Assembly: GCA_905178155.1 (NCBI GenBank)
Contig: CAJINV010000004.1
Coordinates: forward strand, 2,440,228-2,504,227
Length of the DNA stretch: 64,000 nt
Direction: 5' to 3'
Source of the DNA: Amoebophrya sp. A120
Taxonomy: Eukaryota; Protista; Dinoflagellata
Program-made: the position numbers and the translations under genes
In this document: positions 1-64,000 of the stretch, in pieces
Numbering within the stretch: the first letter of the stretch is position 1
Layout of the letters: the number at the start of each line of letters is the position of its first letter
The notes under the pieces: generated by a model
Told to the model about the DNA's origin: nothing
Database searches by the model: none
The model's input: only the letters and a program-made list of their open reading frames with translations

Positions 1-626
1 CAGAATGCTGGAGCAAGTGGTAGTACCGACGAGAAGAATAAAGCTGAGGCAGGTGGGGCCGCGTCGAGTAGCCGTGGTCCGAGGGTATAATTCAGTCTAT
101 ATCATCTTGCTTTGTGTTGTGAATGAAGATGAACGCGGTGCAGCAGCTGCAACCTACGGCACACCTTCGAATATTAGAATTAGAAAGAGGAATGATATAA
201 GTATCGATAACAGGTGCCATCATTCTTGGACGCAGAACGCATATGCAACGCGTGATGATTATCGCAGGCTCAGCACAAATGAATATTTATGAATGCTGAA
301 AGCTGCAACAAGTTAGTGCTTTGAATAAAATACAAATATACGGAAATCATCATGTGCACGAAAATCAAAATCAAATTCCGTTCGTAAAATAAAACACAGG
401 ACGCCGATCCGAGCCCGGAAATAAAAGCCAGTAAGGAAAGCGAACAAAAAGGCGCCCCAGGAGACGACACTGCAGCAGCAGAAGATGGAGCTGGTACTCA
501 CTCGTCTTTGCATACAGTTTTTCCACATGCCGAATCTATTGCAGTGCCGAAGGAGCTTGCGCTAAATCGTTTTTTACGTGCTACGAGTGCAGAAGACGAA
601 GAGCGTCTTTCACTTTCTATATCTAT

Positions 627-3600
627 TTGCTTTTGTGCTCCTTCGATGACATAAATGATTATGAAAAAACCGTAATCACAGACGACCCCGGGAATGCCGA
701 CCCGAAGGGCGCCTCCACCGCGAAACGCAAAAGCGCCCGCAAAAGGACGTCCGCGAAGGCCGACGCGAGCGACGAGCCTTCGGTACCAGGTAAAGAGGTT
801 GTAGTAGTTGCCAGCGCAAGCAAAGAAGGAACATCAAGTGCAACTACGTCGCCAGGCAAAAAAACCAAACTCAACGTCGGGAGCAGCAATAAGCAGGCGG
901 AGCTCACTTCCCTTCCCCCCGGGGAGCAGAGAAACTCTTCGGCAAGTAGTCCGGAGCGGAAAATGAAGACCAACGTGTTCAAACGAGCTGCGCAAAGCGT
1001 GATCGACGCGAACATAGCGACCAGCAGTTCAACGTCTCGGAAAAGTACGAACAAATCGCCCAGAAAATCGAAAAGCAACCGAGACAGCAACACCACTGGA
1101 GGTGAAAACAAGGGAAATAAAGTAGGCGAGTTCCTTCTGGACAAAGGCGTGGAGCAGTTAAATGAGTTCACCAACAAGGTCTACGCGTCCGAAGGCTGCC
1201 GCGCCACGCTGATGCATCCGAGTAATGGGCAGAAGATGCCGGTCAGAATGCGAATTCTTATGAAGAAAACAGGCTTACCCGTCCCCGGGAGTGAGGTCAG
1301 CAACATCGCGGAGGATGCGTATTTGGAGATCGCGAAAGACAGTGTGGACAACAGTAGCAACCCGTTTCTCCAGCCCGCCTTACCCTCTACTGGTGTAGTC
1401 TCCAGCACCGCTGCGAGCGCAGCCCTTCCCTCCGGCCGGTCTCTGAACAAAAACATCCTCCGTTCCGTGAAGCTGTCCGGCATCAAGAACCTGTTTCTCG
1501 GCGCGAATTTATCGCCGTTGACGAAACGGGCCTTGAAACTGACCGAGGAGAAACAGTTGCAGTACCTGCACCCGCTGTGCGTGACCATGCAAATCTCCGA
1601 GGAGTTGGAGTTTCTGACCCTGGAGTTTCTGTACCCGGACCAAGTGCAAGACGTGACCGAGGACGGGTTGAACCTACACACGGAGGAGCTACTCGGGAAC
1701 AAATCCGAGTACCTTCCGCAGTTCATCGAATTGTGTCGCAGCTACTACGCGCCGCCGAGGTACCCCGACGAGCCGCAGACGTATAATTTGCTTTCCAAAC
1801 AGCAGTTTCCCGACGTGAAGAAAGTGTGTGAGGAGGCGGTGGTAAAAGTGGCGCAGAAAAAGGTGAACGACCTGCAGACGCTCCGGAACTCGGTAAACTT
1901 GAACGTGTTCGTCGGCGAGAAGAAAAGCGAGGACGAGATCGGCGCAGTGCTCGCCGGGGGCAAGGAGGACTTTTTGATTTCCAGCGAGGAGAAAGTCCGC
2001 AGTGACCGGGAGGAAGGCGGTGACCAGCGGGGTAGGGGTAGGAAAACTACAACTAATAATACGTCAATACGGAAGACGAGGACATCGACCTCCGGAGGTC
2101 GGAAATCTGTTGCGCCGTCCCCACGTGCTGGTAGTTATCGCTCCTCGCGAAGAGTAGACAGCAGTGCCGAGTTGCAAGAACTGCTTTTCGCGGACCAGAG
2201 GAGCGCGGCGAAGCAGGATTTGAAATTTCTTCAACAGCTGAAAAAGTCCCTGCCCTCGTGTTCTGCGTCCGCGCTCCCTGAGGCCGCGCGGCAGTTTTTC
2301 AACCTGAAGGTGAAGCTGTTTTTGAACAATGTAGACGGAGCCGACGAGCTGTCCTCTGCTGTCGTTGACACCTGGTGCCACGAGTTCTGGTCCAGCACCG
2401 ACATTGTGTTCACGGAAAAGCAACTCCAGCTCGGCGAGCACCTTTCATCCGACCCCGAGCATCTACGGCTGCCCTGGTCCTTGCCCGACCACGCGAAGCT
2501 GGTTTTGAAGTACATTCTGGCGGACTTGAACTCCGCCGACACCGTACCAGCCGACCTGTATGACCAGTACCCGATGAATAGCTTGCAGTCCGGGCTGCAC
2601 ATCCTGGACTCCCGCACCGGTGCGACGAACCTGTCAGGTGTAGGAACATCAACCTCAGCCGCGTCAGCACGGAGACGAAGCAATTCTGCGGGGTCGACGG
2701 GGAATTACGAGGACCCGGAGGTCGTTGTTCTGCAAAGGAGAAGAAACAGTGGTAGTGCGAAAAGAAGGACTTCTGCAGCACCGGGTACTTCTAAATTGCG
2801 AGTTGCATTGCCGCGGAACGACAGTCCCCCCGGAGGAAGTACTACAATGTCTAGACAGAGCAATGCCAATGTTGGTAACACAGGAGCTGCACCGTCACGC
2901 AGCAAAACGAGTACCATAGCAAGCAACGTGGCGGAGTCAAGCCCGCCAGTTATTGGCAGTAGCATACGCGGTCGTGGTGTTGACGGGGCCGCTGCCCCCT
3001 ACCCCGTTCCGGCGTTTAGCACACCGCGGGCGGCTGCAAACAAGTTGGTGGGAAATTTGCAAGCGGAATTGCGGTCCAGTAGTCAAGCAAGAAGAGGCGG
3101 GGGAGGATCACGTACTTACTATTCGATCAATAGTTTTGCTCGATGAATTTCTTAAATTCAGTTTTTGTTTTGAAAGTCCTCAAGCGTCGTTGTGGTGTGG
3201 TGTAGCATGAAGCTCTTAGCTCAAGAATCTACTCAAGCGATTGCGATACATGTACTTGGAGACTAGCTTTTTTCTTCATTCTCAAATGCCAACATAACAG
3301 CCTCTTCCCGAACCGGAACCCCAGGCACTGCACAGCAACTTTTCCAGAATCCTGCCGCCGCAGCCTCCTCCGCGTCGCGAACTGGTGCAGGCAATACTTT
3401 CACACCGCAAAATCGGCAGAAGCTGTTCTCTGGCGCAGTTGACCAGCAACAGAATCTTCGCCCCGGTAGTACTAACACCCGCAAGGAGATCGCCACGTAC
3501 CAGGTGTTGCGCAATGGGATATCGGTCCTGGTGCAACCAGTTTATGGCGACGACGTGCAGTTCACGGGGCAAAAACTGAACCAAAACGCCATGATCGTGG

Positions 3601-4564
3601 TGGACCAGTACTTGGTGTTGGATAACCTGAAATACCTCCGACTGATCGACAGGACCGGCTGGGTCGTCGATGACAGCATGGTAGTTGTTTTTTTTTTCAA
3701 TGTCGTTCCGTTGGTACGTTGGAAGTAAGTGCTACTTCTAAGTCCTTCTACTACAGCGATCCAAACACATAGATCCAATGTTAAAAATCGAAACCTCAAC
3801 CAATCGCTCAGGTCAACCCCGCCACGCCTTCCTTGAAGCGCATCAACACGGGCGCGGTGATCGCGGGTGGCGAAGGCAGCACCACGCTCCCGCCTACCAA
3901 TCTTAGCCAGAAGAATTACCTCGCACCACGGGGAGACAGTGGTAACGCAACATCAACCTCTGGGCCGCAGCAGCTGGCACAACCCGTGGTCGGCGGTGCA
4001 ACTACAACAAAAATTGGTGGTGGTAAACTCAGCCCCGGTAGTGGTGCACAGCAACTGCTCAACACCCCGAGCCTGACCGCCCCCGGCCTCAGCAGCAACC
4101 CGAGCCTGAAATTCCAGCCGAGCGCGAGTGCAGCAAGTTCGAATGGTGTTCAGCAGGGGCAACAGCCGCAGCAATCCGCAGTGGCGAGCATGAACGCGAT
4201 GAAGCAACAGGGAATTTTTGGGAACAACAAGAACCAGCAAGGGACCACTTCTCTCTTGACGAACAAATTCGGTTTTCAGCAGGGCATCACCCAGGGGGCG
4301 AACGTCGCACAAGACCGACCCCACGACTACTACCACGCGGATGTTGACCATGACATCCCGAGCTTGAGCCGGCCACTGCTGGGCGGCGGAGCAGGTGGTG
4401 CAGTTGCTGGGGAGAACAATCCAGCCGCGTCCTCGAGAGAAGAAAGCAAAAACAGCGCCAAATACCTGATCAGTCCGGGTTTGAATGGCCGACCGCACCC
4501 GATACTGCACGGAGACATGCCTATGGGGCAACGGGACATGCCCATCGGAGCGGACTTTTTGTAG
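627..4564 (+). CDS. Hypothetical low-complexity (S/T/G/R/K-rich) protein, probably 3 exons; true start uncertain
   Basis: 839-codon ORF 627-3146. A GT-AG intron 3681-3811 joins ...GWVVDDSM to VNPATPSLKRINTG... in frame, stop at 4562-4564. A possible GT-AG intron 3112-3300 joins the long ORF to this part in frame (less certain). No recognisable domain. Confidence 0.6.
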
Positions 4565-7415
4565 TGCGATACAGGGAGGAGGAGGACGGCGGACACGAGA
4601 TCGGGGCTTTGAATCTACAACGCCAGCTACTGAACCGGGACGACAGCAGGGTAATTGTTGATACGGTGACCCCATCGATCGACTACAAGAACATACGTGA
4701 TAAGTAGGAAATCAAAAACTACTACATAGTAGCGTAGGAACCTTCACGAGTAGAACTGGTGAACGAATTATATCAACAGCGCAGCGTCGTTGTTTCTCCA
4801 GTGGTCCTAGTCCTTTTAAATGCAATCGCAATTGTTTCAAAATGTCAATGGAGAAAGAAGTTTGTCAAGTAGATCCTCTTGTGGTGGACCAGGCCATAAA
4901 AAATAACGTGAACAATTCAAACGCAATCGCAATGTTGTAATCGGTTTCTGACGTACAGAGGAAAATGAATCGCACAGCGGTTAGTACTAAGTTGCACCAA
5001 ATATTATTAACTGGTTGCAGTGAGACTCGCTGGTGCAGATGAGCTTACGTTGTTTCAAAGTTTCAACAAGATCGCTTGCAGTCGTGCAGCCGAGCCCATT
5101 TTGTTAATTTCGCTAATATCAACAAGAAAGATAAACAGGAACGCAAGTAGAAAACTTGATGTAAAATTTGAACTAGTTCTTCTTGTTTCTGCAATGAAAA
5201 CTAAGTGGAATCAAAGTAGGGACTAAAGGTCCTCATCGCCGCGACACCAACTTCAGAGTGTTCATTTATCGCACGGCCATCAACCCGCGGTGGATAGCCG
5301 GACACGTCGGAGGCTCGGTGAGCTCTACAGTGGCGAACATATCCGACATGCCTCGCATCAGGTCGGCGCTATTTCCGTCGTGGCGTCTTTAGATGCCTGC
5401 AGGACACACCGGGCAGCCCACGCGGCCGCGCTCTCTGTATTCTGACGAGTACGCCCGCCCGAGCTTCGAAGACGACGAGCCCCAGGCGTCGCGTGGCCTC
5501 GTCCGGCTCTTTGCCTCGCGTCTGCGGGTTTCTTTGTTACTTTCGAAGCAGAGAAGGGCGAGGCCGGGCCTCGGATCCGCTTCCTCGGCGTGTTTTCCCT
5601 GATGAACACGCAGCGCAAAGGCGCGCGCCCCGCTCCTTCATGGAAGACGTCGCGCGCGGCCAGGTTTTTGCTTTTGATTGCCGGCGAACTGGTCCGCAGG
5701 ATCTAATACGTCTGGATGGGACTCAGGAACGAATCAGGAAAGCCATTGCCGCGCAGGAACCTCAGGGCCGGACCTGCTTCGGGCACGCAGAGCCGTGGCT
5801 TGTGTGGGGCCGAGCCTGCCGCCTAAACGAAGAGCGGGGCGAGGACGCGCCGGCGCTGTGGTGAAGCTGCTGCCGAGCAGGCGGCCCGCGACCTCGTGGC
5901 CAGTCGCCGGCCGCGGTGGGGCTTGGGGCGCAGGGAATGGCCGAAGCGAGGGCAATTTGGAGCGATGACAGTCGCCCCCCCCGCAACTAACCGGGCCGCG
6001 CCGGGCGCTTGGATGGGGGGCGATGTCGCGGGCGCCGGCGCTCTTCGGGAAAGGGAAGAGGCAAGGCCACCACCGCGGGCGGGCCCACTTGCTTGGAAGG
6101 CCTGGGGAACTAGTCCCCCGCTCGGCGGGCGTGTGTCTGCCCCGGGAGGCCGGCGCGGTTTGGTGAAGGATCAGCGCAAGCGGGCCGCGGAAGAATACCA
6201 GATCGCAGCGGGCGGGATGGGACGCCAACCATGACCGCTCCGGATCGATGCCGACCATGGCGCCACTGCTTTCGGCCGCCCCCGCGCGCCCTTGACTTCT
6301 GCCGGCCCCTTGCGGGTGGCTTGGTTGTGTGTGGTTTATCTCCGGCAGCCGCTTGCGCGCCGGCGTCCATCTTGCAGCGCCCCCACCAACCCGCGGCAGA
6401 TTGCCTGTGCCGGCGGTGTTTGCACAGTCAGCGGGCCCACTGCCCCGCGCGCCGTGGCGCCCTGCGGCGGCCAGTCCCTGCAGTGGCTCGGTTCGCTGGT
6501 ATTTTGCTCGTGGGCCCTTTTTGGACCACTTGTCGCCGGGCCGGCGCGCGGTCTCTCGGTCGTCCGTGCTTCCTGGTCTTTTGGGCGCGGCGAGGGCCAT
6601 GCAGCTACTGCACTTGGTTGGCGCGCCGCCGCCCCTGTGTCTGTGTGTGCGCCCTCCTTCGGCAAATTGCTCATGGCCCCGGGACTGGACCAAAAAGTCG
6701 TAGCGTCTTCGCTTGAACAGCGCTGCGCAAAGCGTGCGCATGACTCAAAGCATGCATCTCCACAAGGCACCTACTTGGTTGCGGTTCCTACACAGATAGG
6801 TAGTGTTCTTGAGTAGAAGAAGAGCTTTTCACACCAAGCTTGCGGCTGCAGCGCAAGGTTTGATCTGTCGTCACGCAAGGAAACACGTCGGTACACCCTC
6901 CACACATTCAGATTGCATTTGCAGCGCAGCAGCAGCTGCTCCTTGAGACAGCTTTTATCGGTCTGTATCTGTGTCTTCTCATCTTGCGGAAGTGGATCCT
7001 CGGTCCTGGCCGGCAGTGGAATACGAATAGGAATTCGAATTAGAACGCATGTGATGGTGCGAACTTCGGTTTTCCCACGTGTTGATGAAAATCACAGCAG
7101 CATTTCTGCTGATGAAGATAATAGATTTAGACGAGGACGTGATATCGGTGCAATATCTCGACTCGAACGTCATTGATCAGAGCAAAAATTCACAACTTCT
7201 AAAACTGCTATGCCGTACAGATTTTTTGTAAGTCATTATGTGAGCAAGAGCAGCCCGCCCGGCAACCTTATTTTGCCTGCTTCTTCTGTACTTAGGCCGA
7301 CCTCACGACATTTATCAACGAAGGACAATAAGACTAATTAACTTGTTTTTTACCATTTTATCGTTTCTTTTTTTTACCCAAAAGATAAAGAACGCATAAG
7401 GAGAGAATCAACCCC

Positions 7416-8815
7416 ATGTCCGCAGCCCGCCGCTCTCCCAGTCCACCGGCGCGGCGGATGCAGTCCTTTGATTTGGAAAACGACATGAACCGGCAGGACG
7501 GCATGCACTTACCCCCAACGAAATCGCCGGTTTTATCCCGCCTATCCACGACTTCCAACCTGCTTCTCTCGGAACGCGAGCGATCGCCCAAACGGTCCCT
7601 GATTGAATCGCCCCGGATTGCCGGCCCGATTGACAAGGCGGACACGGGTATGAGCTGTTGTTCAACACTGCAATGTAGTCGAACTGGGTTTGGGGGGATT
7701 TTTAATACGTTAGTATACTTGTAGATCTACTACGTAGAAGTTCATGCCAGTCGTGCATGTGAGCGCTCCATTTGTTTGCAAACAAATCGCGGCCCGCGCA
7801 GCGAAGCGAGCATGGGAAGCTTTTTCGCTCTTCTTACCTCATCCTGAGCCCGGCATAAGAAGCCATGTTCTGCACGAGCCGGAGCCGACGGCATGTTTTC
7901 GTGTGAGACGTGAATCCTGTAGTTGTGAATGTGATTGTTGCGAAAAGTAGACGAAGCACATAGAGCAACTAAAACTATGCATGATGCTTCCTCCAGACCC
8001 AGTCAGCTTGTGTTTTTTTTTGCAGCTCATAACAACCCGGATTCTGGAGTTAAAAAACGAAGAATTGGAGAAGAAAGACAAGGAGTTACAGCGTTTGCAG
8101 CACCTTTTATCCGAGAAAGACACGATCCTGGCGGGCAATGAGCAGAAAATTCGCGAACTGGCGTTATCGCATCTGGGTCAGCAGGACAGCGACAGTCTGC
8201 GATTAACGCGGCACTTTCCGGAAATGGACCCGTTTGGCGCCGGAAAACGGCAGTTGCCGACGGTGGCGGCCATCGAGCAGGCGGCCCACAACCACCTGCG
8301 CTTCAAGGACAAAGCCCAGGACGAACAGGTTTTAAAGTTCGTCTGCAGGCTGTACCTGGAAGGGCTGACCAAAGTGCAGGCCGGGGAGTGGAAGCGGTGT
8401 CTGCAGATCTGCGAGCACCTGCAACGGAACCTGGCGAAAACGTACGCGTCCAACAACTGGACGGTCACACTGGGCTGGTATTCTTACAGCGTGTCAAATG
8501 CGGACAAGCTATCCTGTGCAAAAGCATCATGCTCGTACTAGTCGCAGCCATGCAAGACAAATATCTTTTTCAAGCTAAATCAGCATGACAAGTTCCATTT
8601 GTCGCACCGAGCTAATTTGTAGGGCAATACTACGAGTGCGATACTTTTGAAAAGTACACAAGTACCTGCTCATTGATTGCGACACCCACCTGGGGACGGC
8701 GTTTCCCCGGATCTTTGTGCTCCGCGGAACCGGGGACGTGGTGTTTCCGAAATCCCCAAGGCTGTCCCCGAGGATGAGCGGTACCGGGACTGTTACTGTC
8801 GGTGCTCCGTCGTAG
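7416..8815 (+). CDS. Hypothetical coiled-coil protein with possible LC8/dynein-light-chain-like C-terminal domain
   Basis: Exons 7416-7647, 7751-7890, 8026-8508, 8663-8815 (GT-AG, GC-AG and one introner) give a continuous frame. Coiled coil ELKNEELEKKDKELQRLQHLL; C-terminus ICEHLQRNLAKTYASNNWTVTLGWYSYSVSNADKYLLIDCD...RIFVLR. Confidence 0.65.
8510..8658. mobile_element. Introner-like element, family B (149 bp)
   Basis: TATCCTGTGCAAAAG...GATACTTTTG degenerate TIR; TSD CAAGC/CAAGT; 154-nt removal restores the frame. Confidence 0.85.
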
Positions 8816-9428
8816 CAGGACGTTTTTGCTGTACTGAGGTCGTGCGAGTATTGAAATGGAAATTCAAATAAAGCAGCGGCGCAATTCATCTCGAGCAGCG
8901 GATCGCTCGGCAAAGCAGGATCTTCTTGAGCAGACACAGACGAGGAAACTTTAACTTTACATACTGTACTCATTCCAGCAGGGTAGTTCTTTCTAAATGC
9001 TAGAGCTTAGGGGCATAGTCTATCATGGCTGGACAGCACTACTAGGGGTATCTAACCTCTTCAGATGACAAATAAGCACGTGAAGACTATTCAAACGCGA
9101 CGACTACTTGCCGTACTACGTACAACTACTACTTCTTACTTACGCGACCCCGGACACAAAAGGCGAGGTATATGAATTCTTGTGCACTAGTTTTCTTGTG
9201 CAATCGAAAGTTTGAAAATGAAATAGAGAAAGACAAACTTATGTGGACTACCTGGTCCTGGACCGCAATTCTCAACTGCAAGCTGCTGAAACAGGCGTAT
9301 ACTAGCGACACTCAGCCTGGACATGCTCAGTTATGAAAAAAAAATGCGAACAGCATAAACAACAAGTCAACCAGGAATGTTTAGGTCTTCCGCGTTGTAT
9401 GTAGTGAGGTCACGAACGTTCTATCCTA

Positions 9429-10080
9429 GCTGTTTTTTTGACACCTCACCTTCAAAACGATCGGCAGTTTTCAAGCGGGCGGAAGTGTTTTTGGACATAA
9501 AAGGTTTTCAATTATCAAGCGTCCGGGGCTTTAGCGGCAAAATAGCCCGAGCGGATTCTATCGATTCCCGCTTGATAAAACGACGCAGGGGAGCCGGCAA
9601 AAGGGGCGCCCTTCTGAGGCGCCCACCGCCTTGGTTTCTGACGGTTTGGGGCGCCCAAAAGGGGGCGGCCAAAAAGCAGCAGTCCGAACAAAACAGCGAA
9701 TCCGCATGGTAAGGGCCCCATTTTGGCTTGCATTCGGGCCCCGCAAAGACGCTACCAAAGTCCGCCACTTCAGAGGCGGACTTATGTCCAGAAGATGCGG
9801 CATTTTAATAAAGAAAACAAAAAAAAACAAAGCCCGCCAAAAGCAAACAGCCAATCCGCATGCTATGGGCCCGATTTGGGGCTCCCAAGGGGCCGACCCT
9901 GGCGGGGGCCCTGGCGGGGCCATAGCATGCGGGGAAGGTTTTTCATGTCGAAACCAAATGGAGGCCACCTCTGGATCGAGATTTTTAGGGACTGCCGTGC
10001 CGTCGTGCATAACATTACTCACGGCGGCATGGTGGGAAGGGAAGCCGCGTCGTTTTTTGAAGTGAAGACAAAAAAACTGC
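9429..10080. mobile_element. Non-autonomous interspersed repeat (~650 bp) with imperfect TIRs
   Basis: Left GCTGTTTTTTTGACACCTCACCTTCAAAACG is roughly complementary to right CGTTTTTTGAAGTGAAGACAAAAAAACTGC. Diverged inverted copy at ~47753-48362. No clear TSD. Confidence 0.6.
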
Positions 10081-10512
10081 CATGACCTCACTACCCCCGC
10101 TGAGGCGGCTATTATTGTAGGAGAGCTGCCGCTGCGTGAGTTTCTCAAGCTCTTTCGGTTGTTTTCTTTCTTAGTGGTCTTGAAGACGAGAGTAGCTAGG
10201 TATTGTTTCGGAATCGGTTTGTTATTGTTTTCCGCCTCCTGATCGCTGCTCTATGGGTGTGTTACGTTTGATGCTTATGTCGTTCACCGCCTCAGGTCGT
10301 ATAGGCGTCGTGCCTTCCAGTGACTCCTGCAGCATTGCGACAGTGAATCTCTTCAGTAAAGCATTGTCCACAGGCAGGCTTTATGGCTTCGTACGAACCC
10401 CGCTTATTCTGGCGTGGGTGCCCAAGAACTGGTATTGGTAAACGTGAATTGTCTGTCGTGTGCTCTCCGATTCGATTTCGTGCGAGTGGCTGAGAGCATC
10501 ACCAACATCAAC

Positions 10513-13500
10513 ATGCCACTGCAACTCGGCACGCCACACACCAACCTGCCTAGCAGCACGGGCAACACCAGTAAGGGCCGCAGCCGCAAGCCCGAACACT
10601 CAGTGAGTACGACGAGCACAGCGGCCAAAGCTGCTCCTGTTGCGGAAGCTTCCCCGGCTCCGCCTCCCCCGCCCGGTGGTACGATTTCGACTGCTGGTAC
10701 TACATCAAATCCAGCCCGACCCAACGCCGCGGAATCGCAAAGTAAATCGTCCGGCGCGAAGTTTCTCACATCTCGGCTGCATGCGGTGTCCGTTCGCGGG
10801 CAACTCGCGTGGGCGTTTTCACGCTTGGACCGGCACGCTGTCGTGGAAAGGGTGAAAGAAAAATGCACAGGTCGGCTGCGCGAAATCCGCGCGGTTCTCA
10901 GCGAGCTGCAAGCGGTAAACACCGCAGCACGTCAACCCTCCGCTTCTAAGAAGAGCCGGCTGCTGAAGGGCGCCAAACTTGAAGAGGATCATTGGGGCGG
11001 AGTCTCAGTTTCTGTTTCAGGTTCAGCTGAAGATGCTGGGGAGGGGGAACAACTGTCGGCAACAACATCTTCGAAGCCGCTGCGGCGTCATCTTGAACAA
11101 ACAGAGGACGGCTCTGCCTCAGGACCTTCTTCGCCCGCCGGGGTAAGAACAGTTTTCGATGTTGTTGCGACACCAATTCTTGCACAAGATAATTTCAAGT
11201 GGATGATGATAGGTGTAGTGGATAAATACAAGTTGCGGATTGATAGTTGTCACTGTTCGTTGTCGTTTGCATGCGCCAAAGACCAAGACAATGTTGACAC
11301 CATGGTATCTTCATATACAAACTGAGAGCATCATTTCCTGCATTCGATACAGGTTCTTTCCTCGCCTGAAAAGTACGACATTCCTTCCGAGTCCGTGCCA
11401 ACGCAGCCGGCAAGTCAACAACGTGCGAAAATAAACAGTGGTTTTTATGCAGCAGCTGCCCGCACGAAGAGGAAAAACCCACCGCCGGCAGTTGCGACCA
11501 TGGAACAAGTGGTGAAGGGCACGTCAGCTCTTGTTCATCTGGCGAATAAAAATCCACCAGCCGGTGGTCCGACCGCGAGCAGCTCGAGCTCAGCCACACG
11601 ACGCGTCAACGCTGGAAAGCCGCCACCGAAAATTCACCACAATCCAGGTAGTGCTGCAACGAGGGCGATCTCGGTTGACTCGCAGCGGCCTAGGGGCGGC
11701 GGAGTCTTTGGACCATTGACGCGTAGGATTTTCTACTGTTCTGGTTGTTGTACTGCAGTTTCTACTTCTACTTTTGATGGAGTGAGAACTTCTACACGAC
11801 GAAGAAACCAGTCAGCATGTTGTATGTTAAAAGCGCTTTGAAGCCAGACACAGGATAGGCAATCGTTCTAGATGAATTTGTACGCAAATAATAAACAGCC
11901 CTGAACCTCCGCGAGGTGCTGACACCCCGAGAGCCGCTCGGGCGCAGTACCGCCAACTTTGGTTTTCAGCCTCTCAAACGCTGCGCTGTCAATGATCCGC
12001 GCGAACAAGAAGAACCGCAGCTGACGGAGCTGCAGGGAACTGCGAGTAAGGCCAAGATCAACAATATCGGAGGTACAACTTCTAGGACGAGTGCCGGTTC
12101 TTGGAAGACAACTGGTGGAGTTGTACTAGCCCAGCATGGGGCATCTGCTCTTGCGGACAGCAAGAATGGTTCCACACCCACCGCCGGTGCTTCTTCGGTG
12201 GGAACACTAAAAAATCCCTCTAACACCACAACCCCTGCTGCAACCAGTTCCGGCACCACCTCAGCTGCCAGTACGCGAGGGGGCGTGCGGCCGAAGGGCA
12301 AAGCAAAAGTAACTGGAGCTTCGTCGTCCAATGTCGCCCCAATTACACAACAGTTTCCTGGGGAACAAGAGGATCAAGATCCACCAATTGCGGCGAACAA
12401 AATCATGAAGACTGCCGGCGGAGCTGTACAAGTAGCTGGGACCGCATCTTCTTCCACCTCCGGGCAGATGAACCACAGCGGTGCAAAGACAGTGGCCGGA
12501 GCTGCGCCTGCCTCGTGGGTGAAGCCGGCCGTTTCGCCCCTCGGGGGCCGCGGCACGACATCTTCTGCGTTTGCGGTGGGCAAGGGAGGGTACTACTATA
12601 GTACTCAGTACTTCTTGTTCTTTTTTTCGTTTTTGCAGGAAAAGTTTGCAGCTGCCTCACGTCGACTGCGGTCGCGTCGGCCAGTTCTGTTCATCCCAGT
12701 TCCTCCTAGCGCACTCATTGTGAAATGCCTCTGTAGTCGCTGTGTGTGTGTGTGTGTGTGTGTGTGTCGAGAAATGATCAGCAAAGGATTGTTGACATCA
12801 TCTGGTGGCTCTACTTCCAAAGCAGCGTGATGTTGAAAAAAGATCCTCACAACGATTCACCAGGCCGGCGACGACATCCATTTTCGGTTTTCTTTCGCCA
12901 CCGATGACGGGAAGAGGACCTCCCGGTGGTAGTACAGCTGGGCAAACGCAGCTCAACTACAACTACATGTTGCGCAAAGGCAGCGGCGAGTACCAGCACC
13001 AGCAGCAAGGCAACCCGCCGTGGAATTTCAACTCGAACAAGCCGCGCACCGCGTCCGTTTTTGCAAGGTCCAGCACAGGTTGTATTAGCAGTGGTAGTAG
13101 TGCTGGTCATCATCATCAACAACATCCGCGTAGTTGTGCTACTTCTAGTAGCAGTCACCTATCCTCGGTTGCCAACACACCCTCGTCATCCTCCAGCCGG
13201 AACACTGCAAACCAGAAGAACTTGGTTGCAGGAGCTCCGAATAAAAAACGACCCAACTTGGAGCAGATCTGCCTCGAGGGATCGGAGGAAGTAGAAGGGC
13301 GTCAAAATTCTAGGAAGAGACCTCCCGGTGCTGTTGGTCTGGCAGCTCCAGCTTCATCTGATTCTGCAACCAAAGTTCCGTTTGAAGATGTGGTTCCGGC
13401 AGATGAGACTCATGGAGGTCCACATGGAAATAAAATCAGTTCCCCGCGAACTACAAGCGACGTCCACCACCAAAAGCACCCGGCGGGTAGAGGCCTGCAG

Positions 13501-14772
13501 CAGGTCCTGGACCAGCACAGTGACGACGCTGCAAATTTTTACGGTGGCGTGGAGATCAACGAGGAGCCAGAAAAGACAGCGATTGCCTGCACTACTGCAG
13601 CGAAGAACAATTCTTACCCAGGGTCTAACGCGGCGGCCGCAGCGAGTACTACTAGTACAACGACAGCAAGCACAAGCAGTCGACCGGGGCAGAAATCCAG
13701 ATTCATTTTCGCAGGCAAGAATCATACCTCTGCTTCTTCTTCGCAAGCCAATGCGACAGCAGTACAACAGCATCCTACGTCCCGTGGTCGCGGAACCGCA
13801 AACAAGCAAGACGCGCAGCAGGGCCGACGGCAAAAAACGCACCCGTCTTTTCTTTTGCATCGTGGCACCACGACGGTGCCAGCGGCGAAAGGACAGGTCG
13901 GTGGGGTAGTTGGTGGTGCAGCGGAAGTAGATCTGCAAGAGACGCGAACTGGAAAAACTCCTGCTGTGTCGCACCAGCCGCAGTTTAGTATTGACCAAGA
14001 AGAAGAATCTGGCACTGCTGGCCCAGTGCGTAGTACCGCGTTGAAAAGCTGCAGCAAAAAAGCCGCGGCTCCTGCCGCGACCACGCCTTTGCAAGAAGAA
14101 GTAGAAAAAGCAACACTCACTCAGGAAAATAAGTTGAGTGTGGTCCCTAGCACCGAGCTTTCTGGCGCTGGGCACCTTGCCGCGGCGCGGATTCGGGCCA
14201 ACACCTTTCTGAGTCCGCGCGGCTTTGTTGGCACCACGACAGCGGCTCAACAGCACGGAGCTTTGTCTGCTTGCGTTCCGCCGCCCAGGACTGTGGTCGG
14301 AGGAGGAATCAATAGTGCCGGCGTGACGCAGACGAGCTCAACGATCCCAGGAACGACCATGACCACCGCAAAAAATCAGCGGAACAGCTCGGTGTCAAAC
14401 ACTTCATCAGCCGCATCAGCTGCTGCCCAGACTCCGAACAGCAACCTGCGAATCAGCGCGCCCCTGATTCCCAATTTTTCCAAGGCGTTCGCGACGCCAA
14501 TGGTGGGCGCGAGAGAGCTGTTGGTCGCTCAAAGCACTGGCAGTAGCCGGGACGATCAGGATGGTGGCAGTACTAACTACATCAACGGAGCAGCAGGGCC
14601 GCGGGGTGTTGGGGCGGGGAGCAAGCGGTTTTTCGGCATGTCCGTGTCTCCTCCACCATTGTATCGGCTGCAGGTTCTTGGGGGAAGCGCAGCAGCTGGC
14701 GCCGCACCAACTCCCGAAACCAGCCCTCCGGGTGGTTCGACAGGAATGTGGAAAATGGCGTTTCAGCAATGA
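10513..14772 (+). CDS. Large S/T/A/G-rich intrinsically disordered protein, multi-exon
   Basis: ORFs 10414-11325, 11395-11841 and 11916-12830 are joined in frame by GT-AG introns 11143-11352 and 11723-11898. The junction to ORF 12805-14772 (intron near 12590-12825) is not resolved. No introners. Confidence 0.6.
12741..12766. repeat. (TG)13 microsatellite
   Basis: Read directly; probably intronic. Confidence 0.95.
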
Positions 14773-15569
14773 AAATAAATAGAAATAAGTATGAAAGTTT
14801 AGTAGGTCTCTCGTCGTGCAGAAGTACGAGAAGCAGTAAATACGTCTGATATGATGTGAAAATGAGTACTGAAATAAATGCTACGTTGTGTTGAAAGCGC
14901 TCTGAGTAGTTTCGCTCTGGTGTTGAAAGTTGTATCTTCATAGATACGTCGATTTTTTGTAGAATCTTTGTCAGATAGTGATAGAAGACCAAAGCGAAAA
15001 AGAAATACGAAACGTGAACAATTTCAATGGTTGATAACAATTTTTTGGGACGACAACGATGCGGATGCCTATGCTAACGATGTGCCCCCGCAGCCAGGTT
15101 CTTCGAACATACAGATACAGGTTAAATTATCCTTGACGTGGGATAAAACAAAAGCAAAACCCACAAACACAAGCCGGCGCACCTTCAGTGTGCGTGTCGG
15201 TTTAAGGATATATATGCGTTTGGTCTTATGCAGATGTTGTGTGGCTCTAGAACTCACAAGTGCGTTGATGTATTCAGATCGTTGCAGCACCAGGTTTTTT
15301 ATTGGCCTATTTCGGTTCCTGCTGTTTCTAGAAATCGCGTCATGCTCTTCGTGCCGGTTTTGGAATCATGTTTGCTGATATTTCCAGAATCTGTGCTTAT
15401 GCCCTCAAAAATCGACAGCCATGATCAATCTGTTTTTTTCAGCCTAAGATGAAGAGGAGGATGATTCCAATAGCATTGGCAACACCGAGAATGAAGCACA
15501 CGCTCATCTACTTTTCGTGATTTGCCCTTAGGTTAGCAGAACAAGATCATCATTCCGCGCAATTTCGTC

Positions 15570-18500
15570 ATGATTTTGATGTGTCGAGTTAGACCTCGTC
15601 TGATCCGGGCCTCGTTGTTCGTCGTGTGGCCATGTTTCTTGATGCTTTACGCGGGACAACAACCTGGTCGTGTTGCTGCTGCTCCCCGACAGTCGGAAGA
15701 TGTTGCTGCAGCGGGACGAGGTGATCATAATAACCACCCCAGCACTCTTCCCGCAGAAGAAGAATCGTTGTCTGCTCCAGAAGAGGACGTGACGCAGGAA
15801 CCCGAACCTCCTCCACTTGTGGACGAATGTCCGGACTTTATTCGGAAAGTAAAGTTCGAGTCCTGGAAGTTGCTGGTTCCTTACTGGCACATGAGCGATT
15901 TCTACCGGGAACGAATCTTCGGGGCCATCAAGCCGGACGAGGATCCTGAACCGATACTGTCCGACTCGTCTCCTGCTGGAGAAGCGTTGGAAAATGGCAA
16001 TAATCCTGGACGAAGCCGGGCAGCAAGAACATTGCAGTCACCCACAGCCCCCTCTTCCGTGGCAGTGGACCCGGGCAAGGTCCCCGAGAGTATCGAGGAG
16101 AAGGTGGCCTACGCGCTGCACCTGCAGCAAATTGCGGAGTCGAGCCATTTCGGGCTGTCGCTTTTCATGCTCGCGAAAATCATGTCTCAGGGCGAAAACT
16201 ACATCTGGCAATTATTACAGTGAAAAATGCCCCCACCCCAGAAATAATTGGCAGCATTTGTATTGCAAACCTTTCCAATGGAAACATTCCCCTTCTTGTA
16301 TATATCAGCATCACAAATTTCAATTTGCCATGCTGAATAGCGCAAATTTGTGTTGCAAAGGAGCCCAACAGCAGCCGTTTCTGTCATGCAAAAGACGCCT
16401 TGCGCACCTAGATTCTGCATCAGAAAGCCTCGCAGTCCTTTCATGCAAGACAAAAAGCAATCATCTGGAAACTTTGCATGAGAAACTGTTGCAGCATTCT
16501 GGGGTGGGGGCGTTTTTCATTGTAGTAGCAATTGTGGGGCACGGTGGCGCGGGCCAGTCTGGCGGTGACGATGTACGGGACGGCTCCTCCTACTACTTAT
16601 CGAAAGAAATAAAAACTGTTTCGCTGCATCAAACTTTTATTGCATAGAATGGAACACGACAGAAGCATTTGTCTTGCGCCGCGTGTAAGACATGGGGGAT
16701 CTAGCCGCGTTTCCCTTTCCCCTTGGGAGGCACGCATGGCAAAGTTTTCATCTTTGTCATTGTCATGTGTAAAACGAACTTGTGATGCAGAACTTGCAAA
16801 ATGAAAATCCATGACGGTGAAACACTTTTTTCTCACGATACAACCTCCGATACAGCTACCATTCCGGTTGACGAGATGGAAGAACAGGGGAGTACTTCAA
16901 ATGTGGCCGCGAGCGCACCGTCGACAGAAAATAATCCGACCGCGTCGTTTACCCGCAACTGCGCCGTGAAATTCCTGCTGCTGATAAATTTGCTGATCGA
17001 GAAAAACTTTCGGGACCCGCGGGCTGATTTGCAGACCATGACCTACATCAATTGGTTTGACATTTTCGTGGAAGAGTCGGGCACCGTGGTCATGTCGAGT
17101 TATAAGCACCCCGAGGACGTGTTTCTCATGGCGACCATGCTACGGGCGACACACCGCGTGCTCAAGGTGTTGATCACAAAACAATTCCGTCAACATCTTC
17201 CAGGTGTTTATAAAGTCACGTCAGAGCTGCAGTAGCAGTAGGAGTAAAAGTTTGTGGTTCTCGTCGATAGTATTGTACCTGTGGCGGATTCATTGCAGTA
17301 GTCGCGCTTCCTGTTATTTACGAATTCGCATCTCTAGTACTCTCACTCGTAGAACGCGGGCTGGCACAAAGTTCAAATTATGCTAGATTCTCGACGTTCC
17401 TATACACAGTAAAGAAAAAGCTACAGTGAGTTGTACTGTTGGAAGAAAATAGAGTCTGATCGACCTGGCTGCGTCTGTTATTTGGCAAGGACCACAACTG
17501 TACTCTACTTTTTTTTCGAAACTGTTTGATGATGAAATAGAAAACTTCTACTTCAAGTAGCGCTACACTTTCTATTCACAGGTCCAATTTATCCTGTATG
17601 AGCAGTACCACGGCGCGGAGTGGTTCCAGAAAAACCTTTATGAACTGGAAAATTATCGTACTCGTATAAATGCATGACAAATTCCCTCAGCATGAGAATT
17701 CAAATTTGTAATGCGGCTTTACCCTGAGAAAAAAACTTGTAATGCAAAACTTGCATTTATACGAATACGATACTTATGCACAGGATAACCTTCTCGCCCG
17801 ACAGGGGGACCGGCTGGACAGCAAGCGGCAGGGGAGTTTGAACCAGCCGGTGACCAAAAACCAGATTCAGCACTATGCGTTGCAAATATGTCTGGGTCTG
17901 GAAACTTGTGATGCTGGGTGGCGTCTCATGATGAGACCACATGTGCTGGCTCAGCATGACAAGTTTCGGAGCTTCTAGGTGTTGCCTATTCTGCATTACA
18001 GACTGCGTTCCTGCATGACAGCAAAATGGGGCTCTTGGGTAACGTGCATGACAGATTTAAGAGTCATGCCAGACAAGCATGACAAACATGCACTCTTCCA
18101 GACCCAGACATATTTGCACTTGATAAGCACGGCAACATGACGACCTTTTTCCGCGACAGTATGAAGGATTTGCTGATCCACGATTCCTATCAACTGCAAA
18201 TATGTCTGGGTCTGGGAGATTCCGAGATTTGTCATGCAGTAGCAGTTTTTCCAAGGTCCGCCAAGACTGAAATGCAGGGCCGAGCATCACAGGTTCTGCA
18301 GCCCCTTGGTGATGCCTATTTTGCATGAGAAATGTTCTCTCAGTATGGCCAGAAATGGACAGCTTTTGCAAGCCATGCAATACAGATTTTTGTAGGATGC
18401 GCAACACGCATCACAAGTTCGCAGCCTTCGAGACGCAAGCATATTTGCATTTGATAATTCCTCCCACGCGCACCATCCCATCTACGCGCTCGACCACACC

Positions 18501-21500
18501 GCCACGCGGAGTCACTCGCTGAACTGGGTCAAGTTTCTGGCCGGGTTCCCGGAACGCTTTGCGGAAATGCTGCTGAAGAACGAAGAGAAGACCGAACTGC
18601 TGTCGGACTACGTCTATCCTGTGCGAAAGTATCGTACTCCTACCTACTAATCGCAAATATGCATGACAAATCTCCATCCTAAGGTAAAACAGCATTATAA
18701 ATTCCACTTTTCCCCTTGCCAAAAGTTGTGATGCAATTTATACTGGTACGCTGCTTTTGCAATGCATAACGTCGTTTCCAGTCTTCTCGGCCCCAGCCAC
18801 ACCGCGGGGCTCGTCGAGGAGGAGGAGAGGTCGAAAGCCGTACACGACGGTGCGTTCGCGTCGGAGACGAGGCCGAAGCGGCGCAAGCAGCTGGATATGG
18901 ATTGCAAATATGTCTGGGTCTGGAAGGATGCGAACTTGTCATGCTAAATCTGAATCGTGTAAAAATCTGTGTTGCGTGATTAGCCAAAAGCTGTCCACTT
19001 TGGACCTAATCGAGAGGCAGTTGCTCATGCAGGATAGGCATGGCAGAACTCTCACAGAATCTGTCATGCTATGTTCTACATACCAGACCTCATGGGTCAT
19101 GGAAAACCGGCATGACAAATCTGGCATTCTGGAACTCTTCCAGACCGAGACACTTTTGCGGTTGATACTGGACGTAGCCCTGCAAAAGTGGGAGGAACGA
19201 CGCGAGGAGTCTTCCTCTCTAGCAACGGGTCGTGGTCCACCACCTCTACTGCAAATGAATACACGACAAGGCGGCCCCGAGATGACGAGCCCAAATCACG
19301 ACGATCGCACGAGGACACAGTGGCACCAGCTTTCCTTGGCTGAGCCTCCAGGTGGTGGACTCGAAGAGCCGGGCACTACCATGTTCGCAAACCGATCGAA
19401 AATCTACCACCCACTGTACGTGCTCGCGGTCCTGATCCGCGCCGAAAATGAATTCGGGATTTTCCCGTTCGCAACCAGAAAAGCCGTCGCCGTGCTGGAA
19501 GCGGCCTTTCAAAAAAAGAACGTCAAGATGAACCAGCGCAACAAAAGCATAATAGCGGAGGAGGACCACACGAAACGCCAAAGCGAGGTTGAAGACAACG
19601 ACCTATCGCGGGTGCTGGTCTTCCGACGAGAAAGTACAAGCGGGAAGCAGCCAGAGGAGCACGCAGAAGGAGCCACAAAGGCGGGGCAACCACATCTTCA
19701 ACAAGAACTTGCGGCGATTCTGGACTCGGAGCTGGATGATTATACAACTTCTTCACCAGATCATCATCATTTCTTGGCCGAACAGCCACACGAAGATGTT
19801 GTTGAGAGGCGTGAAAGAACGCCAAGCTCAGACCTACTTTCACATAACATCAATCCAACGTCTTCCAGTAGTACGCTGAACATCACGTACAGCACCGAGG
19901 CGACGCACGTGGACTTGGTGGCCAATGAGGACGCCTGGCTGAAGAAGGTCAACAAACAAATTCGCGACCCGCAGGTTTGTCAAGAAGCTCAAGTCGGGCG
20001 GTCGTCCGAAAAAGCACATCAAGCACAACATATTGCAAAAAGCCCAGAACAAAGAGATGAAGACGAGCTCATAGTACAGCAGCAAACCCGTTGCCTCCCC
20101 ACGCATTCGTACAGCGAAGTCCGGTTTGCACTGAACCGCATGCGGAAACTATCAAATGCACAAATGTCTGGGTCTGGAAGATTTCTAGATTTGTCATGCA
20201 TATTTTCCATGAGCCATGATGTCTGTGATGCACGCCGCAGCGTCACAAATTTTATAGAGGGCTTTGCGATACCTCTACCGCATGAGAAATGCCCTCTCTA
20301 TGTGGGACCAACCCGACTCCTCTTGCTGGTCATGCAATACAAATTTTTTTAGCATCCACAGACAGCAACACAAGCTGTGACCTTCCAGACCCAGACATAC
20401 TAGCCAGGGGGAAGGAATCTCTATCCCGAAGCGAAATCGAGAGCACTGGGAGGGGGGAAGCAGAACTAGAAGGAAAGGACGGGGGGGAAGGGTACGGGTG
20501 TGTCAGCTAGTCAGTTTCAGGTAGCCACTGGGGTCCTGGTTGTTTCGATGAGATTCGAGACGCGGCCGCTCTGCTCTTGGCCAAATTATATATTTGCGGA
20601 GCTCTTGCGGATAATTCTGGCTATGGAGCGGCATTTAACTTGGCAAGTCGCTGGCTGCCGATCTTATTTTTCCGCAGGTGTGGGCCGTTTTGTGGATCTT
20701 TGCTTGTGCGTTTATTTTGAGAACTATGCGCGTTTGAAGATCATGGCGCGCCTCATATTTTCCGCGGCGGGACTTTCTCGGAAGCTTGGCCGGAGCTTTT
20801 GCGTAGAAAGATCGGGAGGGCGTTCGCGCCGCCTCCTTCTCTATGTGCGAACAGATTCCGGCGGCCATTTTCTCCCGTGTTTTCTTGTGTCTGTTGCGGG
20901 GCCTGTTTCTCTATCTGCGAACAGTTTGAAAACCACGCAGAAGCGACGAGGCAAACGGCGGAACACAACGAGGCGGGGAGGCCAGACCTTCGGGACAAGG
21001 AAGATAGAGACGGGAAAGAGTGGAAAGACGAAAAAGGCGGGAAAAACTGAACAGACTGCGAGAACTGGGAGGGCTAGGGAAGCCTGTAAGAAAGACTGGG
21101 GCGGCTGAGGGGGCTGAGAAGCTCAAAAGGCGAATGAGGTTCGAAAGGTTGAGCAAACTGGAGAAGCCGGGAAGGCTGAAAACCTGGGAAGGCGGGGAAA
21201 CGAAAGCGAGCAAGCCTGGAAGCGAAGGCGCTGACTTGCTGAGAGGCCTCGGCGTCGCTTTTGCCTAGAGCTGGAGGGCGTTCGCGCCGCCTCCCTCTCT
21301 ATGTGCGAACAGATTCCGGAAGCTGTTCCGCGTTTCTCTTTGTTGCGGCGGCTGTTTTTCTGTCATAGAACTGCTAAGGCAACCGAGAGGCCAGCAGCTC
21401 CATGGAAAAGTCCGGCGGCCGCAGAGCCCAAAGGAGGCGCGGCGGGGCCCCGTTGCTGCAGCTTCGCAGCTTCAGCAGGCAGATTGGCTGGCGCGCCTGA

Positions 21501-24500
21501 AACAGCTGTGGCAGCTCGATAAGTAAGCGGAGCAGGCAGGAAAAGCCCGGGGTAGCTACAAAACCGGCTGTAGGTAGTTAAAGGACCGGCTTTAGTTAAC
21601 AAGGCGGGTGGAGCTAACGAGCCGGGTTTAGCTAACAAGCCGGCTTTGGGTAAAAAACCGGCTTTAGCTAAAAAATCGGCTTCAGCTAAAAAACCGGCTT
21701 CCGCTAAAAAAGAAACCGGCCGCGGCTAACAAACCGGCTTCAGCTACAAAGCCGGCTTGGGCTTTAGCTAGAAAACCGGTCTTAGCTAAAAGAGCCGGGA
21801 ACGAAGCTGGGAGGCCGACAGGCTGGGAGGTGGACAGGCTTGCTGGGAAGGTGGGGGGCTTGGGGGCTTGGAGGGCCAAAGGCTAAAAACGGAGAAGCGA
21901 AAACGAAAAAGCCAGGAGGCAGACAGGCTGGGAAGCGAGCAAGCTTGGAAGCGAAGGCGCTGACTTGCCGGGAGGCCTCGGCGTAGAATTTGCGTGCCTA
22001 GAGCGGGAGGGCGTTCGCGCCGCCTTTCTCTATGTGCGAACAGACTCGGGAAGCTGTTCCGCCTTTCTCTTTATTGCGGCGGCTGTTTTTCTGTCCTAGA
22101 ACTGCTAGGGCAACCGAGAGGCCAGCAGCTCCATGGAAAAGCCCAGCGGCCGCAGAGCCCAAAGGAGGCGCGGCGGGGCCCCCGTGCTGCAGCTTCAGCA
22201 GCTAGACTGGCTGGCGCGCCTGAAACAACTGCGGCAGCTCTACAAAACCGGTTTTAGCTAAAGGAACGGCTCGAGCTAACAAGCCGGGTCTAGCTAACAA
22301 GCCGGGTTTAGCTAACAAGCCGGCTTCAGCTAAAAAATCGGCTTCAGCTAAAAAACCGGCTTCCGCTAAAGAAGAAACCGGCGTGCTCAGCTAAACGACC
22401 GGCGTCAGCTACAGTGTCGGCGTCAGCTACAGCGAAAAGAACCGGGAAGCCGGGAAGCCGGGAAACCGGGAAACCGGGAAACCGGGAAACCGGGAAACCG
22501 GGAAACCCTGGAGTGGTTTCGGGTAAGGGTATCGCTGGAGTGGTTTCGGGTAAGGGTACGCGGGGAGTGATAAAGTGCTTCACGATTTCAGTACTTTCGG
22601 GCAATTTCTACCTTTCCCGGGTCTATATATATTTGTATTTGATAGAGCCTTTCGCAAACCGAATTGAATCCTGAGTACCGCGAGTTGTGGGGGTTCACCT
22701 ACATGGATTTGCAAAATGCGGTGAAGAAAGCCTTCCAGCGCTTGCAAACATTATTGGAGCTCGCGCACCGGCACTGGCGGCGGGAAAAGGTGAAGACGTA
22801 CTTCGAGCGGCTGTTTCAAGCGAGGTTTGACCATCTTGTTCATGATCGGGGAACTGCAGGATATTTATTTTCCACTAAGGACACTGATGTTCTTACCCCC
22901 TGGCGGCTGGTGAACGTCGAGAGTCTGGTAACCACTCCAGTGGAAGACGCTGTTACTGAGCAGATGCGCGGCTACCCGGGCGGCCTCCCCGCCGCGGAAG
23001 CCGAGCGGGCTGAGTGGCAGAACCCGCGGCGGAAGGTGAGAAGAGAACTTTGGGCGGAGAATCGAGAAAAACTGGAACGAAAGTTGCAAGAAAGTGTGGA
23101 GAGGGACGAGTTTTCTGTTTTACAGGTGGGGGGCAGAAGAAACAGAATAACAACTGAAAAGAAGGATGCAATAGACCACAAAAAGACCTCCACGAGCGAC
23201 GTGATGGCGGATCATTTGCACGAAAAAGACCCAACCGAAGATGAAGAAGGTGCGTTTCTTCAGGAGGACGCTCATCTTGACGGGCAGCAACTTGGCAATG
23301 ATCACGTGTCGGTGGAGGCGAACGCAGTCCCGAGTAGAAGTACTAGAACTCCGCTCTTGCTACTCTCCCCCGGAGCGCTGGCCCGCGTGAGGAGAACGTC
23401 CGAGGCCGCCGCTTCTCTGCACCAGAGCAGGCCAGAGCTACAAGAGGAACTCGAAGTAGCAGGAGCCCGTCGTCCAGAGCGACCTCCAGAAGGCACACCC
23501 CCACGACAATCGTCGACAAGAACTCTTCTGCAACTCCAGCCCGTGAGCGAACTGATCGCGAAGTCCAAAACTATTCGCACCGCGTCCCGCACGCACTTCG
23601 GGTCCATTTTCAACGTGCGCAAAAACCACCAGCTGTGGGCGCTGGAGAACCCCTACGACCTTTGGACGGACTTCGCCGACGAGGGCTACTTGGCGACCCC
23701 ACTTGCCGACTACGCGGAGGACCACAAGGACACCGTGCTGGAGCGGATTTTCGAGGTTATCGGCGTACACAACCACTTTTTCGTGGAAATCGGCACCGGC
23801 CTCGGCACGGAATGTAACAGCCGCTACTGGCGTATGGGGTTCTCAAATGTTACATTCTCAGCTGTTACATGAATTTGTAATGCAAGAATGGCAAGAGTGA
23901 GAGGGCAAATATATACGCCTTTTGCATTACAGGTTTGGCGCATATTCTAGTGCTATCTAGCGCGTCGAGAACTTGTCATGCGAAGCAGCTTTACGGTGTA
24001 GATACTGATGAGAGTTTTGCATGACAAACCATGTAACAGTTGAGAGCGTAACGCTTGAGAGTCCTATATGGCGCGTGATGCGCGGCTGGGACGTGCGGAT
24101 GTTCGATGCCACCGCGGATCTGCCGCACATTATGCATAGCAAATATGTCTGGGTCTGGAAAGTTGCAACTTGTAATGCTAAGTCTGGATCGTGCAAAAAT
24201 CTGTGTTGCATGAATGCCAAAAGCTCTCCACTACTTTTGACCAAGTTGAGAGGAAGTTTCTCATGCAGGATACACATGATGGGGATCTCACAGAATCTGT
24301 CATGCTAGGTCCTGCATTCCAGACGACATGGATCACGGAAAATCTGCAACACAAGCCTCGGAATCTTCCACACCCAGGCATGTTTGCTTTTGATACACAT
24401 TAACCTACGACAACAACTGATCAACCCGGACAACGTCAATGAGGTTTTCGCATCGCACGCTGTACCGCAAACCTTCGACGTGCTTTCGATCGATGTGGAC

Positions 24501-26719
24501 TCCTTTGACTGGCACCTGCTCCGCGCGGTGCTGTATCCTGTGCAAAAGTATCGTACTCGTAACAATTGCAGTCATGCATTACACATTTTTTTCCTAAGGT
24601 AAATCCGCATGACAAATTTTGTTTCTCATGCTGAGGGAATTTGTAATGCATTTGTATGAGTACGATACTTTTGCAATGCATATGCTGCTCCAGGGAAAGT
24701 TTCTTCCCCGCGTCATCATCGTCGAGCACACCGCCTCCATGCATCCCTTTGACGCCCGCTACTTTTCCCGGTACTTCAACGCCACCAAAACGGCGCGGTC
24801 GGACGGAAAGCGCGACGGCTTCGGCCGCGGACTCTACCAGTACTGGAGCCATTTTGGGTCGTCCATTCTGACTTTCCTCGACCTAGCGAACGCGTTCCGC
24901 TACGACCTGGTGTACTACTGCGACACAGATCTGGTCTTCGTACATCGAGACATATCCATCGAAAATTGTGTTGATTGTGGCGATGTGTTTGTTCTATTTC
25001 AGTATTGTGTTGCGGATCATGCAAGGCAGTTACTCCTACGATACTGAGTTTAAGGCGAGCCTGACTTAGTTTTTGTCACGAGTGAAGAAGACTTCGCTTT
25101 ACGAGTGGCGAAAAGAAATGTATCACACCAAAACGCAGTTTTGTCATCCTGGATAGAGTAGCCACTTCGGGACCGGGTTGGAGCTGCGGAAGGATCATTC
25201 CGCCGCGTTGCGGGGCGGGAAAAAACTCAGCAGATATGCAAGAAAAAAACTATGAATGTGAGTGTAAGTCTGTGATGCAGAAAGTGCAAAACTACTGTTA
25301 CACTCGTCATGCTGGATGTGCATCAGAGGCTCTTTTCGTACGTGTTTTCACGTGCTAGCTACGCATGACAGGTTTTCCGTGTCATGCAGAGCAAACTTGT
25401 GATGCTATTCCTCCAAGAAAATTACACTTACACAGTTTTTTCCTTGGATAGCAAAACAACTTCGAGTACTTCAACGAGGACCACGGGCAGTTCGTCCGCT
25501 GCTTCAGCGAATAAAGATTCCAGAAGTACAGGGGAAGATATTCCGGAGCAAAAAAATGATCGCGAGCAGCCACCGAGCACAGCGACCAGGACTTCTGCGA
25601 GCAGTGAAGTAGAGGGCGGTGTGTACGGCCTGGTCGTGGTGGACGAGAAAAATATTGATCACCGAGAAGAACCTCCTCGTTTGAACGGTATCACCGAGGT
25701 CTTTGGCGACCGGGACGATTCGACGGTGCTTTGGGAGCAGTATACGCCCGAAAAAGACACGGAACTCCGGCGAGGAGCCAGCTTGGTACAATGGCAGGAA
25801 GGGGAGGAAAGGAGAACGAGGACGACCATCGCTGACCTAGTTCTTCTTGCTGAAACCACGACTACTGCCCCACCACCGCCGCCCTCCCTCCCCGCCTCTG
25901 AACTGCCCAAGATCGGGTCGCTTTCGTACGTATGGATTGCAAATATGTCTGGGTCTGGAAGAATGCGAGATTTGTCATGCAGTTTTTCCATGACCCATGA
26001 GGTCTGGAATGCAGGACCTAGCATGACAGATTCTGTGCGATCGTTCTCATGCCTATTCTGCATGAGAAACTCCCTCCCGACTTGGTCAAAACTGGACGAC
26101 TTTTGGTAATCATGCAACACAGATTTTTGCATGCTTAAGATTTAGCATGACAAGTTGCATACTTCCAGACCCAGACACTTTTGCACTTGATATTACGACG
26201 TGCGCAACGCAGTCGCGGAGAACGACGGGCGGAGGCCGAGGTTCCTATCAACTGCAAAAATGTCTGGGTCTGGAAGAGTGCATGTTTGTCATGCTTTTCT
26301 GGCATGAGTCTTAAATCTGTCATGCACGTTACCCAAGAGCCCCACTCTTCTGTCATGCAAAAACGCAGTTTGTCATGCAGAATAGGCAACACCTAGAGGG
26401 CTTCAGAAACTTGTCATGCTGAGCCAGCACTTGTCGCTTCCTCATGATACGTCACCCAGCATCACAAGTTTCCAGACCCAAGCATTTTTGCATTTGATAG
26501 TTCCTCGGCATAAACAACCCGACGAAACTGTGCGAGCTGTACCAGCAGAGCGGGCGGTCGGTGGCGCGGCACCGGCTGTATCGGGGTAACGAAAATTACT
26601 GTTTTCCCAAAAGTATCTCGCCGCAGTGGAGTTTGGAGGAAATCCGGCTGAATTTTTGGCCAAGCCCAAAAACGACGTTTACCCCACAAGAGCTGCGGGA
26701 TGAGAATGTGAAAATTTGA
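15570..26719 (+). CDS. ~1641-aa secreted or membrane-anchored protein with a class I SAM-dependent (FkbM-like) methyltransferase domain
   Basis: 17 exons: 15570-16212, 16533-16597, 16846-17166, 17582-17638, 17793-17873, 18131-18187, 18462-18614, 18774-18895, 19173-20149, 22650-23832, 24074-24130, 24401-24533, 24688-24952, 25161-25234, 25456-25930, 26198-26245, 26505-26719 (4926 nt; 15 introners + GT-AG intron 17167-17581). N-terminal hydrophobic stretch; motifs FFVEIGTGLGTECNSR..GWDVRMFD..INL..INPDNVNEVF..VPQTFDVLSIDVDSFDW..FLPRVIIVEH..HFGSS. Confidence 0.8.
16213..16527. mobile_element. Introner-like element, family C (315 bp)
   Basis: TATTACAGTGAAAAATGCCCCCACCCCAGAA TIR; TSD GCAAT perfect. 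Confidence 0.9.
16598..16840. mobile_element. Introner-like element, unclassified/degenerate (243 bp)
   Basis: TATCG...CGATA ends; TSD CTACT/CAACC (3/5); removal restores the frame. Confidence 0.7.
17639..17787. mobile_element. Introner-like element, family B (149 bp)
   Basis: TATGAACTGG...GCACAGGATA; TSD ACCTT perfect. Confidence 0.9.
17874..18125. mobile_element. Introner-like element, family A (252 bp)
   Basis: TGCAAATATGTCTGGGTCTGGAA TIR; TSD AGCAC perfect. Confidence 0.92.
18188..18456. mobile_element. Introner-like element, family A (269 bp)
   Basis: TATCAACTGC...GCATTTGATA; TSD ATTCC perfect. Confidence 0.92.
18615..18768. mobile_element. Introner-like element, family B (154 bp)
   Basis: TATCCTGTGC...GCAATGCATA; TSD ACGTC perfect. 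Confidence 0.92.
18896..19167. mobile_element. Introner-like element, family A (272 bp)
   Basis: TATGGATTGC...GCGGTTGATA; TSD CTGGA perfect. Confidence 0.92.
20400..22629. mobile_element. ~2.2-kb non-coding repetitive insertion nested in an introner TIR
   Basis: Imperfect ~15-bp TIR TAGCCAGGGGGAAGG / CCTTTCCCGGGTCTA at a TA site. Internal ~730-bp duplication (from ~21205 and ~21933, partial third copy ~20815); GCTAACAAGCCGG and GGGAAACC mini-repeats. Confidence 0.7.
22441..22508. repeat. (CCGGGAAA/G)n octamer tandem repeat
   Basis: About 8 units, read directly. Confidence 0.9.
23833..24068. mobile_element. Introner-like element, family D (236 bp)
   Basis: TATGGGGTTCTCAA...TTGAGAGTCCTATA; TSD TGGCG perfect. 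Confidence 0.9.
24131..24395. mobile_element. Introner-like element, family A (265 bp)
   Basis: TSD CACAT perfect; family A TIR. Confidence 0.92.
24534..24682. mobile_element. Introner-like element, family B (149 bp)
   Basis: TGCAAAAGTATCGTACTC TIR; TSD TGCTG perfect. Confidence 0.92.
24953..25155. mobile_element. Introner-like element, degenerate (203 bp)
   Basis: TATCCA...TGGATA ends; TSD eroded (AGACA/GAGTA); removal with 5 flanking nt restores the frame (VHRDSHFGTG). Confidence 0.6.
25235..25450. mobile_element. Introner-like element, unclassified (216 bp)
   Basis: TATGCAAGAAAAAAACT / AGTTTTTTCCTTGGATA TIR; TSD GCAGA/GCAAA. Confidence 0.8.
25931..26192. mobile_element. Introner-like element, family A (262 bp)
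   Basis: TSD GTACG/TTACG; family A TIR. Confidence 0.9.
26246..26499. mobile_element. Introner-like element, family A (254 bp)
   Basis: TSD GTTCC perfect; family A TIR. Confidence 0.92.
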
Positions 26720-27358
26720 AGAAGTTGAACATATTACAACGGCAGCCACGTGAAGAAGATGAAGATGAACCCAAGAATGCAAATAGAACTTTTGTTTTCA
26801 AGAGCGGCCGGCGGGGTCCTTTGTCCCCATCGCTCTCATAGTGAAGCAAGAGCACAGCAGGAGGGGCGCAAATCCCAACTCATTTCATTAGATCGACGCG
26901 ACTATTGCTGCAGCTGCTTTGTCAGAGCTTTCGTAGGGACCGCGGAAACTGTCCTCCTCTTTTTCTTTTTCGGTTCGACGGTATTGAACTCGACGCACTT
27001 CTTATGCTGGTATTTGTCGGAGAAGGGATTTCATTTCGATTTCTCCGCGCCTTGACCTTGAGGGTCGAGTTCGTCCGTCCGATCGTCTTCGAGCGAGGAT
27101 ATTCGAAAGGCAAACACAAAAATTGGCAAAATCGCTGGTGTGTTGCGAGAGGGATGAATCGTAGGGAATATTCAAAAAAACTTCAAATTGCGCGGTAAGA
27201 AAAATTCAAATTGCGTTCGTTGATTGTTTGTGTGTATCATGTAAGAAGTTCTTTTGTGCTCGAAGGCCCCTGTGAGACAAGCGCACGAAACCTATTCTCG
27301 TTCTCGATAGGTCAAAAGGAAAATAAGCAAAAGTGACAGTAAAAGGAAGATAGACGTC

Positions 27359-29018
27359 ATGGCTCAGCCGTATAGGTTTTTTGACGACGGTGTGCTTCGT
27401 CCGAGCGCGGCAGCTACGCAGCACGACGAGCCAGGGCAGCTGCATCAGCAACACCAGACTTCGTCAACGGGTGGCCCCCCGCCGGGCGGACCGCCTTCTT
27501 CCTCCACACCGTCGGCGCACCAGCGTGATGAGCCCCCGCTATACCCTCCGTCCTACGGCACCACCGGGGAAACGCCTGGGTTGCCCAAGTTTTTCCCGAA
27601 GAATGCAGATGATCCGGAGGGGTCGTATGGGATGTATAGATGTTAGAATGGTTTTCATACCGCTGCTCTAGTACTAGTAGTGCTTGCGCTTATTTTTACG
27701 ATACATCATTACGACGCAATTGAAGGAGCGTTTATACGAACATGACAAGTTGAAACAAGTTTCACGTTGAGAAAAAAACAACTACATACAGCCCGTTGAC
27801 CAAGACATTCTTTTGGATGGGTCTCGTTAGTTCCGTGGTGATTCCGACGACACTGTACGAATTCACCGTCGGAGTCAGCTGCGCACAGGAAAACACGCTG
27901 CTCGGATGGATAGTTTTTGGTACGATGAAGTATAGAATTTTTTTCGTGGTTGGTAAGAACTTGGCGATCATGCCGAAGTCTGATGAAGATAAGTCAGATC
28001 GTCTTCGCATGGTGTCGTGAAGAGGACTGACAAATAAATATTTTGACTTGATGTTGATGTGAGATCGATGGCAAAAATTTGAATTATCACTCCTAATTCA
28101 CCCCACTGAAATTATCAAACTCCAGGTTTGCTCGGTTGCGCGCCGACGGCCTATGTGCTTCCCTTGGCAAAGAACTACCTGTGTTTTTCCGCATTGGGCT
28201 CCCTTTCCCTCGCGGGTTTTGCCGCTCTTTTGGTGCTTTTGTGGATTTGCGGTGGCGCGTGGCTGCTTTTCATCCGATATGCATTGCAAAAGTATCGTAC
28301 TCGTATGAATGCATTAGAAATTTCCTCAGCGTGGGAAATAAAATTTGTAACGCAGATTTAACTTTAGAGAAATTCAAATTTGTAATGCATGAATGCGATT
28401 AGTACGAGGAGGCACGATACTTTTGCACAGGATATCCGGCCCCCGACCTGCCAGCAGACCGCCCTCTTTTTCACCACAGTAGTGATGGTAGTGGTGCACT
28501 TTGTCGGCCTGATCTACGGATTTGGTAAGCGGGTTCTCCGGAGACTCGGTGCGAAATTTTGACACACTACTTGTTCTTCGACGTTGATTTAGTATGGTTG
28601 TGCGACGTGATAGACAATGATTCCGGGACGATGATGCGACCACTTCTAGAGGCACATAATGTTGGTATTCAAGAATGAACTTGCACCACAGTAAATGCAG
28701 TCAGACTCAGAGGTGCTAATAGTGGTTCCCCGGTTACGTGCGTCACGACCCGGTCTCTACTTCTTCCAGACGAACAAAGGAAATGAACTTTGTAGCGCCA
28801 CTTCTTTTGCGAGCTCTTTTTTTTTGTCTGATGAGATATTTTCTTCGATTTGCTGCGCAGAGCTGCTGTGCTTTTTAAATCTCTACGATGTTTTTGCGAC
28901 GCATTCGATTTTTGGTAATCGCAAATCTCGTGCAGGTGCACGCCCACGAGAACAACTTTTCGTGTCTCCTATTCTCTTCAAAGAAAAAGTCTTCCGAACT
29001 GCCTGTAAGATTGACTAA
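27359..29018 (+). CDS. Small multi-pass (about 4 TM) membrane protein; 3' end uncertain
   Basis: Exons 27359-27624, 27792-27919, 28126-28277, 28440-28524 join in frame (GT-AG introns plus one introner). Hydrophobic segments FFWMGLVSSVVIP, LLGWIVFGLLGC, LAGFAALLVLLWICGGAWLLFI, FFTTVVMVVVHFVGLIYGF. Last exon tentatively from 28711. Confidence 0.6.
28278..28434. mobile_element. Introner-like element, family B (157 bp)
   Basis: TATGCATTGC...GCACAGGATA; TSD TCCGA/TCCGG. Confidence 0.9.
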
Positions 29019-29814
29019 CTGCTGCTCCGTGCCTCGTCAAACTTTAAATACAATGCAATTCCTTACTGAAACTGAACGTGAACCAGGATAAAGTGTCTCT
29101 TCTTGAACAAGTCATGAAATTGTTTCCGATGGTTAGAAGAGTTGTCTTCAAACGGTGCGTCAGGAGAAAAGACCGCTGGAACTACGAGCGGTGGAAAGTT
29201 GAAGTACTCATGATTTGTGCCCCTCGCGTTTCTGGTGTTCGAGGAATTTGTGTGTCTGTCAAACGTTCTGGTGCATAAAAAGCAAAAAAGATGAACAGTC
29301 GTAAACAGCTTCGTGCTTCGTCGTCTTTTCTTCGTACTAATTATACGATTGTAAGTGTAGCAGTCGTTTTCGTGCGGAAAAACAGTCGCGTACAAAGATG
29401 CGGATTGGAAAAGCCGGCACGTCAAAAGCTATTGCTATGCTCGTACAATAAAATTCGCCGATGTCAGACCACTCGTCCCAAAAGCTGGTATGTGCTCTTC
29501 TTTTCGTCAGCGTCCCAATCGTGAAATGTCGTTTTTGTTCATCTTTCTTTTTTGTTTTTCTGTTTCAAACTCAAACTCTATCGTCATCTACTAAGCCTTC
29601 CTAAATTCTGAGCCTTTTCAGCAAAAGAGTCAACTCTAGTAAGAAGCAGGCACTCTTCGCCATCACCCCACAAACTGGCTTTCTCTTTACACAGCGTCGG
29701 CGAACCACGCCCGGTCTAAGTATTTCATCCAACGGAGAAGGTCGCAATCAATTATATCAAACCCGCTTCTCTTATCGGTCTCAAAAAGTGTATTTTTATC
29801 GACCACCAGAATAC

Positions 29815-29865
29815 TGGCTCAAGAAAGTAGCATTTTGGCTCAAGATGTAGCATTTTTGGCTCAAG
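29815..29865 (+). other. Tandem relict dinoflagellate spliced-leader (dinoSL) copies
   Basis: TGGCTCAAG (29815-23), GTAGCATTTTGGCTCAAG (29827-44) and GTAGCATTTTTGGCTCAAG (29847-65), compared with dinoSL DCCGTAGCCATTTTGGCTCAAG. Confidence 0.8.
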
Positions 29866-32033
29866 AGGACACATAAGAGCGGCTGGTGTAGAAGAGCAGA
29901 AAAGATCCTGTTTTAGCGCTAAAAAGCGACGACGTTTTTTTTGTTTTTATCAGTTTCTACATTGTCCGCGCCACCAGTCGCTCCACCGCACTAGGCGGCT
30001 TCACAGGTCAACACGTTTAGCGCCCTCGAACGCGGCGAGGTAGGGATGTGCCATTTATCGTAGAGCTGGTTCTTGTTCTTCTCTTTGTCGTCGCAGTACA
30101 CACCAGCAAAAAGTAGAGGCTCTGTAGCACCGCCGAAAAGGAACACGCTACCCCCCTTCACCCTGGACCAAACAGCAGACAGCACAGCCAAGCCTGTGGC
30201 TGGCAGCCGCGCGACGCGTTTCAACGAACAACACGCCAGGGCGGAGAACAGCCGGGGCCGCTCCCCCCGCTGCCGGGTCCCTGGGTGCCGCACCGAGTTC
30301 GGGACCACGCTGAAGGCGCGTAGTCACAAGACGGGCGCAGCCCGGTCGGCCGCACTTTTGTCTAGGAACAGAACCACCGTCAGAGCGATGCGCCTCCTTC
30401 TTGAGTGATGTTCCGCTGGAACTACAGTCCCGCCCGGATAAGTGCTGCTGGGTCGATTGTCCATTGTTGTGGGAAGCTGGAGCAGTGTGAGTACAATCAA
30501 TTGATTAAGGGGTGGGGCATTCATGATCATGTTGCTGCGTTTGTTTCTTTGCATGCCGAATGCATTTGCATGCCGTAGCCGTATTGTAGGCAAGTGTAGG
30601 CTTTAGATTATTTGCTCTTGTTCAACACACCCTGTTGCCCCGCCCCTGCGAAGAAAAAGCTTCTCATCAATGACTCAGGCCGGCCGCAGAATGAAGTGAT
30701 CGGGAGGCGGGATGGAGGCCGACGCTTGGGGAGGTCCGCGAACGAGTCTGCGACTCCGCATGGTGGACAGATTAGCACTGGCATCGCAGCAGCGTGTGGT
30801 GAGGGACGCCGCGCGCTACTACCACAGTAGGGGGCGGGACTTTTGACGGGAGGGCATCAAAGCTTCGCGTGAGCAGCGGGGCGGCAGAGTCAAGGAGCGT
30901 GCGCGGGGACAACTAGCGACTCTCCGCCCCCCCGCTAGAGGGAGCAGCTGCTCCCTCTGAAGCCCCGGCGCTTCACCTTCGGTATTCGCGCGTAAGCTAG
31001 CAGCCTTGTGCCGCAGGATTGCGCGCAAGCTGCTCGAGAAGGCGTCGGGAGTGTGGAGGAAGCCACGCTAGGCGGGGAAACGAAATGGAGCGACGACCCG
31101 AACCTGGACGGAAGGGGTGGCGCTGCCGTATGCTTACGTGTATCCCTGAGTGAGCGAGTCATTGGCCACAACTTGCATGAAGCACAGACCTACGGTGTGG
31201 GTATGTGCGTGGCAAGCAAAAGACGTTTTGCATGGATCTTTGTATGGAGCACTCGCCCTCCCTTTTGCTTTAGCCGGAATGGCGAATGGCGATGATTTGG
31301 GGGCCGCTCGATAGCGCTAGGCGCTAGTTCGCAAGTAAGCAAGTGAGTCGCGCCGTCTCCGGGGGGCGTTCCCTGGTCTCACTTTACAGGCAAAAACTTA
31401 GCAGGGAAAGGATCCATGTGCCGGCTTGGGAGGTCGGTGCGTGCTTCTTCTGGCAAAGCTCGTCCAGAAGTAACCACTGACTGTGGGACGTCGTTCATGT
31501 ATGCGCTGCGTCATGGCATACGCAGTGGGTCCGGTGCTCGAGCTTTAGTGACCGAGCCGTTGTGGAGCTTAAGTGCTCCCCGCGCCGGACCTAAAAAACA
31601 GGGCTTATTGCCTCGGCTCGGTCGCTGATCAGATCCGCCCTACACTTATGCAGAGTGCTACAGTGTGTGCGTTTTTGGTCCCCCCTGAACGACGTGCGTG
31701 AGTGTGTGGCCCGCACCCAAGTCCGAAAAAACCTAGCCTCATAACAGCCGCGCCCTTATGGTATAGATCAACTGTTCGCCATAGAGGATCGGCGTTCAGC
31801 TGCTCTCGGGCTGGAGGAGGGAGCAGCACGCAGCAGTCCGCTAAAGGGCACACTGCCAACATCATCATCAGAATACACATAGAGGAAGCAGGTACACGCT
31901 TACGAACTTCTCTTGGCTCATTGCGATACCAGTGCAGTTTTTTTTTGGCTACGGGAAAACTTCCGATACATAATTACTGGGCGCCGGGCTAGATATTTTG
32001 TAGGTACTAAATCTAAACCTTCAAACAAACAAG

Positions 32034-35000
32034 ATGGCGGGCTTTTTCTACTCTCCCTTGAGCGCGAAGGTCTTTTCCCTTCTTGTCGCCGTCCATGTAA
32101 GTAATCCTGAGCAGACCATGTTCTTCGCCCTCGCGCAGGACCCGGCACTGCAACTTTCCTTCGCGTGCCCCTATACCAGCGTGAGTTGTTGCGGCACCCT
32201 GGCCGGCGCGGCGCAAATTGCCGCGCAGCACGTGAACAACCGGAACGGGAGCTTGGTGTCCGAGTTGGCGTCGCTCCAAAATGCGACCATTTCCGTGTCG
32301 GCCCAGGATCGGGACTACTACACGTCGGCCTACGAACTGGTGAAGGCGAGCCAGGAGGTGGTGACCACCGGCAGCTTGAAGAAAGCGGACGCCTACTTGG
32401 CGTTTTACTACTCCTCCGACGTGATTTCCGCGCACGAGTACTTCGTGGAAAAGAACTTGGACACTCCCTTGATCGGGTGGGGCGCAGCCAGTCCGGTGTT
32501 CAACGAGTACCCGACCTACTACCAAAACTTTTACAGTTTTGGAAGCGTCAGGACCGAAATCGACAAAGTCGACAAATTTGTGATGCGTAAAATGTAGGGC
32601 ACTGGAGGCCTGTATTGGGGAGCAGGCAAGCGAGACCGATTGTGAGCCTGTTTAGGGGTATGCAATGTGCTGCCAGAGTAGCATGACAGGAGCAGTCTTC
32701 TTTGCCCAAACAGCATGACAGACTGGATTTGATTGCTCCCGAAATTTGTCATGCGCCACTTCCAAACTGAGGCTCCAACTGGAATCCATTTTATGCATGA
32801 CAAATCATTTTGATTTTGTCAATTGCGATTCTGACACTTCCATAACAGTCTGTACCCGAACGACGCGATGCTGGCGACGCAGATGGCCCGGCTCTTCTTC
32901 CACCAGTTCGGGTTCAAGTTCGTGGCGGTCATCAGCGAGCCGGACGCCTGGAGCGACGGCTTCGCGAAGGTGTTTGCGGCGGAGTTCGTAAAGCTTGTTA
33001 ACGCCGGCGCCGCTTCGGCCGGCGGAGGTAGTAGCAGCAGTAGCAGTACAATATCGCCGTCAGTTCGGTACAAACTTTCTGCCGACTCGCCGATTACGGC
33101 GACGGAGTGCCAGACTACTTTGCAGCAGATCCGTAAGGCGACCGCGAGGGTCGTGCTGTACGTGTCAGGCTACGCGGCGCACCTGCAGACCATGCTGTTG
33201 GAGGCGCGGCGGCTGACGATGGCGGGGCCGCAGGCCAAGGAGTACGTGTGGGCGGCGCTGAACTTGGGGACGCCGGGCACCGTGTACAGGGGTGCGGAGT
33301 ACCACAACATGTTGACCCTCAGCCCGCGCATGCAGGACGCCGCGGCCGAGAGTAAGATGCAGCAGCTCCGGGCCGAAATGTGGACGGCGGAGATGGCGGC
33401 GGGGCCGCTGCCCACCGGCGCCATCCACGGCTATGCACTGCAAATATGTGGTCTGGGTGTGGAAAAGGACCAAGTTTGTCATGCATATTTTCCATGACCC
33501 ATGAAGTCTGTCTCTGTGATGCATGCCCGAGCATCACACATTCTGCGAGAGCTTTCTGATGCTCATACCGCATGAGAAGTGCCCCCTTCGCGTGGCAAAA
33601 ACTGGACCTCTTCTGCTGTTCATGCAATAGAGGTTTATTTATGTAGAGTCCAAAGTTAGCCTCTTTTTCGACGCGTTCGGACTGAGGATTGTTCCGCATC
33701 GCAGGTATTATAATATTTAGATTTCGCGTACAGCCACCCTATTTACCTGCTGATGGGCCGCACCCGGAAGCATCCAGTTTGTTTACATCAGCGCTTAAGT
33801 GGGTGCTGTGGTGGTTTTCAGCGGGCCGCACCCAAGGACTCCATCCACTCGCCCCGCGCAAGACAATAGACGTTTTTGGCTGCAGACACGATAACAGTCC
33901 ACCTAAGTTAAGGGGCCGCACCCCGTTTTTTTAAGCTCGGCCCGTTCCTTGCACACAGTGTGCAGCACCAGGCGGGACCATAGATGAGCAGATATTTCTG
34001 GCGACATTCTTGTGGACATATTGAAGCATCATGATGACAAATAGTTCTTATTTTACAGCTACCGCTTCGTTTTGCAACTCCAGCAATCGAGGTTGTGCTG
34101 ACCTGTTTTGTACAAAGATATGAAAAAGTCTGACATTCCAAAAAAAAGAAGTAGATTCATCCTCTCGTCGCCACCAACATAAGTACCTTGAGGTGCCGCA
34201 CACCTCTATCTCTAGTCTCTTGTTGAAAACTTCTTGCTCGTTCGGTCGCGCATGTGCGGTGCAGCCCGCTCAGAGTTTTTTGTTTTTCATGCGACTCTGC
34301 AGCACTCACGCATGAATCTTTGCGTGTTCCAAGTCCTAGGACTTTCATGGGCTCACGCACATCCGAGATCGGGGGGGTAGGAGGGGGTCTCCAAGCCAAA
34401 AAAAAACTAAGCAGCATCACCTCAGGGTTCCAGGGTTCCAAAGTTAGCATCACAAGTTCCAACCTTCCAGACCCAGACACTTTATTTACATTTGATAACG
34501 GCTTGACCGCGACCACCGGATCCGGACCGTCGAAACTGCCCGTGGTGGATATGGCCGCGTTCTCAAGCGTTACATTCTCAACTGTGACATGATTTCCCAT
34601 GCAAAATTACCTTCAGAAACAGAATCGAAACCATCAAGCTGCTTCGCATGACAACTTCTCAGAGGCCTAAGCAGGCTGCTAATCTGTGCCAAACCCAAAT
34701 CTGTCATGCAAGACGCGCAAGGTCCCCTGTTTCACTTTTGCCATCGTTGCACTACAAATTGATGTAACATTTGAGAGTGCAACGTTTGAGAGCGCCATAG
34801 TGGAACGCCAACAGCTGTTGGTTGGTTGCGAGGAGTTTCTTCTATGCATTGCAAATATTGTGTCATCTGGGTATAGAAAACGAAAATTGCAAGCTTGTAA
34901 ACATGCATGTTCTATCTTGTGCAACAGCATGGCGAAGGAACATGGCTTCTTTGTCATGCGGAGCCGCAACCTCTCATGCGGAGTTCTAGGCAAGAACGCA

Positions 35001-38000
35001 TACCAGCGATAAAATTTAAATTTGTATTTGGCGTGCGTACCTGCTGTGTACCTTCGTCTGCTTGTTTTTACAGTGTGTCAAATGATACTAGCTCTAGCAC
35101 GACAAGTTTATTCCAGACCCCGACATCATATTTGCCATGCATATTATCCTTACGTGTACGACGGCGTGGCGGCGGCGGCGCTGGGCTACGAAGCGCAGTT
35201 ATTGAACCACACGACGAGTACCTACGCGGTCGGGGTCGCGGCCGGGGTCAATTTCCACGGGTTGTCGGGCCCGGTCGCGCAGCAGAGCCCGTCCGGCATT
35301 CGCAACTGGGGCCTCCGCCCGGCGCGGCGGTACAACCTGCTGCAGATTCAGAACGACGGGGTCTTAACCCAGCTGACCAACTTCACGTATGACAATGCAC
35401 AACTCCCCCTCCCCCTCATTTGTCATGGAAAATACCAAATCCAGCCCTTTCCCTGAAGCACTGCTTGCGTGACAGATTCCGCAAGCTGAAACAGCACTAG
35501 AATCGGTCCCGAATTTTTTGTCATGCAAAAGCTGCATTTATGCCAGCACTTGTGTTGCTGTTTATGAGCTTCAAATGAGGGGGAGGGGGGGTTGTGCACT
35601 CTCATATCACGGACGCGGCGTCCATGAGCGCCGACACGTGGAACACGAAAATCCAGTGGGCGACGAGCTCGGGCACCACCCCGAAGGGGCACCAGCAGGG
35701 GTATCCGAAGCAAAAACGTCCACACCCCATAGTCAAGTTGGTAAATCTACAATACAAATCTCCACGCTTTCGCAGTTGTGCATGACAAGTTTCCATCTAC
35801 AGTGTAGTGGTGGCTAGCAAGGGAAGCTGCATGAAGATGCCATTTTCTCATCCTGTTTACAGTATTACAAATGGCAAAACACGATTGGAAATGCCTCTCA
35901 TGGAGTTGCGTATTAATACAAATGTTCCTGTTATTGCACATTTGCATGACAACTCTGGGCGGGTGGGGACGTTTTTACGCAGGATAAGGGGGCCTGTTTC
36001 ATCAAGCAGATCCAGTGCAACGAGGGGTACTGCGTGAACGAGGGCGCGGGCGTGGGGTTTAAAGGCGGATGGTGCGAATGCAACCCGGGGTACGCGGGAC
36101 CCACCTGCGACGTGAAGTCCTCCGTGCCCCTGACCCGCGGCGCGGGGGGCGGCCCCGAGGGCCGCGTGGCCTACGCGGACGTGTTCTGGAAGAGGCTGGG
36201 GCCCTTCGACGAGGTTTCGTTCTCAGCGGAGCTGATCGTCACGCAAATCTACCTGGACGAGCGCATATGAACTGCAAAAGTATCGTACTCGTTGTATAAA
36301 TGCATTACAAATTTCCTCAGCATAAGAAATTAAATTTGTCATGCTGATATACCTTAAGAAAAATATTTGTAATGCAAGACTTGCAGCTGCATTTATGCGT
36401 ACTTTTGCACAGGATAGCGCACCCGCATCAACGACGGGCACTACCCGGGCACGGAGGTGGAAACGCTGCTGGGGAGCACCGCGGGCCCAAACCTCTTCCT
36501 GCCCTTGGTGAAAACCGCCGTGACCACCTGCAAGGGCGGCGTGGCGAAGCAATTCACGACGGGCACCCGGGCCGAGGTGAAGTACCCGCTGATATACGCC
36601 CGGACTGTGTATCTGTTATGCAATGCAAAAGTTTCGTACTAGTATGAATTGCATGACAAATTTTTCGTAGAACAAAAATTAAATTTGTCATGCAGATTCA
36701 GGTCAGAAAGCAGATCTGTCATCTTGCTAGACTCGCATTTGTACGAGTACGATACTTTTGCAATGCATATCTGTTCGAGCGGTGCCAAACCGACCCCAGC
36801 TGGGACTACTACCCCTTCGACAAGCAGAAGCTGTTCGTGGACATCACACCGGTCTACGACGCGAAACTGAGCTGGCTCTTCGACTTCGAGGAGTTCTGGA
36901 CCCAGATCTCTACCAATCAGCACGTGCTGAAAATCGAAACCTCCTCCGGATCCACGACCGCCTTACTCGTGACCAACTCCACTACGGCCACCACCAGCAC
37001 CACCGTGGCCGGCACGACTTCGAAGGCAGCAGCAGCAGGCGGCGATGACGTGAACAAGTTTCTGGACCACAATATCAAAAGGAAAAATCCCCCCTCCCCA
37101 TATCGAAATGGAAATATGTGATGCAAGATTTGCGTACACAAATCGGATTTGTCTTGCAGTAAGGCATCGCAGACAGATCCTCGGCCTAGGTAGGGGCGTA
37201 TGGGTCTAGTTGCTTACTTAGCAATGCAAACGGGTGTCCCCTAGGCGCAACAGCATGCCAAATCGCTTCCATAATGGTGCGGAAGCCTCTGCGCTTGTCT
37301 TCTTGCAAGACAGACGTGATTTGTGACCTCAAATCAGCAACACAGATTTTCGGAAACATACCTTTTCGATATGGGGAGGGGGGATTTTTCCTCAGAATAC
37401 ACAAGCAGGTCATGTTGAACGCGCTCGCCCGGGACAGGCCGGGCGTTTTCGAGTATATGACAGTGCACAACTCCCCCTCCCCCTCATTTGTATGGCATGA
37501 ACAGCAATACAAACATTAGCGCACATGGAGCCTATGCATGACAAATCTATCAACTTAATGTAGTACCGTTTAAGCTTCCAGAATTTGTCATGCAAACAGT
37601 GCTACAAGGCAGCAGCTGGATTTGGGATTTTGCATGACAAATGAGGAGGAGGGGGAGTTACTTATGCACTTTCATAGAGTACCCCGGGGTGCCAGAAACC
37701 GTGGACGGCACCATATCAAATGTAAAAATGTCTGGGTCTGGAAGAATGCAACTTGTGATGCTGCGTTTGGATTCCAAAAAAATCTGTATTGCATGAGTAC
37801 CAAAGGGAATGCAATTTTTGCTACGCTGAGAAGGCATTTGTCATGCGGAATAGGCATCAAGAAGCGTTCAAAAAATCTGTATTGCGAGGGTATGGATCAC
37901 AGACATCATGGCTCATGCAAAACGTGCATGACAAGTGTCAGAATCTTCCAGACCCAGACACTTTTACAGTTGATACACCACGGTCGCGGACGACTGGAAC

Positions 38001-40098
38001 CCCTCGTGGCCCTGCCAGGGCGCGACCCTGCAGTACGACGTGACAACGTCGCGCGCGGCGCTGACGCTGGAAGTGGAGCGCGACGCCAACCTGTGGCGCG
38101 TGCGGATCGCCATCCCGGCGATCTTGCTCGGCACCTTCGCCTTCTCCACCTTTATCGTGCCGCCGGACAAGCTGGTGCCGAGGTTCATGATATCAAGTGC
38201 AAATGTGTCATGGTCTGGAAGGTTGGAACTTGTGATGCTAACTTCGGACTCGAAAAAAATCTGTATTGCATGATCAGCAACAGGAGTCTAGATTGTGCAA
38301 CGCGGGGAGGGCATTCGTCATGCGGCAGAGGCATCAGGAAGCCCTCTAAAAATCTGTGATGCTAGGTCCTGCATTACAAACGAAACATCCTGGGTCATGC
38401 AAAATACGCATGACAAACCCGGCAACATTCCAGACCCAGAAACTTTTGCATTTGATACATGAGCGGGTACCTGGCCTTCCTCGCGCTGCAGAGCTTCCGC
38501 ACGTCCGCCACCAACCAGGCGCCGGACAGTCTGATCAGTCTGGGCTACCTGGACGTGCTGCTGCTGTACCTGACGCTCTCCATGTCGGGGTGTGTCATTG
38601 CGGTCATGGCGGGCGAAATCGTCTTCCAAAAACTCGGGCCCACCGTGGTCCGGGAATGCGACGCACTGTCGAAGAGGTATCTATAATACTTAACAGAGTT
38701 ATATTTTCTTGGATTCATGTTCATCGATGATGTAAAATGTTTTTCTTCACATCAAAAACGCCGAATCAATCCTGCTGTGCCGGTATCAAAAATACAGAAC
38801 CGTGCCGACGTGTTACTTTCTCACGCTGCTGATCGCGATGGTGGGCGCGGGAGAGGACAACCCGTTAGACATGACGGTCGATTCCTTTTTCGCCATCGCC
38901 ATGACCTCCGCCATCCTGCCCGGCCTGTTCTACGTGACCTGGCTCACCATCCTGGTCCGGAACTGCGACCACTTTTACCTCTACAACTGCATCAAGGTGG
39001 CCCAGGACGACCCCGCGGCCCCCTGTGTGTTGAAGGATCTGGAGTTGCAGGCCATGTTCCGCTGGATCAGTATCGAGTACCAGAAGCAGCACCCCCACCA
39101 GGCCGTCCTGGCTGCCGATCAAGTATCACATGCAAAAATGTCTGGGTCTGGAAGAATGCAGCTTGTGATGCTGCATTTGAATGTCTAAAAGATTTGTGTT
39201 GCATGAGCAGCGAAAGGAATCCAATTTTTGCTACGCGGAGAGGGCATTTGTGATGCGGAATAGGCCTCAAAAGACCTGGGATGCTAGGGCATGCATCACA
39301 GACATCATGGCTAATGCAAAACGTGCATGACAAGTCTCAGAATCTTCCAGACCCAGACACTTTTGCATTTGATATCAAGAGGAAAGTGACGACCACGAGA
39401 TTCCGGTGGACGTCGTGGCGAAGTACCTGCTTGACGCGATCAAGGGGGATCTGGACCTAGAGCGGTGCATTTTCTTCACCAAAATTCTGTACGACGAGTG
39501 CGACAGCAGCGGGGACGGGAAAATCGACGTGACGGAATGGAAGCAGCACTTTCCCAAGGTGATCCAGGCGGTCGCCCGGGGCAAGTCCGCCTTACTCGTG
39601 CGTTCCCGGCTCTACTTGTTCCATTTCTACGTGCAGCGGATGTTTAACTCGAAGTTTCAGCCGAAGCAGCTCGTGTTGCCCCACCCCACGCTGCATGCTG
39701 ACAACAGCAATAATTTGATCAATAATTTATTGAACCTAGGTGGTGGGCAGGCCGCGCAGAGCAGTTCCTCCCCCGTGTCGGCCTCCTCGCAAAACAAACC
39801 CTTTCCCCCAGCAGCCGCGGACGTGGACCACGCAGACTTCAGCAAGGAAACCACGGAGCAAATGGAGCCCGTCGGCCACCGGAAGTCTGCGAGCCTCTTT
39901 GCGCAGAAGTACAAAGACCACGAAGACCCCCTGGCACTGGCCCGCGACCAGCTGCGCCGCCGGAACAGCGCACGCTTGTCTGCTACTTCATCCGGAGGTG
40001 ACAAGGGCAAGCGCGCCGGGGAAGGCAGTGCGATGGTGGTGAATGTTGCGGACGTGCAGTATGAGGAGAAGTTTGTTTCTGATGATGAGGACGCGTAG
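32034..40098 (+). CDS. ~1272-aa receptor-channel: signal peptide, ANF/Venus-flytrap domain, EGF-like domain, Cys-less (Pro-loop) pentameric ligand-gated ion channel ECD + M1-M4, fifth TM, EF-hand
   Basis: 15 exons: 32034-32537, 32850-33431, 34503-34549, 34805-34842, 35149-35387, 35612-35701, 35992-36265, 36422-36616, 36775-37072, 37405-37455, 37682-37713, 37981-38190, 38463-38676, 38798-39123, 39380-40098 (3819 nt; 13 introners + GT-AG intron 38677-38797). Motifs: NFYSLYPNDAMLA..FGFKFVAVI, PYVYDGVAAAALG, VNFHGLSGPV; WCECNPGYAGPTC; YLDER, YYPFDKQKL, LEVERDANLWRVRIAIPAILLGTFAFSTFIVPPDKLVPR, LGYLDVLL, CDALSKRTVP; DSSGDGKIDVTE. Confidence 0.85.
32538..32844. mobile_element. Introner-like element, family E (307 bp)
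   Basis: TTTGGAAGCGTCAG...CTGACACTTCCATA; TSD ACAGT perfect. Confidence 0.9.
33432..34497. mobile_element. Introner-like element, family A, with nested 776-bp insertion
   Basis: TATGCACTGC...ACATTTGATA; TSD ACGGC perfect. Confidence 0.88.
33661..34436. mobile_element. 776-bp non-coding insertion with a 12-bp direct repeat
   Basis: TCCAAAGTTAGC at 33649-33660 and 34437-34448; no TIR seen; three GGGCCGCACCC motifs inside. Confidence 0.7.
34550..34799. mobile_element. Introner-like element, family D (250 bp)
   Basis: TATGGCCGCGTTCTCAA...TTGAGAGCGCCATA; TSD GTGGA perfect. Confidence 0.9.
34843..35143. mobile_element. Introner-like element, family A, degenerate (301 bp)
   Basis: TATGCATTGCAAATA / TATTTGCCATGCATA; TSD TCTTC/TTATC. 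Confidence 0.8.
35388..35606. mobile_element. Introner-like element, family F (219 bp)
   Basis: TATGACAATGCACAACTCCCCCTCCCCCTCATTTG TIR; TSD TCACG perfect. Confidence 0.92.
35702..35986. mobile_element. Introner-like element, family G (285 bp)
   Basis: TATCCGAAGCAAAAACGTCC TIR; TSD AGGGG perfect. Confidence 0.9.
36266..36416. mobile_element. Introner-like element, family B (151 bp)
   Basis: TSD GCGCA perfect; family B TIR. Confidence 0.92.
36617..36769. mobile_element. Introner-like element, family B (153 bp)
   Basis: TSD TCTGT perfect; family B TIR. Confidence 0.92.
37073..37399. mobile_element. Introner-like element, family H (327 bp)
   Basis: GGAAAAATCCCCCTCCCCATATCGAAA TIR; TSD CACAA perfect. 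Confidence 0.92.
37456..37676. mobile_element. Introner-like element, family F (221 bp)
   Basis: TSD GAGTA perfect; family F TIR. Confidence 0.92.
37714..37975. mobile_element. Introner-like element, family A (262 bp)
   Basis: TSD CACCA perfect; family A TIR. Confidence 0.92.
38191..38457. mobile_element. Introner-like element, family A (267 bp)
   Basis: TSD CATGA perfect; family A TIR. Confidence 0.92.
39124..39374. mobile_element. Introner-like element, family A (251 bp)
   Basis: TSD TCAAG perfect; family A TIR. Confidence 0.92.
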
Positions 40099-42214
40099 GA
40101 GTTGTTGCCCGATTCTTCTTATCGACAGGAAACGAATCCGCCCTCCTGCGGATGAAACTTTAATAAGAACCAGAACCCAAGAACAGCAGAAGGAATGTAT
40201 TTCAATGCTGTATGACCTTGCCTCCCCCTCCCCCATAATTTTGATTTTCACGCTTATGGTTTTCAATTTATCATATGGACAACAAAAATTGCTCTCATAT
40301 CTATCATACATAAGTTTTGTCTCTGACGTGGAGGACCTTGTACGCTTTCTATCAAAATGTTACCAGCATGTTTTTTACGGTGAAAAATCAACTCAAGTTT
40401 TTTTACCGAGTCAAATCGAAATCGTCAGCGTCACATACAAACCAAAACTTTCCTTGCTTCATCACACAGTTTTTGCAGCCTATGCCTACCCTTTGAAGAT
40501 TTGATAAGCACCTCCCTTGATCTAGACCTAGTAGCACTTCTTATGTCGTCTTTTTTCTGTAGCAGTAAACTAATAACTTGACCTGTATGATACTTTTGTT
40601 TTGTTTATGCAGCTTCGCCTTCGGGAATTGCGTTTTGTTCTCTTTTTCTACGGTCGCATTGTGATTCGCTCGTAGTTCCATAGCATGTACTCGCAGCAGG
40701 AGCAAATTTTGGTTGCCCGTCCGAGGCCGAGGACCGGAATTCATCATCCCTCGCGTTGCACAGATGATTTGATCGCTCATGATATAATTGTTACCAAGGA
40801 AACAACACACAACCGATGCGAAGAGAAGATGGCGCCACATTGCCACGTCGACTCGCCTCACAGTTTCAATTTGTAAGAACTCCAACTACATCTACTGTTC
40901 TTCTACATCTACTCTCTAAAACAAGCCATGCTTGCTCAACGTTTGTCTCGCGTCCAAGATTGCCCGCATCATATGCAATTCGGAACCGGTTTCTGTAACG
41001 ATTATAAGAATGTCGTTTTGATGAATGTAGTCACTCGGTAATGTTGATCTGCGCGTCCGCGCCAACCGCAGGCCCTCGCTCAAGCATTTAGAATTAGAGA
41101 CGTGGTTCGGTGGATTTATCATATCAGACGATAGTACGTGAGCAAAACAAGAAATCTATCGGTCTTCGTGCGAGGAACATGAAAATCATAATCAATTGGA
41201 AAACTACGTCGGTTGCAAGTTGCCCCTTCAGTAGTGAAAGCAGCTTTCGAATAAAGTACAATTCTCGTGCACCAGCAAGTCATTGTCATTGCTTCTAGTA
41301 CGGCCCCTGCAACGTCGGCAAGCAGATGACGACATCAACATCGTGCAACAAAGGTAATAAACTGCCTCAATAGCCGTACTTCACAATTATCGTTCTGCAT
41401 TTTCCACCACATATCGTACTACTACGTCGTTGCCATCGCACTTCACGTTTCCGTGAAAGAATTCGGTTGTCGTGCTTCTCCTTCTAGCTTTAGCGCCGAA
41501 CGTACACCATCCATCGGGCACAAATAAAACACTCACCAGCAGTTCTTTCGTAGGCCTCATTTTCCCCCATATGACTGTCTTGTGGTCGTCACAAGCATTT
41601 TTGCATATATTAAGACATGAGCATGTAAGTATTAATTTTCGCGACAATCCTCTTCGTTCGCGATGTAGTAAGTCTTCACTTCATTTTTGTCTGTAGGAAC
41701 TACTTGACTGAGGCTAGAAGCCCTCGTTTTTATTGCCAATCTTTTATGTGCTTTCACAACCTGTTTCAGCTTTGCGCTTTCTGACATACTTATTCTTATT
41801 GTCGACATCTCCGCCGTTTTACTTTTAGGCAACAGGTCCGCGAGGACCAGCTTGTGTAAACAAAATTAGAAGCTCTACTTTCACATCTTTCAACCTTTCC
41901 GTATGTAAAATATCTACATTACTTGGTGTCGTGTGCAGCTGCAGCAAAAAAAATTATCAAAGTAAGTTAGTAGTACCACATGTATTGTATAGACAGGAGG
42001 ACGACAAAGAACCCGAACTAGTACGAGGCGGCACTCGACCTCGAGGACTCGCGTCGTGGGTTCTCGTCCAGAAGGTGGGGCTCCTCTGAGCACACCGCGG
42101 GAAGGTTTATTTTGTTCCCCTTTCCAGCGGCCGGTCGGAACTACGAAAGAAGAATTGTTCTTGTTCAACTGCCAGACTTGTAGTTTTTCCAGTTGTTCCA
42201 GGTGTTGACCTGCT

Positions 42215-45200
42215 ATGCTTTCCAGCCTCACCGGCGGGTCTTCCTCCGCGGCCGCGGCGCAGCGGGAAAATGCGGCCCAGTCAAAGGAAAACGAGAACTA
42301 CGGGGACACCTCCACCTTCTATCCATTGCAAATATGTAGTCTGGGTCGTCTGGACGACAATTGCAACTTGTGATGCAAATTTCAAACAGCACAAAGATCT
42401 GTGATGCACAAACAGCAAGAAATGTTGCGGCCCAAAACTTCGCAACAAAAAAGGGGATCTCGATTTGTTCTGCGGATTAGGCATTGGGATTGGAACATGC
42501 ACATCTCAAAACGTGTGATCATGCTAGGGCTTGCATTCCAGACCTGCTCTAGGGCATCAGCATGCACAACTAGCAGGAAGATGGCAAACGTCTGCACTGA
42601 ACATCCAGACCCATGTATCGATATTTGCAATGTCGATACCACCTCCCCCGAGTCGATTCAAAAATCTTCCGAGTACCGCCAGGCCGGGGACAGCGTGGTG
42701 CTTCGGTATGTGCAGAACCTGCAGGAGTTCTACGAGCTTTTTGAGGAGGTGATGCCGTCGGGGACGCGCGGATCCCACGTGAAGGCGGTCATCTACGCAA
42801 GGCGCAAGTCGGACCACAAAAAGGTGATCATCAAACTGAGGAACAAGAACAGCAGCTTATTACAGTGAAAAATGCCACCACCCCGGAATTTGCAGATGAA
42901 GTTTGTCATGCAAAGTTTCCAAATGAAAGCTTTTTGTGTTGCATAAATTAAAAGGATTGCGAGCGTTTCTGGTGCAGAATCAGGGTGCGCAAGGTACCTT
43001 GTGCATAACAGATCCGGCTGCTGTTGGGCTACTTCGCAACACAAATTTGACCTATTCAGCATGGAAAATTTGTGATGCTGAGATATGCAAGACGGGGAAT
43101 GTTTCTGTTGGAAAAGTTTGCAATACAAAGGCTGCCAAGCTGGGGGTGGGGGCATTTTTCATTGCAATACAGCTTCAAGGACTTGAACGAGATGCGGGAG
43201 TGGATTCTGTCCATGAAGTACCTCTACCTCCTTATCCTACGCAAAAACGTTCCCGCCACCCCATAGCCAGGATGGGAAATCTGCTAGACAAATCTACCAG
43301 CTTTTATTGCTGCGCATGACAAGTTTCCTCGCCTCGTATTTGTAATCCTGTCTAGCTAGCCCTAGCTCCAGCAGCACTACAGACCTAGCTCACCATGCCG
43401 ATTCGAGCATCACAAATTATTCCAAAACGCAATGACTAGAAGTAGAAAATGCTTGATGTTCTCATGGGGCTCCGCATGAGAAACATGTTTACCGTGCACA
43501 TTTGCATGACAGCTATGGGGAGGTGGGGACGCTTTTACATAGGACACTCCTCTCCGGGGGCACGAAGCAGGAAGAAAGAGAAACCCAGTACGCGAAGGGG
43601 CAACTGCAGCAGATCGCCAACATGGTAGACATACTCGAGGACGCCAACAACTACTACGCCTGCATGGAACACGTGGAGGGGCGTATCCTGAGTAAAAACG
43701 TTCCCACACCAGAGTCAGGATGGGGATTTTGCAACACAAACCTAGGAGGTTTGTGAGTCACGCATGACAAGTTGCGCTCTGCAGTGTAGTGCAGGTTAGC
43801 AAGTGCAGCCGCATCACAGATTCATCTGCTCATCCTGTTCACAGCATCACAAATTTCAAAACACGACTGAAAATGGCTCTCATGGGGATGCGCATTACAA
43901 GTCTTCCTGTCTTTGCAAATCTGCATTACAACTCTGGCGTGGGTACGTTTTTACTCAGGATAGGGCGCGACCTATTCGACTTTTTTCTGCAGGAGAAAAT
44001 CTACGCCCGGTCCTACCGGCTGCATATCCACTGCAAATATGTCTGGGTCTGGAAACTTGTAATGCAAGTCAGTGAATACTAAGCACTCTGTAATGCACCG
44101 CCAAGCATGACAGGTTTTTTCGTCGCGTTGTGTTGCGTACTCTCCGCATGAGAAACCGCGTTTCTGCATAACAGGCAGAGGGAACTGCTCGTGGCCACGC
44201 AGCACAGAGTCCAGAGTCATGCCAGACAAGCATGACAAATCTCGCAGTCTTCCTGACCCAGACATATTTGCAATGCATACTGCAGTTCGTGCAGCAATTG
44301 TGCAAGTCGCTACTGATTGCGCTCGATGAATTCCTATGAAATGCAAAAGCATCGTGCTAGTATAAATTGCAATACAAATCGGCTCAGCATTACAAATTGA
44401 ATTTGTAATGCGGATTTGCCTTAGGAACTGGATTTGTAATGCATAAGTGCAACTAGTACGAGTGCGATACTTTTGCAGAGGATAAATCCAGCAGAAGGGC
44501 CTGGTGCATAAGGACCTAAAACTCGAGAACATCGTCTTCGATGAAACCAAGCAGCGGCAGACCGGGGAATCCCTCGTCTGCGTTCCCAAATTCATAGACT
44601 TCGACACCGTATTTATTAAGGGTTTTTCTTTTTGTTTCTATGTATTGCACTACCATCAAACAAGAGCAGCTATTAGTGCCAGCAGAGTTTTTATGGGGCA
44701 GCTTTTATGATCTTTACGATTTATGTGTAGAAGAAGTGGACAGCCTCAGCCCGTCGCCACTCCGGAGTCGTTCCAAAGATCGGTGGTTGCGGGCTCTCTG
44801 TTCTTGAAATTGTTTTTCATCCAAAGAACATAAGCTTGATACGACCTACTTAATACTGCGCGGCCGCAGGAGGAGACCGTGATCTGGTAGTTTCTTAGGT
44901 AAAAATTCAGCATGATGACAAGAAATTGAAACTCTACCTGTCAGTGTCACGCTAAGGAAAGTATAAATGCAAGTGATGCAGCTACATCCAACACCACAGA
45001 TCGAGATCTGGGTCCCGGGGCGGAAGCAGTTTCACGTGCTGGGCACCGATCAGTACATCGCCCCGGAAACATACGCCGGCTACCCCTGCCCCGCATCGGA
45101 TATGTGGGCCATGGGGGTAATCTGTTACACGATGCTCACGGGCTGTTTTCCATTTCACCAGGGCCTGTTTAACGACCGACCCGGCGAGAACTTCGTAGAC

Positions 45201-46063
45201 CATGTGGCAATGCAGCAAATCCGCAGGAGGATGCGAATCGCTCGAATAGACTGGTATAAAATAACAGTTGCACTTTAGGGAAATAAATGTATGAGTCCCG
45301 TGCTTTTCTTGCTAAAAGGGAGAAGACAAGAGCTACCACAACTCGAAAATTATGAAGTGACCTTCTAGTTGTACAACGGCATGATTTTGATTCAATTTCA
45401 CGTACTACAAGCAATATCTGCACATGATCGCGCAAGAGGACTCTTGATGTACTACTACTGGCAGCAAGCAGCGTGATCTGCTCAAAAATCTCTGTACAAC
45501 TACAACTTCTAAACTGCATTCTCAGGTCAAACCGGGCCTGGGTGTTGGATTCGCGGGCACGGGACTTCGTTCGGCGGTGTTTCATTTGCGATGCGACGCG
45601 ACGACTCTCCTTAGAGGAAGCGCAAAACCATCTATCACAGGAAAAAAATATCGATCTGGGGTTCTTGGAATGAAATTAAATGAATCCATTTCGTGATGTT
45701 GATGAGTGGCGAAAAATCCTGGCGAGGACCGCGCCACAATTTTTTATACGCCTACGGCTCAGGATTTTTTCACCGCAACAAGTTTACTCTGAGTAGTTGC
45801 TTGGTGTTGATGTGTATCTTTATTGTATTCTGCATGTTGAAGTTGAGATGAAGCTGCGTTTCTGCTGCAATTGCATGACAGAAAATTAGGCCCTTTTGCG
45901 TAACAAGACCTCCGTGCATGACAGAGTTCAAAAGAATCGTTGTAGCCCGAGCACAACACACGCCTTCTTGTGTTTATTTTCCAGACCGCAGATCGATGTT
46001 TGCATTGGATACCCTCCGTGGATTCGAGACGATCCGATACCGCAGATCGATAACTCCTCATAA
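42215..46063 (+). CDS. ~380-aa Ser/Thr protein kinase, CAMK-like, with DFD in place of DFG
   Basis: Exons 42215-42319, 42644-42857, 43175-43232, 43552-43683, 43968-44024, 44285-44334, 44490-44608, 45000-45253, 45526-45632, 46017-46063 (1143 nt; 7 introners + 2 GT-AG introns). Motifs VIIK, MEHVEGRDLFD, HKDLKLEN, IDFDT, GTDQYIAPE, SDMWAMGVI, RRLSLEEAQNHPWI. Confidence 0.88.
42320..42638. mobile_element. Introner-like element, family A, degenerate (319 bp)
   Basis: TATCCATTGCAAATA / TATTTGCAATGTCGATA; TSD CCTTC/CCACC. Confidence 0.8.
42858..43169. mobile_element. Introner-like element, family C (312 bp)
   Basis: TSD CAGCT perfect; interior is the reverse-orientation homologue of 16213-16527. 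Confidence 0.92.
43233..43546. mobile_element. Introner-like element, family G (314 bp)
   Basis: TATCCTACGCAAAAACGTTCCC TIR; TSD CTCCT perfect. Confidence 0.9.
43684..43962. mobile_element. Introner-like element, family G (279 bp)
   Basis: TATCCTGAGTAAAAACGT perfect 18-bp TIR; TSD GGGCG perfect. Confidence 0.93.
44025..44279. mobile_element. Introner-like element, family A (255 bp)
   Basis: TSD CTGCA perfect; family A TIR. Confidence 0.92.
44335..44484. mobile_element. Introner-like element, family B (150 bp)
   Basis: TSD ATTCC/AATCC; family B TIR. Confidence 0.9.
45633..46011. mobile_element. Introner-like element, family A-like, degenerate (379 bp)
   Basis: TATC...GATA ends; TSD CCATC/CCCTC; removal restores the kinase NHPWI motif. 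Confidence 0.8.
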
Positions 46064-46068
46064 TGTTG

Positions 46069-46391
46069 TATGAACGCCTCAGGTTTGAAATCCTCAAAGT
46101 GGAAATAGTTTGTAATGCAAAAAACCACGCCAGTTGACTTGAAGCGCCACTTTTAGGCGGCGCATGACAAATTTCCCTGGAACTCAAAGCATGTCTGTCA
46201 TGCTGGTTAACGCAAAAGGGTGCCATTCTCTCGTGCTAAAGCTAATTATCAGCACTCCAATTCTTAACCCGTAGAAGGACAATATTCGGCCTCGTCCCTT
46301 GCGTCCTCTGCAATGCAGTCTTTTTTGCGTCGCATTTCTTGCATCACAAATTTTTTCCACTGTGAGGATTTCCATTTTTGCGGCTTTCATA
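46069..46391. mobile_element. Introner-like element, family E-related (323 bp), in the putative 3' UTR
   Basis: TATGAACGCC...GGCTTTCATA; TSD TGTTG perfect; directly after the TAA stop at 46061-63. Confidence 0.85.
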
Positions 46392-47752
46392 TGTTGGATC
46401 AATCGAATCGGTGGAAAGAATCGAATCGAACAACGGCGCAATGTTGAAAAGATATCGCAAGAACAAACCTACAAGAACTGCAACATAGGACTTAATTTAA
46501 GTATTTGCTTATGCTTTGCAGCTTTACTGTACAAAAATTTGAGACCACTAGTAGATCGAGGAAAGAGAAGAAGCCGGCGAACGGCAGGATACAGGCGGTC
46601 CGGTGTGTCAAGTAGAAACTCGTAATCTTTATCTTCGCATAGAAGTTTCCGTCGTAATCTCAAAGGTTCTCGCTGCACTGATACATCGTGGCAAGAAGAA
46701 GAATTGCAATTTGAAAGATCGTGAAGGATTTCCTTCCTCGTGACAACAAGAACCACATAGTATCGGCAATTGAACATACAAATTAGGACTGTTGTCCCGA
46801 CATGAGACGCAGATATTGCGACAACGCGGCCAAAAGCTTCGGAACCTTTCAGCAAGGTTTGCGTACATTATAAAATAAACCCAACTTGTTCAAAACAAGA
46901 AATCCGATCGATGATATGTCATGGAGTCGGACTTCCAACATCCACTGAAATTCAATATCTGCATCAATATCGATGAGATTCATCGGCCCGACACAGAGAT
47001 CTTAATCGGAAATTCTCAACATACAAAAAAACAAAATCAGGTGGATCAGGATAGAATTCAGAATGTCGAATCAATTTTCTTTTTTGTTTCTTTTTTTTAT
47101 TGGAACCTCAATCTGAGTTGTCCAAATTCCTGTTTCTGTTCACATGCAAAAAGGCCATATTTATGTTTCAAAAAATTCAATTTTATTGGATTCTTTGGTC
47201 TGGATATGATTTGTCCAAGGTTCTGGTATATCATTGATGTGTGTCGAAAAAGCATATATTTCGTATGAATTTCATGATGAGAATGTCAGGGGTTGTGTGA
47301 TGATCAAGAAAAATCGATCGATTGTTTTCAATTTCGGGAAGTTTTTTCTCGAAAGGAGGGCGATGTTATCGGAGAAAAAAACTCGATGGAAGTTGTTGAA
47401 TAATAAGCAGACTACATTTACTAGCAATATGACACATAGTGCTCCAATTATGGAACGTGGGTGTACTACCGCTACCGGGTTATTGCATGTACTACCGGGT
47501 TAGTCAAGGTGTGTGCCCCAAATTTGAAAAGTCAAGGTCAGCGCACCAAAAAAGTCAAGGTCGGGAAATCCGATGAAACAGGCGGGCACTGGACTCGCTA
47601 ACTACGTAGTTACTTCGCCGAAATCCGAACTCTTTATCTACCCTAGCTTCGCCGTCATCTTTAGCTAGCACAGGCACAATATTGAAATCTGCCGCGTTCT
47701 ACCTAGCTTAGCTACAGCATTCATTCTCTGTTGTGGTTTTATAGGAATCCAT

Positions 47753-48362
47753 CTTCAAAAACAAAGAAAAACAAAGAAAAAAGGCTTCCCTTTCCTCCGG
47801 ACAAACTGCTTGCCGCCGGACCCTAATCCGTGGGGGGCTACGCGCCTGGCCCCACCTCGCAATTTGGACCCGTTACGGGTCTTGCCACCGTTTCGGGCCC
47901 AGCCACCCATAACATGCGGCCTGGCCTACTGCTTCTGGCGGGATTTGCGTCCTTTGATTTTTTTTGTTGAAAAGCCGCGCCCCTGCCGCCTCCTGAATCG
48001 AAACACTTTCCCGCATGTTATGCCCCCGCCTGGGCCTCCACCAAGCCCGGCCCCATGGGCCCCCAAAATCTGGCCAATAGCATGTGGGTCAACAGTGTTT
48101 AGCTTTTGGCGAGCGGGCTTTGCAACCTCCAAAAGTGGACCGAAATGGGGCCCGTACCATGTGGCTTCCGCTTTTTTCGTCTTGGCATTTTCCGGCGCCC
48201 CTTTTTGGGCGGTCCAAATCGACGGAAGTAGTCGCGTTGGACGCCTCGGCAGGGCGTCTCTTTTGGCGGCTCCTTTGCGTCGTTTTAGCAATCGGGAATC
48301 GAATGAATTGGCTCGGGCTTGTTTGATGGCAACGCCCCTTGAAAACTGCCGGTCGTTTTTCA
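47753..48362. mobile_element. Diverged inverted copy of the 9429-10080 repeat
   Basis: Collinear reverse-complement similarity, e.g. CTTGAAAACTGCCG, GGCGCCCCTTTTTGGGCG and CCCGCATGTTATG. Confidence 0.65.
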
Positions 48363-48495
48363 CGTCAGTACTATCAGCACGATGGCGCTTTAATGAGTAT
48401 ACAGAGCTGACTGTCACCCTGTCGCTGTATGTCGGACGACGACGCGGCGAAGCGGGTGGGGATCTCTGTGAGCCGGCCGCCCCGCCGGCAACAGA

Positions 48496-49776
48496 TCAGG
48501 CGGGAGCACCCCGCTCCGTTTTCTTGGTTAAAAAATCGCTAAAATTTCCGGCGCTTCAAAAATTCCCCGGCGTTGGCCTGCAATCCCGCCCGGTAGGTGT
48601 TTGCAAGCGTTACGTCCGGCGACGCCTCGCCCTCGCCATTTTGGGTGTATTTTGTTCGCCGCCACTTTCTCTTGGGGCCGGCCGCCGATTGTATTCGCGG
48701 CGGGCCTCGACCCATGGTCTTGTGGTTCGGCAAAATTAAAATTTAAAAATTGCGGCAGGTTTTTGGGTTATCTCGGATGTGCAGGGGATGTCGATTTGTT
48801 CTAGGATGAGCCGACACATATCCGGGAGGTTTTTCCACCGTGTGGTTGGCGTGGGTGTGTCCTATCCCCGTGGTGTTGTGGATGTCTGTGTCTTTCATGG
48901 GGATATGTTCTTCGCCTTTTTCGGATATTTGTGTATGTTTTGGGTCCGAAGAATGTGATGGTTGAAAAATTTCAACCATCATGTTGTTCGGGAAATGGAG
49001 GATGAGAGGGTGACGGGGTTTCAGAACTCGGAAGGAGAACATCAAAATGTCGGCTAAACCTGCATTTTGATGGTCCTGTCCGGACTTCTAATCATCTTCT
49101 AATTCTGCCGTCGAAATCCAAAAATGCAAAATCCAATGGGATTTTGCACTACAAGGAAATTAGAAGCTCCCCGGACATGCTCCGGGGAGCCGGATTTCCT
49201 CCGGATTTCGACGAGAATTAGAAGAAAATTAGAAGAAGAATTAGAAAACAAATTAGAAGGGATTTTAGAAGCCATTTTAGAAGGCACTTTTAGAAGATAA
49301 ATTAGAAGACATTTTAGAAGGGGAAATTAGAAGTAGGCTTTAGAAGGGGAAATTAGAAGAAGGCTTTAGAAGGGGGAAATTAGAAGAAGGCTTTAGAAGA
49401 TGAAATTAGAAGGAACTTTTAGAAGGGCAAATTAGAAGACGTGGATCGGGGCACCCGGGGAAATGTTCATCGTGTTCCCGCATGTCTGGGGTGCGACGGT
49501 GGTCAGGAGGGATTTCGCTGGTGGGGTATTGTGTATTTTGGGTCTTTGGGCAACCAGAGTGGGGAAGATCCACTTCCAAACACTGGAAGGGTCTTGGTTC
49601 GTTTCTACCGGCCACCAGGTTGGTCCTTCTCCGTTTGGGCCTCTTTTGTTCTTCTTCTTTGGGGAGTCTTCTTTGTTCACTCGTCTTCCCCGGAATCGGG
49701 AACCGGAAAAAAACGAACCGCCGGAAAAATTAGCGACTTTTTAGAAACCAAGGCGGAGCGGGCGTTTCCCGCCTGA
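48496..49776. mobile_element. 1281-bp MITE-like element, TCAGGCGGG TIR, 6-bp TSD
   Basis: TSD AACAGA (48490-95 / 49777-82); internal hairpin TGATGGTTGAA-N4-TTCAACCATCA (48956-81); TTAGAAG array ~49216-49438. Confidence 0.85.
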
Positions 49777-50544
49777 AACAGACCCCCGAGGGGCCTGTTT
49801 TTTTATTTTGTAGTTCGTCACTCTATCCCGGTCTGAAGACTGACGAGGCTGGGCGGCGCCGCGCTCGCCTCAAGACTGTGGCGAGCTGCCAAGAGCGGCG
49901 CTCGACTCAAGAGATTGAGGAGCCCGCCGAGCAGTTGCGCGCCCGCAGCGTCAAGAGCTGTGGCGCTCCTCGACCCTCCCAACCGGAGAAAATCGGGTGG
50001 CCGACCGTGTCTGAAGACGAGCCGGTGGCTTCCTGGTTGGCGCCTCAGCGCTCGCCCCAAGAGACTGGGGAGACAGAGCAGAGGCCAGAGGCGCGAGAGC
50101 GGAGCTCCTCCCAAGAGATTGAGGCCAAAAAGTAGTCACGTTTTTCATTCCACTACCGCAATAAGAAGCGTTGACTTTCAATGTGTTCAGACTCGAATCC
50201 GAGTTGAATCCGAGCTGACGCGCTTGATTTTGTCTTTGAGTTATTATCTCGGTAGCCGAAAAACTTCTAAACCGCCGTAGCGTGGGGGAAGCCAACGCGT
50301 TGCACTACCGTACGAAAAGACGACGCACTACCGGGATAACCGACGACCAAAATTCGTCGAACCGGTACCACGGTAGTGCGTCGCTTTTCCCTTATCGGTT
50401 TTGTATGGTAGTGAAAGGCATATTCCCAATGTTACGGTGGATTTTAAGGCTTTGCACTACCGATCTGTTTTTTCAATGCACTACCCGGATATTAATTCCT
50501 GCAGATTCCGGTAGTGGCTGACTTTTACCCATTATTTTTCATTC

Positions 50545-51782
50545 TCAGGCGTCCGGGCCCGGGCCATCTCAGCCGGTAAAATTTTAGCAATATTCCGGCA
50601 ATTTTTTGAGGTGTGTAGTGGTGTCGCCGGTCTTCCGTCTTCTGGTGGGCCGGGTCCTTTGATCGTGCCTGTTTGGCCCTCCCGGCCGGTGTCTTTCGTA
50701 GTTTCCGGTCGTCTTGGTGGGCGCCTTGGCCTTGGCCAGTTGTTTTCGGGTTGTTCGATATTGGGCTTCATATATTTCGGGGCTTGGTATTGTGAGATAT
50801 GACGTTGCGGCTGCTAGGGTTTTGTGTTTTATGACTGAGAATTCTCGCAAGCCCAGGCTCGCACGCTCTATATTGGTATCGTCTCGTCGTGCTATTCTGT
50901 CGGACCTTTCGTGAAAGGCCCGACAGAAAGAATTGCACGGCGAGACGATATTGTCGCCATCTTCGTTTCACTCAACACAGCTGATGACCGGCATGAATTG
51001 CAGCAAAAGCTGCAATTCATGCTGCAACTCATGCTGCAATTTTCGTGCAAATAGTGTCCCGACCACTTTTGAAAAGGTGCAATTGACGCTGCAATTGACC
51101 GTGCAATTTTCGTGCAATTTCAGCTCCGGACTCGAAAACAAAGGAAGTGGCTGGGTTTTCCTACCCCCCCTCCCGGAACATGAAATTGCAGCTTTTTTGC
51201 ACACCCAATTGCAGCGTCAATTGCAGCTTTTCGAAAATGGTTCGGGATGGTTTTTGCACACTGAGTTGCACACTTTTTGCACACTGAATTGCACACTTTT
51301 TGCACACTGAATTGCACACTTTTTGCACACTCTCGGGGAATATTGTCAAAAGCTGGGGGGCGAAATGAATGGCGCACGTGGCGCGCCCACACCTGCTTCC
51401 TGGGCTTTCAAAGTGTGCAGCCCATAGCTTGTTGGGGAAGTCAGTGCGCACAGGGTGGTGATGTCGCGCAGCCCCCGACCGCCCCCCCGCCGGTCTTCAG
51501 GGTTTGTCTGCAAGCGAAGCCTCCACCCGAGGCGCAAGGCCCGGCCACAAGGAGGCGCGACGAGGGCCGGGCCTACAATTTCCAGGTTGCTTCACCGAGG
51601 GGGGGGCGGCCCACCTTTGTGTCGGGGTTTCGGCACGGGTAGCCCGGGAGCGATTTTCATTTCTTCTTGCCTCACTGCCATCTTCTACTTTTCACAATCG
51701 CCACCCTCGCTTTCATTTTTCAAAATTGCCGAAAAGTTGCCGGATTATTAGCGCTTTAGGTGGCCCGGGCCCGGACGCCTGA
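50545..51782. mobile_element. 1238-bp MITE-like element with a 22-bp perfect TIR TCAGGCGTCCGGGCCCGGGCCA
   Basis: TIR read at both ends; flanks TCATTC/TTTTTC (eroded 6-bp TSD). Confidence 0.8.
51251..51331. repeat. 23-bp tandem repeat TTTTTGCACACTGAATTGCACAC, about 3.5 units
   Basis: Read directly. Confidence 0.9.
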
Positions 51783-52039
51783 TTTTTCGTGTGGTAGTGC
51801 AAACCCGAACACCCATGCTACGGCGGTTTTCAGATCTTTGCACTCCCTGGATATCAAATGCGTTTTCAATGAAAAAACAAAAAAAAACTGCCCCCAAACT
51901 GCTCCCGAGGTCGCGAAATTTGTCGCGATCCGAGTGGAGTCCATGACTCTTATCTCGGTAGTACCATCAAAAACGGCGCTCCCGAAAATCTCTTTTGCAC
52001 GGAAAAAGCGAAACGGTGGCAAGACCTCCCGCGAAGCCG

Positions 52040-52565
52040 AGCCGACCCGTTCGGCCTGGCTCGGCCTCAAGATTGGCCGGGCGGCGGTTCCTCGCCCTTC
52101 GGCCCGCGCTGGCGGTGATCTGCGAAGCACAGCGCGAGCCAAAAGGCGACAAAACCGAACCCGTTCGGCCCGGCTCTGCCTCAAGATTGGCCGGGCGGCG
52201 GTTCCCAGGCCAGCCTTTCGGCCCGCGTTGGCTTGGCGGCGATCTGCGAAGCACATCAGGAGCCAAAACGCGACAAAACCGAACCCGTTCGGCCTGGCTC
52301 TGCCTCAAGATTGGCCGGGCGGCGGTTCCCAGCCTTTCGGCCCGCGCTGGCGGTGATCTGCGAAGCACAACAGGAGCCAAAACGCGACAAAACCGAACCC
52401 GTTCGGCCTGGCTCTGCCTCATGATTGGCCGCCCGGGCGGCGGTTCCTAGCCCTTCGGCCCGCGCTGGCGGTGCTTTGCGAAGCACAACAGGGGCCGGCT
52501 CCTAGCCCTTCGGCCCGCGCTGGCGGTGCTTTGCGAAGCACAACAGGGGCCAAAACGCGACAAAA
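52040..52565. repeat. ~115-bp GC-rich tandem repeat, about 4 units plus partial units, next to the right TIR
   Basis: Recurring CCCGTTCGGCCTGGCTCTGCCTCAAGATTGGCCGGGCGGCGGTTCC...CTGCGAAGCAC...GCGACAAAACC. Confidence 0.9.
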
Positions 52566-55417
52566 CCTCGACAACGGATTTCCCGACCTTGACTTTTTTT
52601 TTGCGCTGACCTTGACTTTTCAAATTTGGGGCACCTTGACTAACCCGGTAGTACATCGAATAACCCGGTAGCGGTAGTACACCTACGCTCCATACCAATA
52701 TGACATCTGACCACGACGACATGAAAAACCTTCCAAGACATGCATTATCATATTGCAATATTGTCATATTGTCATAATGCATATTGCTCGCGACAGCCCG
52801 GCGGCTGAAAATTGGCCACACCCGACACGTTGTCGGCCGGGTGTTGTGATTCTAGGACCCCTTAGGCGGGTGCGTATGCATTCGCGGCAAATTTGGGGCG
52901 ATGAGCCGTATGCATTTCTTCCGCCCCTCTCGCACTTGCCCAGTCTGTTGAACCTAGAGGGGGCGCGGCGCTCGTGCGCCGCGCCTGGCAACAGTCTACT
53001 TCTTTGTTTCCATAGGCAGCGTCGCAGTTGTAGCGCCTCCTAGTGCGCTGCAGCTTTTAGCAGCATCGCCCCGGCTCTGGGGTGTCAGCGCTTACTGTAC
53101 TACGAAAGCGCAACGCGCGATGCTAATAGCCACACCCACGCCACGAATAAAGCATTATGACGTAACGACAGCTGAATTTTGAGCAATTGCGTTTGGGTTC
53201 CCGTGCGGAAAATTCGCATGAGAGCGGGCGACCCGTGGCAAAGTCATTCGGGTCGCAACGGCCCAGGTCGCGCACATGTTCCTCTGGTTCGGACAATTGT
53301 GCCCTTTCACTGAGGGAGAGCGCATGACGCGCCGTCTCGTTGGCGCTCAAACGAAATGGAGGGACAGGAAGCGGGCCTTGCAGCGCAAGTAGTGGCGGGC
53401 GTTGCCGGGCCCGCTTTCGGAGGCGGGGGTTCCGACTTTCAACACATTCCGGCCATTTTGCTCAAAGTGCCGCAGTCATATTGTCATATTGTCATATTGC
53501 ATATTGGTAAAAGTGTGTGTCGAAATTTTGCTAGTTAATGCAATGTGAATAAGGTCAAATATTTTTCTTTCTTTCTTTCTTGTCGTATCTGGGCATGATG
53601 TCAAATGATGTTTGTTTGTTTGTTTGTTGATGAAGGTCATGTGGAACCGTTTGGAAGTTTGTGTTTCCCCTCACATGATTAGCGCTATTTCAAGAAAAAG
53701 GACAACTTGGCAGAGCTGCTTTGGCCTCTGCCTTAGAAAAAGGAACTGTTGCTAGGAGCGAGAGCTTGATTTGTCTAGCCTGCTGTAAAACTTAAAAAGT
53801 TAGAAGCGTCGAAAGTTAAAAGTCTGTTGTTGCAAGTAAAAAGTTGTTGTTGAAAAGTTAAAAAGTGCGTCGTAAGTCAAAAGCGTGTTTTTCAGAAAAG
53901 TTGTTTCCGAGGAAAGAAAGGCTTGCTCTACAGTCTTTTTGTTGTCGAGAGCTACCTGGTTGCCTGAAGTTAAAGAGTTGAAAGAAAGCAAAAGTTTTTG
54001 TTTCGAGTTGTTACAAAAAGCGAAGCGCTAACTTGGAGGAACTGTTTTTTTTTTTTGTTTTTGTCTGTATTTTTTGTTGCTTTCCAACTCTTGGCTGCAG
54101 CGCCGCGTGGGGCTGTCTTACGCTTACTAGCTTTCTGTTCTTGAAATTGAAAGTTGATTTTTACTTCTTATTGAAACCGAAAAGTTGTTTCTTGTCATCA
54201 TAAAAATGTCAAATGATCGCTCTTGTCATCATAAAAAAATATTTCTATTGTTCATGACAAATTATCTTTTCGAGAGAATCTATAGGAAAAATTTCAAAAA
54301 ATGAAGATATTTTCCTTCGAGCGGTCATATCATGGATATGATTTTCTAAATATCAAGAATGAACTCTTTCCATATTTGGATAAAAAAGATTAAGATATAT
54401 ATCAAATGAAATAACAATTAATATTCAAGAACCTACAATAAAAATCCTTCATGATCTCTTTTTCTTCTTTATTTTCCGATCTTCCTGTCATCATCATAGT
54501 CTTTTTATTCTTGATTCTATCCTCAAATTGAGTTTTCTTTTCCCATATCTTTTTCATTTTTCGGTTGATTTCCTAGATAGATTTTTTTTCATTAGATGAT
54601 TTGGATTTTCATCTGATATTTGTGTTACCACCTCGAATTATGCAGAAAGATTCTGCAGAAAAAGAAAATCCTCAAGAAGAAAAGAATCCTCAAGAAGAAA
54701 AAATGCACATGAACACATTTGAAAAGAGAGCGACAAGATGATGAGAACGAAGAAAGACAATTTCGCACCGGACCTATGAGACAATTTGAGTCATGCCCTG
54801 ACATGACAAGAAAGAAAGAAAGAACATTTGAAAAATTCTGAAACAATCTTTTGGGAATATCTGAATCAATAGAATCTGGGCGCACTTTTGAACTCCTTCA
54901 TGTGTTCTTATCATCGGTCTAAATAATATTGATGAATTTCTTACTTTCTTTCATTCCATATCTAGATACCAGCCATGCTCCGGCTGCCTGCCGCCGGGGC
55001 GCAAGACTGTTGGACCGGGGCAAGACTGTGCGCCAATTGGACCACAACACCATGGGCCTGCGCACGACGCAACATATTGGAGTCCTGCCGCCTGTTTACG
55101 CCGCTCCAACCCGCAGGACCCCTTGCGCGCCTCCCGCGCCTTTGGGCGCTCTGCGCAGGGAGCAGCTGCAAAGAACACCGGGGGCGAACAGAAGCCACCC
55201 CGCGCGGGAGGGTAGCGCGAGAGGGTAGCGCGAGAGGGTGGCGCGGAAAGACGCCGAACAAAACAAGCTGCAAGGGCCTGCAATGCGAGATATGGGCAGC
55301 GCCATGTGGATTCGCGCCTATTTCTTTCTGTTTTTACCTCCTCACAGACCTGTCGCAAGCCCTCTCTTTGGCCTCTTTTGGGGGTCCATCCCCTCCCCGC
55401 TAATAGTCCGGCTATAC

Positions 55418-56706
55418 TCAGGCGGGAAACACCCGTTCTGCCTTGCGTTCTAAAATAGCCCTAATTTTTCCGGCGATTCGGTTTTTTCCTGATCCCAGAC
55501 CCGGAGACAACCTCCCATCCTCACACCCCCTCCCGAAACAGGGAAAACCGAAAAGACCCGAAACCAAGAAACACCAGGGGCCGGGGAACGGTAGCCGACA
55601 TCGCCCCCTTTGTCGGCTTCAAAAATTGCCCGTGGCGACACCTGCGAGGTGGCTTCCACGACATTGCGACCCACCCATTGCCCGAAACTCTGCGACCCCG
55701 AGCCCCACCACCCAGTGCGACTTCTATTCCTCCCGCCTGAAAACACCCTGTATTTTCCCCTTCTAATTTCCTCTGCTAAAGGTTTCTTCTAATTCTCCCT
55801 TCTAAAATCCCCCTTTTAATTTGCCCTTCTAAAATCCCCTCTAATTTGCCTTCTAAAATTCCTTCTAATTCACCCTTCTAAAATCCCTTCTAATTTGTCT
55901 TCTAAAATCTCTTTTAATTCACCCTTCTAAAACCGCTTCTAATTTGGCTTCTAAAAATTCTTCTAATTTTCTTCTAATAAATTCTGTTCCAAGTCCGGTG
56001 GAAATCTGGCTCCCCGGAACATGTCAGGGGAGTTTCTAATTTCCATGTAGCGCAAAATCCCGTAGGATTTTGCGACTTTGGACTTGGAGCCAAGAATTAG
56101 AAGATGATTAGAAGCCGGGACGGACACATGAACATCCCTGTTTAGATGATTTTCATGCTCCAAGTCCGGCGCCCAGAAAGTCCTATACCCTCACCACCCG
56201 CGCGTGATGAGCATGATGGTTGAACTTTTTCAACCATCATGTTCGGAACCAAAACAGGAACATTCCAGAGCAGGTCGAGGAACCTTCCCAGGAATATTCG
56301 CGTGTGGAGCACATCCCAACTACCTAGCCCACATGTGGAACACGCCCCCACCCAAAGCAGGTGGAGAAAGAAACACGACGAGGGCTGCGCCCCGATCCCC
56401 AGAACACCTGCGAGACATGTGGGCTACCGGGAAACCACCGAAAACTGCCCGAATTTTTAAATTTTAATTCCCTGGAGAAACCATCGACACGACGGCACCG
56501 GGCAAACAGATACGGGCGGGGCGACAGGAACCAACCACGTTGGGATGGGGCAAAACAAAGAAATTCCAGGGCCCGGGTGGGGTCGGCCACCACACTGCCC
56601 CGAAGCGTCGGCGCAACCGGGCAGGCCGGCGCCACGGAAATCGCGAAACGCCGGGAATTTTAGCGGTTTTTTACCTAGGAAGACAGAGCGGGGCGCGCCC
56701 GCCTGA
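55418..56706. mobile_element. 1289-bp MITE-like element, diverged inverted copy of 48496-49776
   Basis: TCAGGCGGG...CCCGCCTGA; TSD CTATAC (55412-17 / 56707-12); CTTCTAA array ~55760-55976; hairpin 56212-56241. Confidence 0.85.
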
Positions 56707-59211
56707 CTATACTCGCGGGTAGAGGTCGACAGAGGTGGCCGAGAGGTGGCCAAGAGGATCCGCGGGAGGTCGCCCCTTATTCGCGCAACCTCTCGGCACC
56801 TCTGTCCACCTCTCGCCTTCCCTCTTTTCTACCTCTCGGCACCCTCCGAGGCGCTTAGCGGCCCTAAAGGGCGACCGGCTCGGCGGGCTATACTCACGCC
56901 ACCTCTCACGCACCCTCTCGAACTGCCTCCCGCGCCACCTCTCCACCTCTGTCGACCTCTTTTCGACCCCTTTTGACCTCTTTTTTACCTCCCTGCCACC
57001 TCTCGTTTACCCTCTCTAGACCAATGCTTTCACATGAATATAATAGATAGTAATGATTCAAAGATTCAAGATCGATTATTGATTATTTATTCTTTCCAGA
57101 TTTGATTCTATCCTGGAAATTCATTCGATGGGATTATTTTCAATCCAGAGGATTTTCATTATTATCTTAGATATATTCGATTGAAACACACATTCCAGAA
57201 AGACAAACTTGAGTCATCAGATCAAATAAGGATAAACCAACAGAAACAGAATTATCATCAGAATCAGCAAGATTATCCTTGAGATTTTTCAGGGTCATGA
57301 ATCTTTGATGGACCATACTCAGGCACAAGAACTATGTGATATCTTAATCGATCTCAACGCCATGCATTTGCATGCATGCATGCCAAAAAAGCAAAACGCG
57401 ACTCGCCATTTGCTTTTCGATCATGATGTGGCTCAATATCTTCCACAACTTGATCGCTAGAACAAACTGGAACAAGAACCTTCCAAGAAATAAATCCGAT
57501 CCTGCCCAGCATCGCATGGTGGTTCCGAGGATCCTCAGAGGGAAACCATGATGGGCAAGAGGAGTAGACTTTCAACCTCCTGATTGTTTGGATCAAAGTA
57601 GTTGTAGTTGCGTTCTCGTTCTCATTCTCGTTCTCGTTCTGTCTTTTCAACATCCCGGCTTGTTTCATTTTTCAACACGACTTCTTGCTGAGGTCATGAT
57701 CTTCTGGATCACGAGGCGCAGCTTCAAGAACTCCACTAGATCAGCGCAGCTGCACTACTTCCACTTTGTGATCTCTAGTCTACAGCATCTTCTCGGAGGT
57801 CTTCATCCTCTGGGGAAGGATTTTCATTGTAGACTAATTACAAGCCTGCTGAAGATATTAGGCGCCGATGTGTGTGTCGTGTCTAACCAGAAATAAACGC
57901 TAGTGACGAGTATACTTGAACTTAGACAGCAGGGCGATTCGATTCTTGACATGAGAAAAAAGCACAAGCACTTCTGGCACTGCGGGGACAACACTACAAC
58001 TGCGTCACTCGTTTACTCCGACAGACTCGAACTATTTCCATGTATTAAAGTATCAAAAACTTCCGATGGACGCTGGCAAAGTTTGAAATCAAAAAGAAAA
58101 AGCCACTACATGCACCTTCAAAATTCTTGCTAATTGCAACTAAGTGCGCTGTGCCGTCGATGGACATGCAGAGCCAGAGGCAAGTCAGGAATGGTTTTTT
58201 ACTTAACATACAAAGAAATAAAAACCGGCCATCTTCATCTTCAGCAAAGACAGAGCTAGAACAGAAGAACAAATCATCTACAGATACTACAGAAATATTT
58301 TTCTTGAAGAGCTACTACTAGTACTACCTTTTCTGGGGAGCGGGAGATGCATGTGGGGCGATAATAATAGAGATGGTGCTAGTAAACTATAAATATGCAA
58401 AATGTAAATGTTAGTGACACTGATTTATTCCGATCGACTGACTTTCCTGATTCTTGTATGTAGATGTAATCGACATCGAGCGAGACGACCTCCTCCTCAG
58501 TCGCTATTCATCGCCTCGAATCAATTCTAGCACGACACCTCCCAAATATTACTTAAAATGCGCGTCGAGCGGACTCGTGAAGATGTTGGGCTAGAAGCAG
58601 GAGCAGCTAGATTGATTCTTGTTAGTGTGCATCAAGTTGTGAAGTATTGAGTTCTTTCCAGAAAGTTCACGCTATACTCGGAAATAAAATGCGAATTGCA
58701 AAAGTCCTCTACAAGAACTCCCATGTTGACCATTAGAGGAGCAGACGCAATATTACAAAATTGGTCGAAATCTTCATAGCAAATGGTTTGTAGCAGTAAC
58801 ATTTTTGATGTGATTTTATTTTTTATTTACTATACACCATGATTTATTTTAAAGGATACGGAATCAACTCCACGCGACGACGAGCGATAATGTAAGGATC
58901 AAAATGGAAAATTTAGTGGCGTGATCGAGACGACGAAATTCAAATTATAGTAGTGCAACAGCATTGGCTTGTTTAAGAAGAAATAGGAATTCGCTTGTTC
59001 TTGTGCAAATAATCATAAAAGACAATAGAAGGTAAACAATACTTAGATCTCAACACTCGTCTACCCGGCTCACGACCTTGATGCCGGAAATACTAAGTAG
59101 GTCTTTCGGCTCCTCATGACCTACTTGCCGATTTGAGAAGCTGCTCCTCACGCGGAAATGAAGTGGGCAGCTGCGACGATCTTCTTCCACTGTGCTGCTT
59201 CCATCCCATGA

Positions 59212-62200
59212 TCACTTTTCGATTTTCTCGTGCAACACGTCGTGCTTGGCGTGCAGGTCGTCGGTCTTGGCGTGCAGCTCGTCGGTTTTCTGGGCGAGTT
59301 CGTAGTGCGAGGTCTGCAGGTCTTGCGTGGTGTTGTGGGCGCCGTGCGAGAAGTGCATGACCAGGGCCGCTATCAGATCTAAAAGTGTCTGGGTCTGGAA
59401 GAATGCGCGATTTGTCATGCAGATTTTCCATGATCCATGTCGTCTGGAATGCAGGACCTAGCATGACAGATTCTGTGGGATCCCTACCATGCCTAGCCTG
59501 CATGAGAAACTTCCTCTCACCTTCGTCAAAAGTGGACAACTTTTGGCTTTCATGCAACACAGATTTTTGCATGATCCAGAACCAGCATCACAAGTTCTAA
59601 CCTTCCAGACCCAGACATTTTTGCATTTATTAGCCGTGATGCCGAGCACCGCAATGACGGAGATGACGTATGAACTGCAAAAGTCTCGTTCGTAGTAGTA
59701 GAAATTGCAATACAAATTTCCTCAGCATGAGAAATAAAATTTGTAAGAGCGGGGTAACAAACCTCCCATAAGAAGTTACCGGGTAACTTCTCATCCACCC
59801 GGCCGGGTGGATGAGAAGTTAGCCTCAGCGAGCCCGTCCGCGGTTGCTACCGCCTTCCCCGTCGGGCTCGCGCCCGTCCGTCGTTCCCATTCCCAGATCT
59901 CGGCTGGAGGGGGGGGGGTTGAGTACATGCAAAAGGAATTGAGCACTTTAATATATGCGCGCAAAAGTAATTCGCGGAATCTCTACAAGTAGCATTTGAT
60001 ACGCATTTCTACTCCTAGACAGAATCTCTAGCATGCATGTAAAAGTAAGTAGCATTTGTTTGATATGCATTTTCCCCCCCCTGGTTCCTTCGTGTTGGTT
60101 GGTTTGGTTGATATGGATTTTCCCCCCTTGCGAGTCTGGTTTAACTCGCAACCAAACCAACCAACACGAAGTAACCAGGGGGGTAACCAGGGGGGAAAGT
60201 GCATAGGTTTAACTCGCAGCCAACTGCTCGCGCGCATACGTGCGTAGATCTCTTGACATCCGTCTTGAGGTTTAGGGCCGGAGCGCTCTCAGCACTGCTG
60301 AAGCTTTAGAGCCTGAAGGGAGTGCACGCCCGAAAGGATCAGGGCGCAAGGCTTTTTGATAGCGCTTTTTTCCAAATGGCTTCATAATTCGCTTACTATG
60401 TTGCTTTTTTCTCCTTTTTTCCCGGGCCCAACTGGCACCAAGCAGTTTTTCTTTTCGCTTGTCCCCACCCGGACAAATCGGTGTAGGTCTAGGTCTAGGC
60501 CTAGGACCATCAAATGTCCTCCTCCGCGTCCGCTGTTCCGACCTCCCACCGTCCCGCCGTCGTAAAATCTTCTTTCCTCCTTCAGTCCCGGATCGCCGCG
60601 ACGTCGTGTTTCAGGGTTTTAGGGATTTAGGGTTCCTGGTTCGATTTACATGCATATAGAGACTCCGCATGTCAAGCGCTAAATTACTTTTACATGTACT
60701 CAACCCCCCCCCTCCAGCCGAGTCCGAGACCTGGGAATGGGAACGACGGACGGGCGATGGCCGGACGGGGAAGGCGGTAGCAACCGCGGACGGGCTCGCT
60801 GAGGCTAACTTCTCATCCACCCGGCCGGGTGGATGAGAAGTTAGCCGGTAACTTCTTATGGGAGGTTTGTTACCCCGCTCTAATGCGGGTTTACCTTAAG
60901 AAAAAGATTTACAATGCAAGAATTACATTTATACTACTACGATACTTTTGCAGTTCATATGACGACGACGATCACAATGATCACCGTTTCGTCGATCTCC
61001 TCGTTGTGTCAAGTGCAAAAGTGATGTCCGGGTCTGGAATGTTGCCGAATTATTTGTCATGCATATTTTGCTCGACCTAGTATGTCTGTAATGCACGACC
61101 TAGCATCTACTTCACAGATTTATCTTAGAGGGCTTCCTGAAGATCATGCCTACACCGCATGACAAATGCCCTCCCGCCGCTGGCGCCGTAGCACAAACCA
61201 GACTCCTCCTGCTGGTCAACATGCAATACAGATTTTTTTACCGTCCAAAGTAGTTACTAGCATCACAAGTTCATCCAACCTTGTAGTTCCAGACCCAGAC
61301 ATTTTGGCATTCGATAGGTTGGTTTTGTTTGTGCGCTCGCAGATTTGGATTTGGGAGTTGATGGAGGCGAGGGCCTCCGTCGCTTCCGTTCCGTACTTCA
61401 GGAGCGACAGTTGCTTGATCGGATCGCATATCCTGTGCAAAAGTATCGTACTCGTAGTAACTGCAATCAATAAAATCATGCATTTATAAATCAAAATCTT
61501 TTTCTTATCGCAAATCCGCATTACAAATTTTCTCTCTCATGCTGAGGAAATTTGTAAAAATGCATTTATAATATTACGAGTGCGATACTTTTGCAGTTCA
61601 TATCGCATTCCGTGACGATTTTTTTGAGGTTGGTCAGGAACCCGCAGACGGATGGCTTCTCCCCGGTTTTTATCAAATGTAAAAATGTCTGGGTCTGGAA
61701 GATTCTGAGATTTGTCATCCATATTTCGGATCACGCAGGTGGCGTCTGATGCAGGCGAAAGCATCACAGGTTTTGAGCACGCCTCATGATGCCTGTCCCG
61801 CATGAGAAACTTCCTACTTGCGTGCCAAGAAATGGACAGCTTTTGGCGCTCATGCAACACAAATTGAAATTTTTGTGTGTTCCAAAGGTTGCATCACAAG
61901 TTCCAACCCTTCCAGACCCAGACATTTTTACATTTGATAGTTTTGAGGGCCGTCACCACGTACCCGTTCGGGTCCGCGACGGCGTCGTAGCACGCTTTCG
62001 TGACCGCGGCGCCCGTCGTGCCCGCTGGCGCCACGTTATGGATGTGTCAGAATCGAAATCGTCAAAGTTGAAATAACTTGTAATGCATAAAATGCAACGC
62101 AAAGATTGCCTCTATTGCAGAGGACGCAACGGATGCAGATTGCAACCCTGTCGAGGGGTAAAAATTGAGCTGCTAAAGTAGCCTGACTACAAAAGGCGTC

Positions 62201-64000
62201 TTCCTTACCCAAGCAGCATTACAAACTGGATTTCAGTTCTACCCAAATTTGTCATGCGCCACTTGAAAACTAGGCGCCAACTGGTATCCGTTTTACGCAT
62301 CACAAATTATTTCAACTCTGACGATTTCGGTCCTGACACTTCCATACACGTTCACTGTGGCGTCAAGCGTCGGGTAGGGAAACAATCCCTGCATGGCCAT
62401 CTTCACCAGGGCGTCGATGTTCTGGGCGCCCGGTGGAGTGGTGAGGCTGTTGGTGTTGATGGAGGTCACGGCTTGCTTGGTCGTGCACAGCAGGTCCTCG
62501 TGAATCATTTCGGCGTAGTAGCACGACTGGCACTATCAAATGCAAAAATGTCTGGGTCTGGAAGAATGCAACTTGTCATGCTAAATCTGAAGCATGCAAA
62601 AATCTGTGTTGCATGCTTAGCACAAGTCGTCCACTTTTGACCAAGTCGGGAGGGAGTTTCTCATGCAGGATAGGCATGAGAAAGATGGCACGCAATCTGT
62701 CATGCTAGGTCCTGCATTCCAGATCCAGACCTCATGGGTCATGGAAAAGCTTCATGACAAATCGCGCACCCTTCCAGACCCAGACATTTTTGCACTTGAT
62801 AGGTACGTGGGAAGGGCTTGCGCTTCGCAGGACGTGACGCAGTCTATCAGCGCCGCGCTGGCCAGACTCAGGCACGCGGTGGACGACAAGCAATTCTGAG
62901 CGGCCCAGGTGGGGTTCATGGAGGCGGCCCCGCAGGTTCCCTGGAAGTTTTTCCAGGCGGCTTCGCAGGCGCCGCCTTGCGTCGTCGCCAGGAAGGCGGC
63001 CGGCGCCGTGGGCGGGGAGTAGGTGTCGGGCCAGGTCTATCAAAAGGAAAAATCACCCCTCGTCCCCATTATATCAAAAGAAAGTTTCTGACGCTGGACT
63101 TGATGTGTACACAGATCAGGTCTGTCTTGCAGTAGAGGACTGCAACAGGTAGCCCATATTACCAAGCCTAAGTAGAGCAGGGCTTTGACGTAGGCGGGTA
63201 GCATGGCAGATTTGTACTCTGTAGGCCCCATAGCTGCATCACAAACCGCCTGCATAATGCGGCGGAGTCGCTGGATTGGCCTTCTCGCAATACAGAGACG
63301 ATTTGTGTGGTGCACGAATCAGCATCACAAATTTTCAGAAGTATTTCTTTTTGGTATAATGGGGAGGGGGGATTTTTTCTCACGATAAGGTCTTCAGGCA
63401 CTGCAGGTCCGTCTGGGCCTTGGTCACCTCGGCCAACGCGATGGAGCTGAACGTATGAGAGTGCACAACTCCCCCTCTCCTTCATTTGAATGGCATAAAC
63501 GGCAACACAAGTGCTGGCATAAATGCAGCTTTTGCAACATGACAAACTCGCGACCGAGTTGAGTGCTGTTTCGGCTTCCGAAATCTGTCATGCAAGATGT
63601 GCCAAAGAGAAAAGGGCGGACTTGGTATTTTACATGACAAATCAGGGGGAGGGGGAGTTGTGCATTGTCATAGAACGACACGCCGTGCGAGAATTCTTGG
63701 CAAACGTGGTAGATCTGGTACATCTATGAAATGCAAAAATGTCTGGGTCTGGAAAAATGCAGAGGTTTGTGATGCAGCTTTGGCATGACCGAGAAGGTCT
63801 ACCATGCACGCCGTAGTATGACAGGTTTTGAGAAGGTCTCCGAATGCGTCATCCGCATGACAAAGCCCTTTTTTCGGTGGCCGGACATGTGCACCTTTTG
63901 GCTTACATGCATGACAGATTTTTGTGTGATGTGACATGCGCATCATAAGTTGCATCTTTCCAGACCCAGACATTTTTACATTTGATATCATCGCCATCGC
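59212..64000 (-). CDS. Cys-rich type I membrane protein (5' end outside the window) with a His-containing coiled-coil tail
   Basis: Exons in plus-strand coordinates 63993-64000, 63678-63724, 63393-63453, 62807-63037, 62352-62533, 61945-62036, 61608-61670, 61322-61428, 60965-61006, 59638-59668, 59212-59370 give 341 uninterrupted codons including the stop after removing 10 introners. TM VIIVIVVVISVIAVLGIAALVM; tail ELAQKTDELHAKTDDLHAKHDVLHEKIEK*. Confidence 0.82.
59371..59632. mobile_element. Introner-like element, family A (262 bp)
   Basis: TSD GCCGC/GCCGT; family A TIR. Confidence 0.88.
59669..60959. mobile_element. Introner-like element, family B (154 bp without insert), carrying a nested MITE
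   Basis: TATGAACTGCAAAAGT / ACTTTTGCAGTTCATA perfect TIR; TSD TGACG perfect. Confidence 0.9.
59747..60880. mobile_element. 1134-bp PIF/Harbinger-like (Tourist-type) MITE
   Basis: ~200-bp TIRs starting GAGCGGGGTAACAAACCTCCCATAAGAAGTTACCGG; TAA TSD (59744-46 / 60881-83). Confidence 0.88.
61007..61316. mobile_element. Introner-like element, family A, degenerate (310 bp)
   Basis: TGTCAAGTGC...GCATTCGATA; TSD CGTTG/GGTTG. Confidence 0.82.
61429..61602. mobile_element. Introner-like element, family B (174 bp)
   Basis: TSD TCGCA perfect; family B TIR. Confidence 0.92.
61671..61939. mobile_element. Introner-like element, family A (269 bp)
   Basis: Near-perfect ~30-bp TIR TATCAAATGTAAAAATGTCTGGGTCTGGAAG; TSD GTTTT perfect. 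Confidence 0.93.
62037..62346. mobile_element. Introner-like element, family E (310 bp)
   Basis: TATGGATGTGTCAG...CTGACACTTCCATA; TSD CACGT perfect. Confidence 0.92.
62534..62801. mobile_element. Introner-like element, family A (268 bp)
   Basis: TSD GGCAC/GGTAC; family A TIR. Confidence 0.9.
63038..63387. mobile_element. Introner-like element, family H (350 bp)
   Basis: TSD AGGTC perfect; family H TIR. Confidence 0.9.
63454..63672. mobile_element. Introner-like element, family F (219 bp)
   Basis: TSD GAACG perfect; family F TIR. Confidence 0.92.
63725..63987. mobile_element. Introner-like element, family A (263 bp)
   Basis: TSD ACATC/TCATC; family A TIR. Confidence 0.9.

What the first reader, a model, noticed from the sequence alone, without database searches (positions are those of the whole stretch)
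8510..63987. Invasive transposon-intron system: 48 TAT...ATA elements with 5-bp TSDs that must be removed precisely without GT-AG
Seen: 48 elements in at least 8 families (A 20, B 10, C 2, D 2, E 3, F 3, G 3, H 2, plus 3 singletons) share TAT...ATA ends, TIRs and a 5-bp direct repeat of free sequence. One rule (delete the element plus one TSD copy) restores open frames at all 47 coding sites and rebuilds conserved motifs across junctions (kinase EGR|DLFD and NH|PW, channel PRFM|SGYL). I found no junction placement within the TSD that gives a precise GT-AG on the coding strand. Known: non-canonical introner elements with inverted and direct repeats were reported in Amoebophrya (Farhat et al. 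2021), so the class is not new; as far as I know the excision mechanism and mobilising enzyme remain unresolved. Inference: a structure-guided removal pathway works alongside the normal spliceosome, which handles about 13 canonical introns in this window.
Basis: partly seen in the sequence, partly recalled or inferred. Interest (0 to 1): 0.9.

Follow-up and report, generated by a model that had tools for sequence, protein, structure and literature searches.

The report
Transposon introns spliced at fixed offsets
These 49 small transposon copies inside genes of the marine parasite Amoebophrya A120 are an already published kind of intron that lacks normal splice signals; RNA contigs and annotated proteins show clean removal for 34 of them, and mismatched flanks point to one fixed cut position, likely read by a modified spliceosome.

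Summary
Four window genes match annotated Amoebophrya sp. A120 proteins at 100%, the genome whose TAT-starting introners Farhat 2021 described. Ends are exactly TAT/ATA in 43 of 49 and the 5-bp repeat is perfect in 33 of 49. Removing element plus 5 nt reproduces two spliced RNA contigs to the base and 3,187 of 3,187 annotated residues across 33 junctions. No register gives GT-AG (0 of 49). DNA-like contigs keep the elements.

One result I did not find in the papers searched: where the two repeat copies differ (10 informative sites), only one register fits. The cut falls 1 nt before TAT and 4 nt after ATA (chance about 0.003). It holds for both element orientations and for decayed repeats. This places TAT at +2 to +4, matching 4 of 5 canonical donors here (GTAT). 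Best reading: hairpin-guided splicing by a modified spliceosome (about 55%); rival: a separate cut-and-ligate enzyme (30%). No transposase found; published data point to an integrase-like (Ginger-type) one.

The parts
7649..8031 (+).
8510..8658 (+). Introner, 10-copy family; flanks CAAGC/CAAGT; k<=4
16213..16527 (+). Introner, pair with 42858; frame evidence only
16598..16840 (+). Introner, singleton; flanks differ but silently; frame evidence only
17639..17787 (+). Introner, 10-copy family; frame evidence only
17874..18125 (+). Introner, 17-copy family; frame evidence only
18188..18456 (+). Introner, 17-copy family, in P0003
18615..18768 (+). Introner, 10-copy family, in P0003
18896..19167 (+). 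Introner, 17-copy family, in P0003
20150..22644 (+). Introner, 17-copy family, with a ~2.2-kb insert splitting its right end; flanks GAAAC/GAGCC; k>=4
23833..24068 (+). Introner, pair with 34550, in P0003
24131..24395 (+). Introner, 17-copy family, in P0003
24534..24682 (+). Introner, 10-copy family, in P0003
24953..25155 (+). Decayed introner; flanks AGACA/GAGTA (4 mismatches) yet element plus 5 nt is removed; k>=3
25235..25450 (+). Introner, singleton; flanks GCAGA/GCAAA; k>=4
25931..26192 (+). Introner, 17-copy family; silent flank mismatch; in P0003
26246..26499 (+). Introner, 17-copy family, in P0003
28278..28434 (+). Introner, 10-copy family; flanks TCCGA/TCCGG; RNA contig gives k<=4
32538..32844 (+). 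Introner, 3-copy family, starts TTT; in P0005
33432..34497 (+). Introner, 17-copy family, with a ~780-nt insert; in P0005 and RNA contig
34550..34799 (+). Introner; in P0005 and RNA contig
34843..35143 (+). Introner, distant A-like; flanks TCTTC/TTATC; k>=3
35388..35606 (+). Introner, 3-copy family; in P0005 and RNA contig
35702..35986 (+). Introner, 3-copy family; in P0005 and RNA contig
36266..36416 (+). Introner, 10-copy family; in P0005 and RNA contig
36617..36769 (+). Introner, 10-copy family; in P0005 and RNA contig
37073..37399 (+). Introner, pair with 63038; in P0005 and RNA contig
37456..37676 (+). Introner, 3-copy family; in P0005 and RNA contig
37714..37975 (+). Introner, 17-copy family; in P0005 and RNA contig
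38191..38457 (+). Introner, 17-copy family (PRFM|SGYL); in P0005 and RNA contig
39124..39374 (+). Introner, 17-copy family; in P0005 and RNA contig
42320..42638 (+). Introner, distant A-like; flanks CCTTC/CCACC; k>=4 by protein and RNA contig end
42858..43169 (+). Introner, in kinase P0001
43233..43546 (+). Introner, ends ACA; in kinase P0001
43684..43962 (+). Introner (EGR|DLFD); in kinase P0001
44025..44279 (+). Introner, 17-copy family; in kinase P0001
44335..44484 (+). Introner, 10-copy family; flanks ATTCC/AATCC; k>=2
45633..46011 (+). Introner, singleton (NH|PW); flanks CCATC/CCCTC; k>=3 by protein, orthologue and RNA contig bounds
46069..46391 (+). Element just after the kinase stop codon; removal not shown
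59371..59632 (-). Introner, 17-copy family; frame evidence only
59669..60959 (-). Introner, 10-copy family, with a ~1.1-kb fold-back insert; frame evidence only
61007..61316 (-). Introner, 17-copy family; frame evidence only
61429..61602 (-). Introner, 10-copy family; frame evidence only
61671..61939 (-). Introner, 17-copy family; frame evidence only
62037..62346 (-). Introner, 3-copy family; frame evidence only
62534..62801 (-). Introner, 17-copy family; frame evidence only
63038..63387 (-). Introner, pair with 37073; frame evidence only
63454..63672 (-). Introner, 3-copy family; frame evidence only
63725..63987 (-). Introner, 17-copy family; frame evidence only
7416..8815 (+). Host gene, A120 protein P0004 (285 aa, no Pfam hit), 2 introners
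18137..26719 (+). Host gene, A120 protein P0003 (1250 aa, no Pfam hit), 11 introners
32034..40098 (+). Host gene, A120 protein P0005 (1272 aa, ANF_receptor domain), 13 introners and 1 GT-AG intron
42215..46063 (+). Host gene, A120 protein kinase P0001 (380 aa), 7 introners and 2 GT-AG introns
59215..64000 (-). Host reading frame (340 aa after removal of 10 elements); strand inferred, the + strand is also open
27634..27791 (+). Canonical GT-AG intron, donor GTATAG
27920..28125 (+). Canonical GT-AG intron, donor GTACGA
38677..38797 (+). Canonical GT-AG intron, donor GTATCT
44609..44999 (+). Canonical GT-AG intron, donor GTATTT
45254..45525 (+). Canonical GT-AG intron, donor GTATAA

Best explanation
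These are the published Amoebophrya A120 introner elements: short non-coding inverted-repeat sequences, likely DNA transposon copies, that sit in exons between 5-bp direct repeats and are absent from spliced RNA, and they are likely cut at one fixed register (1 nt before TAT, 4 nt after ATA) by what would be a modified major spliceosome guided by the predicted terminal hairpin.
For: Removal length: RNA-like contigs of 4,025 nt and 1,371 nt equal the genomic span minus 12 and 1 elements (+5 nt each) minus three GT-AG introns, to the base. Four annotated proteins thread with 0 mismatches in 3,187 residues across 33 junctions at k=4, against 8, 8, 7, 4, 2 and 19 mismatches at k=0, 1, 2, 3, 5, 6. 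Ten of 16 imperfect-repeat sites are informative and all ten fit k=4; chance that any one register fits all ten if each site were random is 0.003. Three of the ten also show in RNA contig boundaries (28278, 42320, 45633). The A25 orthologue aligns without gaps at the six kinase junctions in its conserved part and has the His at NH|PW. Two A-type elements in opposite orientations both give k>=4 (20150, 42320). At k=4 position +2 is T in 46 of 46, and 4 of 5 canonical donors are GTAT. Farhat Table S4: all nine predominant A120 non-canonical motifs start N-T and all nine A25 ones start T-T; Table S6 lists U5 snRNP and U2 snRNP proteins, with two Snu114 and three Brr2 genes in A120. Precedent for a spliceosome adapted to non-GT/AG introns in Fritillaria. 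All 46 elements folded have paired ends (median z -7.3).
Against: No direct evidence on the machine: no lariat or branch data. In a second genome with the same families there is no preference for G at +1 (56 of 182, like other positions) or AG at the 3' end (16 of 182 versus 10-13 at other offsets), and terminal-triplet conservation does not differ clearly between RNA 5' and 3' ends (T at position 1: 186 versus 182 of 187). The stem would hide the donor-like motif. U1 snRNA was not found in A120. TAT is also a transposon terminus, so its fit to GTAT may be chance (about 1 in 6 registers). Hairpin folding follows from inverted repeats and does not show function. Nine of the ten register sites rest at least partly on gene models built from aligned transcripts, which may share data with the RNA contigs; all ten are in + strand genes; minor alternative registers would be invisible in contigs. 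One oriented site of 39 imperfect ones in the second genome is stop-free only at k=0 (L036; 4 flank mismatches, possibly a miscalled end or frame).
Confidence: 0.55

Rival explanations
1. Same fixed register, but a non-spliceosomal protein machine (structure-specific endonuclease plus RNA ligase) cuts at set distances from the hairpin base, as proposed for euglenid nonconventional introns. This is closest to the first reader's inference.
For: No G+1 or AG preference; works in both element orientations; all folded elements pair their ends; Euglena uses fixed spacers of 3 and 5-6 nt around a paired motif and its introns leave as circles; conserved-position introns in Amoebophrya stay 98.6% canonical, so the ordinary spliceosome still seems to need GT-AG.
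Against: The exons flank direct repeats and cannot pair, so nothing obvious holds them after two cuts, unlike tRNA or IRE1 splicing (established knowledge, recalled). The stagger is 3 nt, not the 2 nt of RNase III-type enzymes (recalled). The register lands TAT on the host donor consensus. No such enzyme was identified here or in the papers read.
Confidence: 0.3
2. Removal is precise in length, but the register varies from site to site (set by local stem shape or slippage in the direct repeat); the single register is a small-sample or annotation effect.
For: Farhat Fig. 3 legend calls the splice sites variable relative to the hairpin; only 2 sites exclude k=5 at protein level and 1 more by RNA; the codon-likelihood test in the second genome was uninformative.
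Against: 10 of 10 informative sites fit k=4, chance 0.003; 7649 fixes k=4 alone; repeats with 3-4 mismatches are still removed exactly, which slippage cannot explain.
Confidence: 0.1
3. The elements are excised from DNA (as with ciliate internal eliminated sequences) in the expressed stage, and RNA only reflects excised DNA.
For: Removal leaves exactly one target copy, as precise transposon excision would; life stages were not compared here.
Against: Contigs of an evenly covered, DNA-like run cross three whole elements without a break and with 0 differences (records 11, 13, 14). The RNA-like run holds a retained-element contig bounded like the retained canonical intron (records 6 and 5). A register of 4+1 that ignores element orientation is asymmetric along the transcript.
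Confidence: 0.04

Closest known systems
Amoebophrya A120 introner elements (Farhat et al. 2021, PMC7789003)
   Same: Same organism (100% protein matches); inverted repeat starting TAT + 7 variable bases + AAA; 3-5 nt direct repeats (5 bp in Fig. S19 legend); RNA-supported non-canonical introns; about 29,850 repeated introns reported; hairpin model; mechanism open.
   Different: That paper left the border position unknown or variable; here one register (1 nt / 4 nt from the inverted repeat) fits 10 of 10 informative sites and repeat identity is dispensable.
A120 introner families in Gozashti et al. 2025 (PMC12130899), especially family 38
   Same: TIR DNA transposon-type introners of about 150, 250, 305 and 810 nt; family 38 is noted as 'Ginger, 5-bp TSD, TA/TA termini' with ORFs similar to Copia/Gypsy elements.
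   Different: No coding copy was found in this window or in the second genome's loci; I did not match window families to their family numbers; their splice sites come from annotation.
Euglenid nonconventional introns (PMC12501133; review PMC11282704)
   Same: No GT-AG; paired ends; fixed spacers with the 3' spacer longer than the 5' one; direct repeats blur the junction; likely MITE origin.
   Different: Motif CAG/CTG with 3 and 5-6 nt spacers and a purine at the exon start, versus TAT/ATA with 1 and 4 nt and no exon-base bias seen; circles were reported there, the product is unknown here; unrelated lineage.
Fritillaria borealis non-canonical introns (PMC13326754; review PMC11282704)
   Same: Transposon-derived introns with TIR and TSD removed despite non-GT/AG ends, attributed to an adapted U2 spliceosome.
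   Different: There 95% of introns are non-canonical with preferred end dinucleotides and duplicated U2AF; here the end dinucleotides are free target sequence and U2AF is listed as single copy (Table S6).
IS3EU/GingerRoot DNA transposons (PMC10045372)
   Same: TA..TA termini, occasionally TG..CA, as seen here (3 TGT-type ends in the window).
   Different: Their TSD is usually 6 bp; here it is 5 bp (253 of 324 perfect at 5, 0 at 6 in the second genome); no transposase to compare.

Membership tests
Amoebophrya A120 introner elements | Host genome is Amoebophrya sp. A120 | tested here: met
   four window genes match proteins named Amoebophrya sp. A120 at 100%
Amoebophrya A120 introner elements | Terminal inverted repeat starting TAT, with an A-rich stretch after about 7 variable bases | tested here: met
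   43 of 49 have exact TAT/ATA ends; end profiles
Amoebophrya A120 introner elements | 3-5 nt direct repeat at the exon/intron borders | tested here: met
   perfect 5 bp in 33 of 49, decayed in 16
Amoebophrya A120 introner elements | Removed from transcripts without GT-AG | tested here: met
   13 junctions by exact RNA contig length, 33 by annotated proteins, 34 distinct of 49; 0 of 49 GT-AG
Amoebophrya A120 introner elements | Repeated in families, no transposase inside | tested here: met
   8 clusters of 2-17 copies; 46 of 49 are under 400 nt; frames inside the three long ones were listed by length only
U2-type spliceosomal introns | GT/GC-AG ends | tested here: not met
U2-type spliceosomal introns | Lariat with 2'-5' branch; snRNP dependence | not testable with these tools
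   needs branch-point sequencing or inhibition
Euglenid-type nonconventional introns | CAG/CTG motif with 3 and 5-6 nt spacers | tested here: not met
   motif is TAT/ATA with 1 and 4 nt; works alike, not a member
Euglenid-type nonconventional introns | Excised as circles without lariat | not testable with these tools
   no raw reads of this strain were found on the genes
IS3EU/GingerRoot transposons | TA..TA termini | tested here: met
   first T and last A in 46 of 46
IS3EU/GingerRoot transposons | 6-bp TSD | tested here: not met
   0 of 324 perfect 6-bp repeats, 253 of 324 at 5 bp in the second genome
Ginger-type integrase-like TIR transposons | Autonomous copy with DDE integrase-like transposase sharing these ends | tested here: inconclusive
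   no element-bounded long ORF in the window or in 167 loci; whole genome not held

The most novel reading that the evidence does not exclude
A120 has a second splicing code, N|UAU...AUA-NNNN|, that is independent of GT-AG and of the target duplication, and it is executed by a dedicated machine (a specialised snRNP set or a new endonuclease-ligase) that measures 1 and 4 nt from a transposon hairpin. It would make tens of thousands of exon insertions harmless, and parallel the Euglena spacer code by convergence.
Probability: 0.35. Interest if true: 0.8.

Novelty: already known. Interest (0 to 1): 0.42.

Why it matters
The elements themselves are known. The open question is how a eukaryote removes tens of thousands of introns with no conserved end dinucleotides. 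The published work left the cut position undefined because the direct repeats hide it. A single register turns that into concrete tests: it gives exact intron ends for lariat or circle assays, predicts the mRNA base at every imperfect repeat in the genome, and suggests which nucleotides (U+2, A+3, A-7, A-5) to mutate. It would also let the A120 intron annotation be normalised, so that the reported scatter of splice motifs collapses to N-T...N-N.

Tried and rejected
No whole genome is held, so nothing genome-wide was done. Sequencing-run search listed no RNA holder on record. The two raw RNA runs laid (of three listed) gave no depth on the window's genes, only on short repeat pieces, so junction heterogeneity could not be measured. 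The joint table was filled by cross-locus matches of the DNA-like run (15 rows shown, 1,705 hidden), so single joints were not read from it. The ten minus-strand junctions have frame evidence only. First end scans were too loose. I first mis-set three boundaries (42637, 25251, and a supposed GT-AA intron near 7629); these were corrected to 42638, 25235 and element 7649-8031. The 'canonical intron' at 24985 printed was an artefact of a then-missing element. Frame-only control: removing +2 or +8 nt keeps most frames open too (34 and 39 of 46 versus 41), so frames alone fix the length only modulo 3. Codon-likelihood test of register in the second genome: uninformative, and that run had two mis-framed training genes (refitted in 59). 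Stop-codon test on 39 imperfect sites: one site excludes k=5, one allows only k=0, two have stops at all registers. An apparent orientation bias (46:19) fell to 46:32, p=0.14, with an alignment-based call. No G+1 or AG enrichment. No transposase-sized ORF in 46400-58800, 29600-31950 or an 834-nt element of the second genome; these frames were not scanned against Pfam. No Rfam match in 1-58000. Earlier-findings look-ups returned nothing. Branch-point consensus could not be drawn from five canonical introns.

Full report
Observation. A scan for TAT...ATA pairs with a flanking 5-bp direct repeat and similar ends gave about 30 clean elements. Ends are exactly TAT/ATA in 43 of 49. The repeat is perfect in 33 of 49 and has 1-4 mismatches in 16. 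Perfect-repeat pairs 100-400 nt apart number 32, against a mean of 5.4 and maximum of 11 in 100 shuffles. BLAST gives clusters of 17, 10, 3, 3, 3, 2, 2 and 2, and 7 singletons; the closest pair is 90% identical. The motif TTTGT[ACG]ATGC, either strand, occurs 56 times inside elements (34 of the 46 then listed) and never in the other 48 kb. None of 49 has GT-AG or GC-AG at any register on the coding strand.

Identity. Exon pieces of four genes each hit one protein at 100%, named Amoebophrya sp. A120. Farhat et al. 2021 (PMC7789003; I saw the abstract, passages, sections 12, 16 and 25, supplement part 3 and supplement passages, not the figures) describe this: more than 60% non-canonical introns supported by RNA-seq, about 29,850 repeated introns in A120, inverted repeats starting TAT plus seven variable bases plus at least three A, direct repeats of 3-5 nt, U1 snRNA not detected, mechanism unknown, and borders 'variable' or 'unknown' in the Fig. 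3 legend. Gozashti et al. 2025 (PMC12130899; passages, SI legends, 21 of 58 A120 rows of supplementary file 8; files 13 and 14 not searched) list 58 A120 families. The class is therefore known in this genome.

Removal happens in RNA and is exact. In one search, run X1 (RNA is the tool's guess, but its contigs skip GT-AG introns) has a 4,025-nt contig over 32845-40803. The span of 7,959 minus 12 elements with 5 nt each (3,813) leaves 121 to explain, and the GT-AG intron 38677-38797 is 121 nt. A 1,371-nt contig over 27256-29152 needs 364 nt of other introns, and the two GT-AG introns there are 158 and 206. Compensating errors cannot be excluded from sums alone, but four annotated proteins thread with no mismatch over 3,187 residues and 33 junctions. 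The A25 kinase orthologue aligns without gaps at the six junctions in the conserved part; the seventh, at residue 35, lies in a poorly conserved stretch. In all, 34 of 49 sites have RNA or protein support, 14 have frame evidence only, and 1 is in a 3' untranslated region with no evidence of removal. Run X5 (type not on record, even depth of about 45-55 in unique regions) has contigs crossing three whole elements with no difference. X1 also holds a contig that retains 45633-46011 and one that retains most of a canonical intron, so unspliced forms exist at low level. Elements with 0.8-2.2 kb nested inserts are still removed (20150 by protein, 33432 by RNA and protein), so the ends matter and the interior does not.

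The cut register. With a perfect repeat the junction is ambiguous; with an imperfect one the product tells which copy stayed. Let k be the number of bases kept from the upstream copy. Of 16 imperfect sites, 2 are silent, 4 lie in the untested minus-strand gene, and 10 are informative: 7649 (k=4 only), 8510 (<=4), 28278 (<=4, RNA), 20150, 25235 and 42320 (>=4), 24953, 34843 and 45633 (>=3), 44335 (>=2). Mismatches to the four proteins by uniform k from 0 to 6 are 8, 8, 7, 4, 0, 2, 19. The chance that some single register fits all ten if each were random is 0.003. RNA contig boundaries agree at 28278 (exact match from 28434), 42320 (piece ends at 42318) and 45633 (retained contig 45603-46044, reading its 30-nt overlaps as at the canonical intron, 44579 = 44609 - 30; this reading is my inference). 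So the intron is N-TAT...ATA-NNNN. Sites whose repeats differ at 3 or 4 of 5 positions are still removed exactly, so the cut is measured from the element end and not by repeat slippage. Elements 20150 and 42320 lie in opposite orientations and both give k>=4. Caveats: the gene models come from BLAT-aligned transcripts and may share data with X1; all ten sites are on + strand genes; contigs hide minor registers. I did not find this register in print: searches returned only the papers named here. [quoted passage not shown]

Second genome. A motif scan of the metagenome collection returned 175 loci; the rows shown were all from one assembly (JACKZZ01 contigs), and 167 loci were in the script folder. 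They hold 324 elements with 253 perfect 5-bp repeats and none at 6-8 bp. Forty-five of 49 window elements have a match there at 69-95% identity. Of 353 elements with usable flanks, 182-187 could be oriented by codon use. Both orientations occur (46:32 and 13:15). There is no excess of G at +1 or AG at the 3' end and no clear 5'/3' asymmetry in the terminal triplet. These results count against any residual GT-AG reading and do not help the spliceosome model. The stop-codon test gave one site against k=5 and one site, with four flank mismatches, that allows only k=0.

Mechanism. Shown: exact removal, absence of GT-AG, retention in DNA-like contigs, and a register fitting 10 of 10 sites. Predicted: long hairpins joining both ends in 46 of 46 folded elements, which inverted repeats would give anyway. 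Inferred: the machine. At k=4 the 5' end reads N-U-A-U-(G/C), and 4 of 5 canonical donors here read GUAU. A25 has an unrelated TTA-purine-purine end and its predominant motifs start T-T, which would again put U at +2 and A at +3 (not tested). The unpaired exons need holding during joining, which the spliceosome's U5 does (recalled). A tunicate precedent exists (PMC13326754 passages; PMC11282704 section 6). I give a hairpin-guided modified spliceosome 0.55. The Euglena code with 3 and 5-6 nt spacers and circular products (PMC12501133 passages), and the options discussed for diplonemids (PMC12621601 passages), keep a separate cut-and-ligate enzyme at 0.30. Variable register 0.10; DNA excision 0.04. 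For mobility, TA..TA ends with occasional TG..CA resemble IS3EU/GingerRoot, but those make 6-bp repeats (PMC10045372 passages), so membership fails; an integrase-like transposase elsewhere in the genome is the likely source, and none was found here. Two other strains use canonical introns (PMC12005148 and PMC11453091 passages), which offers a natural comparison.

Verdict. Real, expressed and striking, but already described in this genome. The fixed register is a useful addition that makes the mechanism testable; it rests on ten sites. Novelty: already known. Interest 0.42.

Noticed in passing
window 59746-60880: About 1.1-kb fold-back insert with long inverted ends inside element 59669-60959, flanked by TAA on both sides; resembles a MITE with a 3-bp TAA duplication (PIF/Harbinger type, recalled).
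   Followed up: partly
window 33662-34449: About 780-nt insert inside element 33432-34497, bounded by a 12-nt duplication (TCCAAAGTTAGC); the enlarged element is still spliced out.
   Followed up: partly
window 20402-22620: About 2.2-kb insert with 18-nt and 9-nt tandem repeats and a duplicated block, splitting the right inverted repeat of element 20150-22644 so that only about 17 terminal bases remain in place; the element is still removed in the annotated protein.
   Followed up: partly
all element families: Shared internal motif TTTGT[ACG]ATGC in both orientations: 56 copies inside elements, 0 outside; candidate binding site for a common transposase or splicing factor.
   Followed up: partly
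window 47400-57050: About 9.6-kb element-free, repeat-rich block with tandem 114-124 nt units and no convincing gene; two pieces (54967-55245, 56707-57054) match a 1.1-kb element in L024 at 83%.
   Followed up: no
window 31317-31423 and L033 723-830: An intergenic repeat of the window recurs nested inside an A-family element in the second genome (81% over 113 nt).
   Followed up: partly
run X7 at window 37713-37762: About 70 RNA reads carry an A-family end joined to a flank that is not this locus, although the run does not cover the window's genes: a retained element or DNA from another locus or strain.
   Followed up: no
window 32034-40098: Host protein P0005 joins an ANF_receptor ligand-binding domain, a cysteine-rich EGF-like stretch, predicted membrane segments and an EF-hand-like motif (the last two by eye); relatives found only in a few proteins, named ones being Amoebophrya.
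   Followed up: partly
window 46069-46391: Element starting 5 nt after the kinase stop codon; whether untranslated-region copies are spliced is unknown.
   Followed up: no
second genome loci: Insertion phase at k=4 is uneven: 88, 40 and 59 of 187 in phases 0, 1 and 2.
   Followed up: no

Follow-up and report, generated by a model that had tools for sequence, protein, structure and literature searches.

An introner-rich gene in Amoebophrya sp. A120

In the window, i.e., the whole 64,000-nt stretch of Amoebophrya sp. A120 DNA that was analysed, a plus-strand gene runs from a start codon at 32034 to a stop at 40096-40098 in 15 exons and 14 introns. With 13 introners, which are transposon-like introns, and one GT-AG intron removed, the frame encodes 1272 amino acids without an internal stop, and the product is letter for letter the same as NCBI protein CAD7944785.1, whose public label is "unnamed protein". 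The sequence-only reading had presented this gene as hidden and as exposed by removing 13 introners. The 13 introners are there, together with a canonical intron that it did not mention (38677-38797); and because the gene model is already public, "hidden" applies only to the raw DNA and to the identity of the product as a pentameric channel (pLGIC).

32034..40098 (+) whole gene; 15 exons; 1272-aa protein CAD7944785.1 / GSA120T00000225001
32538..32849 (.) introner 1; 75% to the copy at 62039-62346
33432..34502 (.) introner 2; 1071 nt; a reversed member of the 11/12/14 family; about 770 nt of other DNA inside
34550..34804 (.) introner 3; preceded by a 47-nt exon
34843..35148 (.) introner 4; preceded by a 38-nt exon; direct repeat imperfect
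35388..35611 (.) introner 5; 85% to 63454-63672
35702..35991 (.) introner 6; 75% to 43684-43965
36266..36421 (.) introner 7; terminal and direct repeats
36617..36774 (.) introner 8; terminal and direct repeats
37073..37404 (.) introner 9; terminal and direct repeats
37456..37681 (.) introner 10; terminal and direct repeats
37714..37980 (.) introner 11; terminal and direct repeats
38191..38462 (.) introner 12; interrupts M2
38677..38797 (+) canonical GT-AG intron; interrupts M4; no terminal repeat
39124..39379 (.) introner 13, the 14th intron; terminal and direct repeats

Retention of any single intron leads to an early stop (14 of 14), and when all boundaries were shifted at random by up to 10 nt in either direction, the frame stayed open in only 5 of 20,000 trials. 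Treating 33438-35141 as one intron was rejected: the reading defined by the repeats, with two micro-exons, gives the public protein. Three runs that we guessed to be RNA contained 0.47-0.48 of the words, close to the 0.43 expected for exons only, and do not count as evidence; a further run yielded four partial reads and no joints.

The introners have the terminal inverted repeat, border direct repeat and repeated-family membership of the class. They start with TAT in 12 of 13 cases (intron 1 starts with TTT), and all 13 end in ATA plus the 5-nt repeat. This direct repeat is perfect in 12 and agrees at three of five positions in intron 4; the gapped terminal inverted repeats match at 22-32 of 35 nt, and for 12 of the 13 the window contains another copy. 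The A120 introners of Farhat et al. (PMC7789003) likewise have TAT inverted repeats, short direct repeats, a length of about 250 nt and repeated families, and those found here add no new trait; 13 within one gene is dense, yet of the described kind.

Domains of the encoded protein

32034..32135 (+) likely signal peptide, from hydropathy (hydrophobic window aa 2-20, KD 1.48)
32139..35387 (+) Venus-flytrap / PBP-I domain of ANF_receptor type; aa ~36-470, exons 1-5
35995..36114 (+) EGF-like motif, by pattern; six Cys (C502, 509, 514, 528, 530, 539)
36154..38081 (+) probable pLGIC extracellular domain (ECD); aa ~555-817; Ser/Thr-rich and other insertions; ends at pre-M1 Arg817
36810..36827 (+) Pro-loop tip YPFDKQ; aa 669-674; Cys-loop disulfide absent (T662, L676)
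38091..38159 (+) M1; contains Pro829
38181..38512 (+) M2; R851 = 0', M 2', L 6', L 9', S 13', T 16'; introner 12 inside; P874 (23') directly after it
38546..38620 (+) M3; profile match
38654..38846 (+) M4; aa ~918-941; canonical intron inside; last segment covered by the bacterial profile
38886..38957 (+) predicted fifth membrane helix; aa 955-978, mean KD 1.90, uncharged
39380..39567 (+) EF-hand pair; loop 1 degenerate, aa ~1035-1046; loop 2 canonical, aa 1075-1086 (39502-39537)
39667..40098 (+) low-complexity C-terminal tail and stop, read from sequence; aa ~1130-1272

The sequence-only reading had proposed an ANF/PBP-I flytrap, an EGF motif, a pLGIC with T and L at the two Cys-loop positions, the pre-M1 Arg, M1 Pro and helices M2 to M4 of such a channel, an extra hydrophobic helix and a canonical EF-hand loop. 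The Thr and Leu, R817, P829, the M2 residues (R851, L860, P874), the extra helix and the EF loop lie where they were placed. Of the four families that it named for a search, ANF_receptor scored, Neur_chan did not at E <= 10, and EGF and EF-hand fell under the Pfam cut-offs; the pLGIC assignment was borne out by other means (profile, ESM Atlas and motif spacing).

The protein contains a flytrap domain. ANF_receptor (PF01094) matches aa 58-325 at 43.4 bits (E 3e-11; gathering cut-off 25.4), the sole Pfam match found for the 1272 residues. In the fold model the domain has two lobes, and its structural match (aa 36-414) is to the T1R taste receptor, mGluR, GABA-B and LivK (Z 12-13.6, rmsd 7-9). 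Ser127 is kept, and Ala152 occupies the site of Thr in amino-acid-binding flytraps; the corresponding residues of mGluR1 are S165 and T188. Because Ala replaces Thr, an amino-acid ligand is not indicated. Matches of flytrap exon 2 to E2 enzymes in the PDB were spurious. In the segment that follows, six cysteines have EGF spacing and match the PROSITE patterns, so that the EGF assignment is at motif level; its Pfam score is 17.1 bits (E 0.007) under a cut-off of 21.5, and the fold model has low confidence there.

The fold model as a whole has a mean pLDDT of 59, and values drop below 50-55 in the EGF, in aa ~400-555 and over a large share of the EF region. Structure searches covered model residues 2-380 and 519-911. 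Because its alignment rows are bacterial pLGICs, the pLGIC fold of the model is circular. A single-sequence fold (pLDDT 34.5) was set aside.

From beta10 to M4 the protein is a pLGIC core with the residues of the gating interface, distantly related to the nicotinic and GABA channels of nerve cells. A profile of 42 bacterial pLGICs, trimmed to leave out the motif used for collecting them, matches aa 801-940 at 31.6 bits with one 1-residue gap, over profile positions 52-190 of 194, and puts the four-helix TMD in pLGIC register (basic 0', Leu 9'). None of 600 shuffles reached this score (maxima 2.0 in 300 global and 11.6 in 300 local). An alternative alignment of bacterial M3 onto M4 was rejected: it conflicts with the profile match, with the remaining alignments and with the Asp of M3, which 37 of 43 rows have. 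The tip of the beta6-beta7 loop, Y669 P670 F671 D672, is the [F/Y]PxD that defines the Pro-loop superfamily (PMC4795631, Table 1), and the pre-M1 R817, the M1 P829 twelve residues later and the M2-M3 P874 are also those of the superfamily; in bacterial rows (n = 43), R817 is shared by 43, P829 by 38, R0' and P23' by 37 each and L9' by 26. The ordered motif set, a pattern drawn up after the sequence was seen, occurs in 4 of 20,000 shuffles. Strict counting puts T662 and L676 where Cys-loop receptors have the cysteines of their C-x13-C disulfide, which is therefore absent. C660 lies two residues before T662, without a second Cys.

For aa 545-985, the best ESM Atlas match is 0.91 (191 of 256 features shared), to Neur_chan clusters; the closest clusters are eukaryotic pLGICs, which we treat as a lead only. 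This match and a strand-by-strand alignment agree with a ten-stranded ECD, which carries long insertions; a bacterial profile of the strands before the Pro-loop found no match in the protein, and the beta9 aromatic is F752 in one alignment and W789 in another. Pfam Neur_chan gave no match at E <= 10 (in the bacterial set, 10 of 20 pLGICs also escaped Pfam at E <= 0.001), and pLGIC matches in a PDB sequence search had E 0.24-6.7 only. M2 has bulky hydrophobics at 2' (Met, where 37 of 43 bacterial rows have G/N/S/A) and 6' (Leu, as in 1 of 43), which speaks against a simple channel, and the selectivity signature is absent, with no acidic residue at -2' or -1' (E/D at -2' in 31 of 43). The protein is not a class C GPCR, in that 7tm_3 is absent at E <= 10 and four of its five membrane segments are in pLGIC register; the PBP-II and pore-loop families of iGluRs are likewise absent at E <= 10, the membrane part being that of a pLGIC.

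More than 15 residues past M4 occur in only 1 of 43 bacterial rows. Here, hydropathy and charge bias predict a fifth membrane pass at aa 955-978: 24 residues without charge and with a central Pro-Gly, mean KD 1.90 versus 1.50 for M1 and 1.57 for M3; no 19-residue window of the soluble domains exceeds 1.07. The loop from M4 is acidic (no K/R, four D/E), K/R residues follow the helix, and all five N-glycosylation sequons precede M1. In the fold model, the helix has pLDDT ~63-75 without alignment rows. The EF-hand beyond it, predicted to be cytosolic, is a helix-loop-helix pair by motif and by alignment as a pair with CDPK3, its best solved-structure match (E 0.0015); the canonical loop fits the PROSITE pattern at 1075-1087, as do 51 of 20,000 shuffles.

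Sequence relatives were sought with methods that require close ones, and therefore the absence of matches is no proof of uniqueness. Within that reach, a word-index search with one exon gave one match, the protein itself, among 14 candidates, aa 40-1110 recovered only the protein itself among 7984 scored, aa 545-1110 found none of 7998 shorter proteins, and there were no matches among 33 candidate genome contigs or among plasmids. NCBIfam gave no match. The sole metagenome-contig match was rejected as a CoA-ligase-like ORF by our reading, and the whole-protein Atlas search reached 0.78, inside the chance range, with Peripla_BP_6 clusters from bacteria (670-760 aa). No description of the five-part layout or of this gene was found in titles and the starts of abstracts, mostly of open-access literature. 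The window holds no partner pLGIC subunits.

A candidate chemosensor channel and its alternatives

Taken together, a five-part architecture of flytrap, EGF, Cys-less pLGIC, predicted fifth helix and EF-hand pair is supported by Pfam for the flytrap, by profile, Atlas and spacing for the pLGIC, by hydropathy and charge for helix 5, and at motif level for the EGF and EF-hand, the latter with weak matches to solved EF-hand proteins as well. Such a make-up suggests a channel for sensing chemicals that has its own calcium feedback, and we assign a probability of roughly 0.55 to the reading that this single protein acts as a surface chemosensor channel of that kind. By analogy, subunits would assemble into a pentamer, and a small solute bound by the flytrap would promote opening of the pore, flytrap closure being passed to the channel ECD through a disulfide-stiffened EGF linker in a position like that of the cysteine-rich domain of class C GPCRs. 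Cytosolic Ca2+ could then feed back on the channel via the EF-hand. Small-molecule gating through the flytrap with Ca2+ modulation is a reasonable inference from these analogies. More tentatively, a eukaryote may have reinvented the flytrap-gated pentameric channel independently, as a five-pass, Ca2+-feedback receptor for dissolved cues such as host exudates. This extended version includes a sensor of class C GPCR type, an EGF linker, a fifth helix that gives a pLGIC its cytosolic EF-hand, and use of the receptor by the free-swimming parasite.

It is rather unlikely, in our estimate, that the flytrap of this pLGIC subunit has no role beyond modulation, assembly or adhesion, as in the models offered by the N-terminal domains of iGluRs and DeCLIC, with gating by the ECD itself, pH or ions. 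The missing Thr of amino-acid sites would fit this account, as would two precedents: the extra N-terminal domain of DeCLIC modulates and does not gate (PMC12664993), and Tasneem et al. proposed that a fused PBP concentrates ligand for the channel's own site (PMC549065). However, the ECD has long insertions, and the EGF sits at what would, by analogy, be the expected place of a force-passing linker. Three stacked hydrophobic rings (Met 2', Leu 6', Leu 9'), the missing charge signature at -1'/-2' and a cytosolic C-terminal domain that departs from the usual pLGIC plan point toward a different possibility, namely that the pLGIC fold is kept and the homomer conducts poorly or not at all, so that partner subunits are needed or the signal goes through the EF-hand or tail rather than ion flux. 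This we consider unlikely; each residue examined at the gating interface (Pro-loop, R817, P829, P874, L9', R0') is kept, and this despite a fast-evolving genome (PMC7789003).

If helix 955-978 were re-entrant or packed at the surface instead of crossing the membrane, the EF-hand would lie outside or in the lumen and sense external Ca2+. A fifth pass has in its favour only the hydropathy, the bias in charge and a model of medium confidence, and the central Pro-Gly would suit such a helix; but the uncharged stretch exceeds the soluble domains in hydropathy, and the charge on its two sides and the placement of the sequons run the other way, which makes this outcome improbable. Very improbable is an artefact of fused neighbouring genes. 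It could arise because public A120 models take the longest ORF in a graph of transcript alignments (PMC7789003); yet at each inter-domain junction lies an introner that has a direct repeat of its own, and removal therefore restores the continuous frame that preceded insertion. Moreover, domain borders of CAD7944785.1 lie inside exons (the EGF motif shares one with the first two ECD strands, and the end of M4 shares one with helix 5), and GC3 is even, at 0.84-0.90, across the five folded regions.

Returning to the proposed chemosensor channel, the usual description of a pLGIC is an ECD followed by four helices; extra N-terminal domains are reported in prokaryotes, with DeCLIC alone characterised (PMC12664993). 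A eukaryotic member that adds a flytrap and an EGF in front and a fifth helix and an EF-hand behind would widen this plan at both ends. It would also provide a concrete construct for studying if a pentameric pore can be gated by a flytrap fused to it, and for the role of the protist Pro-loop receptors of Jaiteh et al. (PMC4795631). Pfam-level annotation of dinoflagellate-group proteomes overlooks such channels. The protein is a candidate chemosensor in a parasite of bloom-forming dinoflagellates, a setting in which chemosensing is named as unstudied (PMC9723556).

Comparison with known receptors

Fusions of a flytrap to a pLGIC are already known from bacteria (Tasneem 2004; PMC549065), as the sequence-only reading stated, and we found the layout in 6 of 20 bacterial loci scanned. 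These ART-LGIC fusions share a type I flytrap N-terminal to a Cys-less pLGIC. Unlike the Amoebophrya protein, all six score far higher with Peripla_BP_6 than with ANF_receptor (43 bits for ANF versus 14 for Peripla_BP_6 in Amoebophrya) and join the flytrap straight to the ECD, whereas an EGF intervenes here; five end no more than ~225 residues past the Pro-loop (the sixth adds SBP_bac_1), compared with 603. A profile of the bacterial-fusion flytraps, built from six rows only, gives 3.8 bits. The ANF type of the flytrap suggests that the Amoebophrya fusion is likely independent of the bacterial ones.

Jaiteh et al. (PMC4795631) treat Cys-less Pro-loop receptors from protists and invertebrates, which have the same interface residues and spacing and no disulfide, but not the flytrap, EGF, fifth helix or EF-hand; that study trimmed off the sequence ends and did not settle domain architectures or function. 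DeCLIC (PDB 6v4a; Z 16.5 over the channel part) likewise joins a pLGIC to a large additional domain at its N-terminus. Its N-terminal lobes, however, resemble other prokaryotic regulatory domains rather than a flytrap, and its Ca2+ sites are periplasmic (PMC12664993), whereas the EF-hand here is predicted to be cytosolic; Ca2+ modulation is known for DeCLIC and would hold for the Amoebophrya protein by analogy.

The same succession of ANF-type flytrap, Cys-rich linker and membrane part recurs in class C GPCRs (mGluR, GABA-B, T1R), iGluR NTDs and natriuretic-peptide receptors. In class C GPCRs, a cysteine-rich domain lies between the flytrap and the membrane part. The effectors of these receptors are a 7-TM domain, a PBP-II/pore-loop channel and a cyclase, respectively, whereas in the Amoebophrya protein the effector is a pLGIC.

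Gene structure and integrity of the locus

The coding stretches of the gene at window 32034-40098 (+) are interrupted by A+T-richer inserts bearing terminal inverted repeats. If each insert is taken to run from TAT to ATA and to include a single copy of the 5-nt direct repeat, 13 introners result, the number that the sequence-only reading had removed to expose the protein; the remaining fourteenth intron (121 nt) is a canonical GT-AG intron. The direct repeat is perfect in 12 of the 13 introners, a TAT start occurs in 12, and 12 have a related copy elsewhere within the window. Splicing the 15 exons gives 1272 aa with no internal stops, retention of any one intron truncates the protein (14/14, each kept singly), and random shifts of the exon boundaries left an open frame in 5 of 20,000 trials. 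With a single exon as the query, we retrieved an Amoebophrya sp. A120 protein of 1272 aa that is identical to our splice, recorded publicly as an 'unnamed protein product' (CAD7944785.1) in a cluster of one. Excerpts of Farhat et al. (PMC7789003) describe introners of this kind, starting with TAT, and, because they state that the gene models were derived from aligned transcripts after ab initio tools had failed, the exon junctions are probably transcript-supported.

Introners are concentrated in the insertion-rich parts of the protein, and several micro-exons lie between adjacent introners:

Micro-exons of the gene
window 34503-34549, 47 nt
window 34805-34842, 38 nt
window 37405-37455, 51 nt
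window 37682-37713, 32 nt

The introner at window 33432-34502, of the 11/12/14 family, has arms separated by ~770 nt of unrelated DNA, which may be a nested insertion. The direct repeats of intron 4 (window 34838-34842 and 35144-35148) mismatch at 2 of 5 positions, and since the left copy is retained in the public protein, this intron is cut where the inverted repeat begins, to within one base. Neighbouring genes contain at least 17 further TAT...ATA introners (window 17874-26504, 42858-44284 and 59669-63677), and an exon at window 44967-45275 (+) resembles, by eye, subdomains VIII-IX of a Ser/Thr protein kinase.

The locus is almost certainly one gene rather than two. All inter-domain junctions are introners, and the frame becomes continuous again once they are excised. 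A single exon encodes both the EGF motif and the opening strands of the channel ECD, and another encodes the end of M4 together with helix 5. The sole non-introner intron sits within M4, where the pLGIC profile crosses it without a gap, and GC3 is 0.84-0.90 across all five folded regions. We therefore regard a mis-joining of separate genes as very improbable. The GC3 of the whole coding sequence is 0.85, whereas five other long ORFs in the window have values of 0.64-0.69; the gene is thus an outlier in codon bias, of which high expression or foreign origin may be the cause.

Identity of the channel part

A Pfam search of the protein did not detect the channel part, and its PDB sequence matches were weak. 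In the ESM Atlas, residues 545-985 fell nearest to eukaryotic Neur_chan clusters (0.91, 191/256 features), a score whose calibration does not extend to protein parts. As an independent test set, bacterial pLGICs were gathered by a Pro-loop DNA pattern: 40 of 120 loci were discarded for short flanks, the motif was in frame in 79 of the other 80, and filtering by length and hydropathy left 42. When these sequences are combined with our protein in a profile, it retrieves GLIC (E 3e-43), and the bacterial set is therefore genuine; Pfam Neur_chan models match just 10 of 20 scanned loci.

A profile of the columns downstream of the selection motif scores 31.6 bits on residues 801-940 (beta10 to the end of M4), compared with maxima of 2.0 and 11.6 in 300 global and 300 local shuffles, respectively. 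The profile of the strands upstream of the motif found no match in the protein, and the full alignment places those strands plausibly. Six of the seven conserved positions in Table 1 of Jaiteh et al. (PMC4795631, in excerpt) occur at the correct spacing; the seventh, the beta9 aromatic, is ambiguous across alignments. The proposal of a pLGIC ECD followed by M1-M4 holds from beta10 through M4, whereas the strands before the motif have no profile match; the Thr and Leu that it placed at the two Cys-loop positions are indeed there.

An AlphaFold2 model built on the bacterial pLGIC alignment (mean pLDDT 59; M1-M4, 85-95) resembles GluCl, GABA-A, GLIC and DeCLIC (Z 16.5-16.9, rmsd 3.4-4.1, ~280 residues), with a Foldseek E of 2e-9. 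Since bacterial pLGICs made up the alignment behind the model, the resemblance is circular evidence where the channel is concerned and indicates compatibility only. The pLGIC identity is a new annotation for CAD7944785.1, and the five-part architecture is real at the level of sequence.

Flanking domains and likely working

The proposed ANF/PBP-I domain is borne out by Pfam ANF_receptor (43.4 bits, E 3e-11), the sole family above cut-off among the eight listed. The structures that resemble model residues ~36-414 (Z 12-13.6, with a high rmsd of 7-9) are those of taste receptors, mGluRs, GABA-B, kainate-receptor N-terminal domains and LivK-type proteins; the folding alignment contained six bacterial flytrap rows. 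Downstream, six Cys follow the spacing of the suggested EGF motif, but the Pfam EGF match is sub-threshold. By mGluR1 numbering, S127 preserves the Ser of the amino-acid site but A152 stands in place of its Thr, so the flytrap ligand may or may not be an amino acid.

The pLGIC profile match stops at residue 940, and more than 15 residues beyond the profile end occur in just 1 of 43 bacterial rows. The extra helix of the sequence-only reading fits residues 955-978, which are uncharged (mean KD 1.90) and preceded by a loop with four D/E and no K/R; the model, without alignment support, renders them as a helix at a pLDDT of ~63-75. The M3-M4 loop has four K/R, and all five N-glycosylation sequons are upstream of M1. 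An odd number of membrane passes would leave the C-terminus inside. The canonical EF-hand loop was also recovered: residues 1075-1086 fit the PROSITE EF-hand pattern (as do 51 of 20,000 shuffles), and the best match of the last exon among solved structures is the CDPK3 EF-hand pair (E 0.0015), with EF-hand proteins in the majority among the 36 rows. In the Amoebophrya pair, the first loop is degenerate.

We consider the protein most likely to work as a subunit of a ligand-gated channel that is tuned by its flytrap and receives feedback from cytosolic Ca2+ (probability about 0.55). A flytrap that is merely modulatory is a doubtful alternative, and a subunit that is non-conducting or dependent on heteromers is slightly more doubtful still. 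The latter is kept alive, as a weakly conducting or heteromeric reading, by an unusually hydrophobic lower pore. Counting from R851 (0'), M2 carries Met at 2', Leu at 6' and 9', Ser at 13' and Thr at 16'. Of 43 bacterial rows, 37 have a small or polar residue (G/N/S/A) at 2', one has Leu at 6', and 31 have an acidic residue at -2', which is Val here. Neither a cation nor an anion signature is present in M2. An external EF-hand, which would require the opposite placement of the C-terminus, appears unlikely. Not all of these readings exclude one another. A role in host sensing is conjecture; excerpts of PMC9723556 merely name chemosensing as an open question.

Relation to known receptor-channel fusions

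Cys-less pLGICs occur in protists, including alveolates, according to excerpts of Jaiteh et al. (PMC4795631), in which terminal regions were discarded. Our literature searches returned no description of the five-part architecture, and the portions of PMC11085791, PMC12664993 and 10.1101/116715 available contain no eukaryotic layout of this kind. Protein, genome-contig, metagenome-contig and plasmid searches, by methods that need close relatives, found no homologue beyond the protein itself.

Bacterial pLGICs with N-terminal periplasmic-binding domains, invoked as precedent, are reported in excerpts of Tasneem et al. (PMC549065) as PBP-I fusions, and this layout appears in 6 of our 20 scanned loci, a non-random sample of the 12 longest and 8 short ones. 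In the Chloroflexota protein, binding-protein domains flank the channel on both sides. The two planctomycete proteins have a type II binding protein fused to the channel; the same excerpts of Tasneem et al. present type II binding proteins as neighbours.

Bacterial pLGIC loci with additional domains or residues (coordinates within each locus)
L029:493-4404, -, PBP-I fusion, Chloroflexota, 1304 aa, Peripla_BP_6 + pLGIC + C-terminal SBP_bac_1
L058:1226-3163, +, NMT1_3 (type II binding protein) fused to planctomycete pLGIC
L078:989-2899, -, NMT1_3 (type II binding protein) fused to planctomycete pLGIC
L039:1211-3091, +, pLGIC with 290-400 extra N-terminal residues, no Pfam match at E<=0.001
L061:938-3133, +, pLGIC with 290-400 extra N-terminal residues, no Pfam match at E<=0.001
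L062:1906-3780, -, pLGIC with 290-400 extra N-terminal residues, no Pfam match at E<=0.001

The flytraps of the bacterial fusions score 24-144 bits with Peripla_BP_6 and lower with ANF, whereas the order is reversed in the Amoebophrya protein (Peripla_BP_6 14, ANF 43). Because its flytrap is of the ANF type and reaches just 3.8 bits on a six-row profile of the bacterial-fusion flytraps, we infer that the protein probably represents an independent eukaryotic flytrap-pLGIC fusion.
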